Below, piece by piece: positions 1 through 64,000 of a DNA stretch of 64,000 bases. Under the pieces are notes generated by a model. The model was not told the DNA's origin and searched no databases. It saw only the letters and a list, made by a program, of their open reading frames with translations. The position numbers and the translations under genes are program-made. This stretch comes from an uncultured Acidobacteriota bacterium (lineage in GTDB: Bacteria > Acidobacteriota > Vicinamibacteria > Vicinamibacterales > Fen-181). Where the stretch lies: contig CAWAMP010000014.1 of the NCBI GenBank assembly GCA_963783255.1, positions 135,692 to 199,691 on the forward strand. The letters run 5' to 3'. Positions within the stretch are counted from its first letter, which is position 1. Every line of letters starts with the position of its first letter.

Positions 1-965
1 GCCATCCCGCGCCTCCAGTGCCAGCGGCCTTCCTCGCCCGGCATCAGCGGCCGCGTCTCCTGCTTCAGTCGGGCGATTCCCTCATCGAGGCGCGCCTCGG
101 CCTCGGCCGCCTGCCGATTGCGGAGGAGGGCGCACGCCTCCTCCAGCAGAAGCAGACGATTGCCGGGGTGGGTTCGTTCCATGTCGCGGATGACGACGGC
201 CGCATCCGCGTGGCGTCCCTCGCGCGTGTAGATGAGGACGAGGCGAAACTGAGCCTCCTCCTGGAGGTCGCCCGGACTTTCTGCGGCGGCTTCCAGCAGC
301 CGCAGGCCCTCCGCCCTGCCGCCCCTGAACCCGATGATGCCCGCGAGCAACTGAACGGTCTTGGGCATGGTCGACAGCATGTACCGATAGGTGCCGAGAA
401 CGAGGCCGACGTCTCTTCGGGTCGGGTCGAGCGTGTTGGCCAGCTTGGACTCGTAGAATGCGCGGCGCGCCTTTCTGCCGGGATCCCACGTCCTTCCTTC
501 GATCGACGACTCGAACCACACCGCCAGCCCGAGGGCCGAGCCGAGGTCGAAGTGGGGTCCCGCTTCGTTGTACCGGCGGGCGACCGCCTTCTCCGCCAGC
601 GCGATGGCGCGGTCGAGGTTCTGGTGAAAGGCTGCGGCGAGCGCCGGAGGCAGCGAGGGTATCGGACCGGCCTTCGCCGTTCCCATGTGGCCCTGGTAGT
701 CGTCCACGAGGAGCGTGCCGCGGAGGAAGAGCACGCGCTGCCAGGCGGCGGCGGCGGCGCCGCGCGGGGCCGCGGCGTCGTCCGGGTCGGCCGCGATCGC
801 CTGGCGGAACAGATCGTCGGCGCGGTCGTAGTCCAGGTTGTAGGTCGCCCGGTACGCCTCCCGCCGGAGGGCGTCGGACCGTTCGTTTGCGCCTGCGGTT
901 GCGCCCGGGGCGATGACGGCGGTCAGAGCGAGCGCCGTGAGCCGCGTCGCGCGCATGCTGGTCAT
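1..965 (-). CDS. secreted helical-repeat (TPR-like) hypothetical protein, 3' end cut by window edge
   Basis: Absent from the ORF track because it runs off the left edge. Reverse-strand ATG at 965..963 gives MTSMRATRLTALALTAVIAPGATAG (signal-peptide-like), then helical repeat sequence (DYDRADDLFRQAIAADPDD ... LLLLEEACALLRNRQAAEAEARLDEGI). The frame stays open to position 1. The first third of the + strand 678-aa ORF (18..989) is its antisense shadow. Confidence 0.55.
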   Translation of the reverse strand, partial: MTSMRATRLTALALTAVIAPGATAGANERSDALRREAYRATYNLDYDRADDLFRQAIAADPDDAAAPRGAAAAAWQRVLFLRGTLLVDDYQGHMGTAKAGPIPSLPPALAAAFHQNLDRAIALAEKAVARRYNEAGPHFDLGSALGLAVWFESSIEGRTWDPGRKARRAFYESKLANTLDPTRRDVGLVLGTYRYMLSTMPKTVQLLAGIIGFRGGRAEGLRLLEAAAESPGDLQEEAQFRLVLIYTREGRHADAAVVIRDMERTHPGNRLLLLEEACALLRNRQAAEAEARLDEGIARLKQETRPLMPGEEGRWHWRRGM

Positions 966-989
966 TCTCGCGTATTATCCTACCCCAGC

Positions 990-2054
990 ATGATTCGCCA
1001 TCTTCACACCATTGACGCGCACGCGGCCGGAGAGCCCCTCCGGATGATCCTCCGCGGGTTTCCCGAGCCAAGGGGCGAGACGATGCTCGACAAGCGGGCC
1101 TGGCTCAAGCGCCATGCGGACCACCTGCGCCGGGCGCTGATGCTCGAGCCGCGCGGGCACCAGGACATGTACGGCGCGCTGCTGACGCGCCCCGTCCGGC
1201 CCGACTCGGATGCCGGCGTGCTCTTCATGCACAACGAGGGCTACAGCACAATGTGCGGGCACGGCGTGGTGGCCATCGGCACGCTCGTGTTCGAGCGCGG
1301 GCTGCTTGCGACGCGCGAGCCGAACGTCGTGGTGCTCGACACGCCCGCCGGCCTGGTGCGCGCGCGGGCGAACCTCGCGCCGACGAGCGGCCGCGGCGAG
1401 GCCGCCGACGCCGAGCCGGGCGGCGACGGGGACGCGCCCGCATCGGTGTCCGCCACGCGCGTGGCGTCGGTCGGATTCGAGAATGTGCCGTCGTTCGTGC
1501 TCCATGCCGGCCTCAACGTGCGCGCGGCGAACCGGGACATTCGCGTCGATGTCGCGTTCGGCGGGGCGTTCTACGCGATCGTGGACGGGGAGGCGGTGGG
1601 CCTGCCGATCCACCCGTCGCGCCTGCAGGACCTGCGGCGCGTCGGAATGGAGATCAAGCACGCCGTCGAGGCGGCGCGCCAGGTCGTGCACCCGCTCGAC
1701 CCGGGTCTGAAAGGGATCTACGGGACGATCTTCACCGGCCCCGCGCACAAGGAAGGATCCGACCTGCGCAACGTCACCATCTTCGCGGACGCAGAGGTCG
1801 ACCGGTCGCCGTGCGGGACCGGCACCTGCGCGGTGATGGCGGTGCTCGACGGCATGAGCCTGCTGCCGGCCGGCCGGCCGTTCGTTCACGAGGGCATCGT
1901 GGACACGACGTTCCGCGGCCGCGTCCTCCGCCACACCACGGTCGCCGACTTCCCGGCGATCGTGCCCGAGCTGGAAGGGTCGGCCTGGATCACCGGCGAG
2001 CACCACTTCATGGTGGACGACGAGGATCCGCTGAAGGACGGGTTCCGGATCTGA
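990..2054 (+). CDS. proline racemase family protein (4-hydroxyproline 2-epimerase-like, Cys/Cys type)
   Basis: In-frame ATG at 990 gives MIRHLHTIDAHAAGEPLRMI, the canonical family N-terminus. Both catalytic Cys motifs are present (NEGYSTMCGHG and DRSPCGTGTCAVMA). Confidence 0.85.
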   Translation: MIRHLHTIDAHAAGEPLRMILRGFPEPRGETMLDKRAWLKRHADHLRRALMLEPRGHQDMYGALLTRPVRPDSDAGVLFMHNEGYSTMCGHGVVAIGTLVFERGLLATREPNVVVLDTPAGLVRARANLAPTSGRGEAADAEPGGDGDAPASVSATRVASVGFENVPSFVLHAGLNVRAANRDIRVDVAFGGAFYAIVDGEAVGLPIHPSRLQDLRRVGMEIKHAVEAARQVVHPLDPGLKGIYGTIFTGPAHKEGSDLRNVTIFADAEVDRSPCGTGTCAVMAVLDGMSLLPAGRPFVHEGIVDTTFRGRVLRHTTVADFPAIVPELEGSAWITGEHHFMVDDEDPLKDGFRI

Positions 2055-3894
2055 ACCACAAGGCCACAACGACCACAAAGAAGAACCGGATCACGCAAGT
2101 CGGCGTGACGGCTGGTCTCGCTTCGACCGGGGGCGCCCCGACCTTGTCGGGGCGCGGGCGGCTGCGCGATGCGCGGCATGCACGAACCCGGCGCGTGTCG
2201 GAGCGGGCTCGTGCGCGCGGCGCACCGCGCAGCGCAACGGGCCGTAGGCCCGCACCGGGTCGAAGCCGCGCCGAGAACCTCTGTGCCCTTTGTGTTCTTA
2301 GTGGTTGCCCCTGGGATTCAGTCGTCAGTATCCGATTGCCAGCCCGTCCTTGCGCGGGTCGGAGCCGCCCATCAGCACGCCAGAGTCGGCGTCGATCTCG
2401 AATCCCCTGGAAGCCGCCGAAGACGCCGGACGATTCGATGACGCGATGGCCCCACGCGGTCAGGCCGGCGCGCGCCTCGTCGGGAATCCCCGATTCGACG
2501 GCGACGCCCTCCGGGGCATGCCGGATGCGCGCGGCGTCGCCCGCCTGCTGGATCGTCATCCCGAAGTCGATCAGGTTCATCAGCACCTGCACGTGGCCCT
2601 GCGGCTGAAGATCGCCGCCCATCACGCCGAACGACAGCCAGAGCCTGCCGTCGCGGAGCACCATCGCCGGAATCAGCGTGTGGAGCGGACGCTTGCCGGG
2701 GCCAAGCGCGTTCGGGTGCCGGGGATCGAGGACGAAGAGGCTGCCGCGGCTGTGCAGCAGGATTCCGGTGCCGGGCGGGACGACAGCCGAGCCGAACGGC
2801 TCGAAGAGCGACTGGATCAACGAAACGGCCGTCCCGGCGCCGTCCACGGCAGTCAGGTAGACCGTGTCGCCGGCGCCGGCCGGCGGCCGGACCCGGGGGG
2901 CGGCTTCCGCGCGTTCCGCCGCGCGCGACATGTCGATCGACCGGCGGCGCTCCGCAGCGTAGTCCTTGGAGATCAGTGTCGCGAGAAGGCCGGGATCGAC
3001 GTGACGGGGATCGGCGAGGTGCGCGTCGCGGTCCGCGAACGCCAGCCGCTTCGCCTCGACGATCAGGTGCAGGCAGGCGGCGCTGTTGTGCCCCAGGGCG
3101 CCCATGTCGTATCCCTCGAGGATGTTGAGCATCTCCAGGACGACGAATCCCTGAGTGTTCGGTGGGAGCTCGAACACGTCGCAGCCGCGATACGACGAGT
3201 GGATGGGCTCGACCCAGTCGGCGCGACACGCCGCGAAGTCCTCCTCGTCGATCAGTCCGCCCCGTGACCCGAGGTGGCTGCAGACGGCGCGGGCGATCGG
3301 GCCGCGGTAGAAGGCGTCGCGGCCGCCCGCCGCGATGGTCTCCAGCGAGTGCGCAAGGCGAGGGTTGCGAAAGACGTCGCCCGCTCGCGGGGCTCGGCCT
3401 CCTGGCAGGTACACCGAGGCAGCCTCGGGCTCTTGGGCCAGCACCGGCGCGACGTCCTGCCACTGGCCCGCCGCGACCTCGCAGACCGGGAAGCCGTCTC
3501 TCGCATAGCCGATGGCGGGCCCGAGCGCGTCGGCGAGCGTGATCGTGCCGTGGCGCGCCAGCAGCTCAGACCACCCGTCGACGGCGCCCGGCACCGTCAC
3601 CGACAAGGGGCCGCGGGACGGCACGCGCGACTGGCCGGCCCGAATCAGGCCGTCGCAGGTGGCGGCCCGTCCTGTCCGGCCGCTCGCGTTCAGGCCGTGC
3701 AGGCGTCCCGTCCGGCCGTCGTGCACGATCGCGAACAGGTCGCCGCCGATGCCGGTCATCGCGGGTTCGACGACCGAGAGCACGGCGGCCGCTGTCACCG
3801 CCGCGTCCACCGCGTTGCCGCCGCGGCGGAGAACGTCGAGGCCGGCCGACGAGGCCAGCGGCTGGCTCGTCGCGATCATCCCGCGGCGGCCCAT
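2008..3894 (-). CDS. ggt: gamma-glutamyltransferase family protein with an apparent 1-nt frameshift near 2400 (restored stop at 2327..2325)
   Basis: MGRRGMIATSQPLASSAGLDVLRRGGNAVDAAVTAAAVLSVVEPAMTGIGGDLFAI is typical GGT. After ...SSGVFGGFQGI the sequenced frame turns Arg-rich and reads across the repeat element to 2008. The +1 frame instead reads EIDADSGVLMGGSDPRKDGLAIGY-stop, the canonical GGT C-terminus. Start taken at the ATG at 3894; the track ORF extends to 4032. Confidence 0.8.
   Translation of the reverse strand: MGRRGMIATSQPLASSAGLDVLRRGGNAVDAAVTAAAVLSVVEPAMTGIGGDLFAIVHDGRTGRLHGLNASGRTGRAATCDGLIRAGQSRVPSRGPLSVTVPGAVDGWSELLARHGTITLADALGPAIGYARDGFPVCEVAAGQWQDVAPVLAQEPEAASVYLPGGRAPRAGDVFRNPRLAHSLETIAAGGRDAFYRGPIARAVCSHLGSRGGLIDEEDFAACRADWVEPIHSSYRGCDVFELPPNTQGFVVLEMLNILEGYDMGALGHNSAACLHLIVEAKRLAFADRDAHLADPRHVDPGLLATLISKDYAAERRRSIDMSRAAERAEAAPRVRPPAGAGDTVYLTAVDGAGTAVSLIQSLFEPFGSAVVPPGTGILLHSRGSLFVLDPRHPNALGPGKRPLHTLIPAMVLRDGRLWLSFGVMGGDLQPQGHVQVLMNLIDFGMTIQQAGDAARIRHAPEGVAVESGIPDEARAGLTAWGHRVIESSGVFGGFQGIRDRRRLWRADGRLRPAQGRAGNRILTTESQGQPLRTQRAQRFSARLRPGAGLRPVALRGAPRARARSDTRRVRACRASRSRPRPDKVGAPPVEARPAVTPTCVIRFFFVVVVALWFRSGTRPSADPRRPP
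2055..2328. repeat. ~270-bp nested-palindrome intergenic element, copy 1 (copy 2 at 12086..12357)
   Basis: Shares colinear blocks with 12086..12357: gcttcgac, gccccgaccttgtcggggcg / gccccggcttcgccggggcg, tgcacgaaccc, gggctcgtgcgcgc, gtcgaagcc, ctttgtgccct, cagtcgt. Internal arms are mutually complementary (gcttcgacc / ggtcgaagc; gcacgaaccc / gggctcgtgc). Confidence 0.6.
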
Positions 3895-3960
3895 CGCGGC
3901 CGAGCGCGTTCCCCTGGCATTCCCGTATGGCCGGTCCCCCGGCGCAACCGGCCACGCAGT

Positions 3961-4090
3961 CTGGGGTCGGGTGTAATTAGAGAACGCGCTGGCAGACGAT
4001 GACGCTTCTGTAGGCACGGCTGGATATGGCACCCGATCTACATTTCTGTGATCGTAAACGGGGTCGTCGTCTAATTACACCCGACCCCAG
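3961..4090. repeat. 130-bp element bounded by perfect 21-bp inverted repeats (MITE-like or long hairpin)
   Basis: ctggggtcgggtgtaattaga at 3961..3981 is the exact reverse complement of tctaattacacccgaccccag at 4070..4090. An 88-nt lower-GC spacer lies between them. The element sits between the ATPase stop (4107) and the GGT start (3894). Confidence 0.6.
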
Positions 4091-4106
4091 TCGTGCGCGA
4101 AACGAG

Positions 4107-5333
4107 TCAGAGCGATCCGAACGGCAAGGCCGTCACTCCGTGTCCAAGCGGGACCGCGACATCGCCGGTGTGTACGACGTAGCCTGGCCCGACCCGATCC
4201 CCGAGGTCGCGGCGCAGCGCCTGTATTCCCGCAGCCATGCCTGGCCGCGGCGTCGACGAGGCCTTGACCTCAACCGGAATCAGCGCAGAGGGGGTCTCGA
4301 CGAGGAAGTCGACCTCGGACCCCGTCGACGTCCTCCAGAAGTGGATCCGGGCTTCGCGCCCTTGCCCGAGCTGGTCCTTCACGAGTTCTCCGAGCACCGC
4401 CGTTTCAACGACAGCGCCAGCCATCGGTCCGGCGGCCGCCTGGGCCGCATCCCCGAGCGACATCAGATAGCACAGCAGGCCGGTGTCCGTGAAGTAGACC
4501 TTGGGCGTCTTCACGAGTCGCTTGCCCACGTTCGCGAAGTAGGGACGCACGACGACCACCTGGTAGGTCGCCTCGAGCACGCTCAGCCAAGCCTTGGCGG
4601 TGTTGAGGGCCACGCCGAGGTCGCGGGAGATGTCGGCGAGGTTGAGCAATTGACCGCTGCGGGCCGCGAGCAGGCGCAGGAACGACTGAAACAGCGACAG
4701 GTTGCCGATCTGTCGCAGGCTGCGGACGTCGCGCTCGAGGTATGTCTGCACGTAGCTTGCGTGCCACACCCGCGCGTCTCTCGCTCGCTCGACGACGAGC
4801 TCGGGGTAGGTCCCGCGAACGAAGGACCGCCACAGACCGAGTCCATGACGGGCCGACGATGCCGCCCACCGCGGGCGGGCCTGCCAGATCGGGCTTGGCC
4901 CCCGTCGCTCTCCGGCCTCGCGATACGACAGCGGCAGCAGGCGGAAGATCCCCGCTCGTCCGGCCAGCGACTCCGACACGTGCTGGGCGATCGACAGGTT
5001 CTGCGAACCTGTCAGAACGTAGGCTCCGCGCATCTGGCGACGCTCGTCGATTCGCTCCTTGATGAAGGACAGCAACTCCGGGGCGTGCTGCACCTCGTCG
5101 AGGACGAGCGGAGCGGGGTACAGATCGAGGAACCCACGCGGATCGGAGAGTGCGGCCGCCCGAACGTCCGGCGGGTCGAGCGAGACGTAGGCGTGGGAGT
5201 GCCCGAACAGGTGTTTCAGCAGGGTGGTCTTGCCTGACTGGCGCGGCCCGGTCACGACGACGGCCGGGAACTCGCGGACGGCGCGGCGGAGGGTCCGTTC
5301 GAGGGCCCGCGGGAGGTAGCGCCTGCGGGGCAT
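4107..5333 (-). CDS. AAA-family ATPase of the AAA_14 + DUF4143 type
   Basis: Walker A VVTGPRQSGKTTLLKH. The overall pattern (YLPRALERTL ... LVLDEVQHAPELLSFIKERIDE ... KVYFTDTGLLCYL ... EVDFLVE) is typical of the widespread DUF4143 ATP-binding proteins. Confidence 0.8.
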   Translation of the reverse strand: MPRRRYLPRALERTLRRAVREFPAVVVTGPRQSGKTTLLKHLFGHSHAYVSLDPPDVRAAALSDPRGFLDLYPAPLVLDEVQHAPELLSFIKERIDERRQMRGAYVLTGSQNLSIAQHVSESLAGRAGIFRLLPLSYREAGERRGPSPIWQARPRWAASSARHGLGLWRSFVRGTYPELVVERARDARVWHASYVQTYLERDVRSLRQIGNLSLFQSFLRLLAARSGQLLNLADISRDLGVALNTAKAWLSVLEATYQVVVVRPYFANVGKRLVKTPKVYFTDTGLLCYLMSLGDAAQAAAGPMAGAVVETAVLGELVKDQLGQGREARIHFWRTSTGSEVDFLVETPSALIPVEVKASSTPRPGMAAGIQALRRDLGDRVGPGYVVHTGDVAVPLGHGVTALPFGSL

Positions 5334-5336
5334 ACG

Positions 5337-5367
5337 TGCAATTATGCATTTCTAATGCATATTTGCA
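5337..5367. promoter_or_regulatory. AT-rich 31-nt near-perfect palindrome abutting the ATPase start codon (candidate operator)
   Basis: tgcaattatgcatt-tct-aatgcatatttgca has 14-nt arms with one mismatch. It lies 3 nt upstream of the ATG (5333..5331) on the gene strand and is strongly AT-rich in a GC-rich genome. Confidence 0.35.
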
Positions 5368-5436
5368 AGGTCCGTTTCCCCCTCGTTCTCCGTTCCGACG
5401 CGCCTCACCCCGAACGTCCTCGCTGCCCTCGTCAAC

Positions 5437-7053
5437 TCAACGGCTCGAATCCCGCGGGAACAGGACACCTGGCGCCAGCTTCCAGTCCGGGTCCAGCGCG
5501 GCCTTGACCGCCCGCATCTCCTCGATCCCGGGGTCCCCGTAGAGCTGCCTGAGCAGCGCCTGCTTCACGGCACTGCGACCGACGCCGTGCTCCGACAGGG
5601 GCGACCCGCCGCGCGCGATCACCTCGCGCCCGAATTCGAGAATGGCCTCCTGGCCGCTCTTCACGTCCGACAGCGAGCGTGGAATCACGTTCGGATGCAC
5701 GTTGCCGTCCGAGACGTGGCCCCAGATGGCGTACGGCAACCCGCGCCGCTCGAAACCGTCCCTGTACACCCGCATCATGTCGCCGAAACGCCCGAACGGG
5801 ACAATCATGTCTCCCGCCGTCTTCTGGATCCCTGGATCCACCCGCTCTTTGGCGACGCCGACGCGATGTTTCACCGCCTCCGGCGCCGATTCGCGGAAGT
5901 CGAAGAACTGCTGCGCGCGGGCGCGGTCGCCCGGCACCGCGACGTCCACCCGGTCGAGCGCGCCTGCCTTGTCGAGCAGGCGGCAGAACAGTCCGAGCGG
6001 CGTCACGTCGCCGCCCGGTTCGAGCGCAGCGGCAACCTGCTCGTAGGCTGCTTCGCCCGTGGTCCCCGGCGCCAGATCCAGCTGTATGATCAGCGCGATC
6101 TCGGTGTCGGTCGGAAACGAAATGCCCTGCTTCGCGTCGGCGCCGTCGCCGTGCAGCATCTCGAGGCAGCGCCCGTCGAGCATCTCGATGGCCGAGACGT
6201 CGAGTCCTCCGGGGTCGCGCTCGCGCCAGGTCCGCCTCGACCGCTCGCGCAGGTCGGCGACGACCTCGAGCGCTGCGGCCTCGCTTGCGAACGGCACGAG
6301 CGCCAGGCACGTCGCAGGCGCCGGCGCGACGATGCCGAGCGTGGCTTCGACGATGACGCCGAGCGTGCCTTCCGAGCCGATGAAGAGATCGATGAGGTCC
6401 ATGCCCGGCTCGGCGTGGTAGCCGGCGGACCGCTTCGGCACCTCCGGCATCCGGTACGTCGGCACCGGCACGCGCACGACGCCCGCGGCCGTCTCGACCT
6501 CGAAATAGCCATCGGCGTGTGCCCGCACCTCCCCCCGCACGATATCCAGCACCTCGCCGGACGCGAGGACCACCGTGAGTGCGCGCACCCAGTCGCGGGT
6601 GCTGCCGTACTTGAACGTGGCGGCGCCCGACGCGTTGGTCGCGATCGTCCCGCCGACGAACGCGCCGTCGTAGGTGGGGGCCGGCGGGTAGTAGCGTCCC
6701 TGGGCCGCGAGCGCCTCCTTCAGCGTCACGACCGGCAGGCCCGGCTGCACGCGGGCGAAGCTGTCGGCAGCCTCGAGAATCGACGCCATCCTCGCCGTGC
6801 TGAGCACGACCTCTCCACGCGGCGTCGCCCCGCCGGTGACAGAGGACTGCGCGCCGATGACGAGGACCGACCGGTGCGCGCGCAGCACGGCCGCGACATC
6901 CGCCTCACTTCGGGGAAAGACCACGCCGGCGGCGTGGCCGCCGGGATAGTGCGCCGCATCCTCGACGTAGGACTGCAGGGTCGACGGATCGGTATCCACG
7001 ACCGGGTTGGTCAGAGCCCCGCGCGGGGGACGAGTCGCAATTCGGCAGGACAT
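5437..7053 (-). CDS. FAD-binding (PCMH-type) oxidase, GlcD / D-lactate dehydrogenase-like
   Basis: 538-aa ORF. N-terminal FAD-binding pattern (VVFPRSEADVAAVLRAHRSVLVIGAQSSVTGGATPRGEVVLS) and C-terminal FAD-oxidase-C-like region (HVSDGNVHPNV ... GGSPLSEHGVG). Confidence 0.8.
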   Translation of the reverse strand: MSCRIATRPPRGALTNPVVDTDPSTLQSYVEDAAHYPGGHAAGVVFPRSEADVAAVLRAHRSVLVIGAQSSVTGGATPRGEVVLSTARMASILEAADSFARVQPGLPVVTLKEALAAQGRYYPPAPTYDGAFVGGTIATNASGAATFKYGSTRDWVRALTVVLASGEVLDIVRGEVRAHADGYFEVETAAGVVRVPVPTYRMPEVPKRSAGYHAEPGMDLIDLFIGSEGTLGVIVEATLGIVAPAPATCLALVPFASEAAALEVVADLRERSRRTWRERDPGGLDVSAIEMLDGRCLEMLHGDGADAKQGISFPTDTEIALIIQLDLAPGTTGEAAYEQVAAALEPGGDVTPLGLFCRLLDKAGALDRVDVAVPGDRARAQQFFDFRESAPEAVKHRVGVAKERVDPGIQKTAGDMIVPFGRFGDMMRVYRDGFERRGLPYAIWGHVSDGNVHPNVIPRSLSDVKSGQEAILEFGREVIARGGSPLSEHGVGRSAVKQALLRQLYGDPGIEEMRAVKAALDPDWKLAPGVLFPRDSSR

Positions 7054-7240
7054 AGTCGGGACTTACGAACGTCAATCCGGTCACGCCGACAACAGCATAC
7101 CGCCGGAACCAGGCCGACAGGCCTTCAACGTGAGACGGCAGCAGGCGGACGCCGCCCTGACTGTTGTCGCTCGTCAATCGGAGCGAACGCCCTCCCGAGA
7201 GATCAAGGCGGGTATTCCGCGGCGCCGCGAGCAACCGGAC

Positions 7241-10134
7241 TCAGCCGGGTGGACCCAGGTATCGGTCGAACCAGCCGAGCGTTTCGCGGATCGCTTCGTT
7301 GAGCGGGAGATTGTGGCCCGTATCGTACAGAATCCGGCGCTTGTGGTCGGTGGGCGTCCCGAGCACCTGGAAGAACGGGAGCGACGAAGAATCCTCGGGG
7401 AAGTTGTAGTCGTAACGCCCGCTCAACTGCAGCACGGGAATCGTCACCCGGGGCGCGAAATTGATGGGGTCCACCTCGGCCGCCATCTGCTCGAGATAGA
7501 GGCCGGGGACCCACAGCGCTGCCACCTTGATCCGCGCTTCCGGCGCGAGCATCATCGGCGACAGCGCCGCACCGCGACTGTTCCCGAGGTATCCGATTCT
7601 GCCCGAATCGAGTTCGGATCGCGTGGCGAGATAGTCGATGGTGCGGCGCAAATCCTTCGAAAAGTAGATCACATAGTCGCGCCAGAGACTGGTGGACTTG
7701 AGCTGATCGCCGCCGTGGTACTCGTTGTCCGAGCGTTCGTAGGATCCCTTGAACACAGGGAAAGCGACGGCACGACCGGTCCTCACCAGAAATGCAAACG
7801 TGGGATTGGCCAGCGGGGGGCTCGCGCGTTGGTCCCATGCGCTGGAGCCGGGCATGTACACGACGGTCTGATACGGCGGCCGCCCCTGCTTGGGCAGGAA
7901 CAGGTACACGATCACGCGCTCCTGTCCGTAAGCCGCAGCAAAAGAGACCCTCTCGAGGCGCCAGTCGGGATAGCTGTCGTCCGCGAGTTCGACCTTCGGC
8001 GCCAGCGCTGTGCTGTCGTACCAGGTACAGACGCCGGTACGCTTCGAATACGGCGTCGCCAACGGGCTTTTCCTTCGCGTAGTTGCGCGTCGGCGGGCTC
8101 AGCATGCCGCTGACGGCCGCGACCGACGCGTCGCCGTCGTCGTACTTCACCGTCCGGAACCCCGTGTTGCGCCCGCGGTCGAAGGGGGACCGGGCGTCGG
8201 CGTCTCTGAACATGTAGGGAGGCTCGTCCCAGCCGCCCCCCAGAACATAGCGGCGATTGCCGGGCGCCTCGTTGAAGCACCACTCCTTCACGTTGCCGGC
8301 CAAGCCGTAGGCGCCAAACCGATGGAGCGCACGAGTCTGGGCGACTGGCACCGGAGCGGTCGCGTTGAAGTTGCCGAACGGAATGACGTACCCCGTGAGG
8401 CTCTGGGAGGCCACCCAGTACCAATGATAGGCGGTCGGGAGCGCGTGCCCCTTGAATGCCGCGTAGGCCGCTGCCTCGTACCAACTGACGCCGCTGACCG
8501 GGAGTTCTGCAGACCCCGCCGGATAGCTGCCTTGTTCCCAGATCGCCGGACCGGGCCGGCCTGTCGAGTCGACGAAGAACGGGACGGCCTGGTCAAAGGT
8601 CAGCACCTTGCCTTCCCTGATGAACGGTGGTGTCCACCAATCGCGGCGTTTGTAGCCGCCGGCATCCACGAACGCTTTGTACCTGACGATTGGTCACTTC
8701 GTAGCGGTCGATCCAGAAGCCGCCGAATGTCACGCGGGGCGTTTCGAGACCGAAGACGTAGATGGAGAAGTTGCCTCGCACGGGCGATGCGCGCACCATG
8801 CCTTCCGGCGACGAGCCACTGGCGGCGAGGGAGAAGGCCGGAATGCCGGAGGTCACGTCTTCGGCAGGATCGAACCCGGGCTTCTCCGCCTTGAAGCGGA
8901 GCAATCCGATTGGGATTCGCACGTCCTTTACCGGTGTGCTTCCGATCCTCCGCCACCTAGCGTCTGTGCCGTAGCTGGCGTACGAGATGTCAGCGCCGGG
9001 CGGGACGCTCTCGATGGTCACCGTCCGTGCGATCCGGGGCCACAACGCCGCCAATTCTGCGTCGCCCGGGAGCAACGCCTCCGCTTGTCCGGCAAGATCG
9101 ACGGCGTCCACCAAGTCCTGTCGATCGGCCAGGCGCGCGATCTCGGGCACGGCGGTGTACCGCGCCCAGCGCCGCTTGGCCATCTTGTTCCCGAACACGG
9201 CGGCGAACCCGATCACGACAACGAGTGAGACCGCCAGAGGAATTGCCACGATCGGCCGTCGCAGCGTTCGCGACCGAGCCGACGGGACCGCCGCCGCCGT
9301 CCGGTCGCGATACTTCGCGATGACCTCGACAGCATCACCGGCAGTCAGTGTTCGACGCTCCGGGTCCTTGACGAGGGCGTGATCGACGAGCGTGGCGAAC
9401 TCCGGTGGGGCGTCCGGGCGCAGCGAACGGAGGGACGGCGCGGCTTCCGTGGCCAGCGCCAGGAGAATGGCGGACGCGGTCTCACCGCGAAAGGGCAACC
9501 TGCCTGTGAACATCTCGAAGATCAGCACGCCCAGCGCCCAGACGTCCGCGCGGTGATCCACCGGCACGCCGCGAGCCTGCTCCGGCGCCATATACGAAAC
9601 CGTCCCGAGCGTGGTGCCCACCGAGGTCAAGCCCGAAGTGGTGTCGCGCGAATCGGTCTCGACCTTGGCCAGGCCGAAGTCCAGGATCTTCACCTGCCCG
9701 GACGACGTGAGGAAGATGTTGGCGGGCTTGAGATCTCTATGGGTCACGCCGGCCGCGTGCGCCGCCTCGAGGCCCTCGGCGATGTGTCCTGCGATCGACG
9801 CGCACTCCGCGACGGACAGGGGCCCATGCTCGATGCGGCTCTTCAGTGTCTCTCCAGAGTAGTACGCCATCGCGATGAAGAGCTGTTCGTGGAAGTCGCC
9901 CACCTCGTAGACAGTCGCGATGTTCGGATGATCGAGGGAGCTGGCCGCCTGAGCCTCGAGCAGCAAGCGACGCCGCGCGGTCTGGTCCTGGGACGCGGAA
10001 GGAGTGATGAACTTGAGGGCGACCTTGCGGTGGAGCCGCTCGTCCTCTGCGAGATACACGACACCCATGCCCCCGGCCCCGATCTGCTCGAGGACTCTGT
10101 AGTGCGAAACAACGGCACCAGGCAGGGGATCCAT
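7241..10134 (-). pseudogene. receptor Ser/Thr kinase - FGE/SUMF1-like domain - alpha/beta hydrolase, broken by two 1-nt frameshifts (or sequencing errors)
   Basis: Three track ORFs (8593..10134, 7203..8669, 7241..8062) are colinear with the intact paralog at 40580..43693. They cover the kinase (HRDLKPANIFL, DFGLAK), a TM segment, WIDRYEVTNRQ | YKAFVDAGGYKRRDWW ... VSGVSWYEAAAYAAF ... NVKEWCF (FGE-like), and then YLGNSRGAAL ... DTGHNLP (hydrolase). Frame changes occur at about 8682/8683 and 8021/8022. Confidence 0.8.
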
Positions 10135-10243
10135 GGTCGGTTCCGCGCGGATTATAGCAGAGCGCTGTCAACCTCGTGCCGGGCGAACCATGACGCGGCC
10201 GACAATGCCCTGGGCCGTGCGCCGCTGTTATACTCCCCCCGAT

Positions 10244-10378
10244 ATGAACGGCGAAGGTCCTGACGCCACCGTGGTCCCGGACTCGCGCAGCCGCGCCCGT
10301 ACCTACCTGGCCGTGATCCTGGTCGAGGCGCTGGTCATCGCAGGGCTGTACCTGTTCGGCCGCTACTTCTCGGCCTGA
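10244..10378 (+). CDS. small single-helix membrane protein upstream of the symporter (possible accessory subunit)
   Basis: The ATG at 10244 gives [44 protein letters not shown]. The stop lies 8 nt before the symporter ATG. High GC3. Confidence 0.4.
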
Positions 10379-10386
10379 CAAACCGC

Positions 10387-12081
10387 ATGCACCTCATCGA
10401 CTGGCTCGTCGTCGGCGCCTACCTCGTGTGGATCGTCCACGACGGGCTCACGCGCACGCGGTCGGCCAACGAGATGGACGGCTACCTGCTGGCCAAGCGC
10501 AGCCTGCCGTGGTGGGCCGCGGGCCTCTCGGTGATGGCCACGCAGCTGAGCGCCATCACCCTGGTGGGGACGACGGGGCAGGGGTACGCCGACGGCATGC
10601 GCTTCGTGCAGTTCTACTTCGGCCTGCCGATCGCGATGGTGATCCTCTCGCTCACGGTGGTGCCGTTCTTCTTCCGCGCGCGGGTCTACACCGCCTACGA
10701 GTATCTCGAGCAGCGGTTCGACGCGAAGACGCGCGGCCTGGCCACGCTGCTGTTCCTGGCCGGCCGAAGCCTGTCCTGCGGCGTCATCATCGCGGCGCCC
10801 GCCGTCATCCTCTCGATCGTGCTCGGGTGGAACCTCACGCTGACCGTTCTCGCCATCGGCGTGCCGACGGCGGTCTATACGATGTTCGGCGGCGTGCAGG
10901 CGGTGGCGTGGACCGACGTCAAGCAGATGGCCGTCGTGGTCTTCGGCGTGCTCGCCGCCGTCGCGGCGCTCATCGCCGGGCTGCCGCACGACGTGTCGCT
11001 CGGCCAGGCGCTGCACATCGCGGGCGCGGCCGGCCGGCTCCGGACGCTCGATTTCTCGTTCAACCTCGCCGAGAAGTACACCGTCTGGTCCGGCACCATC
11101 GCCAGCCTGTTCCTGATGCTGTCCTACTTCGGCTGCGATCAGAGCCAGGTTCAGCGATACCTCACGGCGAAGTCGATCGACGAAGGCCGCAGTTCGCTGA
11201 TGATGAGCGCGTTCGTCAAGATCCCGCTGCAGGCGCTGATCCTGCTCACGGGCGTCCTGGTGTTCGCCTACTACCTGTTCGTGCAGCCGCCGATGCTCTT
11301 CAACCCGGTCCACGAGGCGAGCATCGAGTCCAGCCCGCGGGCGGCCGAGTTCCGTCAATTGGAGCGCCAGTTCGGCGCGGCGTTCGACGAGCGGCGGCAG
11401 GCGGCGCTGGCGCTGGTGGCCGCCGGAGAGAGCGGCGACCAGCCGCGCCTCGCTTCGGCGCGCGCCGCCTTCAAGGACGTCGACGAACGGCTCAAGGCAA
11501 ATCGGTTGCAGGCCAGGGGCCTCGTCAGGGCGGTGACGGGCGACGCGGTCTACGACGATGTGAACTACGTGTTCCCGACGTTCGTGACCACCCGGCTGCC
11601 GATGGGGCTGGTCGGGCTGATCATCGCCGCGATCTTCGCGGCCGCGATGTCGGCGAGCGCGGGCGAAATGAACGCGCTGGCCACCTCGACGGTCATCGAC
11701 GTCTATCGCCGCCACATCCGAAAGGGGGCGGCCGACGCGCACTACCTGCTCGTGTCGAAGGCGGCCACCGGGTTCTGGGGACTCGCGGCGTGCGCGTTTG
11801 CGGTGTACGCGGCGCAGGCGGGTTCGCTGATCGAGGTGGTGAACAAAGTCGGTTCGCTCTTCTACGGGACGATCCTCGGCGCCTTCATGCTGGCGATTGG
11901 GACGAAGCGCGCCAACGGGCACGGCGCGTTTGCCGGGATGCTCGCCGGCTTCGCCACGGTGCTGCTCGCCGCCCGGTACTCCGCCATCTCCTACCTCTGG
12001 TACAACGTCGTCGGCGCCGCCGTCGTCGTCGCGGTCGGCCTCCTCGTGAGCGTCGTGACCAGACCAGCGCCCGCGCGCTGA
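10387..12081 (+). CDS. sodium:solute symporter (SSS) family transporter
   Basis: 564 aa and multi-TM. The N-terminal pattern [36 protein letters not shown] ... [11 protein letters not shown] is typical of SSS. Confidence 0.9.
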
Positions 12082-12085
12082 CGCT

Positions 12086-12357
12086 CGGCCAGAACAACCA
12101 CGAAGCTCACAAAGGACACAGAGGCTCCCACGCGGAGGGCTTCGACGATGCCCCGGCTTCGCCGGGGCGTCCGGCGGGAGGCCGGGCGGCGCGTGCACGA
12201 ACCCGATGGCACGCAGGTCGGGCTCGTGCGCGCACCGCCAGGCCTTCCGCCCGGGCCTGTTGGCCCGGCGTCGAAGCCCGTTGTGCCGCCACGCGGGAAC
12301 ACGTGACTTGAGCGCGCCTCCGTGAGCTTTGTGCCCTCCGTGGTGATCAGTCGTGGG
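12086..12357. repeat. ~270-bp nested-palindrome intergenic element, copy 2
   Basis: Same block order and orientation as 2055..2328. Long-range complementary arms include gggcttcgacg / cgtcgaagccc and gtgcacgaaccc / gggctcgtgcgc. Confidence 0.6.
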
Positions 12358-12437
12358 CGAAGTAGCAGCGGAACATGTTGTGTCTAAATGGTTTGTCTGC
12401 CATGAGATCTGAGCCTGACGGCCAGACACAAAATATC

Positions 12438-12468
12438 GGACTCAATCAGTCCTGTATCGTGTTATATT
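12438..12468 (+). promoter_or_regulatory. candidate suf promoter/operator: palindrome ggactcaatcagtcc plus extended -10-like tgttatatt
   Basis: Lower-GC stretch about 100 nt upstream of sufB. Perfect 5-bp arms ggact/agtcc at 12438..12452. TATATT at 12463..12468 is preceded by TGT. No good -35 element. Confidence 0.25.
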
Positions 12469-12566
12469 GGAGACCATATCGGTCGGAGTGGCAGGTTGAC
12501 CGGGAGCCGTCGGCCCCCAATTCCGGTCAGCGGCGGCTCCGGCTGTCATTATCCAGAGAGTCGGGC

Positions 12567-14012
<1,446 letters not shown>

Positions 14013-14020
14013 GCACGCAC

Positions 14021-14092
14021 GGCATCTGGCGATCTTGCGATCTTGCGATCTTGCGAAGTGGCGATCTTGCGAAGTGGCGAAGTGGCGAAGTT
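14021..14092. repeat. octamer tandem array (GCGATCTT / GCGAAGTG, 9 units) inside the sufB-sufC spacer
   Basis: Read directly: ggcatctg gcgatctt gcgatctt gcgatctt gcgaagtg gcgatctt gcgaagtg gcgaagtg gcgaagtt. Confidence 0.85.
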
Positions 14093-14108
14093 GGGAGCGA
14101 GTGAGACG

Positions 14109-14855
<747 letters not shown>

Positions 14856-14874
14856 GGCTTGAGTCTCCAGGCGT

Positions 14875-14902
14875 AAGGCTCAAGGCTCAGGGCTCACGGT
14901 AC
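14875..14902. repeat. heptamer tandem repeat A(A/G/C)GGCTC in the sufC-sufD spacer
   Basis: aaggctc aaggctc agggctc acggtac. The same unit recurs at 34642..34680. Confidence 0.5.
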
Positions 14903-14915
14903 GAGGCGCGACGAG

Positions 14916-16241
14916 ATGGCGACGATGACAGACACGCATCTGGCGACGGCCGGCAGCATCGAGGCGGCGCGCGCGCACGAGCCCGCCTGGCTCGGCGACC
15001 TCCGCCGCTCGGCGGCGGCCGCCTTCGAGAAGATGGGATTCCCCACGACCCGGGACGAGGAGTGGCGCTTCACGAACGTCACGCCTATTGCCGGGACGGC
15101 GTTCGTCCCCGCACCGCCGGCGGTGGTTGCGAAGAGCGCGGTTTCCAGGTTCGCCGTGCCCGGACTGGCGGGGCCCGTGATGACGTTCGTCAACGGGCGG
15201 TTTGCCCCCCGGCTCTCCACTCTCGACGCGCCGCCGACCGGCCTGACGGCCGGTTCACTCGCCGACGCCATCGCTCGGAACCCGGCGAGTCTCCAGCCGC
15301 ACCTCGGCCGCTACACGGACTTCACAACCCGGCCGTTCGCCGCGCTCAACACCGCGGCGTTCGAGGACGGTGCGCTGGTGGCCATCGCCGACAACGTCGT
15401 GGTCGAAGAGGCGATCCAGTTGCTCTTCCTGTCGACGGTGACGCCGGCGCCAGCCGTCTCCCACCCGCGGGTGCTTATCCTTCTCGGCCGGAACAGCCAG
15501 GCGCGCGTGGTGGAGACGTTCGCCGCCGTGGGGCCCTCGGGCGGCTTCACGAACGCGGTCACCGAGATCGTCGTCGGCGACGGCGCGGTTCTCGATCACT
15601 ACCGCGTGCAACGCGAATCCGTGTCGGCCTTTCACGTCGGCCACACGCAGCTTCAGCTCGGGCGCTCGAGCCGCTCCTCGTCGCACTCGGTCGCGCTCGG
15701 CGGCCTGATCGCCCGGCACGACGCGGTGGCCGTGCTCGGCGACGAAGGCGCGGACTGCACGCTGAACGGCCTCTACCTCGCCGGCGGCACCCAGCTCGTC
15801 GACAACCACACCGAGATCGACCATGCGGCGCCCCACGGGACGAGCCACGAACTCTACAAGGGCATCCTCGACGGGAGCGCCCGGGGCGTGTTCAACGGAC
15901 GCATCCGCGTCCGGCCCGACGCGCAGAAGACCGACGCGAAGCAGACGAACAAGACGCTCCTGCTCTCCGGCGACGCCCAGATCCACACGAAGCCGCAGCT
16001 CGAAATCTTCGCCAACGACGTGAAGTGCACTCACGGCGCCACGGTCGGGCAGCTCAGCGAGGACGCCCTCTTCTACCTGCGCGCCCGCGGCATCGGCCTG
16101 GACGATGCGCGGAGCCTGCTGGTGAAGGCGTTCGCGACGGACGTGACGAGCCGGATCACCCTGGAGCCGGTTCGCGCCGAACTCAACCGGCTGCTGTCCG
16201 CCCGGCTGCCCGGCGCGCCGGCCGAAGAGGCGTTCGCATGA
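14916..16241 (+). CDS. sufD: Fe-S cluster assembly protein SufD
   Basis: 441 aa located between sufC and sufS. Conserved C-terminal SufB/D block (HTEIDHAAPHGTSHELYKGILDGSARGVFNGRI ... THGATVGQLSEDALFYLRARGI). Confidence 0.9.
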   Translation: MATMTDTHLATAGSIEAARAHEPAWLGDLRRSAAAAFEKMGFPTTRDEEWRFTNVTPIAGTAFVPAPPAVVAKSAVSRFAVPGLAGPVMTFVNGRFAPRLSTLDAPPTGLTAGSLADAIARNPASLQPHLGRYTDFTTRPFAALNTAAFEDGALVAIADNVVVEEAIQLLFLSTVTPAPAVSHPRVLILLGRNSQARVVETFAAVGPSGGFTNAVTEIVVGDGAVLDHYRVQRESVSAFHVGHTQLQLGRSSRSSSHSVALGGLIARHDAVAVLGDEGADCTLNGLYLAGGTQLVDNHTEIDHAAPHGTSHELYKGILDGSARGVFNGRIRVRPDAQKTDAKQTNKTLLLSGDAQIHTKPQLEIFANDVKCTHGATVGQLSEDALFYLRARGIGLDDARSLLVKAFATDVTSRITLEPVRAELNRLLSARLPGAPAEEAFA

Positions 16242-17461
16242 CCCCGTTCGACGCGGCCGCCGTCCGCCGCGACTTCCCGATTCTGGACCAGTCGGTCCAC
16301 GGGAAGCCGCTGGTGTACCTGGACAACGCCGCCACGACGCAGAAGCCGCGGGCCGTCATCGACGCCATCTCGAACTACTACCTGTCGGACAACGCCAACA
16401 TTCACCGGGGCGTCCACCTGCTCAGCGAGCGCTCGACGGCCGCCTACGAAGACGCGCGCGCGGTGGTCCGGACGTTCCTGAACGCCCGCGAGTCGCGCGA
16501 GATCGTCTTCGTGCGCGGCACCACCGAGGCGATCAACCTCGTCGCGCACTCCTACGCCCGGCCGCTGCTCGGGCCCGGCGACGAGATCGTCGTGTCGATT
16601 CTCGAGCACCACTCGAACTTCGTGCCGTGGAAGATGGCGTGCGAGGCGACCGGCGCGGTGCTTCGCGTGGTGCCGATGACCGACGCCGGCGAGCTGCGGA
16701 TGGACGAGTACGAGCGGCTGCTCGGCGACCGGACGCGCCTGGTGGCGCTCGCGCACGTGTCGAACGCGCTCGGGACGATTAACCCGGCGGCCGACATCGT
16801 CCGGCTGGCGCACGCCCGGGGCATTCCGGTCCTGCTCGACGGTGCACAGGCCGTCCCGCACATGAAGGTCGACGTGGCGGCGCTCGGCTGCGACTTCTAC
16901 GCCTTCTCGGGCCACAAGCTGTTCGGGCCGACCGGGATCGGCGTTCTCTACGGCAGGGCGGAGCTGATGGACCGGATGCCGCCGTGGCAGGGCGGCGGCG
17001 ACATGATCAGCTCGGTGACGCTGGAAGAGGTTCGCTACAACACGCTGCCCGCGAAGTTCGAGGCCGGCACCCCCGACATCGCCGGCGCGGTCGGCCTGGC
17101 CGCCGCGATCGACTACCTGAACGGCCTCGATATGGACGCCGCGTCCGCGCACGAGTCCGCGCTCGCCCGCTACGCCGAGGCGAAGCTGTCCGAGTTCGAC
17201 GACGTGAGGCTGGTGGGCCGGGCCGCGGAGAAGGCCGGGATCGTGTCGTTCGTCATGACAACCGCGCACCCGCACGACATCGGCACCATCCTCGACCGGG
17301 AGGGCGTGGCGATCCGGACCGGCCACCACTGCTGCCAGCCGCTGATGCACCGGCTCGGCGTGCCGGCGACCGCGCGCGCCTCGCTGGCCTTCTACAACAC
17401 CCGCGAAGACGTGGACCGGCTGGTGGACGCGATCGGGCAGGTGAGGAGGATGTTCAGCTGA
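16238..17461 (+). CDS. sufS: cysteine desulfurase SufS (class V aminotransferase)
   Basis: The ATG at 16238 overlaps the sufD stop (ATGA). MTPFDAAAVRRDFPILDQSVHGKPLVYLDNAATTQKP; PLP lysine context FSGHKLFGPTGIG; active-site loop RTGHHCCQPL. Confidence 0.95.
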   Translation: MTPFDAAAVRRDFPILDQSVHGKPLVYLDNAATTQKPRAVIDAISNYYLSDNANIHRGVHLLSERSTAAYEDARAVVRTFLNARESREIVFVRGTTEAINLVAHSYARPLLGPGDEIVVSILEHHSNFVPWKMACEATGAVLRVVPMTDAGELRMDEYERLLGDRTRLVALAHVSNALGTINPAADIVRLAHARGIPVLLDGAQAVPHMKVDVAALGCDFYAFSGHKLFGPTGIGVLYGRAELMDRMPPWQGGGDMISSVTLEEVRYNTLPAKFEAGTPDIAGAVGLAAAIDYLNGLDMDAASAHESALARYAEAKLSEFDDVRLVGRAAEKAGIVSFVMTTAHPHDIGTILDREGVAIRTGHHCCQPLMHRLGVPATARASLAFYNTREDVDRLVDAIGQVRRMFS

Positions 17462-17910
17462 TGTCCGACCTGAGAGAGCTGTACCAGGAGGTGATCCTCG
17501 ATCACCACAAAGCGCCCCGGAACTTCGGGCCTCTGCCCGAGGCGAACCGGAGCGCGGAAGGGCGCAACCCTCTGTGCGGCGACCACCTCTCGGTGCAGGT
17601 CGATGTCGAGGACGGCCTCATCAAGGGGGTCGCGTTCGAGGGGGCCGGCTGCGCCATCTCGCGGGCCTCGGCCTCGCTCATGACCGACGCGGTCAAAGGC
17701 AAACCGGTAGAAGAAGCCGAGCGGATGTTCGAGGAGTTCCACCGGATGGTGACCTCCGGCGTCGAGGACGCGGTGGAAGAGAGCCTGGGGAAGCTGGCCG
17801 TCTTCTGCGGCGTTCGCGAGTTCCCGTCGCGGGTGAAGTGCGCCAGCCTGGCCTGGCACACGCTGCACGCGGCACTCGAAGCGAAGGGCAGCACGGCGAG
17901 CACGGAATAG
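17461..17910 (+). CDS. sufU: SUF-system NifU/IscU-like scaffold SufU
   Basis: The start overlaps the sufS stop (TGATG). MSDLRELYQEVILDHHKAPRNFG ... NPLCGDHLSV ... FEGAGCAISRASASLM ... VKCASLAW. Confidence 0.9.
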   Translation: MSDLRELYQEVILDHHKAPRNFGPLPEANRSAEGRNPLCGDHLSVQVDVEDGLIKGVAFEGAGCAISRASASLMTDAVKGKPVEEAERMFEEFHRMVTSGVEDAVEESLGKLAVFCGVREFPSRVKCASLAWHTLHAALEAKGSTASTE

Positions 17911-17975
17911 CACGGCTCTCGACACTCGGCCCTCGGCCGTGCCAGGCGCCGGGCCGAAAGCCTTTGAGAACAGTC

Positions 17976-18299
17976 ATGCCCGACCCCGTCCTCGCCCTGT
18001 CCCTGCGGCCGAAGATCATCGACGCGCTGTGCTCGGTGTTCGACCCCGAGATCCCCGTCAGCATCTGGGAGCTCGGCCTCATCTACGACATCGAAATCGA
18101 CGCCGACAGGCGCGTGCTCGTCAGGATGACGCTGACCGCTCCTGGGTGCCCGGCCGCGCAGGCGCTCCCGCTCGAGGTCGAGCGGAACGTCCGCGGCGTC
18201 GAGGGCGTGACGGACGCCACCGTCGAAGTCGTCTGGGAACCTGCCTGGTCGCCAGACCGGATGTCGGAAGCCGCACGGCTGCAGCTCGGAATGCTCTGA
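17976..18299 (+). CDS. sufT: DUF59 / SufT-like Fe-S assembly factor
   Basis: 107 aa. VFDPEIPVSIWELGLIYDIEI ... VRMTLTAPGCPAA is the DUF59 signature. Last gene of the suf cluster. Confidence 0.8.
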   Translation: MPDPVLALSLRPKIIDALCSVFDPEIPVSIWELGLIYDIEIDADRRVLVRMTLTAPGCPAAQALPLEVERNVRGVEGVTDATVEVVWEPAWSPDRMSEAARLQLGML

Positions 18300-18402
18300 C
18301 AAAAGCGTAAGCTCGTGTCCGGTTCCGAGACAGGGTCCGGTCCCGTCCGGCCGGCTCCGGCCTGATTTCCCTCCAATCCTCGCCATTCGTCCTCGCAGTT
18401 CC

Positions 18403-18417
18403 TGGCCCGCGCCTTGC
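18403..18417 (+). promoter_or_regulatory. sigma-54-type -24/-12 promoter candidate upstream of the minor-pilin operon
   Basis: tggcccgcgccttgc matches TGGCAC-N5-TTGC in the GG and GC positions with exact spacing. It lies 31 nt upstream of the ATG at 18448. Confidence 0.35.
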
Positions 18418-18447
18418 CCTACGGTGGTCCCGGGGGTTGGACCCGAC

Positions 18448-19062
18448 ATGAACCATCCACACGCGCCCGCCACCTTCGGCAAGCGGCGAGGATTCACGCT
18501 GGTCGAACTGCTGGTCGTGGTCGCCCTGGCCGGCGTACTCGCGGCGATTGCCGTGCCGGCCATGAGCTCCGCGACCCGCGGCTACCGGCTGGCGGGCGAC
18601 GCCCGCACGCTCGCGCACACCGTGAGCCTCGCGAAGATGCGGGCCGCCGCTGCCTTCACCCGCGTCCGGCTGCGCGCCGACACCGGCGCCCGGACCTTCG
18701 CGATCGAGGAGTGGAACGGCACCGCCTGGGTCGTCAGCGGCGGAACGCAGAGACTGTCCCCCGGAGTCACATTCGGCTTCGGAGGCCTGGCCTCGGCGCC
18801 GCCGAACACGCAGACGACCATCGCCCTGTCGTCCGTCTGCCTCGACACCTCGGACCCGCCCGTGCCGATTCCGAGCACGGCGTGCATCGTCTACAACTCA
18901 CGCGGGGTGCCCGTCAACGCGAACGGGGCTCCCATCGGCGGCAACGGCCTCTATCTGACCGATGGGACCGCGGTCTACGCCAGCATGGTGGCGGCCACCG
19001 GCCTCAACACCGTGTGGTGGACGCCCTACGCCACGCCACCTAGATGGCTGAAGGTGCAGTGA
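18448..19062 (+). CDS. type IV pilin-like protein, GspH/FimT-family pseudopilin
   Basis: Prepilin N-terminus KRRGFTLVELLVVVALAGVLAAIAVP. Start taken at MNHPHAP (track ORF starts at 18424). Confidence 0.75.
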   Translation: MNHPHAPATFGKRRGFTLVELLVVVALAGVLAAIAVPAMSSATRGYRLAGDARTLAHTVSLAKMRAAAAFTRVRLRADTGARTFAIEEWNGTAWVVSGGTQRLSPGVTFGFGGLASAPPNTQTTIALSSVCLDTSDPPVPIPSTACIVYNSRGVPVNANGAPIGGNGLYLTDGTAVYASMVAATGLNTVWWTPYATPPRWLKVQ

Positions 19063-19070
19063 GGATCACC

Positions 19071-19628
19071 ATGAGCGCCAACGTGCCGGCGGTTCGCAGA
19101 GAGCCCAGACATTCGGAGCGGGGGGTCAGCCTGCTCGAGACCGTGGTCGCATTGAGCATCCTTCTCGTCGTCGCGATGGGCCTCCTGCCGCTCGGCGTCG
19201 TGGCCATCTCGACCACCGAGACCCAGGGCCATCTGGTCGCCCGTGTCACCGAGTACTCGCAGGACAAGATGGAACAGCTCCTGTCGCTGGCCTACAACGA
19301 CGGCGTCACGGACACCCGGGCGCGCGTGGCGACGCCGTTCGGCACGACCAGCGGTGGCACGGGACTCGCCGTGGGCGGCAGCCCGAACCCGGCCGCCCCG
19401 GTCGCGCTCTACGTGGACTATCTCGACGCGATGGGCACGCCGGTGGACGCCACCGGCACCGCCGAGCCCGCCGGGTGGTTCTACAAGCGCGTCTGGCAGG
19501 TCTCCCTGCCGGCGGGGACGACCGGAGTCAAGCAGGTCGCGGTGACGACCGTCGTGGCGCGCCGCGTCGGCTGGATCGGCCGCGTGCCGCAGACGACGGT
19601 CATTTCGCAGAAGACGTTTCCGTTCTGA
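19071..19628 (+). CDS. PilV-like minor pilin
   Basis: SERGVSLLETVVALSILLVVAMGLL prepilin-type N-terminal helix. Second gene of the cluster. Confidence 0.7.
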   Translation: MSANVPAVRREPRHSERGVSLLETVVALSILLVVAMGLLPLGVVAISTTETQGHLVARVTEYSQDKMEQLLSLAYNDGVTDTRARVATPFGTTSGGTGLAVGGSPNPAAPVALYVDYLDAMGTPVDATGTAEPAGWFYKRVWQVSLPAGTTGVKQVAVTTVVARRVGWIGRVPQTTVISQKTFPF

Positions 19629-19637
19629 GGAGGTTCC

Positions 19638-20657
19638 ATGACCGGACCCGCCCAGCGCGCCGTGAGGCCGTCCCGCGATTCCGAACGCGGTTTCTCGCTC
19701 ATCGAGACGATGGTCGCGATGGCGTTGCTCCTCATTGTTTCGGCAGGGATGATGGAGGGGATGCTGCAGCTGTCGAGAGTCCAGAACTCCGTGTACAACA
19801 GGTCGGCGATGCACGACGGCGTCCGCAGCGCCACCGAGCTGCTTCAGCAGGAGGTCGGGCAGGCGGGCAGCATCACACTGCCCGAGCCCGTCAGGCTGCT
19901 GCAGGCGGTGGCTGCCGGCCCGAATACCACCGTCACCGTCGACTCGGTCTCGAACATGTTCGTCGGCGAGCACCTCGTCATCGGCGCGGGCTCCTCCGAA
20001 GAGACGGTCCTGGTCGCCGCCATCGGCACGAGCCCGCCTTCGATCACCGCGACGTTTGAAAAGGCGCACAACGCAAACGAGCCTGTTGCGGTTCGTGGCG
20101 GTTTCGCCACCGGCGTCGTGCCATGCGCCAGTCAGGCCGCCTGTCCGGGGTCGGCCGTCGGCACCACGACCTTCCCCAACGGATCCACCGCCTACCTGAT
20201 GAAGCTCTACGGGGACATCAACGACGACGGGCGCATGGTGTATGTCGAGTACAGGTGCGACATCGACGCGGGAATCCTGTACCGGAACGTGATCGAAAAC
20301 GCGGTCACGCCAGGCGCTGCGCCGACGAAGACCGCGGCGGGTCCGACCCAGGTCCTGCTGGACAACCTCACGGACCCGGACACGGGCCGCGTTCCGTGCT
20401 TCGTCTACCAACAGCAGACGGTGTCCCCCCATATCTTCGTGATCAACGTCGCGATCTCGCTCACGACGCGGGCGCAGTTCAGGGACCGCAGTGCCGGGAT
20501 TCAAAAGGAAACCAAGTCGCTCCTGAACGTCGCGCCGAGAAACGTCTTCAACTCGTGGCTGCTGGCCAGCATGGCCACGAGCGACAGGGTGCACGGGATA
20601 CCGCAGAGCATCAGGGACCTGTTGCCACCGCCGATCGTGGTTACTGCCCAGCAGTAA
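19638..20657 (+). CDS. PilW-like minor pilin
   Basis: SERGFSLIETMVAMALLLIVSAGMMEG N-terminal methylation-type motif. 339 aa. Confidence 0.7.
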   Translation: MTGPAQRAVRPSRDSERGFSLIETMVAMALLLIVSAGMMEGMLQLSRVQNSVYNRSAMHDGVRSATELLQQEVGQAGSITLPEPVRLLQAVAAGPNTTVTVDSVSNMFVGEHLVIGAGSSEETVLVAAIGTSPPSITATFEKAHNANEPVAVRGGFATGVVPCASQAACPGSAVGTTTFPNGSTAYLMKLYGDINDDGRMVYVEYRCDIDAGILYRNVIENAVTPGAAPTKTAAGPTQVLLDNLTDPDTGRVPCFVYQQQTVSPHIFVINVAISLTTRAQFRDRSAGIQKETKSLLNVAPRNVFNSWLLASMATSDRVHGIPQSIRDLLPPPIVVTAQQ

Positions 20658-20718
20658 TAGGGTGGACGGCATGCCTCAGCGCATCGCGATGCTGTTGCCA
20701 ACGCCGTAACGGACCGGG

Positions 20719-22209
20719 ATGGAAGATATGAACAGGACTGACGAAAAGGGAATGGCGCTGATCCTGGTGATGATCATGCTGGCGGTGCTGTCCGTCATCG
20801 CTGCGTCGCTGATGGCCGTGTCCACTGCCGACACGGCGTCCAGCACCAACTACAGGCTGATGACCCTCGCCAGGTACGGCGCGGAAACGGCCGTTCACCG
20901 GGCCGCCAACTATCTGATGAGCAACGCGTACGCGGCGGCAGGGCCAGGCACCGGGGCGGATCCGCTCACCAACTACGACATCACCGCTCCCTACCCCGGC
21001 AGCCTGGATCCCGTCACGAACCTGCGCGTGGTGACCTACGGTGGCGCTCCGGTCAGGCTGTCGCACAGTGCGACGAGTTTCAACTACCCGGGCGGGTTCG
21101 GGGGAACGGTCGGGACCGCATACCGGGCCGCGTCCACCGGGACGCTGGCCGTGACACTGCCCGGGGCGTACGTGGTCACGTATCGCGCGGTGGCAACGCT
21201 CGTCTCGATGCGCCTGGTCGATGTCCTCGGGGGAGGGACTCGCGTCGTCCAGACCTGGAAGATCACGGGCGAGGGCGTCATGCCGTCCACCGGCGCCGTG
21301 ATCGATGTGTCTTCGATCCTGGAACGGCAGGTCCAGCCGACCTTCAGGTACGCCGCCTTCGCCGTCGCCAACGAATGCAAGGCGCTCTGGTGGACGGGCA
21401 ACGGGACTGTTGACAGCTACGATTCGACCTCGCCGCTGGTTGCCGGGGCGCCGGTCATCTCGAATACCGACGGCAACGTTGGTACCAACGGCCAGCTGTG
21501 GGTGGCGAACAACTCCAACGTCTATGGCAGCCTTTCGGTTCCCCCACCTCAGCTCTCTAATTGCCTCCCACAGCTCGTGGGTTCGGCCCAGGTCCAGGAC
21601 GGGACAGTGTATCTGCCTCAGACCGTGAGCTACCCGACCCCGGACCCGCCCAATCCGATGCCGGGAACGGGCAACGAGATGATCAACGTGAATACGGACT
21701 TCAACCCCCCGACTCTCGACGAGAACGGCAACCTGGTCGGTGCGACCCACGCCGACGTGAACGTGCAGGCCGGAAGGACGCTGACACTGCACGCCGGCAC
21801 GTACAACATGAACAGCCTGTCACTTGCCGGCGGTGCGACGCTCGTCATTGCCGGAACGGGCAACGTCGTCATCAACCTCGCGGGGCAGGGCTACAACACG
21901 GGCCAGTCGGTGCTCGACATTGCCGGCAACACCATCTCGACCGGGAGCTACGATCCTGCCAGGCTCCAGATCATCTACGGCGGCGAGGCGACGGTCGGAT
22001 TGTCGGGCAGCGGCGAGACGTCGGCTCTTCTCTATGCACCGAACGCGACGGTCAACATGAATGCCGCCGGGGGCCACTGGTACGGTGCGGTGATCGGCAA
22101 GACAGTCAAGGACGCGTCAGCCGCCCTGCACTACGACCGCTCGCTTCAGCGGAAGATGATGACGCTCGGCGCCTTCATGCTCGACTCGTTCACCTGGCGG
22201 AAGTTCTAG
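20719..22209 (+). CDS. PilX-like minor pilin / pilus tip-associated protein
   Basis: N-terminus EKGMALILVMIMLAVLSVIAASLMAVS ... YRLMTLARYGAETAVHRAANYL (PilX-N-like). Long Gly/Thr/Asn-rich beta-rich C-terminal part. Confidence 0.7.
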   Translation: MEDMNRTDEKGMALILVMIMLAVLSVIAASLMAVSTADTASSTNYRLMTLARYGAETAVHRAANYLMSNAYAAAGPGTGADPLTNYDITAPYPGSLDPVTNLRVVTYGGAPVRLSHSATSFNYPGGFGGTVGTAYRAASTGTLAVTLPGAYVVTYRAVATLVSMRLVDVLGGGTRVVQTWKITGEGVMPSTGAVIDVSSILERQVQPTFRYAAFAVANECKALWWTGNGTVDSYDSTSPLVAGAPVISNTDGNVGTNGQLWVANNSNVYGSLSVPPPQLSNCLPQLVGSAQVQDGTVYLPQTVSYPTPDPPNPMPGTGNEMINVNTDFNPPTLDENGNLVGATHADVNVQAGRTLTLHAGTYNMNSLSLAGGATLVIAGTGNVVINLAGQGYNTGQSVLDIAGNTISTGSYDPARLQIIYGGEATVGLSGSGETSALLYAPNATVNMNAAGGHWYGAVIGKTVKDASAALHYDRSLQRKMMTLGAFMLDSFTWRKF

Positions 22210-22234
22210 CTACGGCCGTCCGTGGAGGTGTGGG

Positions 22235-22252
22235 GCGGGGCTGAAGCCCCGC
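22235..22252. terminator. GC hairpin between convergent pilX-like and S9 peptidase genes
   Basis: gcggggc-tgaa-gccccgc with no T tract. The flanking motif gtggggcggggctg recurs at about 34741. Confidence 0.3.
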
Positions 22253-22273
22253 GCTACACCGATCCGCCGCCCG

Positions 22274-24685
22274 CTATTTCCTCGCCCCCGCGTTCTTCAC
22301 GTACTTGTCGAACCAGCTCACCATCTCGTAGAGCGTGTGCAGCACCGACTCGCGCGCGAGGTAGCCGTGCGCCTCGTTCGGCAGCGTGACGTACCGCACC
22401 GTGGCCCCGTGCCCCTTGAGCGCCATGTACAGCCGCTCGGACTGGATCGGGAATGTCCCCGAGTTGTCGTCCGCCTCCCCGTGGACGAGCAGGATCGGAT
22501 CCCTCACGGCGTTGGCGTACCAGAACGGCGACATCTTCGCGTAGACCTCCGGAACCTCCCAGAACGTGCGGCGCTCGCTCTGGAACCCGAACGGCGTCAG
22601 CGTCCGGTTGTACGCCCCGCTTCGCGCGATGCCCGCGCGGAACAGCCTCGAGTGCGCCAGCAGGTTCGCCGTCATGAACGCGCCGTAGCTGTGCCCGCCG
22701 ACGCCGATGCGGTCGCGATCGGCGACGCCCATCTCCACCACCTTCTCGACGGCGGCCTCGGCGCTCGCCACGAGTTGATCCACGTAGGTGTCGTTCGCGG
22801 TCTCCCCCGGCCCGACGATCGGCATCGACGGGTTGTCCAGCACCGCGTATCCCTGGGTGAGGAAGAACAGGTGCGAGGCGCCCGTGTAGGTGGTGAACCG
22901 GTACGGCGACCCCGAGACCTGGCCCGCGAGCGCGGGGTCGGTGAACTCGCGCGGGTACGCCCACATCACCAGCGGCAGCCGCCCGCCCTTCGCGTAGCCC
23001 GGCGGGAGGTACAGCGTGCCGCTCAGCGCGACGCCGTCCTTCCGCGTGTAGGTGATGAACTGCCGCTCGACGCCGGCCAGCTGGGGCGTAGGGTCCTTGA
23101 AGTCGGTCAGGGCCCGCTCGCTCCGGGTCGTGAGGTCGCGCACGAGGTAGTTGGGCGGCCGCTTCACCGTCTCGTACCGCGTCAGCAGCGTCCTGCCGTC
23201 GTCGGTGAGAACACCCGCCACAGTCTCGTAGCTCTCCCCCTCGCACTGGAACAGCCGCTCGGTCTCGAACGTCCTCGCGTTGAACCGGTCGAGGAACGGA
23301 CGGTCGCCTTTCGGTGACGCGCCGTCGCCCTCGAGGTAGATCCAGTCGCCGACCTGCATGATCACGCCAGGGCCTCCGCCGAAGCGCGGCTTCGTGACGG
23401 GCCGGCCCGGGTCCTTGTAGCGATCCTCGGCGCTCAGCTGCCACGCCTGCCGCGCGACGCCGCCGCTGACCGTCCAGATGCGGCGCGTGCGCCTGGCGCG
23501 CTCGAATTCCGTCACCAGCGCGACGTTGGCGCTCGTCCAGGCGATCCCCTGAACGCGGTGCTCGAACTTCAGCCACTCCGACGGCGCGTCGCTGAACGGC
23601 GCCTGCAGCACGCACAGCCGGTCGCGCCGGGGCGCCGGCGTTCGCAGATCGCCGCCGTCGAGCGCCTCGGTCCAGACGAGTGTCGCCGGCTCCGCCGGGT
23701 TCCACGTGCAGTCGCGCGGCCCCACCGGCACACCCTGCATCGGGACGGTCTCGGTCGACGGCAGGTCGGCGATCGTCCTCACCAGCTTCCCGGCGCTGCT
23801 CCAGACTTCGACCTCAGTGGCGAAGTCGGAGTAGGGCACCAGGTGCGAGAACGGCCGCTTGAACCGCGAGACCAGGATGTACTCGCCGCTCGGCGACGGG
23901 GTGGCGACCGAGAAGACCGCCGGCTTGCCGACGGGCGTCTGCACGCCCGTGCCCGCGTTCACGAGCGCCAGCTGGCTCGTGAAGTAGTACTCGAAGAGCG
24001 CGTCGTCATGCGCCGTCTTCAGCAGGTCCTCGTAGGTGCTCACCGGCGCCGCCTTGCCCGCGTTCTCCTGGACGTTCGGGCCCGCGGGCACAGGGTCCGG
24101 CTTCGGAGGAAGCCCACGGGCCGCCGGAACGGTACGGCACAGGAGGCTCGCGGCGTTGACCCACCCGCACGCGGACCCCATTGTGGCGTTCAGCGTCGGC
24201 TGAGTGAGCGGCTTCGCCGCCCCCGTCGCCGCGTCCGCCATCCACAGCACGACTCCGGAAGCCCGCGTCTCGGTGAACGCGATGCGCCGGCTGTCAGGGG
24301 AGAATCCGATCCAGTCGATCTTCGCTCCGGGCGGGAGGAGGACCTTCACGGTCTTGCCGTCCGCAATCCGCTTCAGGCCGATACCGAGGTTCGCAGGCGG
24401 CCGCTGCGGGCCGTTGGTCTTCGGGTTGATGCGCGCCCCGGCCAGCCTGAGCATCGGCTGCGACAGCTCGGCGATTGCCGGCATCCTCGCGCGATCGAGA
24501 AGCGCAATCTGCTGCCGCGACGGGCTGACCACCACGGTCGGCGGCGGCGCGGCGTCGAGGATGTCGACGATGGCCTTCGGCGGAACCTGGTAGGTCGCCT
24601 GCGCCAGCGCGTGATCTGCGACGCCAAACGAGAGGACGCTGGCCGCGATCGAGGCCAGCGTGCGGGAAGCCCGGATGGAACGCAT
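22274..24685 (-). CDS. S9-family serine peptidase (prolyl oligopeptidase / dipeptidyl peptidase type) with N-terminal beta-propeller, secreted
   Basis: Start taken at MRSIRASRTLASIAASVLSFGVADHALAQ (signal peptide, ATG 24685). Catalytic GGHSYGAFM and C-terminal LLVHGEADDN ... EAHGY. The upstream part of the track ORF (to 25090) is antisense to rubrerythrin. Confidence 0.85.
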   Translation of the reverse strand: MRSIRASRTLASIAASVLSFGVADHALAQATYQVPPKAIVDILDAAPPPTVVVSPSRQQIALLDRARMPAIAELSQPMLRLAGARINPKTNGPQRPPANLGIGLKRIADGKTVKVLLPPGAKIDWIGFSPDSRRIAFTETRASGVVLWMADAATGAAKPLTQPTLNATMGSACGWVNAASLLCRTVPAARGLPPKPDPVPAGPNVQENAGKAAPVSTYEDLLKTAHDDALFEYYFTSQLALVNAGTGVQTPVGKPAVFSVATPSPSGEYILVSRFKRPFSHLVPYSDFATEVEVWSSAGKLVRTIADLPSTETVPMQGVPVGPRDCTWNPAEPATLVWTEALDGGDLRTPAPRRDRLCVLQAPFSDAPSEWLKFEHRVQGIAWTSANVALVTEFERARRTRRIWTVSGGVARQAWQLSAEDRYKDPGRPVTKPRFGGGPGVIMQVGDWIYLEGDGASPKGDRPFLDRFNARTFETERLFQCEGESYETVAGVLTDDGRTLLTRYETVKRPPNYLVRDLTTRSERALTDFKDPTPQLAGVERQFITYTRKDGVALSGTLYLPPGYAKGGRLPLVMWAYPREFTDPALAGQVSGSPYRFTTYTGASHLFFLTQGYAVLDNPSMPIVGPGETANDTYVDQLVASAEAAVEKVVEMGVADRDRIGVGGHSYGAFMTANLLAHSRLFRAGIARSGAYNRTLTPFGFQSERRTFWEVPEVYAKMSPFWYANAVRDPILLVHGEADDNSGTFPIQSERLYMALKGHGATVRYVTLPNEAHGYLARESVLHTLYEMVSWFDKYVKNAGARK

Positions 24686-24803
24686 GCGTAATCTCCTTGA
24701 GGCCGCCTGTCCCGCCGTCGCCCTCGGGGCGGAGGCGGAAGCCCAGAGCCTGTGGTGTGTTAGGCTACCGTATCTTCCATCCGTCATCCACAGGAGGAGC
24801 GAC

Positions 24804-25304
24804 ATGGCATCCGAAGACAACCTCATGGCGGCGTTCGCGGGCGAGAGCCAGGCGAACCGCAAGTACCTGGCGTTCGCGAAGAAGGCCGAAGCCGAGGGCC
24901 TCAAGCAGATTGCGAAACTCTTCAGGGCGGCGGCCGCGGCCGAGACCGTCCACGCGCTCGCGCACTTCCGCGCCGCCGGGCACGTGAAGGACACGGTGGC
25001 GAACCTCCAGGCCGCCATCGAAGGCGAGAACCACGAATTCACCACGATGTATCCGGAGTTCATCGCGGCGGCCGTGGCCGAGGGGAACAAGGGCGCGCAG
25101 CGCAGCTTCGAAAAGGCGAACGCGGTGGAGCAAACCCACCACGCGCTCTACAGCGAGGCGCTCGAAGCCGCCAAGGCCGGCAAAGACCTGCCCGAAGCCG
25201 ACCTCTACGTCTGCGACATCTGCGGGCACACGGTCGCCGGCGAAGCGCCCGATGTCTGCCCGGTCTGCGGCGCCCGCCGCGAGAGGTTCAGCAAGGTGGA
25301 GTAG
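24804..25304 (+). CDS. rbr: rubrerythrin
   Basis: AGGAGG at 24792..24797, then the ATG at 24804. MASEDNLMAAFAGESQANRKYLAFAKKAEAEG, EGENHEFTTMYPEF, and C-terminal rubredoxin-like CDICGH ... CPVCGA. Confidence 0.9.
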   Translation: MASEDNLMAAFAGESQANRKYLAFAKKAEAEGLKQIAKLFRAAAAAETVHALAHFRAAGHVKDTVANLQAAIEGENHEFTTMYPEFIAAAVAEGNKGAQRSFEKANAVEQTHHALYSEALEAAKAGKDLPEADLYVCDICGHTVAGEAPDVCPVCGARRERFSKVE

Positions 25305-25419
25305 CCAGCGCCTTCTCGAATTCCTCGGGGTGCCAGGCGCGAAGCATCGCCTCGCTCTTCTCGACGAGTCGCCGCCTCACCAGCACAGCCAGGTAGTCCT
25401 CGAGCGTGAACGACCCGGC

Positions 25420-26436
25420 CTAGCGGGTGATCGTGATCTCCTGGTTGAGGTGCTGCAGCGCATTCTTGCGGATGTGCTGGCGCGCGCCGTAGCCCACCAT
25501 CAGCAGCTCGGCGGCGGGGATGCGCCCGCCGCCGATGCGCGGCAGCAGCGACTGGATCCACACCGCCGACAGTCCCATCGCGAGGTCCTGCCGGATCGTC
25601 GGCTGGCGTTCCGGCGGAAAGTTGTCCGCGATGCGGCCCACGGTGGCCGCCACGTCGGTCGTGTGCATGGTCGTCAGCACGAGGTGCCCGGTCTGCGCCG
25701 CGGAGAGCGCAATGCGCATCGTCTCTGGATCGCGCATCTCGCCGACGACGATGACGTCCGGCGCCTGCCGCACCACCGCGCGCAGCGCCGTCGGGAAGTC
25801 GGGCGCGTCGATGCCGATTTCCACCTGTTCGACCACCGAGCGGTCGTGGACGTGCTCGTACTCGATGGGGTCCTCAATCGTGACGATGTGGCGATGGTCG
25901 CGCCGGTTGATTTCATCGACCAGCGCCGCGAGCGTGGTCGTCTTGCCGGAACCGGTGGCCCCGCCGATGACGACCAGACCGTGCGGGATGCGGGAGAGCG
26001 GTTCGACGCCCGCGGGCAGGTTCAGGCTGGCGAGCCTGGGTACCCGGGTCGGCAGGGCGCGAATCGTGGCCGCGGCGTGGCGGCGTTCGTGGTGGAGATT
26101 GATCCTGAAGCGCCCGAGGCCGGGGAGCTTCAGCGAGGCGTCCGCGATGCCGGTCTCGTCGTAGCGCTGCTGCGCGTAGTCTGGAAGGGCGGGCCGGACC
26201 GCCTGGTCGATCTCCTCTCCGTCGAGGACCAGCTCGTCCAGCCGGACCACCTGTCCGTCGATGCGCACCGCCGGCGGGCTGCCCGCCACCAGCATCAGGT
26301 CGGCCCCCTTCCGGTCGATCAGCGTTCGAAGCCACACCTCGAGACGGCTCGTATCGGGCGCGGGTGTCGGGGCTGCCGCGGGGACGAGGGAATTCAGCTC
26401 GCCAGCCAGCTCGTCCGGGTCTTCGTGCCACGGCAT
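25420..26436 (-). CDS. pilT: type IV pilus retraction ATPase PilT, ending at an in-frame TAG that is followed by more PilT-like sequence
   Basis: Walker A GATGSGKTTTLAALVDEIN, IVTIEDPIEYEH, VVGEMRD, GHLVLTTMHT. After TAG (25422..25420) the same frame continues for 43 codons (AGSFTLEDYLAVLVRRRLVEKSEAMLRAWHPEEFEKALATPPC) to the TGA at 25290..25288. Confidence 0.9.
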   Translation of the reverse strand: MPWHEDPDELAGELNSLVPAAAPTPAPDTSRLEVWLRTLIDRKGADLMLVAGSPPAVRIDGQVVRLDELVLDGEEIDQAVRPALPDYAQQRYDETGIADASLKLPGLGRFRINLHHERRHAAATIRALPTRVPRLASLNLPAGVEPLSRIPHGLVVIGGATGSGKTTTLAALVDEINRRDHRHIVTIEDPIEYEHVHDRSVVEQVEIGIDAPDFPTALRAVVRQAPDVIVVGEMRDPETMRIALSAAQTGHLVLTTMHTTDVAATVGRIADNFPPERQPTIRQDLAMGLSAVWIQSLLPRIGGGRIPAAELLMVGYGARQHIRKNALQHLNQEITITR

Positions 26437-26462
26437 GCGACCACCGCCTCTCCCGGGTTATT

Positions 26463-27677
26463 ATGCCCGCTATGACGCCCGAGGTGATCCGCCGGCTGCC
26501 GAAGACGGACCTCCACGTCCACCTCGATGGTTCCCTGAGGCTTGCCACGCTGATCCGGCTCGCGCGGCGGCAGGGGATCGCCCTGCCGTCGTACACCGAG
26601 GACGGGCTGCGGGAAGTCGTCTTCCGGGCGAACTACGCCAACCTCGGTGAATACCTCGAAGGATTCCGCTACACGGTCGCCGTGCTGCAGGACCACGAGG
26701 CGCTCGAGGAGACCACATTCGAGTTGTGCGAGGACTGCCAGGCCGAGGGCGTGCGCTACATCGAGATCCGGTTCGCGCCGCAGCTGCACGTCGGGCCGGG
26801 GCTCGACTTCTCCGGCGCGGTGCGCGCCGTCGACGCCGGGATTCGGCGCGCGGCCGCCGCCTTCAATACCCGACCCGAAATCGCATCCGGCGTCGAGCCG
26901 CGCTTCGTCGCCGGGATCATCCTGTGCGCCCTGCGCGCCTTTACCCCGGACTTCTCCGAGGGCTACCGCCGGATCTTCGAGGCGCTGCCCGAGGCGTCCG
27001 CCCAGGAAGTGCAGGCGGCCGCGAGCGTGCAGGTGGCGCGCGCGGCGGCCCGGCTCAAGCACGACGAAGGGCTGCTCGTCGTCGGCATCGACCTGGCGGG
27101 CCAGGAGATGGGGTATCCCGCCGAGGAGCATCGCGTTGCCTACCAGGTGGCGCACGAGGCGTTCCTCGGCAAGACGGTGCACGCCGGCGAGGACTACGGG
27201 CCCGAGTCGATCTTCCAGGCCATCGGGAACCTCCACGCCGACCGGATCGGCCACGGGACGTGGCTGTTCGACGCGTCGAAGATCGCGGACCCGCGCATCA
27301 CCGACCGGACCGCATACGTGGAGCGCCTGGCGCAGTTCATCGCGGACAAGCGGATCACGATCGAGGTCTGCCTGACCTCCAACCAGCAGACGGTCCCCGA
27401 ACTCGGTGCCGAACTCGGCCAGCATCCGTTCCGGGAGATGCGGAAACGTCGGCTGTCGACGACGCTCTGCACCGACAACCGACTGGTGTCGAACACGACC
27501 GTGTCGAACGAGATTCAGCGCGCGGTGGAGGCGTTCGGGCTGACCGACCGCGAGCTGCTCGACATCCTGCTGTACGGTTTCAAGCGCAGCTTCTTCCCTG
27601 GCACCTACCTCGAGAAACGCGCCTACGTCCGCGAGACGATCGATTTCGCGGACGCGGTGAGGAGCAGCGGACAATAG
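26463..27677 (+). CDS. add: adenosine deaminase
   Basis: LPKTDLHVHLDGSLR, TVHAGEDYGPESI, EVCLTSNQQT and TLCTDNRLVSNT are the metal/active-site motifs of the family. An alternative ATG lies at 26472. Confidence 0.9.
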   Translation: MPAMTPEVIRRLPKTDLHVHLDGSLRLATLIRLARRQGIALPSYTEDGLREVVFRANYANLGEYLEGFRYTVAVLQDHEALEETTFELCEDCQAEGVRYIEIRFAPQLHVGPGLDFSGAVRAVDAGIRRAAAAFNTRPEIASGVEPRFVAGIILCALRAFTPDFSEGYRRIFEALPEASAQEVQAAASVQVARAAARLKHDEGLLVVGIDLAGQEMGYPAEEHRVAYQVAHEAFLGKTVHAGEDYGPESIFQAIGNLHADRIGHGTWLFDASKIADPRITDRTAYVERLAQFIADKRITIEVCLTSNQQTVPELGAELGQHPFREMRKRRLSTTLCTDNRLVSNTTVSNEIQRAVEAFGLTDRELLDILLYGFKRSFFPGTYLEKRAYVRETIDFADAVRSSGQ

Positions 27678-27696
27678 GCCGAGTTACACTCTCCGA

Positions 27697-28512
27697 ATGG
27701 CAGACACGGCGAAGACGGCGAAGAGGACCGCGCTGATCACCGGCGCGTCGGCGGGCATCGGCGCGGCGATCGCGAGGGTGTTCGCCGCCAACGGTTTCGA
27801 CCTTGTGCTCACCGCGCGGCGCGCTGACCGGCTCGAGTCGCTCGCTGCCGAGCTTCGCGCGGCTCACGGGCGCGCGGTGCACGTGATCGTCGCCGACCTG
27901 GCCGACCCCGGCGCGCCCTCGCGCATCTTCGACGAGGTCGAGAGGTCGGGCCTCGTCATCGACGCACTCGTCAACAACGCCGGCTACGGCCTGCCTGGAG
28001 GGTTCCTGCACTCCTCCTGGGACCAGCACCGTGATTTCATCCAGGTCATGGTGACGGCGGTTGCCGAACTCTGCCACCGGTTCGCGCCCGCCATGGCAGA
28101 CCGGCAGCGGGGCTGGATCATCAACGTCGGTTCGGTCGCGGGTCTCGTGCCCGGGTCCGCCGGACACACGCTCTACGGCGCGGCGAAATCCCTGGTCATC
28201 CGCTTCTCGGAATCGCTCGCGCTCGAGCTGCTCCCGCGCGGCGTCCACGTGACGGCTCTCTGCCCGGGCTTCACCTACAGCGAGTTCCACGACGTGAACG
28301 ACATGCGGGCGCAGGTGAACCGCCTGCCGAAGTGGATGTGGATGGACGCCGACACGGTGGCCCGGCAGGCCTATGACGCGGTCATGCGCGGCGACGTCGT
28401 CTACGTCAACGGTCGCGTGAACCGGGCGATGGTCTCGCTGGTGCGCCACTCACCGGACTGGCTGATCCACAAGGTCCTGAAGCGCTTCTCGAAGAAGTTC
28501 AGGCGGGTATGA
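27697..28512 (+). CDS. short-chain dehydrogenase/reductase (SDR)
   Basis: TGASAGIGAAIA cofactor motif, NNAG, and YGAAKSLV (YxxxK). Confidence 0.85.
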   Translation: MADTAKTAKRTALITGASAGIGAAIARVFAANGFDLVLTARRADRLESLAAELRAAHGRAVHVIVADLADPGAPSRIFDEVERSGLVIDALVNNAGYGLPGGFLHSSWDQHRDFIQVMVTAVAELCHRFAPAMADRQRGWIINVGSVAGLVPGSAGHTLYGAAKSLVIRFSESLALELLPRGVHVTALCPGFTYSEFHDVNDMRAQVNRLPKWMWMDADTVARQAYDAVMRGDVVYVNGRVNRAMVSLVRHSPDWLIHKVLKRFSKKFRRV

Positions 28513-28515
28513 TCC

Positions 28516-29154
28516 TCACCGCGTCTTCTTGCTCACCATCACCCCTGCGCTGAAGCTCGTCTCCAGGTTCGGCTGGCTCCTGACCCACCCCGAGTAGTCG
28601 CCCGTCATCTGGCGGCGGCCGCCGTACTGCGAGACGTTGTGCGCCGTCATCAGTCCGCCCACCGTCAGCTTCGGCAACACCGCCGTCGCGTAGTTCGTGT
28701 ACCACTCCTTGTCGGCGTCGATGAAGACGAAATCGAACGGCCCCTCGAGCTTCGGCACGAGGTCGTGCGCGTCGGCCAGCCGCGCGTCCACGAAGGCCGC
28801 CACGCCGGCTTCCTTGAAGTGCCCGACCGCCTCGCGATGGCGCCCCTCGTCGATGTCGATCGTGATGAGCTTCCCGCCGGTCTTGCTGAGCGCCCACGCG
28901 ATGTGGATCCCCGAGTGCCCGGTGGACGTGCCAATCTCGAGCGCCCGCTTGCAGTTGTTCTTGAGGACGAGATCGTAGAGCGCCTGCCCGTCCGCGTCGG
29001 GGACGTTCATGTCGCGCCACGAGTAGCGGTGCTGATCCAGGAAGCGCTTGACGGAGGCGTCAATCGGGTCCGCCTTGTCCTGAGTGACCGCGACGGGAAC
29101 TCCGACAAGCAGCACGACCGCCAACGCCGCCACCAGCAATGATGTGAACCGCAC
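28516..29154 (-). CDS. class I SAM-dependent O-methyltransferase (family 3-like) with N-terminal signal peptide
   Basis: MRFTSLLVAALAVVLLVGVPVAVTQD, then ALEIGTSTGHSGIHIAWAL ... LITIDIDE ... FDFVFIDADKEWY. Confidence 0.8.
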   Translation of the reverse strand: MRFTSLLVAALAVVLLVGVPVAVTQDKADPIDASVKRFLDQHRYSWRDMNVPDADGQALYDLVLKNNCKRALEIGTSTGHSGIHIAWALSKTGGKLITIDIDEGRHREAVGHFKEAGVAAFVDARLADAHDLVPKLEGPFDFVFIDADKEWYTNYATAVLPKLTVGGLMTAHNVSQYGGRRQMTGDYSGWVRSQPNLETSFSAGVMVSKKTR

Positions 29155-29313
29155 GAGGGCGCCCTCCTTGTCGGTGCTTACGCCGCCGGCAGCGCAAGCG
29201 CTTACGAGAGATGCCCCGGCAGCCTCTCAGGCCGAGGCCGATCAACGCCTCGCCCGGCCAGCGGCCGACCCTTCGGCGTCAGCTCCGACCGACATGGATG
29301 TCAGGATCTCCCT

Positions 29314-30045
29314 GTGGCCGCCACCGTCATCCTCGGCCTTCTCCTCGCGCTTGGCGCAACCTTCGTGTCCATGGCGCTGCTCGTCCGGACCGGTTTCGGC
29401 CGCGGGCCCCACGCCATCAGCCTGCTGCCGGTCCCGCTGGTCCTCTACTGCCTGTGGGCGTCGGCGTGGTTCGCGTTCGAGTTCCTGCGGCAATTCCTGC
29501 TGACCGCGTTCACGCCGGGCACATCGCTCCGCATGGTAGCGTTCGTCTTTCTGGCCGCCGCGCTCTTCATGGTCGGCTTCCTCTACGGGTGCGTTGCAGT
29601 GGTGCACCAGTTCCTGGGCGGAACGACCGCGCGGCGGGTCCGCGCTGTGGCGAGATGCGTGGCGCCAACGTTTTCGGCGCTCCTCGTCGTCGGGTGGAGC
29701 GGCTATCACTACAACGGCGACGCCGCTCTGTTCACGCTGCTGCGCCGCATCCTGGGCTACACCGGGTTTCCCCTCGCGCTCGGCGCCTGGGTCTGGCTGC
29801 TGCTGGGCGCCAGGGCCATCCCGGATGCGCCGTGGCGCGCGCGCGTGGTCACGCTGGCGCGCGCCTGCGCGGCGTTCTTCTCTGTCGTGGCGCTGGCCGC
29901 GGCCGGGCGGGACCGTCTGGAGGCCGTCGCTCCGGTGCTTCCGCTCGCCATCGATGTCTTCCTGGTGCTGGCCTACACGCTCATCACCGTTCTCTGGGTG
30001 GAATCGGTCGAGAAAGCAGCCCACGCCCGGAACCGGCAAGCCTGA
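29314..30045 (+). CDS. hypothetical integral membrane protein (about 7 hydrophobic segments)
   Basis: 243-aa ORF with a GTG start and high GC3. Repeated hydrophobic stretches (ILGLLLALGATFVSMALLV, LVLYCLWASAWFAFEFL, MVAFVFLAAALFMVGFLYG ...). No recognisable family. Confidence 0.6.
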   Translation: MAATVILGLLLALGATFVSMALLVRTGFGRGPHAISLLPVPLVLYCLWASAWFAFEFLRQFLLTAFTPGTSLRMVAFVFLAAALFMVGFLYGCVAVVHQFLGGTTARRVRAVARCVAPTFSALLVVGWSGYHYNGDAALFTLLRRILGYTGFPLALGAWVWLLLGARAIPDAPWRARVVTLARACAAFFSVVALAAAGRDRLEAVAPVLPLAIDVFLVLAYTLITVLWVESVEKAAHARNRQA

Positions 30046-30122
30046 GCCCCGGGCCTCGAGTCCGCCGAAGCCGGCCCGTGTTTCCGGCGGGCGAAGGCGG
30101 AAGAGAGTGTAGAATCCCCCGC

Positions 30123-30905
30123 ATGGAACTTCGACTCTACCAGGTGGACGCGTTCGCCGATCGGCTGTTCGGCGGCAATCCCGCGGCGGTCTGCCCGCTC
30201 GACGGCTGGCTGCCCGACGAGACGATGCAGCAGATTGCGGGGGAGAACAACCTCGCCGAAACCGCCTTCTACGTGCGCGACGGCGGCGGCTTCCACATCC
30301 GATGGTTCACGCCGACCGTCGAAGTGGACCTCTGCGGCCACGCCACGCTGGCCTCGGCCTACGTGGTCTTCACCCACGACCGCCATGCGGGCGAGGTGGT
30401 CGAGTTCTCGTCGAAGAGCGGCCCGCTGAAGGTGAGGCGCGAAGGCGACCTGCTGGTGCTCGACTTCCCGGCCGACCCGGTGGCGCCCGTCTCCGTGCCG
30501 CAGATGCTGATCGAAGCGCTCGGCCGCGAGCCGACCGAGACCTACAAGGGAAAGACGGACTACCTGGTCGTCTACGGCATCGAGGAGCACGTGGCCGCGC
30601 TCACCCCGGACCTCTGCGACCTCGCCATGGTCCCCGCCCGCGGCATCATCGTCACCGCCCCCGGCCGCCAGGTCGATTTCGTCTCGCGGTTCTTCGCGCC
30701 CCAGGTCGGCGTTCCCGAGGACCCGGTGACGGGCTCGGCGCACACGACGCTCACGCCCTACTGGTCCGCCCGGCTTGGCAAGATGGAACTGTCGGCCGTG
30801 CAGCTTTCCAAGCGACAGGGGCGCCTGCGGTGCCGCCTGGCGGGCGACCGGGTGGAGATCGCCGGACGCGCGGTCCCCTACCTGGCAGGGACCATCACTG
30901 TCTAG
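30123..30905 (+). CDS. PhzF-family isomerase
   Basis: MELRLYQVDAFADRLFGGNPAAVCPL ... NLAETAFY ... IRWFTPTVEVDLCGHATLA ... EDPVTGSAHTTLTPYW. Confidence 0.9.
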   Translation: MELRLYQVDAFADRLFGGNPAAVCPLDGWLPDETMQQIAGENNLAETAFYVRDGGGFHIRWFTPTVEVDLCGHATLASAYVVFTHDRHAGEVVEFSSKSGPLKVRREGDLLVLDFPADPVAPVSVPQMLIEALGREPTETYKGKTDYLVVYGIEEHVAALTPDLCDLAMVPARGIIVTAPGRQVDFVSRFFAPQVGVPEDPVTGSAHTTLTPYWSARLGKMELSAVQLSKRQGRLRCRLAGDRVEIAGRAVPYLAGTITV

Positions 30906-31001
30906 AGGATCTTGCGATCTTGCGAACTGGGGATCTTGCGAACTGGGGATTCTGCGAACTGGGGATCTTGCGAACTGGGGATTCTCGAACCTTCGGAATC
31001 C
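30906..31001. repeat. octamer tandem array (GCGAACTG / GGGATCTT, 12 units) ending in a hairpin
   Basis: aggatctt gcgatctt gcgaactg gggatctt gcgaactg gggattct gcgaactg gggatctt gcgaactg gggattct cgaacctt cggaatcc. The last units form the hairpin ggggattc..gaatcccc (30977..31003). The array starts 1 nt after the phzF-like stop. Confidence 0.85.
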
Positions 31002-31199
31002 CCGTCATTCGGCTGAAGTTCTCGCGAGTTTGGTCGATAAACCCATAAGGGACGAGAGTTTGTCAAGCCGGGTATTTCCCTGACGGTCCTCAAGCAGTCA
31101 GAGCGGTGATCGGCCGGAATGACCCACCGGCGCTGACTCGGCGGGCAAGTCGTGCCGTCGTGAACTGGGGTGAATCGCGACGAGTTGGCACCTTGTACC

Positions 31200-31228
31200 T
31201 TGACAGTACAAGCTCTAGTGTGTAGAGT
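31200..31228 (+). promoter_or_regulatory. sigma-70-like promoter TTGACA-N17-TAGAGT for the cytochrome/porin pair, overlapped by palindrome CTTGTAC-N7-GTACAAG
   Basis: ttgaca at 31200..31205, a 17-nt spacer, and tagagt at 31223..31228. The inverted repeat cttgtac (31192..31198) / gtacaag (31206..31212) brackets the -35 element. It lies in a lower-GC 360-nt spacer, about 140 nt upstream of the ATG at 31372. Confidence 0.35.
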
Positions 31229-31371
31229 TTCTCGGCGGTGGGCCGTGCGGAATATACGGGCCAGCGTCCCCTGATCGGGTCGTCCAACCGCAGGTTCGGT
31301 CTCGGTCCTTCTATCACGTTCATCGGTCTCGAGGCGGACGTCCGTCGAGGCCAGTCGAAGAGGAATTCCTT

Positions 31372-32308
31372 ATGCGCCTTCGCCACATCGTTCTGGCGCT
31401 GGCCGGAGCGGCCGTTCTGCTCGGAGGCAGTCATGCCTTCGCGCAGAAAGCCGCGCCGCCGGCGGGCTGGAGCGCGACGGACTGCCAGTCGTGTCACGAC
31501 AAGGCTGCCGGGCCAGCGTTCCAGAAGACCAAGCATGCCGCCAGCGAACAGAGCTGCGCAGCCTGCCACACCAACGTTGCCGAGCACATGAAGGGCCAGA
31601 TGGGCGGCGACAAGAACGCCCCGACTCCGTCGCTCAAGAAGATGACGGCGCGGCAGATCAACGACGCCTGCCAGAAGTGCCACGAGAAGAACAATCAGCT
31701 CAGCTACGACACCAGCCTGCATGCGCGTCGCAACGTGGCCTGCACGTCGTGCCACGGGATCCACGAGGTACAGCTCGGTGAAGGCCCAGCTGAAGACGAA
31801 GATGGACGCCGACACGTGCTACACGTGCCACAAGTCGCAGCGCGCCCTCTCGATGCGCACCTCGCACCATCCGGTCCGCGAAGGCAAGATGGGCTGCGCG
31901 AGCTGCCACAACCCGCACGAGGGTAACCGCCCGAAGATGCTGAAGGCCGATTCGGTGAACGAGCTGTGCTACACCTGCCACACCGAGAAGCGCGGTCCCT
32001 TCCTCTTCGAGCACGCTGCCGTCCGCGAGGACTGCGCGTCGTGCCACGAGCCGCACGGCTCCAACCACAAGCGGCTGCTGAAGAACAAGGCGCCGAACCT
32101 GTGCTGGAACTGCCACCTCTCCGGCTCCGGCCACTTCGGGTCGGGCGACAACTTCAACAACGAAAAGGGCGGCGTGCCGGTCGCTCCGACTGGCGCTCCC
32201 TCCGGTTATCCGACGATGGGTTCGCGGTTTGTCGAGAAGAGCTGCAAGAACTGCCACGTCAGCGTCCACGGTTCCAACTCGCCGCAAGGCGCCTACTTCC
32301 TGAGGTAA
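31372..32308 (+). pseudogene. decahaem c-type cytochrome, DmsE/MtrA/PioA/MtoA family, interrupted by one 1-nt frameshift at about 31768 (or sequencing error)
   Basis: Track ORFs 31372..31926 and 31721..32308 join as ...CTSCHGIHE|YSSVKAQLKTKMDADTCYTCH. Signal peptide MRLRHIVLALAGAAVLLGGSHAFAQ. Ten CXXCH motifs. Family block CHTEKRGPFLFEHAAVREDCASCHEPHGSNHKRLL and C-terminal CKNCHVSVHGSNSP. Confidence 0.85.
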
Positions 32309-32311
32309 ACC

Positions 32312-34638
32312 ATGAAGAGAGCATTTACGACGACAGCGCTCCTCGCCATGGTCGCCCTCATGGCGAGTTCGTTTGCGGCGGCGCAGGACAAGCCGGCCAG
32401 CAGCTTCGGCGGGGAAGTCACCCTCGGCGCGCTCGGCCGCACCGACGTGTCCTCCTCGAAGTTCCAGGAGTACCGCGAGGTTCCGAAGGGTCTTTCGCTC
32501 CCCTACATGAACCTCTTCGCGACGACCACGAAGCTGGACTTCAACCTGATGGTCGACAACGTCCGGCAGTCCGACCAGCGCTACGCCGGCTGGTTCAATA
32601 CGGGCATGTTCGACCTCGGGTTCGACTATAACCAGACCCCGCACAACATGGGGAACTCCGCCCACTCCGCCTGGAACGAGACGGGCACGGGCGTCTGGGG
32701 CATGAACACGGTTCTCACCACGGCGCTCGCCAACGCGACCGACCCGCTCGCGAGTTCGGCGCGGACCTACGATTTCTACAACAACCTGCTCGCGCCGGTG
32801 TTCGCGGACACGAACACCTACGATGTGAGCAGCCTCCGCCAGCGCGGCACGGTCACGCTGGACCTCAGCAAGAAGCTGCCGTTCGACTTCGCGTTCACCT
32901 ACATGCGCGAACACAAGTCGGGCTACCGTGGCGAGGGCGGTGGTGACATTCTCGGCTGGGTGTCGCCGATTGTCGATCTCGCCGAGCCGCTCAACGAGTC
33001 CACGCAGGACTACGGGTTCCGCGCCGGCTACAACCTCAAGCCGGGCGGCGTGCTCAAGGCGGGGAACATTCACGGGACGTTCAACCGCAACGTGTTCAAC
33101 AACAACGCCGAAACGCAGTTGATTGACAACCCGTTCCGCCCGAACAACCTGGCGTACGCGTCGGGTGTTCCGACCGGCTCGGCGACGACGCTGTTCACCA
33201 CGGCGCCCGACAACGAGGCCAGCACCGGTTCGGTCGGCTTCCAGCTGAAGTTCGCCAAGCAGACCCGGATTGCCGCGGACTTCGCCATGGCATCGTGGAC
33301 GCAGAACGCCGCGTTCTACCCGATGACGCTCAACCCGCTCATCGTGAACGGCTCCGGGCAGCCGACCAACTCCACGGCGTCGTACCCGGCGTCGTCGCTG
33401 AACGGAAAGATCAGCACCGACACGACGAACGTCTACTTCTCGACCAGACCGATCGCGGATCTGGGCGTTCGCGTGCAGTACCGCAGAGTACGGGTACAAG
33501 GACAAGTCGGCTCGCTTCGTCATTCTGGGCGACACGTCCGGCTCGCCTGACAACCGCTGGCAGGCGGCCACTGTGTCGGCGGACGACCCCTACGGCCACG
33601 CGACGGCGAATCGGACGGACGCCGACACGTCGTACTTCACCGTCCAGGCCAACTACGACATCAAGGCGTTCACCGTTGAAGGCGCGTACAAGAATGCGTC
33701 GAGTTCGTGGGTGGGACGCACCGGGTCCTCCGGCGACTCAGGCGAGGAGAAGACCTACACGCTGGCCCTTCTGTATCACGCCAGCGACCTGCTCGGCTTC
33801 CGCTTCATGAACGACTGGGCGAACCGGACGGTGAGCGGCGTCGTGGCAGGGTCCGTGGCGGCGGTGCAGGGCGTCATGTCTGACCACGCCGAGCGCGACC
33901 TGACCCGTACCGGGTTCAATGTCGAGTTGACGCCCAACGACAAGGTCGACGTGACGTTCGCCTACTTCCGCAACAACGCCGAGTATCCGAACCGGCCCGC
34001 CGAAGGGATTGACGACCCCACGGCGTTCTCCGGTCTGCTCTCGGCGAAGTACGACTCGTTCACCGGCGAGGTGGGTTTCCGCCCGAACGCGAAGCTCGAA
34101 CTGGACGCCTACTACACCTACGAGACGAACGACCAGACGAACCAGTGGGTAGGGCTGACCAACAGTACCCTACGTGAACAACAAGCTCAACTACGCCGGC
34201 AGCGACAAGACCAACACGTTCGGTCTCAACTTCGTCTACAACATCATTCCCGACAAGTGCTCGTTCAGGCTGCTGGCCCGCCAGCAGAAGGTGGACGGCT
34301 TGATGGACATCACGGCGAAGGAGACGCTGGCGCCGGGCGCGACCAGCAACTTCTACACGCCGGGCCGCACGACCCTGATCCCGGCCGGGCAGGGCGGCGC
34401 CGCGGATGTCACGGACTGGGACGACACGAAGATCACGACGTTCGGCATGCAGATCGACTACGCGATCGCAAAGTCGTGGAAGCTGGCCGGCGGGTACGCC
34501 TACGAGAAGTACGACTACACGGATCCTTACACGAGCGGCGCGACGCAGTTCCCGATTTCGGTCTTCTTCGCAGCGAAGGCCGACTACGGGTCGTACGAGG
34601 CGAACGTGGCCTACACGACGCTGACGTATCGGTTCTAG
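32312..34638 (+). pseudogene. MtrB/PioB-like outer-membrane beta-barrel (decahaem-associated porin), interrupted by two 1-nt frameshifts (or sequencing errors)
   Basis: Track ORFs 32312..33550, 33573..34643 and 34174..34638 join colinearly (...RVQY|AEYGYKDKSARF... and ...LTNST|YVNNKLNYAGSDK...). Signal peptide MKRAFTTTALLAMVALMASSFAAAQD. Alternating beta-strand pattern, terminal ...AYTTLTYRF. The gene starts 4 nt after the cytochrome stop. Confidence 0.75.
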
Positions 34639-34641
34639 GGT

Positions 34642-34680
34642 AGGGCTCAGGGGGCTCAGGGCTTCACGGCTCTGGGCCTC
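34642..34680. repeat. degenerate heptamer/octamer repeat AGGGCTC immediately after the porin stop
   Basis: agggctc agggggctc agggcttc acggctc tgggcctc. Same unit type as 14875..14902. Confidence 0.5.
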
Positions 34681-34696
34681 GAGATGCGGTCTGGAA

Positions 34697-34732
34697 GGGG
34701 CCGGCGCGCAACGGGCGCGCCGGCCCCTTTTT
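34697..34732 (+). terminator. Rho-independent terminator of the cytochrome/porin unit
   Basis: Perfect 13-bp GC stem ggggccggcgcgc / gcgcgccggcccc with a 5-nt loop, followed by ttttt. Confidence 0.7.
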
Positions 34733-34816
34733 GTTGAGCGTGGGGCGGGGCTGCATTCGACTTCGCTCGGGCCGGTCGGCCCCGCCTGGCGGCGGACCTG
34801 AAGGCCCGCCCTGCAC

Positions 34817-35842
34817 CTAGTCGCTCCCCAGGATCCCGCCGAGGCCGGCGCCGCCAAGGATGGAGCCCTCTTCCTTGCCGCCCTTTCCGATCCCTGGAAT
34901 GGCCTTGTGGATCCGGCCGGCCAGGCGGCTGAGCGGCAGCGACTGCAGCCACACTCTGCCAGGGCCTGTCAGCGTGGCGAAGAAGAGCCCCTCGCCTCCG
35001 AACAGCGCCGTCTTCACCCCGCCGACCAGCTGCACGTCGTAGTTGACCGACGGCTGAAGCGCCACCAGGCACCCGGTGTCCACCCGGAGCGTTTCACCGG
35101 CCGCGAGGTCGTACGTGTGCACGGTGCCGCCCGCGTGGCAGAAGGCGAGGCCGTCGCCCTCGAGCTTCTGCATGATGAACCCCTCGCCGCCGAACAGCCC
35201 GACGCCAATCTTCTTCTGGAACGCGATGCCGATCGACACGCCCTTGGCCGCGCAGAGGAACGAGTCCTTCTGGCAGATGAGGGTCCCGCCGAGCTTCGAG
35301 AGGTCCATCGGCAGGATCTTGCCGGGATAGGGCGCCGCGAACGCCACGCGGTGCACCCCGCTGCCGCCGTTGGTGAACACGGTCATGAAGAGGCTCTCGC
35401 CGGTCAGCAGCCGCTTGCCGGCGCCGAGCAGCGCACCCATGAGGCCCGAGCCCTGCTGTTTCGCACTCCCGTCTCCGAACACCGTCTCCATCTTGATGCC
35501 CGGCGTCATGAACATCATGCCGCCGGCCTCGGCTACCGCGCTCTCGCCGGGGTCGAGCATCACCTCGATGAACTGCATTTCGTTGCCGTAGATCTTGAAC
35601 TCGATTTCGTGCGCCTGCCGCGCCGGAACCGGCGGGGCCGCCGTTGCCGCCGGCGCGCCGCCGCCAAGGCGGTCCGCCAGCTGAGGGACGTCCTTGATCG
35701 GCGTCCAGTTGCTCATGCCGCCCGTGAACACCAGCGAGTTGCCGTCCGCCGTGCCCGCCTGGATCCTCCGGACAACCTCGTCCTCTCCGACGGGCCCCAC
35801 CTGCTGCCCGCCGATTGCCAGGTACCACTGTTCACCCGCCAT
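34817..35842 (-). CDS. GYF_2 domain + AIM24/TIGR00266-family protein
   Basis: GGGAGG then the ATG at 35842. MAGEQWYLAIGGQQVGPVGEDEVVRRIQAG ... LVFTGGMSNWTPIKDVPQL (GYF-like), then EFKIYGNEMQFIEVMLDPGESAVAEAGGMMFM ... GEGLFFATLTGPGRVWLQSLP. Confidence 0.8.
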   Translation of the reverse strand: MAGEQWYLAIGGQQVGPVGEDEVVRRIQAGTADGNSLVFTGGMSNWTPIKDVPQLADRLGGGAPAATAAPPVPARQAHEIEFKIYGNEMQFIEVMLDPGESAVAEAGGMMFMTPGIKMETVFGDGSAKQQGSGLMGALLGAGKRLLTGESLFMTVFTNGGSGVHRVAFAAPYPGKILPMDLSKLGGTLICQKDSFLCAAKGVSIGIAFQKKIGVGLFGGEGFIMQKLEGDGLAFCHAGGTVHTYDLAAGETLRVDTGCLVALQPSVNYDVQLVGGVKTALFGGEGLFFATLTGPGRVWLQSLPLSRLAGRIHKAIPGIGKGGKEEGSILGGAGLGGILGSD

Positions 35843-35871
35843 GCGTATCCTCCCTGTTGGCACTAGTCAGA

Positions 35872-37412
35872 ATGGAACGACCGGCCCCACGTCGTGAGGC
35901 GTGGGTTACGCTGTGCGCGGAGATGCAACACGGCGCAGAGCCACAGACGAAGGGAGCCGGTCATGCCGAAGGATATCCGATACGTGGGACTGGATGTACA
36001 CGCGGCGACCATTACGGTGGCCGTCGCCGAAGGCGGACGCGAGGGCGTCCAGGCGCTGGGGACGATTCCCCACGAACCCGACGCGGTGGCGCGTCTGGTC
36101 CGCAAACTCGGGCCGGCGGCAACGCTGCGGGTCTGCTATGAAGCCGGGCCCTGCGGGTATGGCCTGTATTGGCAGCTGGCGGCGCTCGGGATTGCGTGCA
36201 CCGTGGTCGCCCCGACCCTGGTGCCGGTCCGAGCCGGGGACCGGGTGAAAACGGACCGGCGCGATGCGGAGAAGCTCGCCCAGTGTCTCCGAGCCGGGAC
36301 GCTGACTGGGGTCTGGGTGCCCACCCCCGCGCACGAGGCGCTGCGCGATCTGGTCCGGGCCCGGGCCGTGGCCAAGCAGGATCAACTGCGTGCCCGCCAT
36401 CGGCTGGGCAAGTTTCTCCTGCGACACGGTCGTCGCCGACCCGGGACCGGCCGTTCGTGGACCCAGGCCCATCTCACGTGGGTGCGGAGCCAGACCTTCC
36501 CGTTCGCGGCCCAGGACCTGACCTTTCGGGATTACCTGCACGAGGTCGATCATGTCGGGGATCGGGTGCGGCGGCTCGATACGGCGCTGGACGAGGCGAT
36601 TGCCGCCGCGGAGCCGACCCAACAGGCGGTGGTGGCGGCCCTTCAGGCCTTGCGGGGCGTGTCCCAGGTGACGGCGGTCACGATGGTGGCCGAACTCGGC
36701 TGCTTCTCGCGCTTCCGCCGTGCGAAGCAGCTCATGGGCTACACCGGCCTGGTCTCGCGCGAGGCCTCGAGCGGGCCGCGGGTGCGCCGCGGGGCGATTA
36801 CCAAGACAGGGAATGCGCACGTGCGTCACGTGCTGGGCGAGGCGGCGTGGACGGCTCGGTACCAGCCCGCGCGCTCCCCGGTCCTCCGGCGGCGCCAAGC
36901 GGCGCTGGCCCCAGAGGTGGTCGCGCTGGCCTGGCGCGCGCAGGTCCGCCTTCACCAGCGGTACCGACGGCTCCTGAGCCGCGGCAAGATCCGGCAACAG
37001 GTCATCACGGCCGTGGCCCGCGAACTCGTCGGATTCATGTGGGCGATCGGCGTGTGGGTGGAACAGCACGACGCGAGTCAGCGGGCCCAGGCCCCGCACG
37101 CAACCTAGGCCCTGCCACACCCGGCCGCCGCGGCCGGGTGACGAGGATGGTCGAGCGGCCCGCGGAAAGGAGGGCCCTCGGTGAGTCTATGTGGGCCACC
37201 ATGCGGTGGCATCCACGCAGCTAGTCGGAGGTAGCTCCCGACGGATCACGACCATGACGGCGAGCCGCAGGCTCGATCCGCGAATATCAGAGTGATCGAC
37301 CGTCGACCAGGCTGTCTCGACCATCCTCGCCATCGCGGCCGACCGAATCACCACCGGAGACTGACACGACGGACACAAGCACCTTAAGGCTGGACTTGAC
37401 GGGTCGTTCCAT
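35872..37412 (+). mobile_element. IS110-family insertion sequence, IS1111-like layout (short 5' arm, ~300-nt 3' arm, subterminal inverted repeats)
   Basis: atggaacgaccgg at 35872..35884 versus cgggtcgttccat at 37400..37412 (12 of 13 complementary). Contains the DEDD transposase gene. Lower GC than the surroundings. Confidence 0.8.
35963..37108 (+). CDS. IS110-family DEDD transposase/recombinase
   Basis: MPKDIRYVGLDVHAATITVAV, CYEAGPCGY, VKTDRRDAEKLA (DEDD region). C-terminal GVSQVTAVTMVAELG ... LMGYTGLVSREASSGPRVRRGAITKTGNAHVRHVL. Confidence 0.9.
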   Translation: MPKDIRYVGLDVHAATITVAVAEGGREGVQALGTIPHEPDAVARLVRKLGPAATLRVCYEAGPCGYGLYWQLAALGIACTVVAPTLVPVRAGDRVKTDRRDAEKLAQCLRAGTLTGVWVPTPAHEALRDLVRARAVAKQDQLRARHRLGKFLLRHGRRRPGTGRSWTQAHLTWVRSQTFPFAAQDLTFRDYLHEVDHVGDRVRRLDTALDEAIAAAEPTQQAVVAALQALRGVSQVTAVTMVAELGCFSRFRRAKQLMGYTGLVSREASSGPRVRRGAITKTGNAHVRHVLGEAAWTARYQPARSPVLRRRQAALAPEVVALAWRAQVRLHQRYRRLLSRGKIRQQVITAVARELVGFMWAIGVWVEQHDASQRAQAPHAT

Positions 37413-37466
37413 ATCAGACTCAGAACTCAGAACTCAGAACTCAAAACTCAGAACTCAAAACTCACC
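37413..37466. repeat. heptamer tandem array CAGAACT / CAAAACT abutting the IS right end and the prolyl oligopeptidase stop
   Basis: atcagact cagaact cagaact cagaact caaaact cagaact caaaact cac. The same heptamer occurs at 45131..45165. Confidence 0.85.
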
Positions 37467-37467
37467 G

Positions 37468-39618
37468 TCATCTCGCCGCGCCGTATCCCGCCGGCAGCGT
37501 CATCTTCAGCTCGCGCAGCAGGAAGCCGTACATGTCGGCGCGCTCCTCGATGACCTTGTCGGTCGGCTTGCCCGCGCCGTGGCCTGCCTTGGTCTCGATG
37601 CGAATCAGAATCGGCGCCGGGCCCGCCTGCGCCGACTGGAGGGTCGCCGTGAACTTGAAGCTGTGGAGCGGCACCACCCGGTCGTCGTGGTCGGCCGTCG
37701 TCACGAACGTGGCCGGGTACTTCGTGCCCGGCTTGATCGTGTGCAGCGGCGAGTACTTCATCACCGCGTCGAAGTCGGCCCTGTTCTTGTCGGGCTCGCC
37801 GTAGTCGGACCGCCACGCCCAGCCGATCGTGAACTTGTCGAAGCGGAGCATGTCCATCACGCCGACCGCCGGCACGACGGCGCCGAACAGGTCCGGTCGC
37901 TGTGTCAGGCACGCGCCGACCAGCAGGCCGCCGTTGCTGCCGCCGTAGATCGCGAGCTTCGGCGTGGACGTGTACTTCTCGCGGATCAGGTACTCGGCCG
38001 CACTGATGAAGTCGTCGAACACGTTCTGCTTGTTCTGGAGCCGGCCGGCGTCGTACCACGCCTGCCCGTATTCGCCTCCGCCGCGCAGGTTGGCGACGGC
38101 GTAGATGCCGCCCATCTCCAGCCATCCGGCCGCGCCCGCCGAGAACGCCGGCATCGTCGGGATGTTGAAGCCTCCGTAGCCCCAGAGCAGCGTCGGGCTC
38201 CGGCCGTCTTTCTGGAGCCCCTTCTTGTAGGTCAGGAACATCGGGACCCGTGTTCCGTCCTTCGAGTTGTAGAAGACCTGGACCGTCTCGTACCCGGCCG
38301 GGTCGAACGCCAGCGCCGGCTTCTTGAAGACCTCGCTCCGGGCGCTCGCGAAGTCGTAGCGATAGACGGTGGTCGGGTAGAGGAACGACCCGAACGAGTA
38401 GAACATCTCCTTGTGCGCGCGGCGGCCGGTCAGGCCACTGAGGCTGCCGAGCGTCGGCAGGGCGATGTCTGCTCCCGGCTTTCCGTCCAGCCCGTACACC
38501 CGTACCGAGTGGTGGGCGTCGGTCATCCAGAGCGTCACGAACTGGCTGTTCACCATCGTCACGCTCTCAAGTACGGCCGTGCCCTCGACCTCCGGGATGA
38601 GCGTCTTCCACGCGCCCTCGGCCGGCTTCGACCGCTGGATGGCGATGAGGCGGAAGCGCGGCGCGTTCTTGTTGGTCAGGACGTAGAACGTGTCGCCGTC
38701 GTTGCCGACCACCGAGTACGTGGCGTCGAACGCGTCGAGGAACGGCTCGATAGTGCCGCCAGGCTTCCTCAGGTCGCGGATGAACACGCGGTTCCGGTTG
38801 TCGGTGCCTTCGCTCTGCACCACCAGCAGGAAGCGGCCGTCGTCGGTCACCTCGGCGCCGAATCCCCAGTCCGGCTTGTCGGGGCGTTCGTACACCAGCG
38901 CGTCCTTGTCCTGGGTGGTCCCGAGTTTGTGGAAGAACACCTTCTGGTTCTTGTTCACCGCCTGGAGCGCTTCACCCTTCGGCTCGTCGTAGCGGCTGTA
39001 GAAGAAGCCGGAGCCGTCCTTGAGCCACGAGGCGCCGCTGAACTTCGACCACTTGACGAGATCGGGGAGATCCTGGGATGTGGCCACGTCGCGCACGCGC
39101 CACTCGATCCAGTCCGACCCGCTCGCGGCAACCGAGTACGCCATGTAGCGGCCGTCCTCGGTGAACGACGTCGCGCCGAGTGCCACCGTGCCGTCCTTCG
39201 AGAGCGTGTTCGGGTCGATCAGTACCTCGGGCGCCGCCGCCAGGTCCTTGACCTTGTAGAGAACCGGCTGCGGCTGAAGCCCGGCGTTGCGTGCGAAGAC
39301 GTACCAGGGTCCTTCGCGGCTCGGCGTCCCGTAGCGCTCGTAGTTCCAGATGCTCGTCAGGCGGGCCTTGATCGCCGCCCGTTCCGGAATCTGCTCCAGG
39401 TAGGCGAAGGTGATCTTGTTCTCGGCGTCGATCCACGCCCGCGCGTCGGGTGTGTCGGAACTTTCGAGCCAGCGATACGGGTCGGCGACCTTCGTGCCGA
39501 AGAAGTCGTCCACCTGATCGACCTTCTTCGCGACAGGGTAAGCGAGCTTCGGCGTGTCGGGTTGTGAGCAGGAGATGGCCATGGCAGCGATCAGCATCAG
39601 CAGGAGGTGCGTCTTCAT
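37468..39618 (-). CDS. prolyl oligopeptidase (S9A) lipoprotein
   Basis: MKTHLLLMLIAAMAISC (lipobox-like). DPYRWLE N-terminal motif, catalytic YGGSNGGLLVGA, and C-terminal DDRVVPLHSFKF ... KAGHGAGKP. Confidence 0.9.
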   Translation of the reverse strand: MKTHLLLMLIAAMAISCSQPDTPKLAYPVAKKVDQVDDFFGTKVADPYRWLESSDTPDARAWIDAENKITFAYLEQIPERAAIKARLTSIWNYERYGTPSREGPWYVFARNAGLQPQPVLYKVKDLAAAPEVLIDPNTLSKDGTVALGATSFTEDGRYMAYSVAASGSDWIEWRVRDVATSQDLPDLVKWSKFSGASWLKDGSGFFYSRYDEPKGEALQAVNKNQKVFFHKLGTTQDKDALVYERPDKPDWGFGAEVTDDGRFLLVVQSEGTDNRNRVFIRDLRKPGGTIEPFLDAFDATYSVVGNDGDTFYVLTNKNAPRFRLIAIQRSKPAEGAWKTLIPEVEGTAVLESVTMVNSQFVTLWMTDAHHSVRVYGLDGKPGADIALPTLGSLSGLTGRRAHKEMFYSFGSFLYPTTVYRYDFASARSEVFKKPALAFDPAGYETVQVFYNSKDGTRVPMFLTYKKGLQKDGRSPTLLWGYGGFNIPTMPAFSAGAAGWLEMGGIYAVANLRGGGEYGQAWYDAGRLQNKQNVFDDFISAAEYLIREKYTSTPKLAIYGGSNGGLLVGACLTQRPDLFGAVVPAVGVMDMLRFDKFTIGWAWRSDYGEPDKNRADFDAVMKYSPLHTIKPGTKYPATFVTTADHDDRVVPLHSFKFTATLQSAQAGPAPILIRIETKAGHGAGKPTDKVIEERADMYGFLLRELKMTLPAGYGAAR

Positions 39619-39815
39619 GGGTGATCCTCGGGCAGGCCTGGCGGCCGGCGTTTCATTTGAGCGGTCTCAGCAGGAGATCCTGGAAATCGAACGTGCAGGC
39701 GCTGGACGAAACTGTCGAGGTCGGGGGGGACGACCTGCGCGGGTTGCGCGAGCGCCAGGCTCGCTCCGAGCAGCAGCGCAACGACCGGAAGGACGCGTCG
39801 GGTGTGTCTGCTCAT
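39615..39815 (-). CDS. small secreted Pro-rich hypothetical protein, translationally coupled to the prolyl oligopeptidase
   Basis: MSRHTRRVLPVVALLLGASLALAQPAQVVPPDLDSFVQRLHVRFPGSPAETAQMKRRPPGLPEDHP has a clear signal peptide with ALA-Q. The stop overlaps the downstream ATG (ATGA). There is no obvious SD, and GC3 drops in the last third, so this is only tentative. Confidence 0.3.
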   Translation of the reverse strand: MSRHTRRVLPVVALLLGASLALAQPAQVVPPDLDSFVQRLHVRFPGSPAETAQMKRRPPGLPEDHP

Positions 39816-40262
39816 CAGTGCGGATCGTAGCACGCGGCAGGTCGCCCTGAGCCGTCGGTCGCCGCGGGCGCCCGCTCTCGCTCACGCTCGACAGTGCCGA
39901 GCCCGGCATCCTCGTTCGGTTGGTTTCGCGTGAGCCAGTCGGCATGGCACGGAACGCCTCCGGGCAAGTCAGAACCTGCCGTGCCGGGCTGTGCATCCGA
40001 CCGTCGGCACTGCTCGCATGTTCGCTCGACCGGGCATCCCGCGACGCCCGTCGGCCGACATGGCGGCGGACGGGTGCGGGATGCCTCGCGAGGCCGGCGA
40101 CTGGCGGCAAGCGCCTCCGCGTCAGTTCCGCAAACACGCTCGCAGGCTGGGGGCTCCAGCGGGGTTGAGCGCGATCACGCACGCGGATCCGACCGCGCGA
40201 CCCCCGCGGCCAGCGGCCGACGACGGCCAGAGAGCGGGTTTGCCGCGCAGCCGACCGGAGAC

Positions 40263-40466
40263 TCAGAGATATCGCAGGACCGCCTGGAGGGCATCGACCA
40301 GGGCGTTCGAGATGAAGGTGTAAACCGGCGCCAAGTCGCCGGTGCTGACGGCCGTCGCCACCGCGACCGGGTCGCTCAGGACCAGCCAGATGGTCGAGGC
40401 GGCCAGCACGACACACATGACCGCAACCGCGCCGGCGGCTTTCAGCGAGGCGGCGGCGAAAGTCAT
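40263..40466 (-). CDS. small hydrophobic hypothetical protein
   Basis: 67 aa: MTFAAASLKAAGAVAVMCVVLAASTIWLVLSDPVAVATAVSTGDLAPVYTFISNALVDALQAVLRYL. High GC3 and a GGAG 8 nt upstream. Confidence 0.4.
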   Translation of the reverse strand: MTFAAASLKAAGAVAVMCVVLAASTIWLVLSDPVAVATAVSTGDLAPVYTFISNALVDALQAVLRYL

Positions 40467-40579
40467 GGCGAAACTCCGCGGAACGTTCTCGGCGGCTACG
40501 CGGCAGACACCGGCGTGGCCGCCGATCCACTATCACTAATACGCACGAGGCCGCGGAAGGGTTGCATGGGGGCTGCAGA

Positions 40580-43500
40580 TCAGCGCACCGGCCCCAGGTA
40601 CTTGTCCAGCCAGGCCGTCGTCTCCTTGATGTACTCGCTCCTCGGCGGGATGTGGTCGGTGTCGTACTCGATCTTCCGCTTGTGTTCGGGTGGGGTGCCC
40701 AACAGGTCGAACATGGGCCGGATCTCTGAGTCGATATAGCTGTCGTACTTGCCGTTCAGCATCAGTGTCGGGATCCTGACTCGGGTTACGTAGTTGATGC
40801 TGCTGATTTCCGGTCGTATCTCGGCTGAACCCATGCCCCCCGCCAGCAAGACGCTGACTGCCAGCCTGTCCTCCACTGCCGGGATGATGGCGCCGTTCCC
40901 CCCTCCCCAGCTCATCCCGTAGTAGGCGAGCTTTCTGCTGTCGATCTCCGGTCGGGTCTCCAGGTAGTCTATGCACCTCCTGAAGTCCTTGATCTGCTGG
41001 GCCCCGCGCGCGACATGGGCACGCGTGCCGGCGCTCGGTGCCGCCGCTCCAGGATCTGCACTTCGTCGCTCGAACGTCCCCTTGTACACCGGAAACAGCA
41101 CGGCGCGCCCGCCCTTGACCAGGAACGAGAGGAACATGGGGTACTCGTAGTAGGTCTCGAAGTCTTCGCTCGACGGGGTCCGGAGGGCCGCGCTTCCGGG
41201 GAAGTAGATGACTGTCTGGAAAGGGGGCTGGCTGGTGCTCGGGAGGAACAGGTACGCCGTAACTCGCTCGCCCCCGTAGGCGGCGTCGAAAGAGATCTTC
41301 TCCAGAATCCACCCGTTCGGGCTCTTCTCTCGAGACTCGACCGTGGCGTTCAGGTCCGTCTTGTCGTAGGCGAACAGCTGCTCCTTGTAGACCTTGAAGA
41401 TCTGATCGGAGACCGGTCGCTGCGCGCGAATGTCCGGGGTCGCCGCTGGGCGCACCGGTGCGAGCGCCGCTTCTCGAACCTCGTCAGCGCGCGGATAGCG
41501 CGCGAGCCGGAACCCGTTCCTGGGAGAGCGGTCCATGGCGGGTGCTTGCCGCTGGTTGCCGAACTCGTAGGTGTTGTCCTCCCAGGCGCCGCCCCGGATC
41601 ACGCGCCCCACCGGGGTCTCGTTCCAGCACCACTCCCTGACGTTGCCCGGCATGTCGTAGGCCCCGTAGGCGGTGAAGTTCGGGAGACTCCCGACCTTGA
41701 CGGGGCCGCTTCCGCCGAAGTTACTGAACGGTGCCAGGGCAGCGAACCCGCCTAATTGGGGGGACTGGAACGTGGGAGTTAAGCCTCCTCTGGCCACGTT
41801 CCAGTGAGCCGAGGTTGGAAGGCTCATGCCGGCAAACTCCGCGTACGCCGCGGCCTCGTACCAGCTCACTCCGGATACCGGGTAGTCTGACTGCCCCTCG
41901 GGGTAGTCGCCTCCAAGCCAGGTCGATGGGCCCGGCTGGCCCGACTTGTCCACGAACGCCTTCATCGCCTGGTCCCAGGTCATGTCGCGCCCATCGCTCA
42001 CGAACCGGTGCTTCCAGTAGTCACGATTCCGGTAACCGCCGGCTTCCGTGAACGCGCGATACTCCCGGTTTGTCACCTCGTATCGGCCTATGAAGAAGTC
42101 CTCCAAACGCCCGACGGGTGTGTCGGTGGCCGAGACGCGCACGATGCCGGCCGGCAGGCTGCCCACTTTGTCCAGCGTGCGGACGAGGTCGGAAGGATCG
42201 AGGGTGCGCAAACCCCGTTGGAAGGCGCCCCCCCCTCGGCCCCAGGTGGACGCTGCCGCCAGGACCGTTTCGTACCCCGCCTTCTCGAACTTCCACCGGA
42301 AGATCCCGACCGGGACACGGACTTTCTCGAGCGGCGTGAGCCCAAGATACGTCCACTCCGCGTCGGGCGTCTCGTACGCCTTCATGGAGACACGGGCGCC
42401 AGGGGGTTCGGTCCTGATGTTGATCCTCAGTGACACCTTCGAGAACAGCTCAGCCAGTGCCGGATCGTCGCCGAGGATGGCCTCGGCCTGCACCGCCAGC
42501 CGATACGGCGGCACGAGGTTCCGCCAGTAGTCGTTCTCGCCAATCAGCCGCTCTATCTCCGGCAGCGCCACCTCGCGCGCCCACCTCAACCGGGCCCGGT
42601 GCCGTACGAACCAGGCCGCCGACACCGCCACGATCAGTATTGCAGCCGCCACCGCGATTGCGACCCTTGGCCGGCGGAGCTGGCGCGCCAGCGCACGCAC
42701 GCTGAACGCCCCGGACGCCTCGGCCCGCTGCGCCTCCTCGTAAGCGCGCAGATCCGCGAGCATCGCGCCCGCCGAGTCGTATCGGGCCTCGGGTTTCTTC
42801 TTCAGCGCCTTCGCCACGACGTGCTCGAGCGCCTCCGGCACGGGCGGCGTCCGGTGCCGCATCGGCCGGGGGGCTTCGTGCATGATGGCGTGGACTATCG
42901 CCACTTCCCGTTCGCCCCGAAAGGGCAGTTCGCCCGCGAGCATTTCGTACAGCACCACTCCCGCCGACCACAGATCCGAACGGTGATCGACTTCGCAGCC
43001 AGACGCCTGTTCTGGCGACATGTAGGCCACCGTCCCCAGCGTGGTTCCCGTCTTGGTCAACGCCGGCCCACCCCGCAGCTTGGCGAGGCCGAAATCCATG
43101 ATCTTGGCCTGGCCCTGCCCGGTGACCATGATGTTGCTGCTCTTGATGTCGCGATGGACGATGCCGTTGCGGTGGGCCTCGTCAAGCCCCGCGGCGATCT
43201 GGCCGAACAGCGCCACCACCTGGTCGATGTCGAGCCTCTCCCGCTTGATCCTGCTGCGGAGCGGCTCGCCGTCCACGTACTCCATGGCGATGAACGGCTG
43301 GCCGGCGTCCTCCCCGACCTCGTGAACGGCGCAGATGTTCGGGTGCGACAGCGAGGCCGCCGCCCGCGCTTCGACGAGAAACCGCTCCCGCATCTCGTCG
43401 AAAGCGGCCAGCCTCGGCGGCAGGAACTTCAGCGCCACCCACCGCTGCAGCTGGAGATCTTTCGCTTTGTAGACCACCCCCATCCCGCCGCGGCCGAGCT

Positions 43501-43693
43501 CCTGGGCGACCTCGTACTTGCCTGCGACCAGGCGGGCCGCAGTTAGCGACGGCAGTAGCTGGTCGTGGGGCCCGCCCGTGATCGCGGAGTCCTCGCGGTT
43601 ACGGTCCTGGCTCCCGCTCGAGAACCGGGTGGTGCACTGGCTGCAGGATGTGGCGGTATCGGGGTGGTCCGCCTGACAGTGAGGACACTGCAT
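40580..43693 (-). CDS. receptor Ser/Thr protein kinase with zinc-ribbon N-terminus, TM segment, FGE/SUMF1-like domain and C-terminal alpha/beta hydrolase (S9/DLH-like)
   Basis: GAAGGAGG lies 8 nt before the ATG at 43693. MQCPHCQADHPDTATSCSQC; kinase motifs GRGGMGVVYKA, HRDIKSSNIMV, DFGLAK, YMSPEQ; TM IAVAAAILIVAVSAAWFV; FIGRYEVTNREY ... VSGVSWYEAAAYAEFAG ... NVREWCWNE ... NGFRLARY; hydrolase YYGMSWGGG ... DTDHIPP. Confidence 0.9.
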   Translation of the reverse strand: MQCPHCQADHPDTATSCSQCTTRFSSGSQDRNREDSAITGGPHDQLLPSLTAARLVAGKYEVAQELGRGGMGVVYKAKDLQLQRWVALKFLPPRLAAFDEMRERFLVEARAAASLSHPNICAVHEVGEDAGQPFIAMEYVDGEPLRSRIKRERLDIDQVVALFGQIAAGLDEAHRNGIVHRDIKSSNIMVTGQGQAKIMDFGLAKLRGGPALTKTGTTLGTVAYMSPEQASGCEVDHRSDLWSAGVVLYEMLAGELPFRGEREVAIVHAIMHEAPRPMRHRTPPVPEALEHVVAKALKKKPEARYDSAGAMLADLRAYEEAQRAEASGAFSVRALARQLRRPRVAIAVAAAILIVAVSAAWFVRHRARLRWAREVALPEIERLIGENDYWRNLVPPYRLAVQAEAILGDDPALAELFSKVSLRINIRTEPPGARVSMKAYETPDAEWTYLGLTPLEKVRVPVGIFRWKFEKAGYETVLAAASTWGRGGGAFQRGLRTLDPSDLVRTLDKVGSLPAGIVRVSATDTPVGRLEDFFIGRYEVTNREYRAFTEAGGYRNRDYWKHRFVSDGRDMTWDQAMKAFVDKSGQPGPSTWLGGDYPEGQSDYPVSGVSWYEAAAYAEFAGMSLPTSAHWNVARGGLTPTFQSPQLGGFAALAPFSNFGGSGPVKVGSLPNFTAYGAYDMPGNVREWCWNETPVGRVIRGGAWEDNTYEFGNQRQAPAMDRSPRNGFRLARYPRADEVREAALAPVRPAATPDIRAQRPVSDQIFKVYKEQLFAYDKTDLNATVESREKSPNGWILEKISFDAAYGGERVTAYLFLPSTSQPPFQTVIYFPGSAALRTPSSEDFETYYEYPMFLSFLVKGGRAVLFPVYKGTFERRSADPGAAAPSAGTRAHVARGAQQIKDFRRCIDYLETRPEIDSRKLAYYGMSWGGGNGAIIPAVEDRLAVSVLLAGGMGSAEIRPEISSINYVTRVRIPTLMLNGKYDSYIDSEIRPMFDLLGTPPEHKRKIEYDTDHIPPRSEYIKETTAWLDKYLGPVR

Positions 43694-43805
43694 GCGCTGG
43701 TCCTCCTTCACGGTGGGTGTCGACGTCCGGAACGCCGCGAGTATAGCATCCGCCTGCGCGTCTGAGCATGGCGTGGACGGAGTCGCAGGCGCGCGATCGA
43801 GACCC

Positions 43806-45005
43806 CTACCGGACCAAAGTCAGTTCCTTCTGCGGGCCCGACAGGAACTCGGCGCCGGTCTTCGTGACGACCACCATGTCTTCCACCGTGGCGACGCCGT
43901 AGCCGGGGACCGTCAGCCGGGGCTCGAGCGTGAAGACCATGCCCTCCTCGATGGGCACGAACGGCTTCCGCGCGTATTTCTCCCAGGCCGGCCCGAGAAT
44001 GGCTGTCCCGTCGTGGGCGTACCTCCCGACCTGGTGTCCGAGGGCGTGCGGGTACTCCCCGTAGCCCGCCCCGGTGATGAGGTCCCGCGCCACCGCGTCC
44101 ACCGACTGCCCGGTCACTCCCGGTCGGAGGGCTCGCCGCGCCCGCTCGATGGCGTTCACGATGGTGTCGAACCCGCGCTGGACTTCCGGCGGGGCTGCCG
44201 CCTCGCCCTCCCGGAGGACGTAGAAGGTCCGCTGCAGATCGGCGCAGTAGTCGTCGCGTTTGATGCCGAAGTCCATGTTGACGATGTGCCCGCGCTCGAC
44301 CGCGCGCCCGGTCGGCGCGTAGTGTGCGCCGGCGGTGTCGGGCCCGGTGAAGACGGCGGGACATGTCCCCGCCTCCCACGCGAGGTCGAGGCGGTTGTCG
44401 CGAACGTGGGCCGCCACCATGTCCGCCACGTCACGCTCGGTGACGCCCGGCGCCAGGAACGCCGCCACCCTCGCGAACACGTCTTCGGTCAGGCCAATCG
44501 CCGCCTTGATTCGGGCCAGCTCCTCGGCCGTCTTCCGGGCCCGCAGCGCCGAGATCAGGCGCTCGGACGACACCAGGCGGCCCTCGAAGCCAATCTCCCC
44601 CAGCCACGCCTGCAGCGTCAGGTACATCCCGTGCGTCAGGCCGTCACAGACCTCGCTGTCCTGCGAGTAGTTGACCGCAATGGACGATGGGTTGCGGCGC
44701 TGGAGGAAGTCGAGCAGCGGCAGCCTGGCGCCCTGCACGTGGCCTTCCACGCGCCGGTAGGCGCCGACGTCTTCGATTGTCTGCCGGTCGTACTGGCCGA
44801 CAATCGCGTGCGCCTCGCCATCGGCCATGACGATGAAGGCGCTGTGCCACGTCACGTCGGCGGGCGCGAGGAACGGCAGGACGGGGTCGCCGTTGATCCC
44901 CGATTCGCGCACGAAGGTGAGCCAGCAGGGCAGGCCCAGTTCGTTCAGGATGCCGACCGCCTGGGCGATCTTCTCTTGGATCAGAGACATGGGAGAGCCT
45001 CGCAT
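43806..45005 (-). CDS. M24-family metallopeptidase (Xaa-Pro peptidase-like)
   Basis: Creatinase-like N-terminal half. Metal-ligand pattern VNMDFGIKRDDYCADLQRTF, HALGHQVGRYAHDG, FTLEP ... VEDMVVVT. Confidence 0.85.
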   Translation of the reverse strand: MRGSPMSLIQEKIAQAVGILNELGLPCWLTFVRESGINGDPVLPFLAPADVTWHSAFIVMADGEAHAIVGQYDRQTIEDVGAYRRVEGHVQGARLPLLDFLQRRNPSSIAVNYSQDSEVCDGLTHGMYLTLQAWLGEIGFEGRLVSSERLISALRARKTAEELARIKAAIGLTEDVFARVAAFLAPGVTERDVADMVAAHVRDNRLDLAWEAGTCPAVFTGPDTAGAHYAPTGRAVERGHIVNMDFGIKRDDYCADLQRTFYVLREGEAAAPPEVQRGFDTIVNAIERARRALRPGVTGQSVDAVARDLITGAGYGEYPHALGHQVGRYAHDGTAILGPAWEKYARKPFVPIEEGMVFTLEPRLTVPGYGVATVEDMVVVTKTGAEFLSGPQKELTLVR

Positions 45006-45067
45006 CTTGCGACCCTTCGACTCGCTCGGAATCGCTCGCTCAGGGTCGCCCCGAGCATCGTCGAGGG

Positions 45068-45165
45068 GCGAACTTGCGAACTTGCGATCTTGCGAACTTG
45101 CGATCTTGCGAACTTGCGATCTTGCGAACTCAGAACTCAGAACTCAGAACTCCGAACTCCGAACT
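45068..45165. repeat. composite tandem array: 8 octamers (GCGAACTT / GCGATCTT) running directly into 5 heptamers (CAGAACT / CCGAACT)
   Basis: Read directly. It occupies most of the 173-nt spacer between the GntR stop (45179) and the M24 start (45005). Confidence 0.85.
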
Positions 45166-45178
45166 GCAACCCGTCGCG

Positions 45179-45928
45179 TCAGACCCAGCTGCTGCGATCC
45201 CCGTGGATGGCGACGATGCGCCAGTAGCGGGCGAGCGCGTTCCGATAGTTGAACACAGCGTGCCGCTCGGCCGCGTCCGGGTCGCCCCGAGCGATCGCCG
45301 AGACAATGGCGCCATGCTCGTCCAGCGACTCCTGGACACTGTGCGTGTGGACGAGCGCCTCCGTGTAGATGCGCACGTAGCGCTCGCGCCTGGCGTGAAG
45401 CGCGAGGAGCTTGGCCAGCAGCCGCGGTCCCGAGGCCGCCTGCTCGTAACACCGGTGAAAGCGGACGTCGAGGTCCTGCGCCAGGCGGATGTCCGAGGCG
45501 TCGGTCGCCGGGAGCGCGCGCAGCCGCGCGTTGATGGCCTCGGCGTCCTGAACGACGGTGCGCCTCCGGGCCTCCGGCAGCTCCGCGGCCAGCCGAGCGG
45601 CCACGCCGTCGAGCGCCCCGACCATCACGAACAGCTCGCGCATGTCGGAGGCCGTGAGCGGCGCCACCGACACCCGGCCCGATCGCGTGGCCCGGGTCGT
45701 TTCGACGAGGCCCTCCTGCTGGAGCCTGGCCAGCGCCGCGCGGACGGGGGTGCGGCTGATGCCCAGGCGCCGGCACACCTCCACCTCGGTCAGCGGCGCG
45801 CCGGGCGCCAGGCGCAGCGTGACAATGCTGTCGCGCAGCCTCGAGTGTGCGGTGTCGGCCAGTGTGCGGCCGGTGGGCCGGGCCTGGCGCGGACGTCGGG
45901 CGAGGCCGCGCGGGCGGTTCGTGGGCAT
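45179..45928 (-). CDS. GntR-family transcriptional regulator (FadR/FCD-type C-terminal domain)
   Basis: wHTH region LRDSIVTLRLAPGAPLTEVEVCRRLGISRTPVRAALARLQQEGLV. Helical FCD-like C-terminus with conserved His residues. Confidence 0.9.
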   Translation of the reverse strand: MPTNRPRGLARRPRQARPTGRTLADTAHSRLRDSIVTLRLAPGAPLTEVEVCRRLGISRTPVRAALARLQQEGLVETTRATRSGRVSVAPLTASDMRELFVMVGALDGVAARLAAELPEARRRTVVQDAEAINARLRALPATDASDIRLAQDLDVRFHRCYEQAASGPRLLAKLLALHARRERYVRIYTEALVHTHSVQESLDEHGAIVSAIARGDPDAAERHAVFNYRNALARYWRIVAIHGDRSSWV

Positions 45929-46106
45929 CGCGCGGTGTAGCCTATCAGATCGGGATTCAGGAGTCTCCAGGCAGGACTCAGGAGACAGGATTCAGCCGTC
46001 GCGAGCACGGCTCGACTTGACGGTTCGATTGGACAGGCGGAATCGCGAGGGGGTACATTGGCGCCCGTCACCGGGTGTCGCCCGTGAAGTCGAAGGGAGC
46101 GGCACG

Positions 46107-48605
46107 ATGAAGAGGAAGAGCCAGTCGCCAGCGCCCGAGAAGGTGACGGACGTTCGCACCGGACTGGACCCCGCGACCATCGCGCAGGCGTTCCGCGACA
46201 ACCTCGCCTGTTTCCAGGCCAGGTTCCCGGCCGTGGCCACCAGGAACGACTACTACATGGCGCTGGCCTATACGATCCGGGACCGGCTGCTGCAGCGCCA
46301 GATCCGGACCGCGCAGACCTACTTCCAGAAGCGCAGCCGCTCGGTCGCGTACCTTTCCGCCGAGTTCCTGCTGGGGCCGCAGCTCGGGAACAACCTGGTG
46401 AACCTCGGCATCTACCGCGAGACCCGGGAGGCGATGACGCTCGTGGGCCTCGACCTCGACGAACTGCTGGAGCAGGAGGAGGAGCCTGGGCTCGGCAACG
46501 GCGGCCTGGGAAGACTGGCAGCCTGCTTCCTGGACTCCATGGCCACGCTCGGCGTGGCGTCAATCGGCTACGGCGTCCGGTACGAATTCGGCATCTTCAA
46601 CCAGGCCATCCAGAACGGCTGGCAGGTGGAGCTGACCGACAAGTGGCTGCGCCTCGGGAACCCGTGGGAGATCTCGAGGCCCGAGATCGTCTTCGACGTG
46701 AAGTTCGGCGGCCGCACCGAGCACCACACCGAAAGCGGGGCCTCACGTGTGCGCTGGATCCCCCACCAGGTCGTGCGGGGGATGGCGTGCGACACGCCGG
46801 TGGTCGGCTACCTGAACGACACGGTGAACCTGCTCCGGCTGTGGAAGGCCGAGGCCGCCGAGTCGTTCGACTTCCAGGCCTTCAACACCGGCGACTATTA
46901 CGGCGCGGTGATGGAGAAGGTGAAGTCGGAGAACATCACCAAGGTGCTCTACCCGAACGACGTGTCGCCGCAGGGCAAGACGCTGCGGCTGCAGCAGCAG
47001 TACTTCTTCGTCTCGTGCGCGCTGCAGGACGTCATCCGCATCTACCTGCAGCGGGCGTCGGCGTTCGACGAGCTGCCCGACAAGTGGGCCGTTCAGCTCA
47101 ACGACACCCACCCCTCAATTGCCGTTGCCGAGCTGATGCGGCTGCTGGTCGACGAGCACGGCGTGGGCTGGGACGCGGCCTGGGAGATGACGCAGCGGAT
47201 GCTGGGCTACACCAACCACACACTGCTGCCCGAGGCGCTCGAGCGCTGGCCGATCACCCTGTTTGCGAGCCTCCTGCCGCGCCACCTCGAGATCATCTAC
47301 GAGATCAACCAGCGGTTCCTCGACCAGGTCCGCCGCGACTTTCCCGGCGACGAGGACCGGGTGCGGCGGCTGTCGATCATCGACGAGACCGGAGACCGCT
47401 GCGTCCGCATGGCACACCTGGCCTGCGTCGGGAGCCACGCCATCAACGGCGTGGCCGCGCTCCACAGCGACCTGCTGAAGACCGGGCTGCTGAAGGACTT
47501 TTTCGAGATCGCACCGGAGAAGTTCAGCAACAAGACCAACGGCGTCACGCCGCGCCGGTTCCTGGTCCTGAGCAATCCTGCGCTGACCGGGCTGCTCGCG
47601 GGGCGAATCGGCGACCGCTTCGCCAGCCGCCTGGACGAACTCGCCAAGCTTGAGCCGCTGGCCGAGGACCCCGGCTTCCGGGCAGAGTGGCGCGCGGTCA
47701 AGCGGCACAACAAGAGCGCCCTCGCCGCGCTGATTCGCGCCCGAACGGGCGTCGGCGTGGATGTGGACACCCTGTTCGACATCCAGGTGAAGCGGCTGCA
47801 CGAGTACAAGCGCCAGCTTCTGAACGTTCTGCACATTGCCACCCTGTACAACCGGGCGCGACGCGACCCGGCCGCCTCGATCCTGCCGCGCACCTTCGTG
47901 TTCGGCGGCAAGGCGGCGCCCGGCTACCACCGGGCGAAGCTGATCATCAAGTTGATCAACTCGGTGGCGGACGCGGTGAACCGCGACGAGGCGGTCGGCG
48001 GCCGCCTGCGGGTGGTGTTCATCCCGAACTTCAACGTCAAGAGCGCGCACCGGATCTATCCGGCGGCGGACCTGTCCGAGCAGATCTCGACGGCCGGCCT
48101 CGAGGCCTCGGGCACGGGCAACATGAAGTTCGCCATGAACGGCGCGCTGACGATCGGCACGCTGGACGGTGCCAACATCGAGATCCGCGACAAGGTGGGC
48201 GTCGAGAACTTCTTCCTGTTCGGCCTGACGGCCCCCGATGTGCTGGCTCTCAAGGCGCGGGGCTACCGGCCTCGCTCGTTCTACGAGTCCGATGCCGAAC
48301 TGCGCGAGGTGGTCGACCTGATCGGCGGCGGGCACTTCTCGCCGGGTGAGCCGGGGCTGTTCCAGCCCCTGGTCGATTCGCTCCTGAACGGCGACGAGTA
48401 CATGCTCCTGGCCGACTACCGGGCGTATGTCGACTGCCAGGAGCGGGCGAGTCTTGCGTACGCGGACGAGGACCGGTGGACGAAGATGTCCATCCTGAAC
48501 GTCGCGCGCGTCGGCTACTTCTCGTCGGACCGCACGATCCGCGAGTACTGCCGCGACATCTGGGGCGTGGAGCTGGCGTCGGGTGTCACGACACCCGGCC
48601 CCTGA
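46107..48605 (+). CDS. glgP: glycogen/alpha-glucan phosphorylase
   Basis: The ATG at 46107 gives MKRKSQSP... Conserved blocks YLSAEFLLGPQLGNNL, EPGLGNGGLGRLAACFLDS, LNDTHPSIAVAELMRLL, TNHTLLPEALE, and the PLP-site EASGTGNMKFAMNGALTIGTLDGANIE. Confidence 0.95.
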   Translation: MKRKSQSPAPEKVTDVRTGLDPATIAQAFRDNLACFQARFPAVATRNDYYMALAYTIRDRLLQRQIRTAQTYFQKRSRSVAYLSAEFLLGPQLGNNLVNLGIYRETREAMTLVGLDLDELLEQEEEPGLGNGGLGRLAACFLDSMATLGVASIGYGVRYEFGIFNQAIQNGWQVELTDKWLRLGNPWEISRPEIVFDVKFGGRTEHHTESGASRVRWIPHQVVRGMACDTPVVGYLNDTVNLLRLWKAEAAESFDFQAFNTGDYYGAVMEKVKSENITKVLYPNDVSPQGKTLRLQQQYFFVSCALQDVIRIYLQRASAFDELPDKWAVQLNDTHPSIAVAELMRLLVDEHGVGWDAAWEMTQRMLGYTNHTLLPEALERWPITLFASLLPRHLEIIYEINQRFLDQVRRDFPGDEDRVRRLSIIDETGDRCVRMAHLACVGSHAINGVAALHSDLLKTGLLKDFFEIAPEKFSNKTNGVTPRRFLVLSNPALTGLLAGRIGDRFASRLDELAKLEPLAEDPGFRAEWRAVKRHNKSALAALIRARTGVGVDVDTLFDIQVKRLHEYKRQLLNVLHIATLYNRARRDPAASILPRTFVFGGKAAPGYHRAKLIIKLINSVADAVNRDEAVGGRLRVVFIPNFNVKSAHRIYPAADLSEQISTAGLEASGTGNMKFAMNGALTIGTLDGANIEIRDKVGVENFFLFGLTAPDVLALKARGYRPRSFYESDAELREVVDLIGGGHFSPGEPGLFQPLVDSLLNGDEYMLLADYRAYVDCQERASLAYADEDRWTKMSILNVARVGYFSSDRTIREYCRDIWGVELASGVTTPGP

Positions 48606-50316
48606 CCCAGCGCGGAGCGACAATCAGCGCCGCGCCGTACACCGCGAGAGACAACACCAGGGTCGCCGGCCGGCCTGCGGGGAAGTCCTCCGTCAGCAGC
48701 TTGAGCCCTCCAAGGACGAGGACCACGTACATCAGCCAGCGGCCCTCGGCGAACACGCCGCGCCCTCCTGCCCACGCCAGCAGCAGCGCGGCCGCGCCAA
48801 CGACCACCGTGCGGATCGCCGCAGCCATCGCCGCGTCGGCCGACTGGCCGGGCACGCCCGCCACCAGCGGGACCGTGTAGCCGATGACCACGGCGCCCAC
48901 GCCCGCCAGCAGCATCACGACGACGACGATCTGCGGAATGCGCGCGGGCTGGCCTCGATACTCCGGCTCGGAGGTGACGGGGATGGCGGCGCACGCCGCA
49001 GCAGACGCCAGCACGACCGACGCCGGCAGCGAATTCGCCGCCCATCCTCTGGCAACCGACGCCGTGAACGCGTCGGTCATGAATGCGAACAGGCCCGACA
49101 CGATGGCGCCGGCCACGAGGTAGATGGCCGCGTGCAATCCGACCGCGGCGGCCCGGTAGCGGTTGCCGAGCACCGCAGCGGTCACGGCCAGGCCCGACCA
49201 GAGCATCGCCTGCACGGCCGGCCCGACCGTCAGGCTGGCGCCGGCCAGGACGAACACGATGGCCAGCGAGCTGTAGAAGACGAAGTTCTTCCAGTGTCCC
49301 TCGCTGCGATCCACGAACGCGAAGGCGACACCGTAGCTGCCGACCCCGAACACGAGGCTCGCGACGCCGAGCCCTGCGGCCCCGGCGCCCGTCGCCCGCA
49401 TGACGTACACGGCGCCGCCGAACGCCACCACGAGCAGCGCGATCGTCTGCACGACCTCGAACGGGATGACGTCGCGCGATCGCCACAGCGTGCGGGCCGC
49501 GATGCTGATCAGGTAACCCGCGAAGATGGCGAGCTGAAGCACCATGACCGCGCCGGCGCCCTCGCGTTGCCACACGCCGGTGACCGACCCGGCCATCACC
49601 AGCAGGCAGAGGTCTGCGACGAACGCAATGGGCCAGCGGAGCCAGATCCAGTCGAGCGCGTAGCCCATCCAGAGCGTGAACACGCCGAGGAACGCCAGGT
49701 AGAACCCGAACGGTGTGACCGGCCCGAGCGCGGTCAGGAAGAGCAGCGTGGCGGCGAGGCCCGCCATGCTGATGATCCAGGCCAGGCTCTGGACCCGTCG
49801 CTGCCACGCGACGACCAGCACCAGGGCCGTGACGCCGCCCATCGCCAGAGCCGCGGCCGCCGGCGAGAGCAGTCTCACGTTCTCGCGCACGGTCGCCTCC
49901 CAGAGGATCGGGAACGCGATCAGCGCGGTGGCCACACCGTAGGAGGCGGCCGTCAGCCGCTGTCGTATCGGGTCGAGCCGGTAGACAGGCACCAGCCACG
50001 CGATCGCGTAGGCGACGCCGAGAATCGTGCCGCCAACGCGGGGCAACGTGCCGGCGTCCGTCAGGGCGCGCAGCACGTACGCGCCGCCGAGGATGAGGCA
50101 CGTGCGCCCGACCAGCGAGAGCACGGACACAACCGAAACGTCTGAGGGTGTCTCGTAGGCGGCGTCGGCGGCGTCGGCCGCCGCCGCGGCTTCCGCGACC
50201 GCACCGGTCGATGCGGCCGGGCGTGACTCCAGTTCGGCGAGCCGCCGCTCGAGCGCGGTGACCGCGCCCGACAAGTCGGACACCTTCCGCTCGAGCGTTT
50301 CGAGGCGATCGTCCAT
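48586..50316 (-). CDS. DUF2339-like polytopic membrane protein with N-terminal coiled-coil
   Basis: MDDRLETLERKVSDLSGAVTALERRLAELE followed by more than 12 hydrophobic segments. The 3' end overlaps the glgP 3' end by 20 nt (convergent). Confidence 0.7.
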   Translation of the reverse strand: MDDRLETLERKVSDLSGAVTALERRLAELESRPAASTGAVAEAAAAADAADAAYETPSDVSVVSVLSLVGRTCLILGGAYVLRALTDAGTLPRVGGTILGVAYAIAWLVPVYRLDPIRQRLTAASYGVATALIAFPILWEATVRENVRLLSPAAAALAMGGVTALVLVVAWQRRVQSLAWIISMAGLAATLLFLTALGPVTPFGFYLAFLGVFTLWMGYALDWIWLRWPIAFVADLCLLVMAGSVTGVWQREGAGAVMVLQLAIFAGYLISIAARTLWRSRDVIPFEVVQTIALLVVAFGGAVYVMRATGAGAAGLGVASLVFGVGSYGVAFAFVDRSEGHWKNFVFYSSLAIVFVLAGASLTVGPAVQAMLWSGLAVTAAVLGNRYRAAAVGLHAAIYLVAGAIVSGLFAFMTDAFTASVARGWAANSLPASVVLASAAACAAIPVTSEPEYRGQPARIPQIVVVVMLLAGVGAVVIGYTVPLVAGVPGQSADAAMAAAIRTVVVGAAALLLAWAGGRGVFAEGRWLMYVVLVLGGLKLLTEDFPAGRPATLVLSLAVYGAALIVAPRWVRGRVS

Positions 50317-50399
50317 CGGACCTCCAATGGAGGGTTGTCTGGGGAGGATGCTCGCCGCATTTGACCCCAGACGCGCCGGGAACGCAAGAGGGAAGACCT

Positions 50400-52913
50400 C
50401 TATTCCGCGCGGAGCGCGATCATCGGGTCGACGCGGGTCGCGCGTCTGGCCGGCATCAGCGTCGCCACGAGACCGACCAGGACGACGAGGGCCAGGACGA
50501 ATGCGTAGGTCGCCGGGTCGAGCGCGCTGACGCCAAACAGCACGGTGCCGATGGCATCACGCCCGAGCGCGGCGATGGTGGCCGTCAAGCCGAAACCGAG
50601 CACGAGGCCCAGGCCGAGCTGGCGCGAGCCCTGCTTCAGCACCATGCCCATGACGCGCCGCTGATCGGCGCCGAGCGCCATCCGCACGCCGAACTCCTGC
50701 GTGCGCTGGTTCACCGAGAACGACATCACGCCGTAGATCCCGACCGCCGCGAGGATGATCGCCACCGCCCCGAAGACCGAGAACATGACCCCGATGATTC
50801 GAGGGGCGCTGACGGCCGCGTCCAGGTTCTCCGCCGGCGTCGCGGCGAAGTAGAGCGGCAGGTTCGGGTCCACCTTCTTCACCTGCCGCCGCAGCTCGGG
50901 CAGCAGGCTTCCGGGCGTCTGGCCCGGATGCGGCCTGACGACAACCGTGGCGAACTGGTTCGCCGCCATCCCGTCTCCGGCCGGCCCGAACGGGATCGAG
51001 TAGAACGGGACGTAGAACCCCGAGTCGTCGACGTTCGGGTTGTTGAACGGGCCCTGCATTCGCACGGTCGAGACCACGCCGACGATCGTGCGCCAGGGGC
51101 CGTACTGCGGCGTCGAGCCGTCACCCGTGCGGAACCGCCTGCCGAGCGCGCTTGCCGTGCCGAAGTGCTTCCTGGCGAACGCGGTGTTGACGATGGCCAC
51201 CGGGAGCTTCGAATCCAGGTCGTCGTCGTTGAACGTGCGCCCTTCAACGACCCGCTGCCCCGTCACTTCGAAGAAGGTGCCAGACACCTGTTCGAAATTC
51301 GCGTTCAGTCGATCACGCCGGTCGCGGTACGTCTTGCCTTCGATCTCCACCGGTCCGGCTCCGCTGAAGACCATCCGCAGCCGGCTCGAGAAGGCCACCG
51401 ACGCGAACTGGGCGCTGCCCCGAAGCTCGCGCATGAGCCGATCGAAGAAGACCTTCCTGGCAGCCGACGTCGGGTAGTCGCCGTCCATCAGGCCCATCCG
51501 TGCCGAGTAGATGCCGGCGGTGTCGTAGCCGTAGTCGATCCGCTGCTGCGCGAGAATCGAGCGGACCTGCAGCAGCGACCCGACGAGCAGCAGGCACGTC
51601 ACCACGACCTGTGTGACGACGAGGCCGCGGGTGACGAGGTTGATGGCCCGGCTGGTGCTGCCGCGCCCGCCCTCGCGAAGAACCTGGACGACGCTTGCGC
51701 GCGAGGCCATCCACGCGGGCAGCAGGCCGGAGACGACGGCTGCGAGCAGCGTGACGAAGACCGTGACGCCCAGCACCTTGCCGTCGATGTCGAACGTCAT
51801 CCACGCCGGCGGCGGGTTCTGCATGTTCCGGACGCTGGCGCTGAACCAGTCCACCGCGAAGTACGCCAGCCCGACGCCGACCGCCGAGCCCACGGCCGCC
51901 AGCATGAAGCTCTCGGTCAGCATCTGCCGGACCAGCCGGGCGCGGGTGGCGCCGAGCGACGACCGCACGGCCAGTTCCCGCGCGCGGAGCGTCGCCCTGG
52001 CGAACTGCATGTTCATCACGTTGAAGCACGCGATCAGCAGGACGCCCACGCAGAAGGCCAGCATGGTCCACATCAGGCCCTTCAGCTGCGGGCCCGTGAA
52101 CTGGTCGATGAGCCACAGCACCCGGCCTTCGGTGAACGTCTTGTTCGTGTCCGGATAGGCCGCCGCGAACCGTTTGGCGAACGCCGTCACCTCGGCGCGG
52201 GCGTTCTCGATTGTCACGCCGGGCCTGAGCATGCCGACGACGAACGGCGCGTTGGCCTCCGGGTCGTTCCGCGGCCGGACCGGGTACTCGCTGTAGAGCG
52301 GGATCCAGAGCTCGTCATTCACCGGGAAGGCGAAGCCGGGCGGCATCACGCCGACGATCGTGGCCGGCTTGCCGTTGATCCGGATGGCCTTGCCGACGAC
52401 GTCGGCCGTGCCGCCGAAGTCGCGCTGCCAGAGGCCGTGCCCGATGAGCGCCACCTTCTCGGCGCCGGGCGTGTTGTCGGCCGGCGTGAAGTCGCGGCCC
52501 ATGGCTGGACCGACACCGAGCACCCGCAGGAACGTGTCGGTGACGTAGGCGCCGGTGTAGCGCCGCGGGAGGCCGTCGAACGTGATGTTCACCGTCGCGC
52601 CGCTGATGGTGCCCGTCATCAATTCGAACGACTTCTGCTCGGGCCGCATCTCCTCGAAGTCCATCGACAGGAACTGCTGGTTCACGCCGAACGCCGTGGC
52701 CGTCGACGGGTCGGCGAAGGAGACGCCGACGAGGCGCTCGGCGTTCGGGAACGAGAAGCCGCGGAGCATGATCCCGTTCACCACGCTGAACTGCGTCGTG
52801 ACGGCGCAGATGCCGAGCGCCAGGACGAAGACGGCGAGCGCGCAGAACGCCTTCTCCTTGACGAGCACCCGGGCGCCGATTCGAACGTCACGGGCGACTG
52901 ACTCTGCCAGCAT
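50400..52913 (-). CDS. ADOP-type duplicated FtsX/MacB-like ABC permease
   Basis: Start taken at MLAESVARDVRIGARVLVKEKAFCALAVFVLALGICAVTT. It has two MacB-PCD-like periplasmic regions and two FtsX 4-TM modules. C-terminal LMPARRATRVDPMIALRAE. Confidence 0.85.
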   Translation of the reverse strand: MLAESVARDVRIGARVLVKEKAFCALAVFVLALGICAVTTQFSVVNGIMLRGFSFPNAERLVGVSFADPSTATAFGVNQQFLSMDFEEMRPEQKSFELMTGTISGATVNITFDGLPRRYTGAYVTDTFLRVLGVGPAMGRDFTPADNTPGAEKVALIGHGLWQRDFGGTADVVGKAIRINGKPATIVGVMPPGFAFPVNDELWIPLYSEYPVRPRNDPEANAPFVVGMLRPGVTIENARAEVTAFAKRFAAAYPDTNKTFTEGRVLWLIDQFTGPQLKGLMWTMLAFCVGVLLIACFNVMNMQFARATLRARELAVRSSLGATRARLVRQMLTESFMLAAVGSAVGVGLAYFAVDWFSASVRNMQNPPPAWMTFDIDGKVLGVTVFVTLLAAVVSGLLPAWMASRASVVQVLREGGRGSTSRAINLVTRGLVVTQVVVTCLLLVGSLLQVRSILAQQRIDYGYDTAGIYSARMGLMDGDYPTSAARKVFFDRLMRELRGSAQFASVAFSSRLRMVFSGAGPVEIEGKTYRDRRDRLNANFEQVSGTFFEVTGQRVVEGRTFNDDDLDSKLPVAIVNTAFARKHFGTASALGRRFRTGDGSTPQYGPWRTIVGVVSTVRMQGPFNNPNVDDSGFYVPFYSIPFGPAGDGMAANQFATVVVRPHPGQTPGSLLPELRRQVKKVDPNLPLYFAATPAENLDAAVSAPRIIGVMFSVFGAVAIILAAVGIYGVMSFSVNQRTQEFGVRMALGADQRRVMGMVLKQGSRQLGLGLVLGFGLTATIAALGRDAIGTVLFGVSALDPATYAFVLALVVLVGLVATLMPARRATRVDPMIALRAE

Positions 52914-53071
52914 ACGGTCTCCCCGGTCCCGAGGACGGCAGGACCCCATCGTCATTGCGCACGGATGGGCCAGGTTCGGCCGGCCGGGCGACACCACAGG
53001 CGTGAACGGGCCTACCGGAGTGAGACGTGTGTCGCCGGCGGAAGGTTCGGCCCCCGTGGGCGTCTGCCGCC

Positions 53072-55495
53072 CTACTCGCCCCTGAGCGCCTGCACCGGAT
53101 CGACTCGGGCCGCACGCAGGGCCGGCCACGCGCTGGCCACAAACGCCACGGCCGTCAGGCACAGACTCACGCCGGCGTAGGTTGCCGGGTCGGTCGGGGG
53201 GACCTCGAAGAGGAATCGCTCGACCAGCCGCGAGCCGGCTGCTGACGCCGCAAGGCCAATCGCGAGCCCCGGCACCACCATCATCGCGCTGCGGCGCATG
53301 ACGTTCGCGAGGACGACGGCCGCACCGGCGCCGAGCGCGATGCGGACGCCAATCTCGTGCGTGCGCTGGGTGACGTAGTAGGCGAGCACACCGTAGAGGC
53401 CGATGCCGGCCAGCAGCAGCGCCACACCCGAGAACGCGGTGAGGGTGATCGCGGTCACCCTCCGCGGCACCAGCGACTCGTCGATGATCGTGCCCATGCC
53501 CGCCAGCGGTTCGACGGCCATGTCCGGGTCCTTCGAGGAGACCAGCTTTCCGACGGCCCGCGTGAGCGACTCCGGTGCCACGCTGGTCCTCAGGATCACG
53601 TTCGCCCGCCTCAGCCCCTGCTGGTGTGCCGACACGTACGCCGCCGCCATCACATCCTCACCGGGCGACCCGATGCGGGAATCACCCACGACGCCCACCA
53701 CTTCGAACTCCATAGGGGCCGGGTCGCCCGCGACCATCACCTTCTGGCCGAGCGGGCTCTCGCCGGGGAAGAACTCGCGGGCCATGACGCCGTTGATCAC
53801 CATCACCCGAGCCGTTCCCTGGCGATCCGAAGGCGCGAAGTCGCGGCCCGCGACGAGCGTAACGCCCATCGTCTTGAAGTACCCGGGCATCACGACTCGC
53901 GCCAGCGCGGTCCGTTCCTGGGTGGAGTCGACCGGCGGCCGTTTCGCCGGCCACATCGGCGGGTCGCCGAACGGCTCGCGGACGGGCACGTGGCTCGCCA
54001 TCGTTGCGTCCGACACGCCAGGAATCGCGGCCAGATCGTCGCGGAGGCCCGTCAGGAACTGGATGCGACGCGCCTCGTCCTGGTAGGGGACGTCGATGGT
54101 CGTGACCTGAAGGCCCCGGCTGTTGAAGCCCAGATCGACCGCCATCAGCCGGCCGAGGCTCCGCAGCAGCAAGCCGGCGCCGACGAGCAGCACGAGCGAG
54201 ATCGCAACCTGCCCGATGACGAGCGCCGTGCGGAGCCTGGCGCCGCCTCTCGAATCGGTCGCGCGAGTGCCGGGCGCCAGGTGTTCGGCCAACCGCAGCG
54301 ACGAGGCCCGGACGGCCGGCGCGACGCCGCTCAACACACCGGTGACGAGCGACGCCGCCAGCGCGAACAGGAGTACCGGCATCTCCACGCCGTGCGCCTG
54401 GATGCCCATGTCGGCAAGTCCGGTCGCAATCGGCAGCAGACGCTGCAACCAGACGGCCAGCGCCACGCCCGCCAGGCCGGACACGGCGGCCAGCGCGACG
54501 CTCTCGGTGACGAGCTGCATGGCGATCCGCCCGCGGGACGCGCCGATCGCCGCCCGCACGGCCAGCTCCCCGCGTCGGGCCACGCCGCGCGCGACGAGCA
54601 GGCCGGCCACGTTTGCGCAGGCCACGAGGAGCACTAGGCCGACGGCGCCCATCAGGACGAGCAGCATGGGCCTCTGCTCGCGGAGCAGCGCGTCCTGAAG
54701 CGGCTCGAGCCGCATCGCCTTCTCCTTGTTCGTCTCGGGATACTGCTGCTGCAGGCGCCTGGAGACGACGTCCACCTGGCGCTGGGCGGCGTCGATCGAG
54801 AGGCCGGGCTTCAGGCGCCCGACGAGCACCCAGTTGTGGAACATCCGCGTCGTCGGCCCGTCGCCCTCGCCGCGCCGCCGGGGCACCCACAGGTCGGCCT
54901 GCTCGAGAAAGCGGTAGCTGGCGGGCATGACGCCGACGATGGTGGCGGCCGCCGCCGACCGGGCGATCCCGGAGACGGTGAGCGTTCGGCCGACCGCCGA
55001 CCCGGGGCTCCCGAACCGGCGGTTCGCCAGCCGCTCGCTGACGATGACGACGTAGGGCGCGCCGGCGCGGTCTTCGCCGGCCGTGAACGTCCGTCCGGCC
55101 ACCGGCGCAACCCCCAGCGTCGAGAACAGGTCGTACGACACCGCCGACGCCGGGACGCGCTCGGGGCGGGCGTTGCCGGTCACGGTCGTCTGGAAGGCCC
55201 CGGGCGTCGTCGCAGCCAGCGCCTCGAATCCCGGCGCCTGCTCGCGATAGTCGTAGTAGTCGGGGGCCGAGTGCAGCAGCAGCGGACGTCCGGCCACGGT
55301 GCGGCGCGCCAGGACGAGCCGCTCGGGCTGGCTGTAGGGCAGCGGCCTGAGCAGCGCCGCGTGGATGAGCCCGAACATCGCGGTGTTGGCGCCAATCCCG
55401 AGGGCGAGCGTGCCGATGACGACCGCCGTGAAGGCCGGCTGACGCCGCATCGAGCGAAACGCCAGCCGCAGGTCCGAAGACAGGGCCGACAGCAT
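53072..55495 (-). CDS. ADOP-type duplicated FtsX/MacB-like ABC permease
   Basis: Start taken at MLSALSSDLRLAFRSMRRQPAFTAVVIGTLALGIGANTAMF, the canonical ADOP N-terminus. C-terminal AWPALRAARVDPVQALRGE. Confidence 0.85.
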   Translation of the reverse strand: MLSALSSDLRLAFRSMRRQPAFTAVVIGTLALGIGANTAMFGLIHAALLRPLPYSQPERLVLARRTVAGRPLLLHSAPDYYDYREQAPGFEALAATTPGAFQTTVTGNARPERVPASAVSYDLFSTLGVAPVAGRTFTAGEDRAGAPYVVIVSERLANRRFGSPGSAVGRTLTVSGIARSAAAATIVGVMPASYRFLEQADLWVPRRRGEGDGPTTRMFHNWVLVGRLKPGLSIDAAQRQVDVVSRRLQQQYPETNKEKAMRLEPLQDALLREQRPMLLVLMGAVGLVLLVACANVAGLLVARGVARRGELAVRAAIGASRGRIAMQLVTESVALAAVSGLAGVALAVWLQRLLPIATGLADMGIQAHGVEMPVLLFALAASLVTGVLSGVAPAVRASSLRLAEHLAPGTRATDSRGGARLRTALVIGQVAISLVLLVGAGLLLRSLGRLMAVDLGFNSRGLQVTTIDVPYQDEARRIQFLTGLRDDLAAIPGVSDATMASHVPVREPFGDPPMWPAKRPPVDSTQERTALARVVMPGYFKTMGVTLVAGRDFAPSDRQGTARVMVINGVMAREFFPGESPLGQKVMVAGDPAPMEFEVVGVVGDSRIGSPGEDVMAAAYVSAHQQGLRRANVILRTSVAPESLTRAVGKLVSSKDPDMAVEPLAGMGTIIDESLVPRRVTAITLTAFSGVALLLAGIGLYGVLAYYVTQRTHEIGVRIALGAGAAVVLANVMRRSAMMVVPGLAIGLAASAAGSRLVERFLFEVPPTDPATYAGVSLCLTAVAFVASAWPALRAARVDPVQALRGE

Positions 55496-55674
55496 ATGAG
55501 TCCCACCGGCGCGCACAACCGGAGCCGTGCCGGGTGCCTTGCACAAGGTTGGACGGAAGAACAGCGGCTTCGGTTGCCCGCGCGACCAGGGCGGTGGACC
55601 AGACCGCGGCGAACCGACCCGTTGACTCGGGTGGGCCGGCGCGACGACAATCGGAGCGACAAAGGAGAATCGCG

Positions 55675-56214
55675 ATGAAGCTGGCAGCCCGGAAGATCCC
55701 CGCGAAATTCGTCCAGGCGATGCCGCGCGGCCTGCGCCTCGTGAAGAAGGACGGCGGCGACTTTCTGCTCGTCGAATCCGCCTTCTGCCCGAAGGGCCAC
55801 AACCTCGTCGTCGACAGCGTGCGGATTCACGACGAGGCGTCGGTCACGCTGAAGGTCACCATCCGCGGCGAGAGCGGGCTGATCTACGTCGACTCGTTCT
55901 GGGGCAGCCACGCAAAGCTGTTCTCCTTCATTCCGCTGCTGTCGGGAGCCGACGAGGCCTTCGTCGGCGCCCGCTGCCCCTACTGCGACGCGAGCATGAC
56001 CGAGCGGTTCGCCTGCCAGCAGAAGGGCTGCGGCTCGAAGCAGTCGATCCGGCTCCTGCTGCCGGGCGGCAAGAACGCCATCCACGTGTGCGCGCGGCTC
56101 GGGTGCCCCGGCCACGTCCTCGACATCGTGGACATGCCGCGGAACGTCGTCCAGACGGTGAGCGGGATCAACTACTTCGGCGTCGGCGGCGACGACCCGT
56201 TCGCGGGGATGTAG
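55675..56214 (+). CDS. Cys/His-rich hypothetical protein (putative zinc-binding)
   Basis: AAGGAG 8 nt upstream of the ATG at 55675. 179 aa with CPKGH, CPYCD..x..CQQKGC, CARLGCPGH. No family recognised. Confidence 0.6.
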   Translation: MKLAARKIPAKFVQAMPRGLRLVKKDGGDFLLVESAFCPKGHNLVVDSVRIHDEASVTLKVTIRGESGLIYVDSFWGSHAKLFSFIPLLSGADEAFVGARCPYCDASMTERFACQQKGCGSKQSIRLLLPGGKNAIHVCARLGCPGHVLDIVDMPRNVVQTVSGINYFGVGGDDPFAGM

Positions 56215-56222
56215 GGACTGAA

Positions 56223-56380
56223 GTCGGGCCTGACGCTGTCAGTCGGGCCTGACGCTGTCAGTCGGTGCTGACGATTGTCAGTCGATGCTGACGATGAAGG
56301 GTCGGCGCTGACGATGAATGGTCGGGACTGACGAACGCCGGCCGGAGCCTGCGGCTGTCAGTCGGGCCCGCACTGGAGGC
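56223..56380. repeat. 19/20-nt tandem array (about 8 units, GTCGGNNCTGACGNTGNNN), each unit a small hairpin
   Basis: gtcgggcctgacgctgtca x2, then gtcggtgctgacgattgtca, gtcgatgctgacgatgaagg, gtcggcgctgacgatgaatg, gtcgggactgacgaacgccg ... The first units contain the ctgac-gct-gtcag stem-loop. The array lies between convergent genes. Confidence 0.8.
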
Positions 56381-56407
56381 GGGCAACAGGACACTTTTCG
56401 GAGAGCG

Positions 56408-59347
56408 TCACTTCAGTGCCGCGTATTCCTTCTTGGCCTCGATGAGAATCGGTACGTCGGGGTCGGCGTCCTTCCAGAGCGCGAAGAAGTCCTCGTAGGC
56501 CTTCCGGCTCGCGCCCAGGTTTCCGGCAGCCGCGTATGCTCTCGCTAGGCCGACGTGCGCCAGCGGCCACTGCATGCCCGCGTTCGGGCGATGCGAGAGA
56601 ATCGTCTGGAACTCGTTGATGGCGTCGGTCGGCCGTCTGGCGGCGATCAGTGCGTACCCCCGCCAGTAAGGGGGCAGCATCTGATAGCGCGCTGCCTTCT
56701 CGTATACTGCCGCTGCCCGCAGCGTCTGCACCGCGTCTTCGGCCATTCCCCGCTGCAGTTGCAGCACCCCTTTCGCCAGAGCGGTAAACGGCGCGACGTC
56801 GAAGCCGAAGAAGTCGGCGACAGGCGGGTTGCTGACGAAGCGGGGGAGCAACCGCTCGAACCGCCGCTGGTCACCGGCGATGGCGTAGGTCATCAGGCAG
56901 TTGCTCGAGGCGTCCGGGAAGGAGGCCACCGTATCCGCAAGAGAGATTGCATTCGCCAGGTTGCCCACGCTTGCCGCCCTGAGTGAGACGCTCGCGCGAG
57001 CCACGGCCGCCTCCACGGGCGTGCGATTGCGCTCCGCGAGCGCGTCGGCGCGCTCGCTGAACCCCGCCGCATCCCGGAATCGTCCGTGCGCGGCCGCCAC
57101 GAATGCCTCGTAGCGCAGAAACACGCCTTCGGCCGGAGTGCCTCGGCTCCATTTCACTTCGCGCTGCATGGCGGCCGTGTCGTTTCGCAGGTACCCAAGC
57201 GCGTAAAGCGCGTTGTGCTGCCACGTCGCGTCGATCTTGCGGGCGAAGGAATCTCGGACCGCCCGATCTGCTTCGTCGAACCGGTTGGCCCTAATCGCGT
57301 GGAACGAGAGGTTGGAGAACTCGATCGACGTGGGATCGAGGCGTACCGCTTCGCGTGCCTCGACAACGGCCCTCTCGTAGTCGCCAACATCGGCTGCCAT
57401 GTTTCCGAGCGACGTGTAGGGGATGGAGTCACGCGGATACGTGGCTTTCCACGATTCACACGTCCGGGTTGCCTTCGTGAAGTCCTCGAGCACGTCCACG
57501 TAGTAGCCGCTTTCGATGTAGTAGCGCTCCGGCTCGGTGACCCGGTCCCGCAATTCGAAGGCGCGAGTTCTGGCGGCCTTGGCACGTTCCCAGCCAGCGG
57601 TGTCCTGGGCCGTATTCCCCAGGAACGCACCCAGTTGACCCCAGGCTCTCGCGAAGGTGGGATCTACCTCCACCGCACGCTCCAGCAGCGGAATCGCTTC
57701 CCGCTCCTTGCCGATGTCCCGCAGCGCCAGGGCCTGTCCCAGCAGTTTCAGCGCTTCCAGGTTCGACGTCGTCGCCCGGATCGGCACAGCGTACTTCTGG
57801 ATGGACGCGAGGGACTCGCCGAGTTCGTTCCGAAGGCCCGAGCTGATCTCGGCGAGCGCGTCGAGGATTCTCTCCCTGCTCGCCGCCGTGGCCTGCTCGG
57901 TGGCGAGCACCTCGCCCGAGACGCAATTGGTCGCAGTCAACGTGAGGGAATAGGTGGCGCCGAAGCTCGCGACCGAGCCGGCCAGCATCGCCTTCAGACC
58001 TTCCCGCTGGCAGACCTCCTGAGCCACGGCTGGCGTCAGGACGTCGGTCGGCTGCCGTTGCATCAGCACGAGCGTGCCGCGCGACCTGTCGCGAACGCGG
58101 CTCTCGGGAAAGATCTTCAGAAACGGCGACTGGGAGAGCTGAACCGAGAGCGCTTGCTTGAGACCGACGTCGAACGACGGATCGTCGGTGGTGTTCTGGA
58201 AGTCGGCGAGAACGACCGTGTCGCGCTCCGTCAGCGCCGGGGACCGATGGCCCCACAGCAGCACGCCCACGGCGACCGCTGCCGCCACCACAACGAGCAC
58301 GAGGACGGCAATGCCGAGACGCGACGTCGCCAGTCGGCGGACGCGATTGCCCACCGTCTCGCCGGAGGCGGCCGTCGTGGAGGAGCGCGCGGCGGGCGTT
58401 CCGCCCGACGGTGTCCGCTCCCCGGGCGATGACACGCCGTGGCCCGACGCCGCCTGGATCCGCGCCGAGCTGCTGTCGCGCTTGATCCGCTGCAACTCCG
58501 CTCGCAGGTCGCCGGCGCTCTGGTAGCGCAGGTCCCTGTCCTTCTCGAGCGCTCGCGAGATGACGCGGTCCAGCTCGGGAAGCGCGCGCCGGTTCACCTC
58601 CGTCACCGGCGGCGGCGAGGCGTGCAGGATCCCGTCGAAGATCGCGGCCGTCGTCTTTCCCGTGAAGGGCGGATGGCCGGTGGCCATCTCGTACAGCACG
58701 GCGCCGAACGAGAACAGGTCCGAACGGCGGTCGAGTTCGTCGCCGTACGCCTGCTCCGGCGACATGTAGGCGGTCGTCCCGACGACAAGACCCGGGCTGG
58801 TCAGGTGTTCCTCGGGCAGCCGGGTCTGACTCTCTCCCGAGCCGCCGGCCCCTTCTTCCGATCCCGCGCCGGCCGGCGCCGCCTTCATGGCGAGGCCGAA
58901 GTCCAGGACCTTGGCGTCGCCGCGCCTGGTGACGAAGATGTTCGCGGGCTTGATGTCGCGGTGGATGATGCCAGCCGCATGCGCGGCGTCCAGCGCGTCG
59001 GCCACCTGGATGCCGATGTCCAGCACGTGGTCGGCATCGATCGGCCGGCCGCCGATCTTCTGGCGCAGCGTCTGGCCGTCGAGCAGTTCCATCGCAATGA
59101 AGTGCTGGCGGTCCTGCTCGCCGATGTCGTAGATGGTGCAGATGTGGGGGTGGTTGAGCAAGGACGCGGCCCGCGCCTCGCGGCGGAGCCGCTCGATCGC
59201 CTGCGGGTCGCTGGTGAGGTGCGCCGGCAGCAGCTTGAGCGCCACGTGACGGCCGAGACGCGTGTCCTCGGCCTCGTACACCTCGCCCATGCCGCCGCCG
59301 CCGATCTTCCTGAGGATCCGGTAGTGCGACAGCGTCCGGTCGGTCAT
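56408..59347 (-). CDS. receptor Ser/Thr protein kinase with TM segment and large TPR-containing extracytoplasmic region
   Basis: Start taken at MTDRTLSHYRILRKIGGGGMGEVYEAED. HRDIKPANIFV, DFGLAM, YMSPEQ; TM IAVLVLVVVAAAVAVGVLLW; C-terminal helical repeats (...AIPLLERAVEVDPTFARAWGQLG...). Confidence 0.85.
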   Translation of the reverse strand: MTDRTLSHYRILRKIGGGGMGEVYEAEDTRLGRHVALKLLPAHLTSDPQAIERLRREARAASLLNHPHICTIYDIGEQDRQHFIAMELLDGQTLRQKIGGRPIDADHVLDIGIQVADALDAAHAAGIIHRDIKPANIFVTRRGDAKVLDFGLAMKAAPAGAGSEEGAGGSGESQTRLPEEHLTSPGLVVGTTAYMSPEQAYGDELDRRSDLFSFGAVLYEMATGHPPFTGKTTAAIFDGILHASPPPVTEVNRRALPELDRVISRALEKDRDLRYQSAGDLRAELQRIKRDSSSARIQAASGHGVSSPGERTPSGGTPAARSSTTAASGETVGNRVRRLATSRLGIAVLVLVVVAAAVAVGVLLWGHRSPALTERDTVVLADFQNTTDDPSFDVGLKQALSVQLSQSPFLKIFPESRVRDRSRGTLVLMQRQPTDVLTPAVAQEVCQREGLKAMLAGSVASFGATYSLTLTATNCVSGEVLATEQATAASRERILDALAEISSGLRNELGESLASIQKYAVPIRATTSNLEALKLLGQALALRDIGKEREAIPLLERAVEVDPTFARAWGQLGAFLGNTAQDTAGWERAKAARTRAFELRDRVTEPERYYIESGYYVDVLEDFTKATRTCESWKATYPRDSIPYTSLGNMAADVGDYERAVVEAREAVRLDPTSIEFSNLSFHAIRANRFDEADRAVRDSFARKIDATWQHNALYALGYLRNDTAAMQREVKWSRGTPAEGVFLRYEAFVAAAHGRFRDAAGFSERADALAERNRTPVEAAVARASVSLRAASVGNLANAISLADTVASFPDASSNCLMTYAIAGDQRRFERLLPRFVSNPPVADFFGFDVAPFTALAKGVLQLQRGMAEDAVQTLRAAAVYEKAARYQMLPPYWRGYALIAARRPTDAINEFQTILSHRPNAGMQWPLAHVGLARAYAAAGNLGASRKAYEDFFALWKDADPDVPILIEAKKEYAALK

Positions 59348-59652
59348 CGGCTGGCTCCGTCGTGACGTGCCAGGTTTCCGGGTGAACGCGACGTGGCGCC
59401 AGGCCCTGCCGTGGCAGCCGGATGTTACGCTCCACGCGCCCGGCAAGTCAAAACGCGCGGCACGTGGCGAGGAGGGCGACCCCTTTCGCAGCGCCAGCCG
59501 GTACGACGACGAGATGGTCGCGCCGTTCTGGAGCGGGCGCCGCTTGGCGTCACAGGTCGGGCGTCCAGAGGCAGGCACCCTGACGAGCATCGGCGCCTCG
59601 CGGCGAGCCGCAGCGACGCAGGCTCGCGTTGTCGCTCATGCGGGAGAGCCTC

Positions 59653-60429
59653 CTACTGCCTGACGGGAGGGCCCAGCGTGTCCCGATGCGTTGAGATCAG
59701 CGTTCTCATGTACGGGCCGACGCCGGCCGCGTCCGTGAAGCCGGCCTTGCGCGCGGCTTCGTCGTTCGTGTCCTTGGCGATGAGGTCGCTCTCGGCGTAC
59801 TGCGTCCAGTTGCGGTAGACGCCGAGCGTCACCACGTCCCAGTCGGCGCCGGCCTCGCGGACGAAGATCAACGTCTCGCCGCGGCCGCGGTTGCGGTTGA
59901 AGGCGTTCTCCATCCGCCGCTCCTCGATGAGCGCCTCGCGCCTGCCTGGCAGCGCCTGCATCATCTCGTAGTGGAGCAGGCCCATGTCCTTCACGTGGGC
60001 GTGGAGCGCATCCGCCGATGGCCCCCGCATGTAGAGGTCTTCGTGCCACGACACCAGCGGGTCGAGCTCGCGCTCCAGTTCGGCGAGCGTCCGTCCGGTT
60101 GCCCTGACGGCCGCTTCGCGTCTCGCCACGCGCGTCGCGCTGTAGTACGCCGCCCAGTCGTCCATCGGCCACAGCACCGCGAGGTCCCAGTGATCGCCCT
60201 GCGAGTGCCGCATGGTGACGGGCGCCGCCTCGCCGCCGGCGGCGGCGAGGGTGGCGTGCTTCTTCACCACGTCGATGAGGTCGAGGAGCCGGCCGGGTGC
60301 GGCCTGCAGCATCTGCAGGCGATAGAGCGTTTGGGGCGCCGCCGCCGCGCCGGACTGAGCGGCGGCAGGTCCGGCGGTGGCGATAAGGACGGCGGCGGTC
60401 AGCCCGAGGGTGGGAGGAAGTCTGCGCAT
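59653..60429 (-). CDS. secreted hypothetical protein with an internal two-fold repeat
   Basis: Signal peptide MRRLPPTLGLTAAVLIATAGPAAAQ. The two halves share a pattern (LYRLQMLQAAPGR ... HSQGDHWDLAVLWPMDDWAAYY versus LHYEMMQALPGRR ... REAGADWDVVTLGVYRNWTQY). Confidence 0.6.
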   Translation of the reverse strand: MRRLPPTLGLTAAVLIATAGPAAAQSGAAAAPQTLYRLQMLQAAPGRLLDLIDVVKKHATLAAAGGEAAPVTMRHSQGDHWDLAVLWPMDDWAAYYSATRVARREAAVRATGRTLAELERELDPLVSWHEDLYMRGPSADALHAHVKDMGLLHYEMMQALPGRREALIEERRMENAFNRNRGRGETLIFVREAGADWDVVTLGVYRNWTQYAESDLIAKDTNDEAARKAGFTDAAGVGPYMRTLISTHRDTLGPPVRQ

Positions 60430-60459
60430 ACCCGCATTATGCAGGAAGCGGCGCGGCGT

Positions 60460-61401
60460 CTACTGCTGGAAGCAGGCGCGGTAGCCGGTGCCGATGGCGC
60501 GCTGGGCGGCGACCGCCGCGTCGCTCGCGATCATCACGACGCCCGAGCGGACCAGGTCCACGTACTCCGACGGATTGCCGTCGGCGAGGAACACATCGTC
60601 CAGGCGCACGCCCGGCCGCCCGAGCGTGCCGAAGATCGGCTCGACGCCGGCACTTCTGAGCGCGGCGAACAGCGATGCCCGCGCGTCGCTCGTCCCCGTC
60701 CAGCCGAGCATGCGGTCGGGCGAGAAGGCCTGGCGAGCGGCCGCGAGATCCTCCGGTTTCGCCATCGTCACCGAGATCATCAACCGCGGGTCGAGCGCGT
60801 GGACCTTCTTCGCGTCGTCGAGCGTGTAGGTGACGATGAGCGCCCGGTGCTCCATGCCGGCCGCCTTGACGGCGTTCACGACGTCCTCGAATCGGGTGGT
60901 GCGCTTCACGTCCACCTCGAAGTAGGCGCCCGCCCGGCGGCCCCACGCGAGGACGTCAGGAAACTGCGGCACCCGCTCGTCGAGGACCGCGCCGTCCGGC
61001 CGCTTCAGCTTGAGCCCCTGGACCTCGGCCAGCGTCCGGCCGGTCGTCGGTCCACTGCCGGTGGTCGTACGGTCCAGCGTGTCGTCGTGCATCAGGACCA
61101 GTGCGCCGTCGCTCGTCGTGGCCACGTCGATCTCCAGGAAGGGTACGCCGGCCGCGAGGCTGGCGGTGAAGCTCGACATCGCGTTTTCGGCCGCCGACTG
61201 GTCGGGCTGCCCCCGATGCGCCGCGACGACGGCGAGGTTGTGCTGGCGAAGGCAGTCGAGCCTGGCGCCGAGATCGACGGACGGCGTCGTCTTCGGGGTG
61301 CAGCCGGCAAGCAGGCAGACGACGACCGCCGCCGTCAGGCCGCAAGCGAACCGGGAGGGTCCTGGCCGGCGATACCTTGCGGTCGACAAACGTGCAATCA
61401 T
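60460..61401 (-). CDS. glycerophosphodiester phosphodiesterase family lipoprotein
   Basis: Lipobox VVCLLAGC. GDPD motifs VVAAHRGQP ... ENAMSSF ... FLEIDVATTSDGALVLMHDDTLDRTT. Confidence 0.85.
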   Translation of the reverse strand: MIARLSTARYRRPGPSRFACGLTAAVVVCLLAGCTPKTTPSVDLGARLDCLRQHNLAVVAAHRGQPDQSAAENAMSSFTASLAAGVPFLEIDVATTSDGALVLMHDDTLDRTTTGSGPTTGRTLAEVQGLKLKRPDGAVLDERVPQFPDVLAWGRRAGAYFEVDVKRTTRFEDVVNAVKAAGMEHRALIVTYTLDDAKKVHALDPRLMISVTMAKPEDLAAARQAFSPDRMLGWTGTSDARASLFAALRSAGVEPIFGTLGRPGVRLDDVFLADGNPSEYVDLVRSGVVMIASDAAVAAQRAIGTGYRACFQQ

Positions 61402-61435
61402 CCGGACTCCCGTCTGGAAGCTACACAGGACCCCT

Positions 61436-62065
61436 TCAGAACGTCACGCGGGCGGAGACCAGGACGACGGGCTTGCTGTCGTCCGGGTTGAACAGGTAGC
61501 CCGCCAGGTCGAGCCACTTGTACGTGAAGCCCACGATGAGCCCGCGCTGGATGTCGCGCTCGGTCTGGTAGACGCGAGTGCGCTGGGCGGCGACGCCCAG
61601 GCGCAGACACTCTGCCGGCGCGTAGGTCAGCTCGGACCAGTTGTAGAAGAAGTTGTCCTCGGAGTTCGCGGCGTCGAACACGTACTCGCCCTCGCTCGAC
61701 AGCTCCAGCTTCCGCCATGCCAGCGAGCCCCTGTAGCCCGGCGCGACGCCGTCCGTGCTGCCGAACACGGCTCCAATCATCGGCGTCAGCGTCCACTCGA
61801 CGGTCCTTCCGCCTGCGAAGTTGACGCCGAACCACGCCGAACCCGCGTCGATCGCCTCGTAGTTGTAGCGGGCCTCCAGGTGCAGCCAGCCCCGGTCCGC
61901 CGTGGCCGTTGCGAGGACGAAGTCGTCGGTCTCCAACGCCGCCGGCAGGAAATAGACGATGCCCCCCGCAGAGAACTCCCACGCCTTCGCCTGGGCCGTC
62001 ACCTGGCCGGATGCCTGGCCGGCGCACAGAACCGCTGCCGCGAGTGCGAGAGCCGGCGTGCGCAT
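61436..62065 (-). CDS. small outer-membrane beta-barrel hypothetical protein
   Basis: GGAGGG, then the ATG at 62065. MRTPALALAAAVLCAGQASGQ signal peptide, alternating aromatic/hydrophilic strands, and C-terminal ...VLVSARVTF. Confidence 0.6.
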   Translation of the reverse strand: MRTPALALAAAVLCAGQASGQVTAQAKAWEFSAGGIVYFLPAALETDDFVLATATADRGWLHLEARYNYEAIDAGSAWFGVNFAGGRTVEWTLTPMIGAVFGSTDGVAPGYRGSLAWRKLELSSEGEYVFDAANSEDNFFYNWSELTYAPAECLRLGVAAQRTRVYQTERDIQRGLIVGFTYKWLDLAGYLFNPDDSKPVVLVSARVTF

Positions 62066-62070
62066 CGTCG

Positions 62071-62724
62071 TTACCCTCCGAGTGCAATGATGATTGCGAC
62101 CAGCGCCATCCCGATCGCCGCAATCGTCAGCCCGTATTTCCACGGGCGACCTCCCGAGTACTTTCCTAGCAGGGAGCCGTAGGCGTAGAGCGTGGCCACG
62201 GCAAGGCCGTTCGACACCCGCATCGCGACGTAGACGTTCTTGGTGAACACGAACGGGACGACCACCGGAAACGTCGCCAGGACGACGAGCGCAAACACGC
62301 CGGCCGCGGCCTTGAGGTCGCGCGCCGTCAATTGGACCGCAGCATCCGGCACGGCGACGAGGGCCTTGCGGATGGCCTCGAGCGTTCCCGCCTGAACGCC
62401 GCCGGCGAGCCGGTCCGGCAGCTCGTCGGCAATGAGGCGATGGGCGGCCTCGAGATCGGCGGTCTTTCGGAGGCGTCGCAGGAGGGTGGCCCTCCGGCTC
62501 TTCTCGGTGACGGCTCCGACGAGATACATCACGGCGTCGGTCAGGCCCCACGCGACATTGCACCCGAGGGCCGTCAGCAGCATCGTCCCGATCTCTTCGC
62601 GGCCCGCCGAGGCGGCGTTCAGCGAGCCCGTGAAGGTCATCGCCATCAGCACGCCGAAGATGGCTTCCGACGCCCGCTCGATCGGGTCGAGCACCTGCGC
62701 GCGTTCGGGTTCGTCCTCCGACAT
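62071..62724 (-). CDS. VIT1/CCC1-like membrane protein (tentative)
   Basis: The ATG at 62724 follows AAGGAAGG. MSEDEPERAQVLDPIERASEAIFGVLMAMTFTGSL ... followed by C-terminal hydrophobic helices. Family assignment is from memory of similar sequences and is not verified. Confidence 0.45.
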   Translation of the reverse strand: MSEDEPERAQVLDPIERASEAIFGVLMAMTFTGSLNAASAGREEIGTMLLTALGCNVAWGLTDAVMYLVGAVTEKSRRATLLRRLRKTADLEAAHRLIADELPDRLAGGVQAGTLEAIRKALVAVPDAAVQLTARDLKAAAGVFALVVLATFPVVVPFVFTKNVYVAMRVSNGLAVATLYAYGSLLGKYSGGRPWKYGLTIAAIGMALVAIIIALGG

Positions 62725-62759
62725 CCCTGCACCTTCCTTGCCGGCCGGCGCGCGGCCGT

Positions 62760-64000
62760 TCAGCGGAATCGCCACGTGATGAACGCCAGGCCGGCGGAGT
62801 TGCCCATCGCCACCACCGGCCGGGCATCCGTCTTGACGTTGCGCCAGCTGTCGAACGCGGCGTTGTTGGTGGCGAACACCTTGCTCGTGTTGGCGTCGAG
62901 CGCGACCCCGTTCCGGGCGAAGTAGGCCCCGACGGTGGACGCGAGCGCCGGGTCGACGAACTGGCCGAAATTGACGTCCCCGCGCCCGTCCGGCGTTTTG
63001 AAGTTCGTCGTGCGCACGTCGCCGTCGCCCATGTCGGTCAGCGGGTACTGCCACGCGGCGCCGATGATCAGGTTGTGGTATCCCGGAATCTCGGCCTGCA
63101 GGCCGAGGCGCACCTCGGTGATGTTCAGAACGCGCTCGACGCTGGTGCCGCTGCCCACGTAGCGCCCGTACGAGAGCTCACCGACGGCCCAGGCCTGCGC
63201 CGCACCCATCTTGAACACCGGCACGCGCGCACCACCGGTCAGCGAGAGCAGGTCGTGGAGCTTCAACGCCACCGTCTTGGGCTGACCCACGATGAACCCG
63301 GGCGTTCCCTCGCGCGACGAGTCGACGTACTGGATGCGCATCCCTCCCAGCTTGGGATCTCCCACGAACGTGTACCCGACGTTGCCCACGATCTGGGCCT
63401 TCTTGAGCACCTTCTCGACGGCCAGCTGGACGCTGGCATTGACGCCGCCAGGAACCCCGGCGAGCTTGGCCCAGTTCGCCGTGTTGCCCTCGGGGTCTTC
63501 GGTGGGGATGGCGACAGACCCGTGGACGGCAAGCCCGAGCGCGTCGCCCCTCCGCTCCGACAGCAGGTTCACCTTTCCGCCGACCGTCAGGTCGCCCGCC
63601 GACTGCGAGAATGCGCCCCACGACGGGGGGATGACGCGGACCGTCGGCACGTCGTACGTCTTGTAGGGAACCTCCTGCGGGAACAGGAAATACGGCTCCT
63701 GGCGGACCGCCGACGTCGGGTAGGTGTCGACGATGAGATCCAGCGGCGGGACCGGGTAGGCCAGCGGGTCCAGGTTGACGGCGTTCGTCCGCAGCGCGGG
63801 GACGTAGTCGACGAACGCCTCGATTCGCTTCGTGACGCCGATGGCGAACTGGAAGCTGAACTTCATGACATCGATGTCGCCCGGGTTCCGGTCGTTGTTC
63901 ATTTCGAGCGCGCCGACCGCCCACCTGCCCGGCTCCAGCGTGTCGGCGGTGACGCTCCGAATCAGGCCTGTCCCGCCGGCATACGAGAGGCCCTGCGCCG
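62760..64000 (-). CDS. outer-membrane beta-barrel protein, 5' end beyond the window
   Basis: The frame stays open upstream of the track Met (63902) to the right edge (...GTGLIRSVTADTLEPGRWAVGALEMNNDRNPG...). Beta-strand-like periodicity, C-terminal ...GLAFITWRFR. Confidence 0.6.
   Translation of the reverse strand, partial: AQGLSYAGGTGLIRSVTADTLEPGRWAVGALEMNNDRNPGDIDVMKFSFQFAIGVTKRIEAFVDYVPALRTNAVNLDPLAYPVPPLDLIVDTYPTSAVRQEPYFLFPQEVPYKTYDVPTVRVIPPSWGAFSQSAGDLTVGGKVNLLSERRGDALGLAVHGSVAIPTEDPEGNTANWAKLAGVPGGVNASVQLAVEKVLKKAQIVGNVGYTFVGDPKLGGMRIQYVDSSREGTPGFIVGQPKTVALKLHDLLSLTGGARVPVFKMGAAQAWAVGELSYGRYVGSGTSVERVLNITEVRLGLQAEIPGYHNLIIGAAWQYPLTDMGDGDVRTTNFKTPDGRGDVNFGQFVDPALASTVGAYFARNGVALDANTSKVFATNNAAFDSWRNVKTDARPVVAMGNSAGLAFITWRFR

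Follow-up and report, generated by a model that had tools for sequence, protein, structure and literature searches.

The window examined here (the whole stretch of DNA analysed, 64 kb, 68.1% G+C, Vicinamibacterales-like) holds six frame breaks, each of which is mended by deleting one base, and the question it raises is whether the organism itself carries these lesions or whether they arose on the way to the record. We put the probability at roughly three in four that all six are consensus insertion errors and not lesions of the organism, with modification of GTAC, and perhaps of GATC, as their most likely cause. The lesions are in the record, are linked to GTAC and do not occur in relatives, and deletion of one base at each site lets the genes read through. 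The affected genes and the sites within them (to which no strand is assigned) are the following.

2325-3894, minus strand: gamma-glutamyltranspeptidase gene with a +1 insertion near its 3′ end (Pfam G_glu_transpept)
2399: site 6, GATCT[C]GAAT (bracketed C surplus), with GATC 2394-2397 one base to its 5′ side
7241-10134, minus strand: gene for a Ser/Thr protein kinase with an FGE-sulfatase domain and an alpha/beta-hydrolase-like C-terminus (Pfam Pkinase and FGE-sulfatase on the pieces)
8024-8025: site 1, GG run with one G too many, adjoining GTAC 8025-8028 (Viterbi switch 8019/20 and relatives)
8682-8683: site 2, CC run with one C too many, adjoining GTAC 8679-8682 (relatives omit 8682)
31372-32308, plus strand: periplasmic decahaem c-type cytochrome, MtrA/DmsE-like, 311 aa (Pfam Paired_CXXCH_1 and cytochrome families)
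31767-31768: site 3, GG run with one G too many, adjoining GTAC 31768-31771 (Viterbi switch 31766/7; relatives omit 31767/8)
32312-34638, plus strand: MtrB/PioB-family outer-membrane beta-barrel porin, 774 aa (Pfam MtrB_PioB)
33486: site 4, GCA[G]AGTAC (bracketed G surplus), with GTAC 33488-33491 one base to its 3′ side and GTAC 33478-33481 4 nt to its 5′ side
34168-34170: site 5, CCC run adjoining GTAC 34165-34168 (Viterbi switch 34168/9)

Same-strand frame switches lacking a gene boundary were located by Viterbi segmentation of codon usage, which placed them at 8019/20, 8689/90, 31766/7, 33483/4 and 34168/9, all in the +1 direction (i.e., one surplus base); the remaining same-strand switches in the window are ordinary operon gene boundaries. 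Deletion of a single base per site yields stop-free ORFs of 963, 311 and 774 aa. Past the lesions the codon-usage signal is undiminished in the new frame, and downstream of them there is no secondary decay, with no further stops or indels in the 963- and 774-aa genes. The sequences compared were contigs of public metagenome relatives, 86–96% identical at the nucleotide level (none above 96%) and mostly of undeclared platform. They lack the surplus base at 8024, 8682, 31767/8, 33486 and 34168. The relatives that are without each surplus base come from six or more independent metagenome runs and one MAG contig, and no lesion is shared with any relative examined, up to those that are 96% identical.

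The kinase, FGE and hydrolase parts belong to one 963-aa gene cut into three ORFs by two +1 insertions, and a paralogue with this architecture, itself intact, occupies 40593-43538. A relative's contig of 2095 nt, aligned over 7222-9297, has gaps only at sites 1 and 2. At site 1, relatives omit 8024 and read GTACGAGTAC, i.e., GTAC-GA-GTAC as against GTAC-CAG-GTAC in the window. The preliminary description of this DNA took C8021/2 as the surplus base; the lesion adjoins a GTAC either way (8018-8021 for C8021/2, 8025-8028 for G8024/5), but the cheapest fix is at G8024/5, which from the alignment is the more likely surplus base. At site 2, where TGTACCTGA begins at 8678, removal of the base brings back the FGE motif RYEVTNRQYKAF, which matches RYEVTNREYRAF of the paralogue. 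This site was earlier placed at 8082/8083, a position that reads gcgtaGTtgcg, without GTAC; the tGTACCtga quoted for it lies at 8678-8686, and the coordinate was evidently a typing error for 8682/8683.

Downstream, the cytochrome gene encodes 10 CXXCH motifs and is split by one +1 insertion, after correction of which the protein is 69% identical, end to end, to an intact orthologue in two relatives (L001/L038). Site 3 falls on the only GTAC of this gene, and its earlier placement at 31767/31768 agrees with the relatives, which omit 31767/8; the syntenic relative L081 reads cacgag-tac and is without the base at 31768. The porin gene is cut into three ORFs by two +1 insertions. PF11854 matches its first fragment (E = 1.9e-25) and is also carried by the full-length homologues, and the corrected porin can be aligned along its entire length (100%) with intact homologues at 84–87% identity, with more than 100 others, and with L001. 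At site 4, four contigs of relatives from three runs are without G33486 and otherwise identical nearby; relatives read CGCAAG, CGGAGC or CGCAGC as against CGCAGAG in the window, and the homologous proteins have QYRKY, KYRSY or RYRSY. Both the contigs and the homologue residues make G33486 the most parsimonious surplus base, in place of the C33482 first proposed. The C run of site 5, for which 34169/34170 had been given, is borne out by the Viterbi switch at 34168/9 and by relatives one base short: two contigs, each 96% identical, omit 34168, L081 is also one base short, and relatives have AACAACACC where the window has AACAGTACCC. To judge by these sequences, the true run is probably CC.

The two genes, 4 nt apart, form a pair that is conserved in Vicinamibacterales relatives. 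PF11854 and the adjacent multihaem gene together mark an MtrB/PioB porin with its partner decahaem cytochrome, the arrangement of the MtrAB, PioAB and MtoAB modules, in which the gene of a decahaem periplasmic cytochrome is likewise followed by that of an MtrB/PioB-family porin. The window pair differs from such modules in having no gene for an MtrC-like outer-surface cytochrome adjacent to it.

The sixth frameshift, counted but left unlocated in the preliminary description, is C2399 in the gamma-glutamyltranspeptidase gene. The G_glu_transpept match ends at profile position 495 of 512, and the conserved C-terminus, GGSDPRKDGLAIGY followed by the stop, continues in the next frame. Relatives omit 2399 (five contigs), 2398 or 2401. 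There is no GTAC in 2000-2700, the vicinity of this site.

How strong, then, is the association with GTAC? The tetranucleotide occurs 176 times in the 64 kb, i.e., once per 364 nt (2.75 per kb); its observed/expected ratio of 0.78 places it second among the under-represented 4-bp palindromes. Five of the six frame breaks lie within 2 nt of it (8024/5, 8682/3, 31767/8, 33486 and 34168-70), as the preliminary description had said in spite of wrong details at three sites. Its statement that the extra C lies in a run abutting the motif fits cleanly at four sites but not at all five: when the lesions are placed most parsimoniously, four of the six are immediately next to GTAC and a fifth (site 4) is one base off. 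With 1.1% of window positions within 2 nt of GTAC, the probability that at least five of six lesions fall there by chance is 9e-10, or about 2.5e-7 when corrected for 136 4-mer classes and two offsets, so a chance landing is indeed very unlikely. Comparison of all 4-mer classes shows every other one near at most three of the six sites; enrichment at one short motif, which we tested as a mark of this class of artefact, is thus present. Lesion number also tracks GTAC density, both genes with two lesions being rich in the motif (15 sites or 5.2 per kb in the kinase gene, 14 or 6.0 per kb in the porin gene). Yet most copies are unaffected, as was claimed from the start: only 5 of 176 carry a lesion and 171 are clean.

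The lesions resemble one another beyond their location. All six are of the same type, a +1 insertion of G or C, and when written with the surplus G 5′ of the motif the GTAC sites read ccA[G]GTACA, tcA[G]GTACA, cgA[G]GTACA, gcA[G]AGTACG and gtA[G]GGTACT, with site 6 as ttC[G]AGATC in the same notation. The base before the surplus G is A at all five GTAC sites. Three of 11 AGTACA copies carry a lesion as against one of 64 other AGTACN (Fisher P = 0.009), a bias typical of k-mer-dependent signal error. GTAC itself is kept at every lesion site and, palindromic as it is, every lesion nevertheless lies on one side only; this one-sidedness, together with the 171 clean sites out of 176, means that the trigger must be weak or context-gated. 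The error we favour could then come about as follows. GTAC, perhaps GATC too, would carry a base modification in this bacterium, the modified base would distort the raw signal that a single-molecule platform records near the site, and the basecaller or polisher would then emit an extra G beside an A, at a few percent of the sites. We infer all three elements, i.e., the errors, the long-read platform and the modification trigger.

Nanopore errors are known to concentrate on strain-specific modified motifs or a few bases away from them, to affect only a fraction of the motif copies and to survive polishing; those linked to methylation involve A/G and C/T ambiguity leaning to G or C, and with R10.4.1 they are documented as substitutions, insertions not being reported (PMC11610573; PMC11610603; PMC12392509). 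The window has in common with methylation-induced Nanopore errors (Lohde et al. 2024; Liu et al. 2024) the recurrence at a short strain-specific context and the restriction to a fraction of its copies. It differs in that the errors there are A<->G and C<->T substitutions, whereas all six events here are insertions of one G or C and the modification is conjectural. The pattern therefore seems to work like the documented motif-linked errors without being a documented instance of them. Residual PacBio RSII errors in a high-G+C genome are missing bases, not surplus ones. Spurious pseudogenes derived from assembly are common (Cooley & Wright 2024, PMC11017572), and here too intact genes would be frameshifted by platform, coverage or assembler, defects of a kind that L081 also shows; in the window, however, the errors sit almost exclusively at one tetranucleotide and are not spread over homopolymers.

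As for the modification, GTAC methyltransferases are well documented (M.MjaV and M.MhuII for m4C, M.PabI and M.Hpy99XII for m6A, with m5C predicted). They and their R-M systems offer a known route to modify every GTAC, and the window shows mild GTAC avoidance; the gene, on the other hand, is absent from the window, and its presence elsewhere in the genome is conjecture. The search for a GTAC-specific methyltransferase or R-M system that the preliminary description called for found none within the 64 kb: among its ~51 genes there is no DNA methyltransferase or restriction gene, only a small-molecule O-methyltransferase. The motif-specific consensus or basecalling artefact proposed there holds up as the best explanation, the lesions being unique to this record, uniform and without decay, while its tie to methylation is a step that we only infer.

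A consensus artefact could also arise without modification, from merging of strain haplotypes during polishing or from low coverage, the association with GTAC being secondary. Sites 1, 4 and 5 do show relatives' substitutions right at the lesion, and merged variants could add a base there; L081, moreover, has a burst of insertions without a common motif. But such merging leaves unexplained that five of six lesions are no more than 2 nt from a single 4-mer (P ~1e-9) and that the surplus base at the GTAC sites is always a G/C after an A, and sites 2 and 3 have no comparable local polymorphism; we consider it unlikely. Programmed recoding, in which the frame is recovered in the cell by ribosomal +1 frameshifting or transcriptional slippage, would account for the conserved protein that each corrected reading restores. 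The sense-strand reading, however, is mixed, GGTAC at three sites and GTACC at two, with no common slippery heptamer; this lack of a constant orientation towards the coding strand excludes a translational or transcriptional mechanism. The four genes affected are unrelated, and in orthologues and in the paralogue these proteins are each encoded by one reading frame. Without a conserved slippery site in fixed orientation, programmed ribosomal frameshifting was rejected, and we give recoding practically no chance.

The insertions might instead be real, GTAC-directed damage or repair adding a G/C beside the site and pseudogenising non-essential genes. Candidate causes would be a GTAC-specific restriction enzyme, nickase or glycosylase against which the cell protects its own DNA incompletely. 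The motif specificity would then be genuine, the under-representation of GTAC (0.78) would fit pressure from a GTAC-specific system, and all the broken genes are plausibly dispensable, the Suf operon and others being intact. Against this, six insertions per 64 kb extrapolate to several hundred pseudogenes in what is otherwise dense, clean coding; none is common to relatives, including the 96%-identical contigs; the marks of genuine pseudogenes, degeneration and a shared lesion, are absent, with no secondary decay; and GTAC is preserved at every site, where damage by base excision or cleavage should change it. We know of no GTAC-directed insertion process of this kind, and we regard real insertions as very improbable. 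Nor does more credit go to the idea that the lineage suffers or exploits a motif-targeted insertional mutator directed at GTAC (e.g., error-prone repair where a GTAC-specific restriction enzyme, nickase or base-excising enzyme has attacked DNA that is not fully protected), which would now be pseudogenising GTAC-rich genes.

If the breaks are indeed consensus errors, the kinase–FGE–hydrolase gene, the decahaem cytochrome and MtrB/PioB porin genes and the gamma-glutamyltranspeptidase gene are probably all intact in the cell, and annotation would turn four genes, most likely intact, into pseudogenes or ten fragments. Among them is the porin–cytochrome pair, which may serve in extracellular electron transfer in a little-known acidobacterial order. 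Should the rate (~3% of GTAC, ~1 lesion per 11 kb) hold genome-wide, several hundred genes would be falsely broken. Unless the surplus bases prove real, the case is biologically ordinary and its use lies in annotation quality control: a table of frameshift contexts within ±2 nt is a cheap, sequence-only flag for motif-linked consensus errors, and could indirectly predict a modification motif (GTAC, perhaps GATC) ahead of signal-level analysis.

Insertions of +1 also occur in the record of L081: about 10 single-base G/C insertions break up genes there, in a local burst with no common motif, and none of its roughly 13 single-base insertions lies closer than 19 nt to a GTAC; at the window's sites this relative lacks one base at 31768, about 33487 and 34168. 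None of its 48 GTAC sites has an insertion (0/48 versus 5/176, not significant), and its platform is gathered from its contig name. The link to GTAC may thus be specific to the genome of the window. The Flye-style contig name of L081 resembles those of described Nanopore-only, Medaka-polished MAGs. Among contigs of public runs the best word share with the window was 0.11, with no run of high share, and this low share is weakly consistent with noisy long-read-only data.

Seven-state Viterbi segmentation of the window, with a codon-usage model trained on its own long ORFs, divides it into about 50 genes and reveals only five places where the frame changes on the same strand without an intervening stop or start (8019/20, 8689/90, 31766/7, 33483/4 and 34168/9). 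The change is +1, i.e., one surplus base, in all five. The remaining same-strand switches are normal operon junctions (SufD/SufS/SufU, the pseudopilin genes and three genes at 61.4-64 kb), an apparent break at 30045/30133 was rejected because two distinct genes (a membrane protein and PhzF) lie there, and a scan of the window's long ‘non-coding’ gaps for hidden frameshifts or coding signal found none. Beyond the range covered by the preliminary description there is a sixth +1 lesion, in a gamma-glutamyltranspeptidase gene. The Pfam match of this gene ends at position 495 of the 512-position profile, its conserved tail, GGSDPRKDGLAIGY*, following in the next frame. The genes affected are:

2325-3894, minus strand: gamma-glutamyltranspeptidase, the sixth +1 lesion being near its 3′ end (site 6)
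7241-10134, minus strand: Ser/Thr kinase - FGE-sulfatase - hydrolase, 963 aa, stop-free once one base per site is deleted (sites 1 and 2)
31372-32308: cytochrome with ten CXXCH motifs, 311 aa, stop-free after a one-base deletion (site 3)
32312-34638: MtrB/PioB porin, 774 aa, stop-free after a one-base deletion per site (sites 4 and 5)

Relatives support these corrections. Scans of genome and metagenome contigs gave closest relatives of only 52-53% amino-acid identity, whilst the protein search gave closer ones (84-87%), with over 100 homologues that match the corrected porin along its full length, the two closest being 87% and 84% identical. Two ORFs of the window, looked up as exact proteins, had no record. 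Relatives 86-96% identical are present in several soil, sediment and wetland metagenomes, and none of the public sequencing runs searched for the window's sequence exceeded a word share of 0.11. When aligned to the window, relatives' contigs lack one base at 31767/8, 33486 and 34168, at 8024 and 8682, and at 2398-2401. The base at 34168 is missing from two contigs, each 96% identical, and a 2095-nt contig (89% identical) covering 7222-9297 has exactly two gaps, which are the two kinase sites. Similarly, a 1.08-Mb ENA metagenome contig (L081; ena:ERZ25039503:contig_33169), syntenic with and 87-94% identical to the window over 26.8-48 kb, is one base short at 31768, at ~33487 and at 34168. The corrected cytochrome and porin also align end-to-end with their orthologues in L001/L038, at 69% and 52% identity, respectively.

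The preliminary description had placed the surplus bases of five lesions directly against GTAC. This highly non-random pattern is real, but some of its coordinates needed correcting. There is no GTAC at 8082/8083, and the 9-mer quoted for that position sits at 8678-8686, making 8682/8683 the true site. At site 1, where relatives read GTAC-GA-GTAC and the window GTAC-CAG-GTAC, the base first chosen (8021/8022) costs two substitutions, whilst deleting G8024/5, beside the GTAC at 8025-28, costs one. At site 4 the surplus base is not C33482; four contigs match the window exactly around the site except that G33486 is missing, and every homologue has Tyr-Arg-Lys/Ser-Tyr, so the true reading is QYRKYGY. 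This makes G33486 the surplus base (GCA[G]AGTAC), one base from the GTAC at 33488-91. Site 6 has its surplus C2399 in GATCT[C]GAAT, with GATC one base away and any GTAC far off.

The window has a G+C content of 68.1% and 176 GTACs, one per 364 nt, and only 1.1% of its positions are within 2 nt of one. The probability of at least five of six lesions falling near GTAC is thus 9e-10, or ~2.5e-7 once 136 strand-symmetric 4-mers and two ways of defining the offset are corrected for, and any other 4-mer is near three of these sites at most. If the extra base is shown as a G on the 5′ side of the motif, the five GTAC-linked contexts are ccA[G]GTACA, tcA[G]GTACA, cgA[G]GTACA, gcA[G]AGTACG and gtA[G]GGTACT, the surplus G being preceded by A in every case, and that of site 6 is ttC[G]AGATC. 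AGTACA was struck at 3 of 11 occurrences, against 1 of 64 for other AGTACN (P = 0.009), and the two doubly struck genes have the highest GTAC densities (15 and 14 sites). GTAC is mildly avoided in the window (observed/expected 0.78 in a Markov model, the second lowest 4-bp palindrome after CTAG, at 0.21); GATC is close to expectation (0.92). The GATCT[C] of site 6 has the same geometry as the minus-strand GTACT[C] of site 4, which hints at GATC as a second, much less error-prone motif (one hit in 402 sites); the probability of site 6 co-occurring with GATC by chance is ~0.01-0.03.

Recoding is excluded by the mixed sense-strand orientation of the sites, the lack of relationship between the affected genes, and the single frame of their orthologues and of the kinase's paralogue (40593-43538). 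True pseudogenisation of the broken genes is unlikely: for 64 kb, six lesions of the same type would be a very heavy burden, the relatives have none of them, the corrected ORFs show no secondary decay, and GTAC is kept at each GTAC-linked site. A genuine GTAC-directed insertion process in the cell seems very improbable to us. Most likely, then, the surplus bases are not a biological feature of the organism. An artefact that involves no modification, such as strain merging during polishing, could draw on the fact that relatives are polymorphic directly at sites 1, 4 and 5, but it leaves the motif statistics unexplained, and we consider it rather doubtful.

We therefore regard the GTAC-linked insertions as a motif-linked consensus artefact, with a probability of roughly three in four; the pattern is consistent with a consensus error that depends on sequence context. 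An artefact was also favoured in the preliminary description, and it is the best explanation available, albeit unproven. The trigger, we infer, would be a base modification at GTAC, which m4C and m6A methyltransferases are known to recognise. The artefact is supported both by insertions in L081, described below, and by the recurrent Nanopore errors that strain-specific modifications cause at or near the modified base, with A/G and C/T ambiguity leaning towards G/C (PMC11610573; PMC11610603; PMC12392509). These published methylation-linked errors are substitutions, however, whereas the events in the window are insertions, and a literature search on insertion-type errors at methylated motifs, or on GTAC in Nanomotif-type surveys, returned only substitution reports and no mention of GTAC. 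A Pfam search of the 64 kb found no DNA methyltransferase or restriction genes. Two other ideas were considered: PacBio kinetics (an m4C pause giving an extra G), against which stands one high-G+C comparison whose RSII consensus errors were missing rather than surplus bases, and 454 or Ion flow-order effects, rejected as speculative and at odds with site 6. The value of the finding lies in annotation quality control.

L081 (an 84% amino-acid relative) has a Flye-style contig name, as do the Nanopore-only MAGs, polished once with Medaka, of PMC12313526. Its glycogen phosphorylase and O-methyltransferase genes are split by about ten single-base insertions of G/C, at 5353 and 20188-21929. All are at least 19 nt from any GTAC, its 48 GTAC sites being clean, and most of the inserted bases give rise to CG or GCG, as in gag[C]gac, ggc[G]cag, cct[G]cga and cgg[C]gag; a search for a motif common to them gave no clean one. 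Insertions of the +1 type thus do occur in the L081 record, and the link to GTAC may be peculiar to the window's genome. In the 87%-identical relative (the contig carrying P0001, JGI sample 3300075153) the prolyl oligopeptidase, one gene of ~715 aa both in the window (37472-39616) and in L081, is called as pieces of 182 and 516 aa, probably another assembly frameshift.

The porin gene follows the decahaem cytochrome gene after 4 nt (31372-34638). The pair resembles MtrAB/PioAB and is conserved, together with its neighbours, in Vicinamibacterales relatives; no MtrC-like gene adjoins it. Three large Ser/Thr kinases, all on the minus strand, are found in the 64 kb; those at 7241-10134 and 40593-43538 are paralogues whose domain order, kinase - TM - FGE-sulfatase domain - alpha/beta-hydrolase, is unusual, and that at 56409-59351 bears TPR repeats. 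Mobile and repeated sequences of the window are:

35952-37073, plus strand: IS110-family transposase (DEDD_Tnp_IS110 and Transposase_20), between the AIM24/GYF and prolyl oligopeptidase genes
14024-14091, 30908-30990 and 45068-45130: intergenic 8-nt tandem arrays, GCGA(A/T)CTT or GATCTTGC, 4-8 copies
37414-37464 and 45126-45165: 7-nt arrays, GAACTCA / TCAGAAC
56222-56334: intergenic array of ~19-20-nt repeats, AGTCGG(N)GCTGACG..., ~4-5 copies

Neither L081 nor the JGI relative has the transposase at the equivalent position, but L081 shares the octamer array that lies downstream of PhzF (blastn). The array at 56222-56334 is flanked by a small gene on one side and, on the other, by the 3′ end of the kinase gene with TPR repeats.

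Follow-up and report, generated by a model that had tools for sequence, protein, structure and literature searches.

The stretch of DNA analyzed here, 64 kb in length and referred to as the window throughout, carries on its forward strand a gene for a predicted periplasmic decahaem cytochrome, directly followed by a gene for a predicted outer-membrane barrel whose ATG (32312) lies 3 nt past the TAA stop codon of the cytochrome gene (Table 1). The reading frame is interrupted once in the former gene and twice in the latter. The features surrounding the two genes support a self-contained two-gene operon with a predicted promoter and terminator in a Vicinamibacteria-like acidobacterium.

Table 1. 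Features of the gene pair and single-base insertions elsewhere in the window.
Feature	Position	Strand	Details
Single-base insertion, gamma-glutamyltranspeptidase gene	2404..2407	-	GGG to GGGG run, coding strand
Second insertion, same Ser/Thr kinase + FGE-sulfatase gene as at 8682..8683	8021..8022	-	CTG-G-TAC; GTAC at 8018
Single-base insertion, Ser/Thr kinase + FGE-sulfatase gene	8682..8683	-	CAG-G-TAC, coding strand; GTAC at 8679
Inverted repeat CTTGTAC-N7-GTACAAG, operator-like	31192-31198/31206-31212	.	7-nt arms, 100% complementary, bracketing the -35 box
Putative sigma-70-like promoter TTGACA-17 nt-TAGAGT	31200..31228	+	10/12 consensus matches
Leader hairpin just 5' of the ribosome-binding site	31324..31352	+	-17.2 kcal/mol, z = -1.7; weak
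Ribosome-binding site GAGGA	31360..31364	+	7 nt before ATG; by sequence reading
mtrA/mtoA-like gene, predicted periplasmic DmsE-family decahaem	31372..32308	+	311 aa once extra base 31768 is dropped
Frameshift 1, extra G in GAG-G-TAC	31767..31768	+	GTAC at 31768; L001 GAG-TAC; homologues HEY without gap
mtrB/pioB/mtoB-like gene, predicted 26-strand outer-membrane barrel	32312..34638	+	774 aa once two extra bases are dropped
Frameshift 2, AGAG in place of one codon, right before TAC	33485..33488	+	GTAC at 33488
Frameshift 3, CCC in place of CC, right after GTAC (34165)	34168..34170	+	Comparison with homologues
Intrinsic terminator, 17-bp G+C-rich stem, 5-nt loop, then UUUUUGUU	~34693..34739	+	Folding

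A scan for the promoter pattern returned two sites where 0.4 were expected from shuffled sequences, and both hexamers are shared by the window and the related loci L001, L002 and L020. The inverted repeat is kept in L001 and L002, where it is longer (AGCTTGTRC...GYACAAGCT), and the DNA further upstream is unalignable. At the position of the putative ribosome-binding site, the relatives possess a purine-rich GAAAGG/GAGGA block. Hairpins of other sequence are predicted at the same leader position in relatives (L015, z = -3.8; L003, z = -3.2); as RNAalifold yielded no consensus structure for the leader and a search of 30850..34850 against Rfam gave a single match at chance level, the leader hairpin has its support from single-sequence folds. 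The terminator was missed by a simple pattern scan and seen by RNA folding, in which the stretch 34640..34745 reached -68.6 kcal/mol (z = -5.98), a stability attained by none of 200 shuffled sequences. With regard to its neighborhood, the window differs from L001 by an IS110-family transposase inserted 1.2 kb downstream of the pair, a beta-lactamase-family gene cut to its first 48 codons and an inserted gene for a 1079-aa kinase. A redox-shuttle link between the pair and the PhzF-like and membrane-protein genes upstream was considered and rejected, since the synteny is limited to the closest relatives (L001, L002 and L020) and is lost in deeper ones.

The cytochrome is read in frame 1 from 31372 and in frame 2 to 32308, joined at 31767/31769, and the joined protein is colinear with intact homologues (70-91% identity; the closest, P0001, is 91% identical) at unchanged length. 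It contains exactly ten CXXCH motifs between residues 38 and 295, among them those of a CHTEKRGPFLFEH...CASCHEPHGSN block, and an alignment of eight sequences (70-91% identity) revealed 12 further invariant histidines beyond the haem motifs, enough for bis-His ligation. Against TIGR03508 the repaired protein scored 228.3 bits (profile positions 3-258 of 258; curated cutoff 192.2), compared to 54.5 and 172.1 bits for its unrepaired halves and 234.4 bits for the intact homologue P0003. Residues 47-308 matched residues 85-330 of Shewanella MtrA (PDB 6R2Q chain A) over 262 residues with E = 2e-44. The N-terminus, MRLRHIVLALAGAAVLLGGSHAFA/QK, resembles a signal peptide by eye and is conserved among the homologues. 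Judged by its sequence, the cytochrome is a member of the DmsE/MtrA/MtoA family (TIGR03508).

The barrel is assembled from three frame segments into a protein with the C-terminus ...TLTYRF, which is colinear with intact homologues (56-87% identity). Separately, the three fragments scored 91.8, 25.3 and 15.9 bits against PF11854, the last of them under the cutoff of 23; the first two cover profile positions 37-498 and the third reaches position 635. Against TIGR03509, the first fragment alone gained 85.5 bits and the full repaired barrel 94.4 bits (E = 6e-27, profile positions 1-625 of 662), which does not reach the curated NCBIfam cutoff of 240.05 bits. As the intact homologue P0123 scored similarly low (90.7 bits), the low score is characteristic of the acidobacterial clade and not due to the frameshifts, and as PF11854 was passed and TIGR03509 missed, the barrel is assigned to the family at the Pfam level, where it represents a divergent clade. 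Structural modeling with AF2 on a 73-sequence alignment (pLDDT 85.1, pTM 0.78) predicted 26 long strands, and the best PDB match of the model in Foldseek was MtrB (6R2Q_B, E = 1.6e-34, TM 0.72/0.85). The runners-up, 22-strand TonB-dependent receptors, reached E = 5e-11 and TM values of about 0.36-0.37, leaving MtrB as the sole strong match. A sequence profile built from seven aligned barrels matched no PDB chain; MtrB was reached through the fold search. By Pfam assignment and predicted fold, the protein is an MtrB/PioB/MtoB-type barrel of a divergent acidobacterial clade with an MtrB-like architecture of 26 strands.

These results bear out all features described in the initial annotation: a decahaem protein of about 311 aa across one frameshift, with ten CXXCH motifs listed by name and the CASCHEPHGSN block, and just downstream an MtrB/PioB-like barrel of about 774 aa ending in TLTYRF. 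All the cytochrome motifs were found at their places in the sequence, and the barrel agrees in PF11854 membership, modeled strand number and top structural match. The proposed sigma-70-like promoter, palindrome and strong terminator are likewise present as sequence features. Of the two profiles to which the annotation had pointed, the cytochrome passes TIGR03508, whereas the barrel, despite its significant E value, stays under the curated cutoff of TIGR03509.

The pair is conserved in 27 related loci, in which the barrel gene is immediately preceded by the cytochrome gene, the latter mostly with ten CXXCH motifs; together with the profile matches, the homology to 6R2Q and the barrel model, this upholds the proposed assignment to an MtrAB/PioAB/MtoAB-type module. 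It had also been claimed that the window lacks an MtrC-like surface decahaem and a CymA/MtoD-like partner. Consistently, no other open reading frame of 60 codons or more in the 64-kb window contains a CXXCH motif, and MtrC-like, MtoD, CymA/ImoA or PioC (HiPIP) redox partners are likewise absent from it. The related loci usually possess no second multihaem gene within 10 kb of the pair, and A and B on their own are the usual arrangement in the acidobacterial clade. NrfH/NapC-like pentahaems and an 11-haem/cytochrome-b fusion adjoin the pair in L021 and L005 only, and none of the extra cytochromes beside the relatives' pairs matched TIGR03507 (MtrC/OmcA); they belong to NrfH/NapC and cytochrome-b families instead. 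Intact homologues number in the thousands, mainly from metagenome genomes of Vicinamibacteria/Acidobacteriota, with top identities of 91% (A) and 87% (B) in soil metagenomes; in a scan of species-representative genomes, the best barrel match was 70% identical. The database names are already DmsE-family and MtrB/PioB-family, and barrels of ~50% identity in Vicinamibacterales genomes are so named. Homologues of mtrA/mtrB were listed for Acidobacteria in 2018, including subdivision-6 Luteitalea pratensis, with complete mtr/omc operons in no genome (Eichorst et al. 2018, PMC5900883). A literature search for Vicinamibacter with MtoA found nothing, and with MtrB only the 2018 genome survey. The view that extracellular electron transfer is poorly documented in this lineage thus holds at the experimental level, but not for the genes, which are abundant, named in databases and listed since 2018. 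The gene pair is not novel; it is an ordinary, widely conserved two-gene conduit.

Compared with Shewanella MtrCAB, the two systems share the order A then B and the 26-strand barrel, but no MtrC/OmcA-type surface decahaem is encoded in the window or beside the relatives' pairs. Sequence identity to Shewanella MtrB is only ~15%, and the barrel described here is about 125 residues longer. An N-terminal CXXC is typical of MtrB from metal-reducing gammaproteobacteria; it is absent here, as the barrel has a single, non-conserved cysteine (in ...IIPDKCSF...), which is replaced by tryptophan in homologues. The minimal set of cytochrome and barrel without a surface cytochrome resembles MtoAB of Sideroxydans lithotrophicus ES-1 and PioAB of Rhodopseudomonas palustris TIE-1, which belong to the same Pfam and TIGRFAM families. 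Unlike in the Mto and Pio systems, no MtoD, CymA/ImoA or PioC (HiPIP) gene is adjacent, and the A subunit is compact (311 aa), while PioA has a long N-terminal extension. To our knowledge, no Fe(II)-oxidizing physiology has been described for the host lineage. Barrels of 26 strands have been predicted for MtoAB/PioAB systems as well (PMC10654088). By layout alone, the pair may also be likened to mtrAB-only modules such as that of Magnetospirillum magneticum AMB-1, a member of a different phylum, which consists of two genes of inferred function; FeGenie classifies mtrAB without mtrC, as in this species, as 'probable iron reduction' and regards MtoAB/MtrAB without MtrC as ambiguous (PMC7005843). 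The pair falls into the same clade as the acidobacterial mtrA/mtrB homologues surveyed by Eichorst et al. 2018 and the database entries from Vicinamibacteria, and only the apparent frameshifts set it apart.

The frameshifts are not confined to the pair. The window was found to contain a minimum of six single-base insertions, three of them in two unrelated genes, and no deletions. Removal of one base from the gamma-glutamyltranspeptidase gene yields a protein that covers positions 2-512 of 512 of PF01019 and ends in ...GGSDPRKDGLAIGY at the stop codon. In the kinase gene, an intact paralogue (40580..43819) aligns across the insertion at 8682..8683 in two frames, and at 8021..8022 the alignment with this paralogue changes from frame -3 (its residues 587-812) to frame -1 (its residues 818-1077). 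At the second frameshift of the pair, homologues read YR[K/S]YGYKDKS and L001 has AG-CTAC; at the third, homologues read N[S/N]TYVNNK and L001 has ACA-CCTAC. Other same-strand frame changes (62760/62787, 62071/62044, the Suf and pilin operons and the gene end at 4107) were dismissed as normal gene junctions, each recognized by its own stop, ribosome-binding site and start. The motif GTAC occurs within 0-3 nt of five of the six insertions (binomial tail 1.9e-7), and a rarity-weighted simulation over all 4-mers gave no result as extreme in 100,000 runs. An unweighted test for any shared 4-mer gave p = 0.009; it is the weaker one because common G+C 4-mers are often shared, and the rarity-weighted test was deemed appropriate. 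Four of the six insertions lengthen a G (or C) run abutting GTAC. The window contains about 170 further GTAC sites without a frameshift, and the observed/expected ratio of the motif, 0.78, indicates a modest avoidance which is not decisive for a GTAC restriction system. At the frameshift junctions of L002 and L020, two related loci from Nanopore data, no link to GTAC was seen; the link is specific to the window. The closest relatives are metagenome genomes derived from Nanopore data alone and polished with Medaka (PMC12313526), and their otherwise conserved genes also show clustered 1-nt indels.

The three frameshifts in the pair are probably consensus errors linked to GTAC, a pattern that would be compatible with base modification or with base-calling errors that depend on context; in that case, the organism itself possesses intact genes. 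The pair might instead have been inactivated recently, in a lineage that is losing a conduit kept by its relatives: the pair holds three of the six insertions within 3.3 kb, all nine flanking genes that were aligned to L001 are free of frame breaks, and the surroundings are rearranged relative to L001 as described above. A dead pseudogene pair, which the initial annotation had named as an outcome that would overturn its proposal, is nevertheless unlikely, as the same type of lesion occurs in two unrelated genes of the window and as all six lesions are +1 insertions, five of them at GTAC, a pattern unlike random decay. Once repaired, both genes are full length with all haem motifs and the C-terminal phenylalanine intact, and neither premature stops nor deletions were found in them. 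The dN/dS values relative to L001 (0.17 for the cytochrome, 0.28 for the barrel) resemble those of the neighbors (0.09-0.27), a value which a very recent inactivation would leave unchanged.

It might also be speculated that the extra bases exist in the organism but are bypassed by transcriptional correction or by a programmed +1 shift of the ribosome at a rare NTA codon (GTA/CTA) preceding C. At five sites the 0-frame codon past the shift is indeed GTA or CTA, both rare in a genome with a GC3 of ~0.9, and the +1 frame reads TAC; yet any base placed before a TAC codon yields this pattern. The codons preceding the shift vary (GAG, AGA, ACC, CAG and CTG) with no common slippery or stimulatory element, the extra base is missing from every homologue, even at 84-91% identity, and five independent origins within one genome are implausible, so that we regard such a bypass as extremely improbable. 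More broadly, real insertions beside GTAC, be it by a motif-targeted process that disables genes, e.g. error-prone repair after restriction-type cleavage at GTAC, or in connection with +1 recoding, appear improbable. Taken together, we consider it likely that the locus is an MtrAB-type conduit operon and that GTAC-linked consensus errors are the cause of its frameshifts.

The analysis shows family membership, fold, gene pairing and conservation of the pair, and we infer assembly of the complex, its redox function and the direction of electron flow, for the last of which the sequence offers no indicator. According to the proposed mechanism, the 311-aa c-type cytochrome would be exported by the Sec pathway and threaded through the 774-aa barrel in the outer membrane, so that a chain of ten bis-His haems would link the periplasm to the cell surface. 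With no surface cytochrome of the MtrC type, contact with the external partner would have to be made by the A subunit's own outermost haem. Soluble, chelated or colloidal partners, e.g. Fe(II), Fe(III) chelates or humic quinones, would be favored, and the gene for a quinol-linked partner at the inner membrane would lie in another part of the genome. As for the actual role, the export of electrons to external acceptors when O2 is limiting would have somewhat less than an even chance, and uptake of electrons, e.g. from Fe(II), is a possible but more tentative assignment; the remaining share falls to other uses. An intact pair might serve neither Fe/Mn nor humic respiration but deliver electrons to a terminal reductase outside the cell, in the manner of DmsEF and DMSO/iodate reductase, or take part in surface redox sensing or detoxification. 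The generic 'DmsE family' as best NCBIfam model, the absence of MtrC and the description of cultured subdivision-6 strains as aerobes (PMC5900883) are in line with such a role. It is rendered rather unlikely by two findings: neither the window nor any of the 27 related loci, surveyed for their cytochrome content and a few genes, has a gene for a DmsAB-like or other reductase next to the pair, and linked extra genes, where present, encode quinol-oxidoreductase-type cytochromes as in respiratory conduits.

As the frameshifts are tied to one short motif, 'pseudogene' calls in this assembly should not be taken at face value. For testing the role of the conduit, the many intact copies serve at least as well as this locus. 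Provided that the pair is expressed, this would be one more genome showing that Vicinamibacteria, abundant soil bacteria with a cultured subdivision-6 representative described as an aerobe, widely encode an outer-membrane conduit without MtrC. Whether this conduit serves Fe(II) uptake, reduction of Fe(III), Mn(IV) or humics under O2 limitation, or something else, is a question that cultured relatives could answer.

Two neighbouring plus-strand genes, both interrupted by frame changes, encode an MtrAB-type porin-cytochrome pair, an identification made in the initial annotation and borne out here by family models and by matches of both proteins to the Shewanella Mtr complex (PDB 6R2Q). After removal of one extra base, the upstream gene yields the expected decahaem cytochrome with exactly the ten CXXCH motifs previously listed and the block CHTEKRGPFLFEH...CASCHEPHGSN. 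Its assignment to the DmsE/MtrA family is upheld by TIGR03508 (DmsE-family decahaem; 228.3 bits, curated cutoff 192.2) and by a match to MtrA (6R2Q chain A, E=2e-44). Beyond the ten motif histidines, twelve more are invariant across eight cytochrome sequences, which would be enough for bis-His ligation of every haem. The downstream protein, joined by removal of two extra bases, likewise has the anticipated length of 774 aa and C-terminus (...TLTYRF) and passes the threshold of Pfam MtrB_PioB (PF11854). The MtrB/PioB model TIGR03509 is matched over nearly its whole profile (E=6e-27), yet at 94 bits, far under the curated cutoff of 240; because an intact barrel homologue also falls short, the low score reflects a divergent clade rather than damage. 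A confident AlphaFold2 model (73 homologues; pLDDT 85, pTM 0.78) comprises 26 long strands. Of the experimentally determined structures, MtrB alone matches it strongly (6R2Q chain B, E=1.6e-34, TM 0.72/0.85), followed by 22-strand TonB-dependent receptors at a TM of about 0.37.

The three breaks in the pair are all single-base insertions (GAG-G-TAC, AGAG before TAC and ACC-C-TAC). The joined cytochrome aligns end to end with intact database proteins (70-91% identity) and the joined barrel over its full length (56-87%), in both cases with no length change at the joins, and each break therefore amounts to one extra base in the window. Nine flanking genes are unbroken in an alignment to L001, one of the closest related contigs. 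Three further single-base insertions lie outside the pair: one in a gamma-glutamyltranspeptidase gene, where removal of one G extends PF01019 coverage to 2-512 of 512 and restores the canonical C-terminus, and two, both adjoining GTAC, in a kinase-FGE gene that is colinear in three different frames with an intact 1079-aa paralogue of the same architecture. All six events found in the window are insertions, and GTAC is situated within 0-3 nt of five, four of which lengthen a G (or C) run abutting it; about 3% of positions in the affected genes are equally near GTAC (binomial tail 1.9e-7), and none of 100,000 simulations, in which all 4-mers were searched for the most surprising shared motif, was equally extreme.

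Once repaired, the two genes contain neither stop codons nor deletions and keep all their motifs, and dN/dS against L001 (cytochrome 0.17, barrel 0.28) is like that of the neighbours (0.09-0.27). The assemblies of the closest relatives are Nanopore-only, polished once with Medaka (PMC12313526), and their contigs hold clusters of 1-nt indels inside otherwise conserved genes; frameshift errors seem common in these long-read metagenome assemblies. Genes broken in this way in L001, L002 and L020 are intact in the window, and GATC is present in both L002 junction contexts. Together, the six +1 events, their GTAC link, the clean repaired genes, the neighbour-like dN/dS and the relatives' indels point to motif-linked consensus errors as the probable cause, real pseudogenes being unlikely.

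The promoter, operator-like palindrome and strong terminator ascribed to the pair were all found, and to regard it as a predicted self-contained unit is reasonable. The promoter-like site is enclosed by a perfect 7-nt inverted repeat (CTTGTAC/GTACAAG). The closest relatives share the site and the repeat, while the DNA just upstream cannot be aligned. In many lineages a hairpin precedes the cytochrome gene's ribosome-binding site by 8-15 nt; its stems are unrelated in sequence, and single-sequence z-scores run from -1.0 to -3.8; RNAalifold gave no consensus and Rfam no match, and it may be a leader element. The intergenic DNA that separates the PhzF-like gene from the promoter holds a tandem array whose copy number is not the same in L001.

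Coordinates of features in the window and in related loci
Feature	Position	Strand	Remarks
Cytochrome gene	frame 1 from ATG 31372 to 31767; frame 2 from 31769 to TAA 32306-32308	+	joined, 311 aa
Barrel gene	32312-33484, 33486-34166, 34168-34638	+	ATG 3 nt past cytochrome stop; joined, 774 aa
Promoter-like site	31200-31228	+	TTGACA-17-TAGAGT; sequence scan
Hairpin	31324..31352		same position in L003, L007, L009, L015, L020
Terminator	55 nt past barrel stop	+	17-bp G+C stem, then UUUUUGUU; folded stretch z=-6
Tandem array	30908..30995		16-nt unit GATCTTGCGAACTGGG, about 5.5 copies; 8-nt register by repeat tool
Related GCGAAC/TCAGAAC repeats	near 45087..45170		second intergenic region
Gamma-glutamyltranspeptidase gene	about 2330..3900; break 2404-2407	-	extra base in GGGG run, 25 codons before end
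Ser/Thr kinase + FGE-sulfatase + C-terminal hydrolase-like gene	7241..10152; insertions 8682-8683, 8021-8022	-	about 963 aa, three frames
Intact kinase-FGE paralogue	40580..43819		between 67-aa and M24 peptidase genes (comparison with L001)
Suf-type Fe-S cluster assembly operon, then at least one pilin/pseudopilin-like gene	10264..18299 and 18415..22209		
Rubrerythrin gene	24717..25304		
IS110-family transposase	35894..37108	+	DEDD_Tnp_IS110 + Transposase_20; between AIM24-like and prolyl oligopeptidase genes
Beta-lactamase-family remnant	39678..39815		first 48 codons only (comparison with L001)
Extra cytochrome genes adjoining the pair	L021 10655..14177; L005 1235..6213		Vicinamibacteria relatives
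1-nt indel clusters	L001 about 20460..21700; L002 7488-7499, 8447-8472; L020 12713-12729, 14660		related long-read metagenome contigs; L001, glycogen phosphorylase gene

The gene order (membrane protein, PhzF-like, cytochrome, barrel, then on the opposite strand AIM24-like and prolyl oligopeptidase) is repeated in two related contigs and fades among deeper relatives. The IS110-family element is a lineage-specific insertion, since the corresponding interval in L001 measures only about 100 nt, and the shortened beta-lactamase-family gene and the kinase-FGE gene indicate, by comparison with L001, local rearrangement downstream of the conduit. The flanking content is housekeeping, including the Suf-type operon (Pfam matches for cysteine desulfurase, NifU-like and FeS_assembly_P genes) and at least one pilin/pseudopilin-like gene bearing an N-terminal methylation motif. 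No other ORF of at least 60 codons in the 64-kb window has a CXXCH motif, and hence, in agreement with the initial annotation, no MtrC-, CymA- or MtoD-like partner is encoded there, nor is a Cyc2-like one.

Among species-representative genomes, 27 related loci were identified, mostly in Vicinamibacteria/Acidobacteriota metagenome genomes (one labelled Gemmatimonas), in which the cytochrome gene, in most with 10 CXXCH, lies immediately 5' of the barrel gene. Homologues retrieved from the databases number in the thousands for the cytochrome and in the hundreds for the barrel; many of them, including some from Vicinamibacterales genomes, are already labelled DmsE-family or MtrB/PioB-family. A genome comparison published in 2018 gave mtrA/mtrB homologues for thirteen Acidobacteria, among them Luteitalea pratensis, an isolate of subdivision 6, and remarked that complete mtr/omc operons were missing (PMC5900883); PioA/MtoA homologues were reported in Acidobacteria elsewhere (PMC10654088). 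Thus, the pair belongs to an already known kind, and the view that it is poorly documented in this lineage holds for experimental work, of which our literature searches found none, nor any paper tying Vicinamibacteria to MtoA, but not for its occurrence.

By homology to the Mtr complex, the decahaem would be exported and inserted in the barrel lumen, its haem chain bridging periplasm and exterior; as a surface cytochrome is absent, the outermost haem would itself have to react with the external partners, and these would be soluble, chelated or colloidal. MtoAB/MtrAB systems without MtrC are treated as ambiguous in direction (PMC7005843) and nothing in the window resolves it, although electron export under O2 limitation might be slightly preferred over Fe(II) uptake. 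Most related loci have no second multihaem gene inside 10 kb. At L021 and L005, however, the pair adjoins NrfH/NapC-like pentahaems of 475-525 aa and a fusion of an 11-haem cytochrome with a formate-dehydrogenase-gamma-like cytochrome b (FdhC/HybB-like) membrane domain, with a second DmsE-like decahaem at L005. Judged by their sequences, these are predicted quinol-oxidoreductase-type partners, not MtrC, and alongside the pair they resemble a more complete gene cluster for electron transfer. The genomic context and these linked cytochromes support a role of the pair as a respiratory conduit, whose inner-membrane partner would be encoded elsewhere in the genome.
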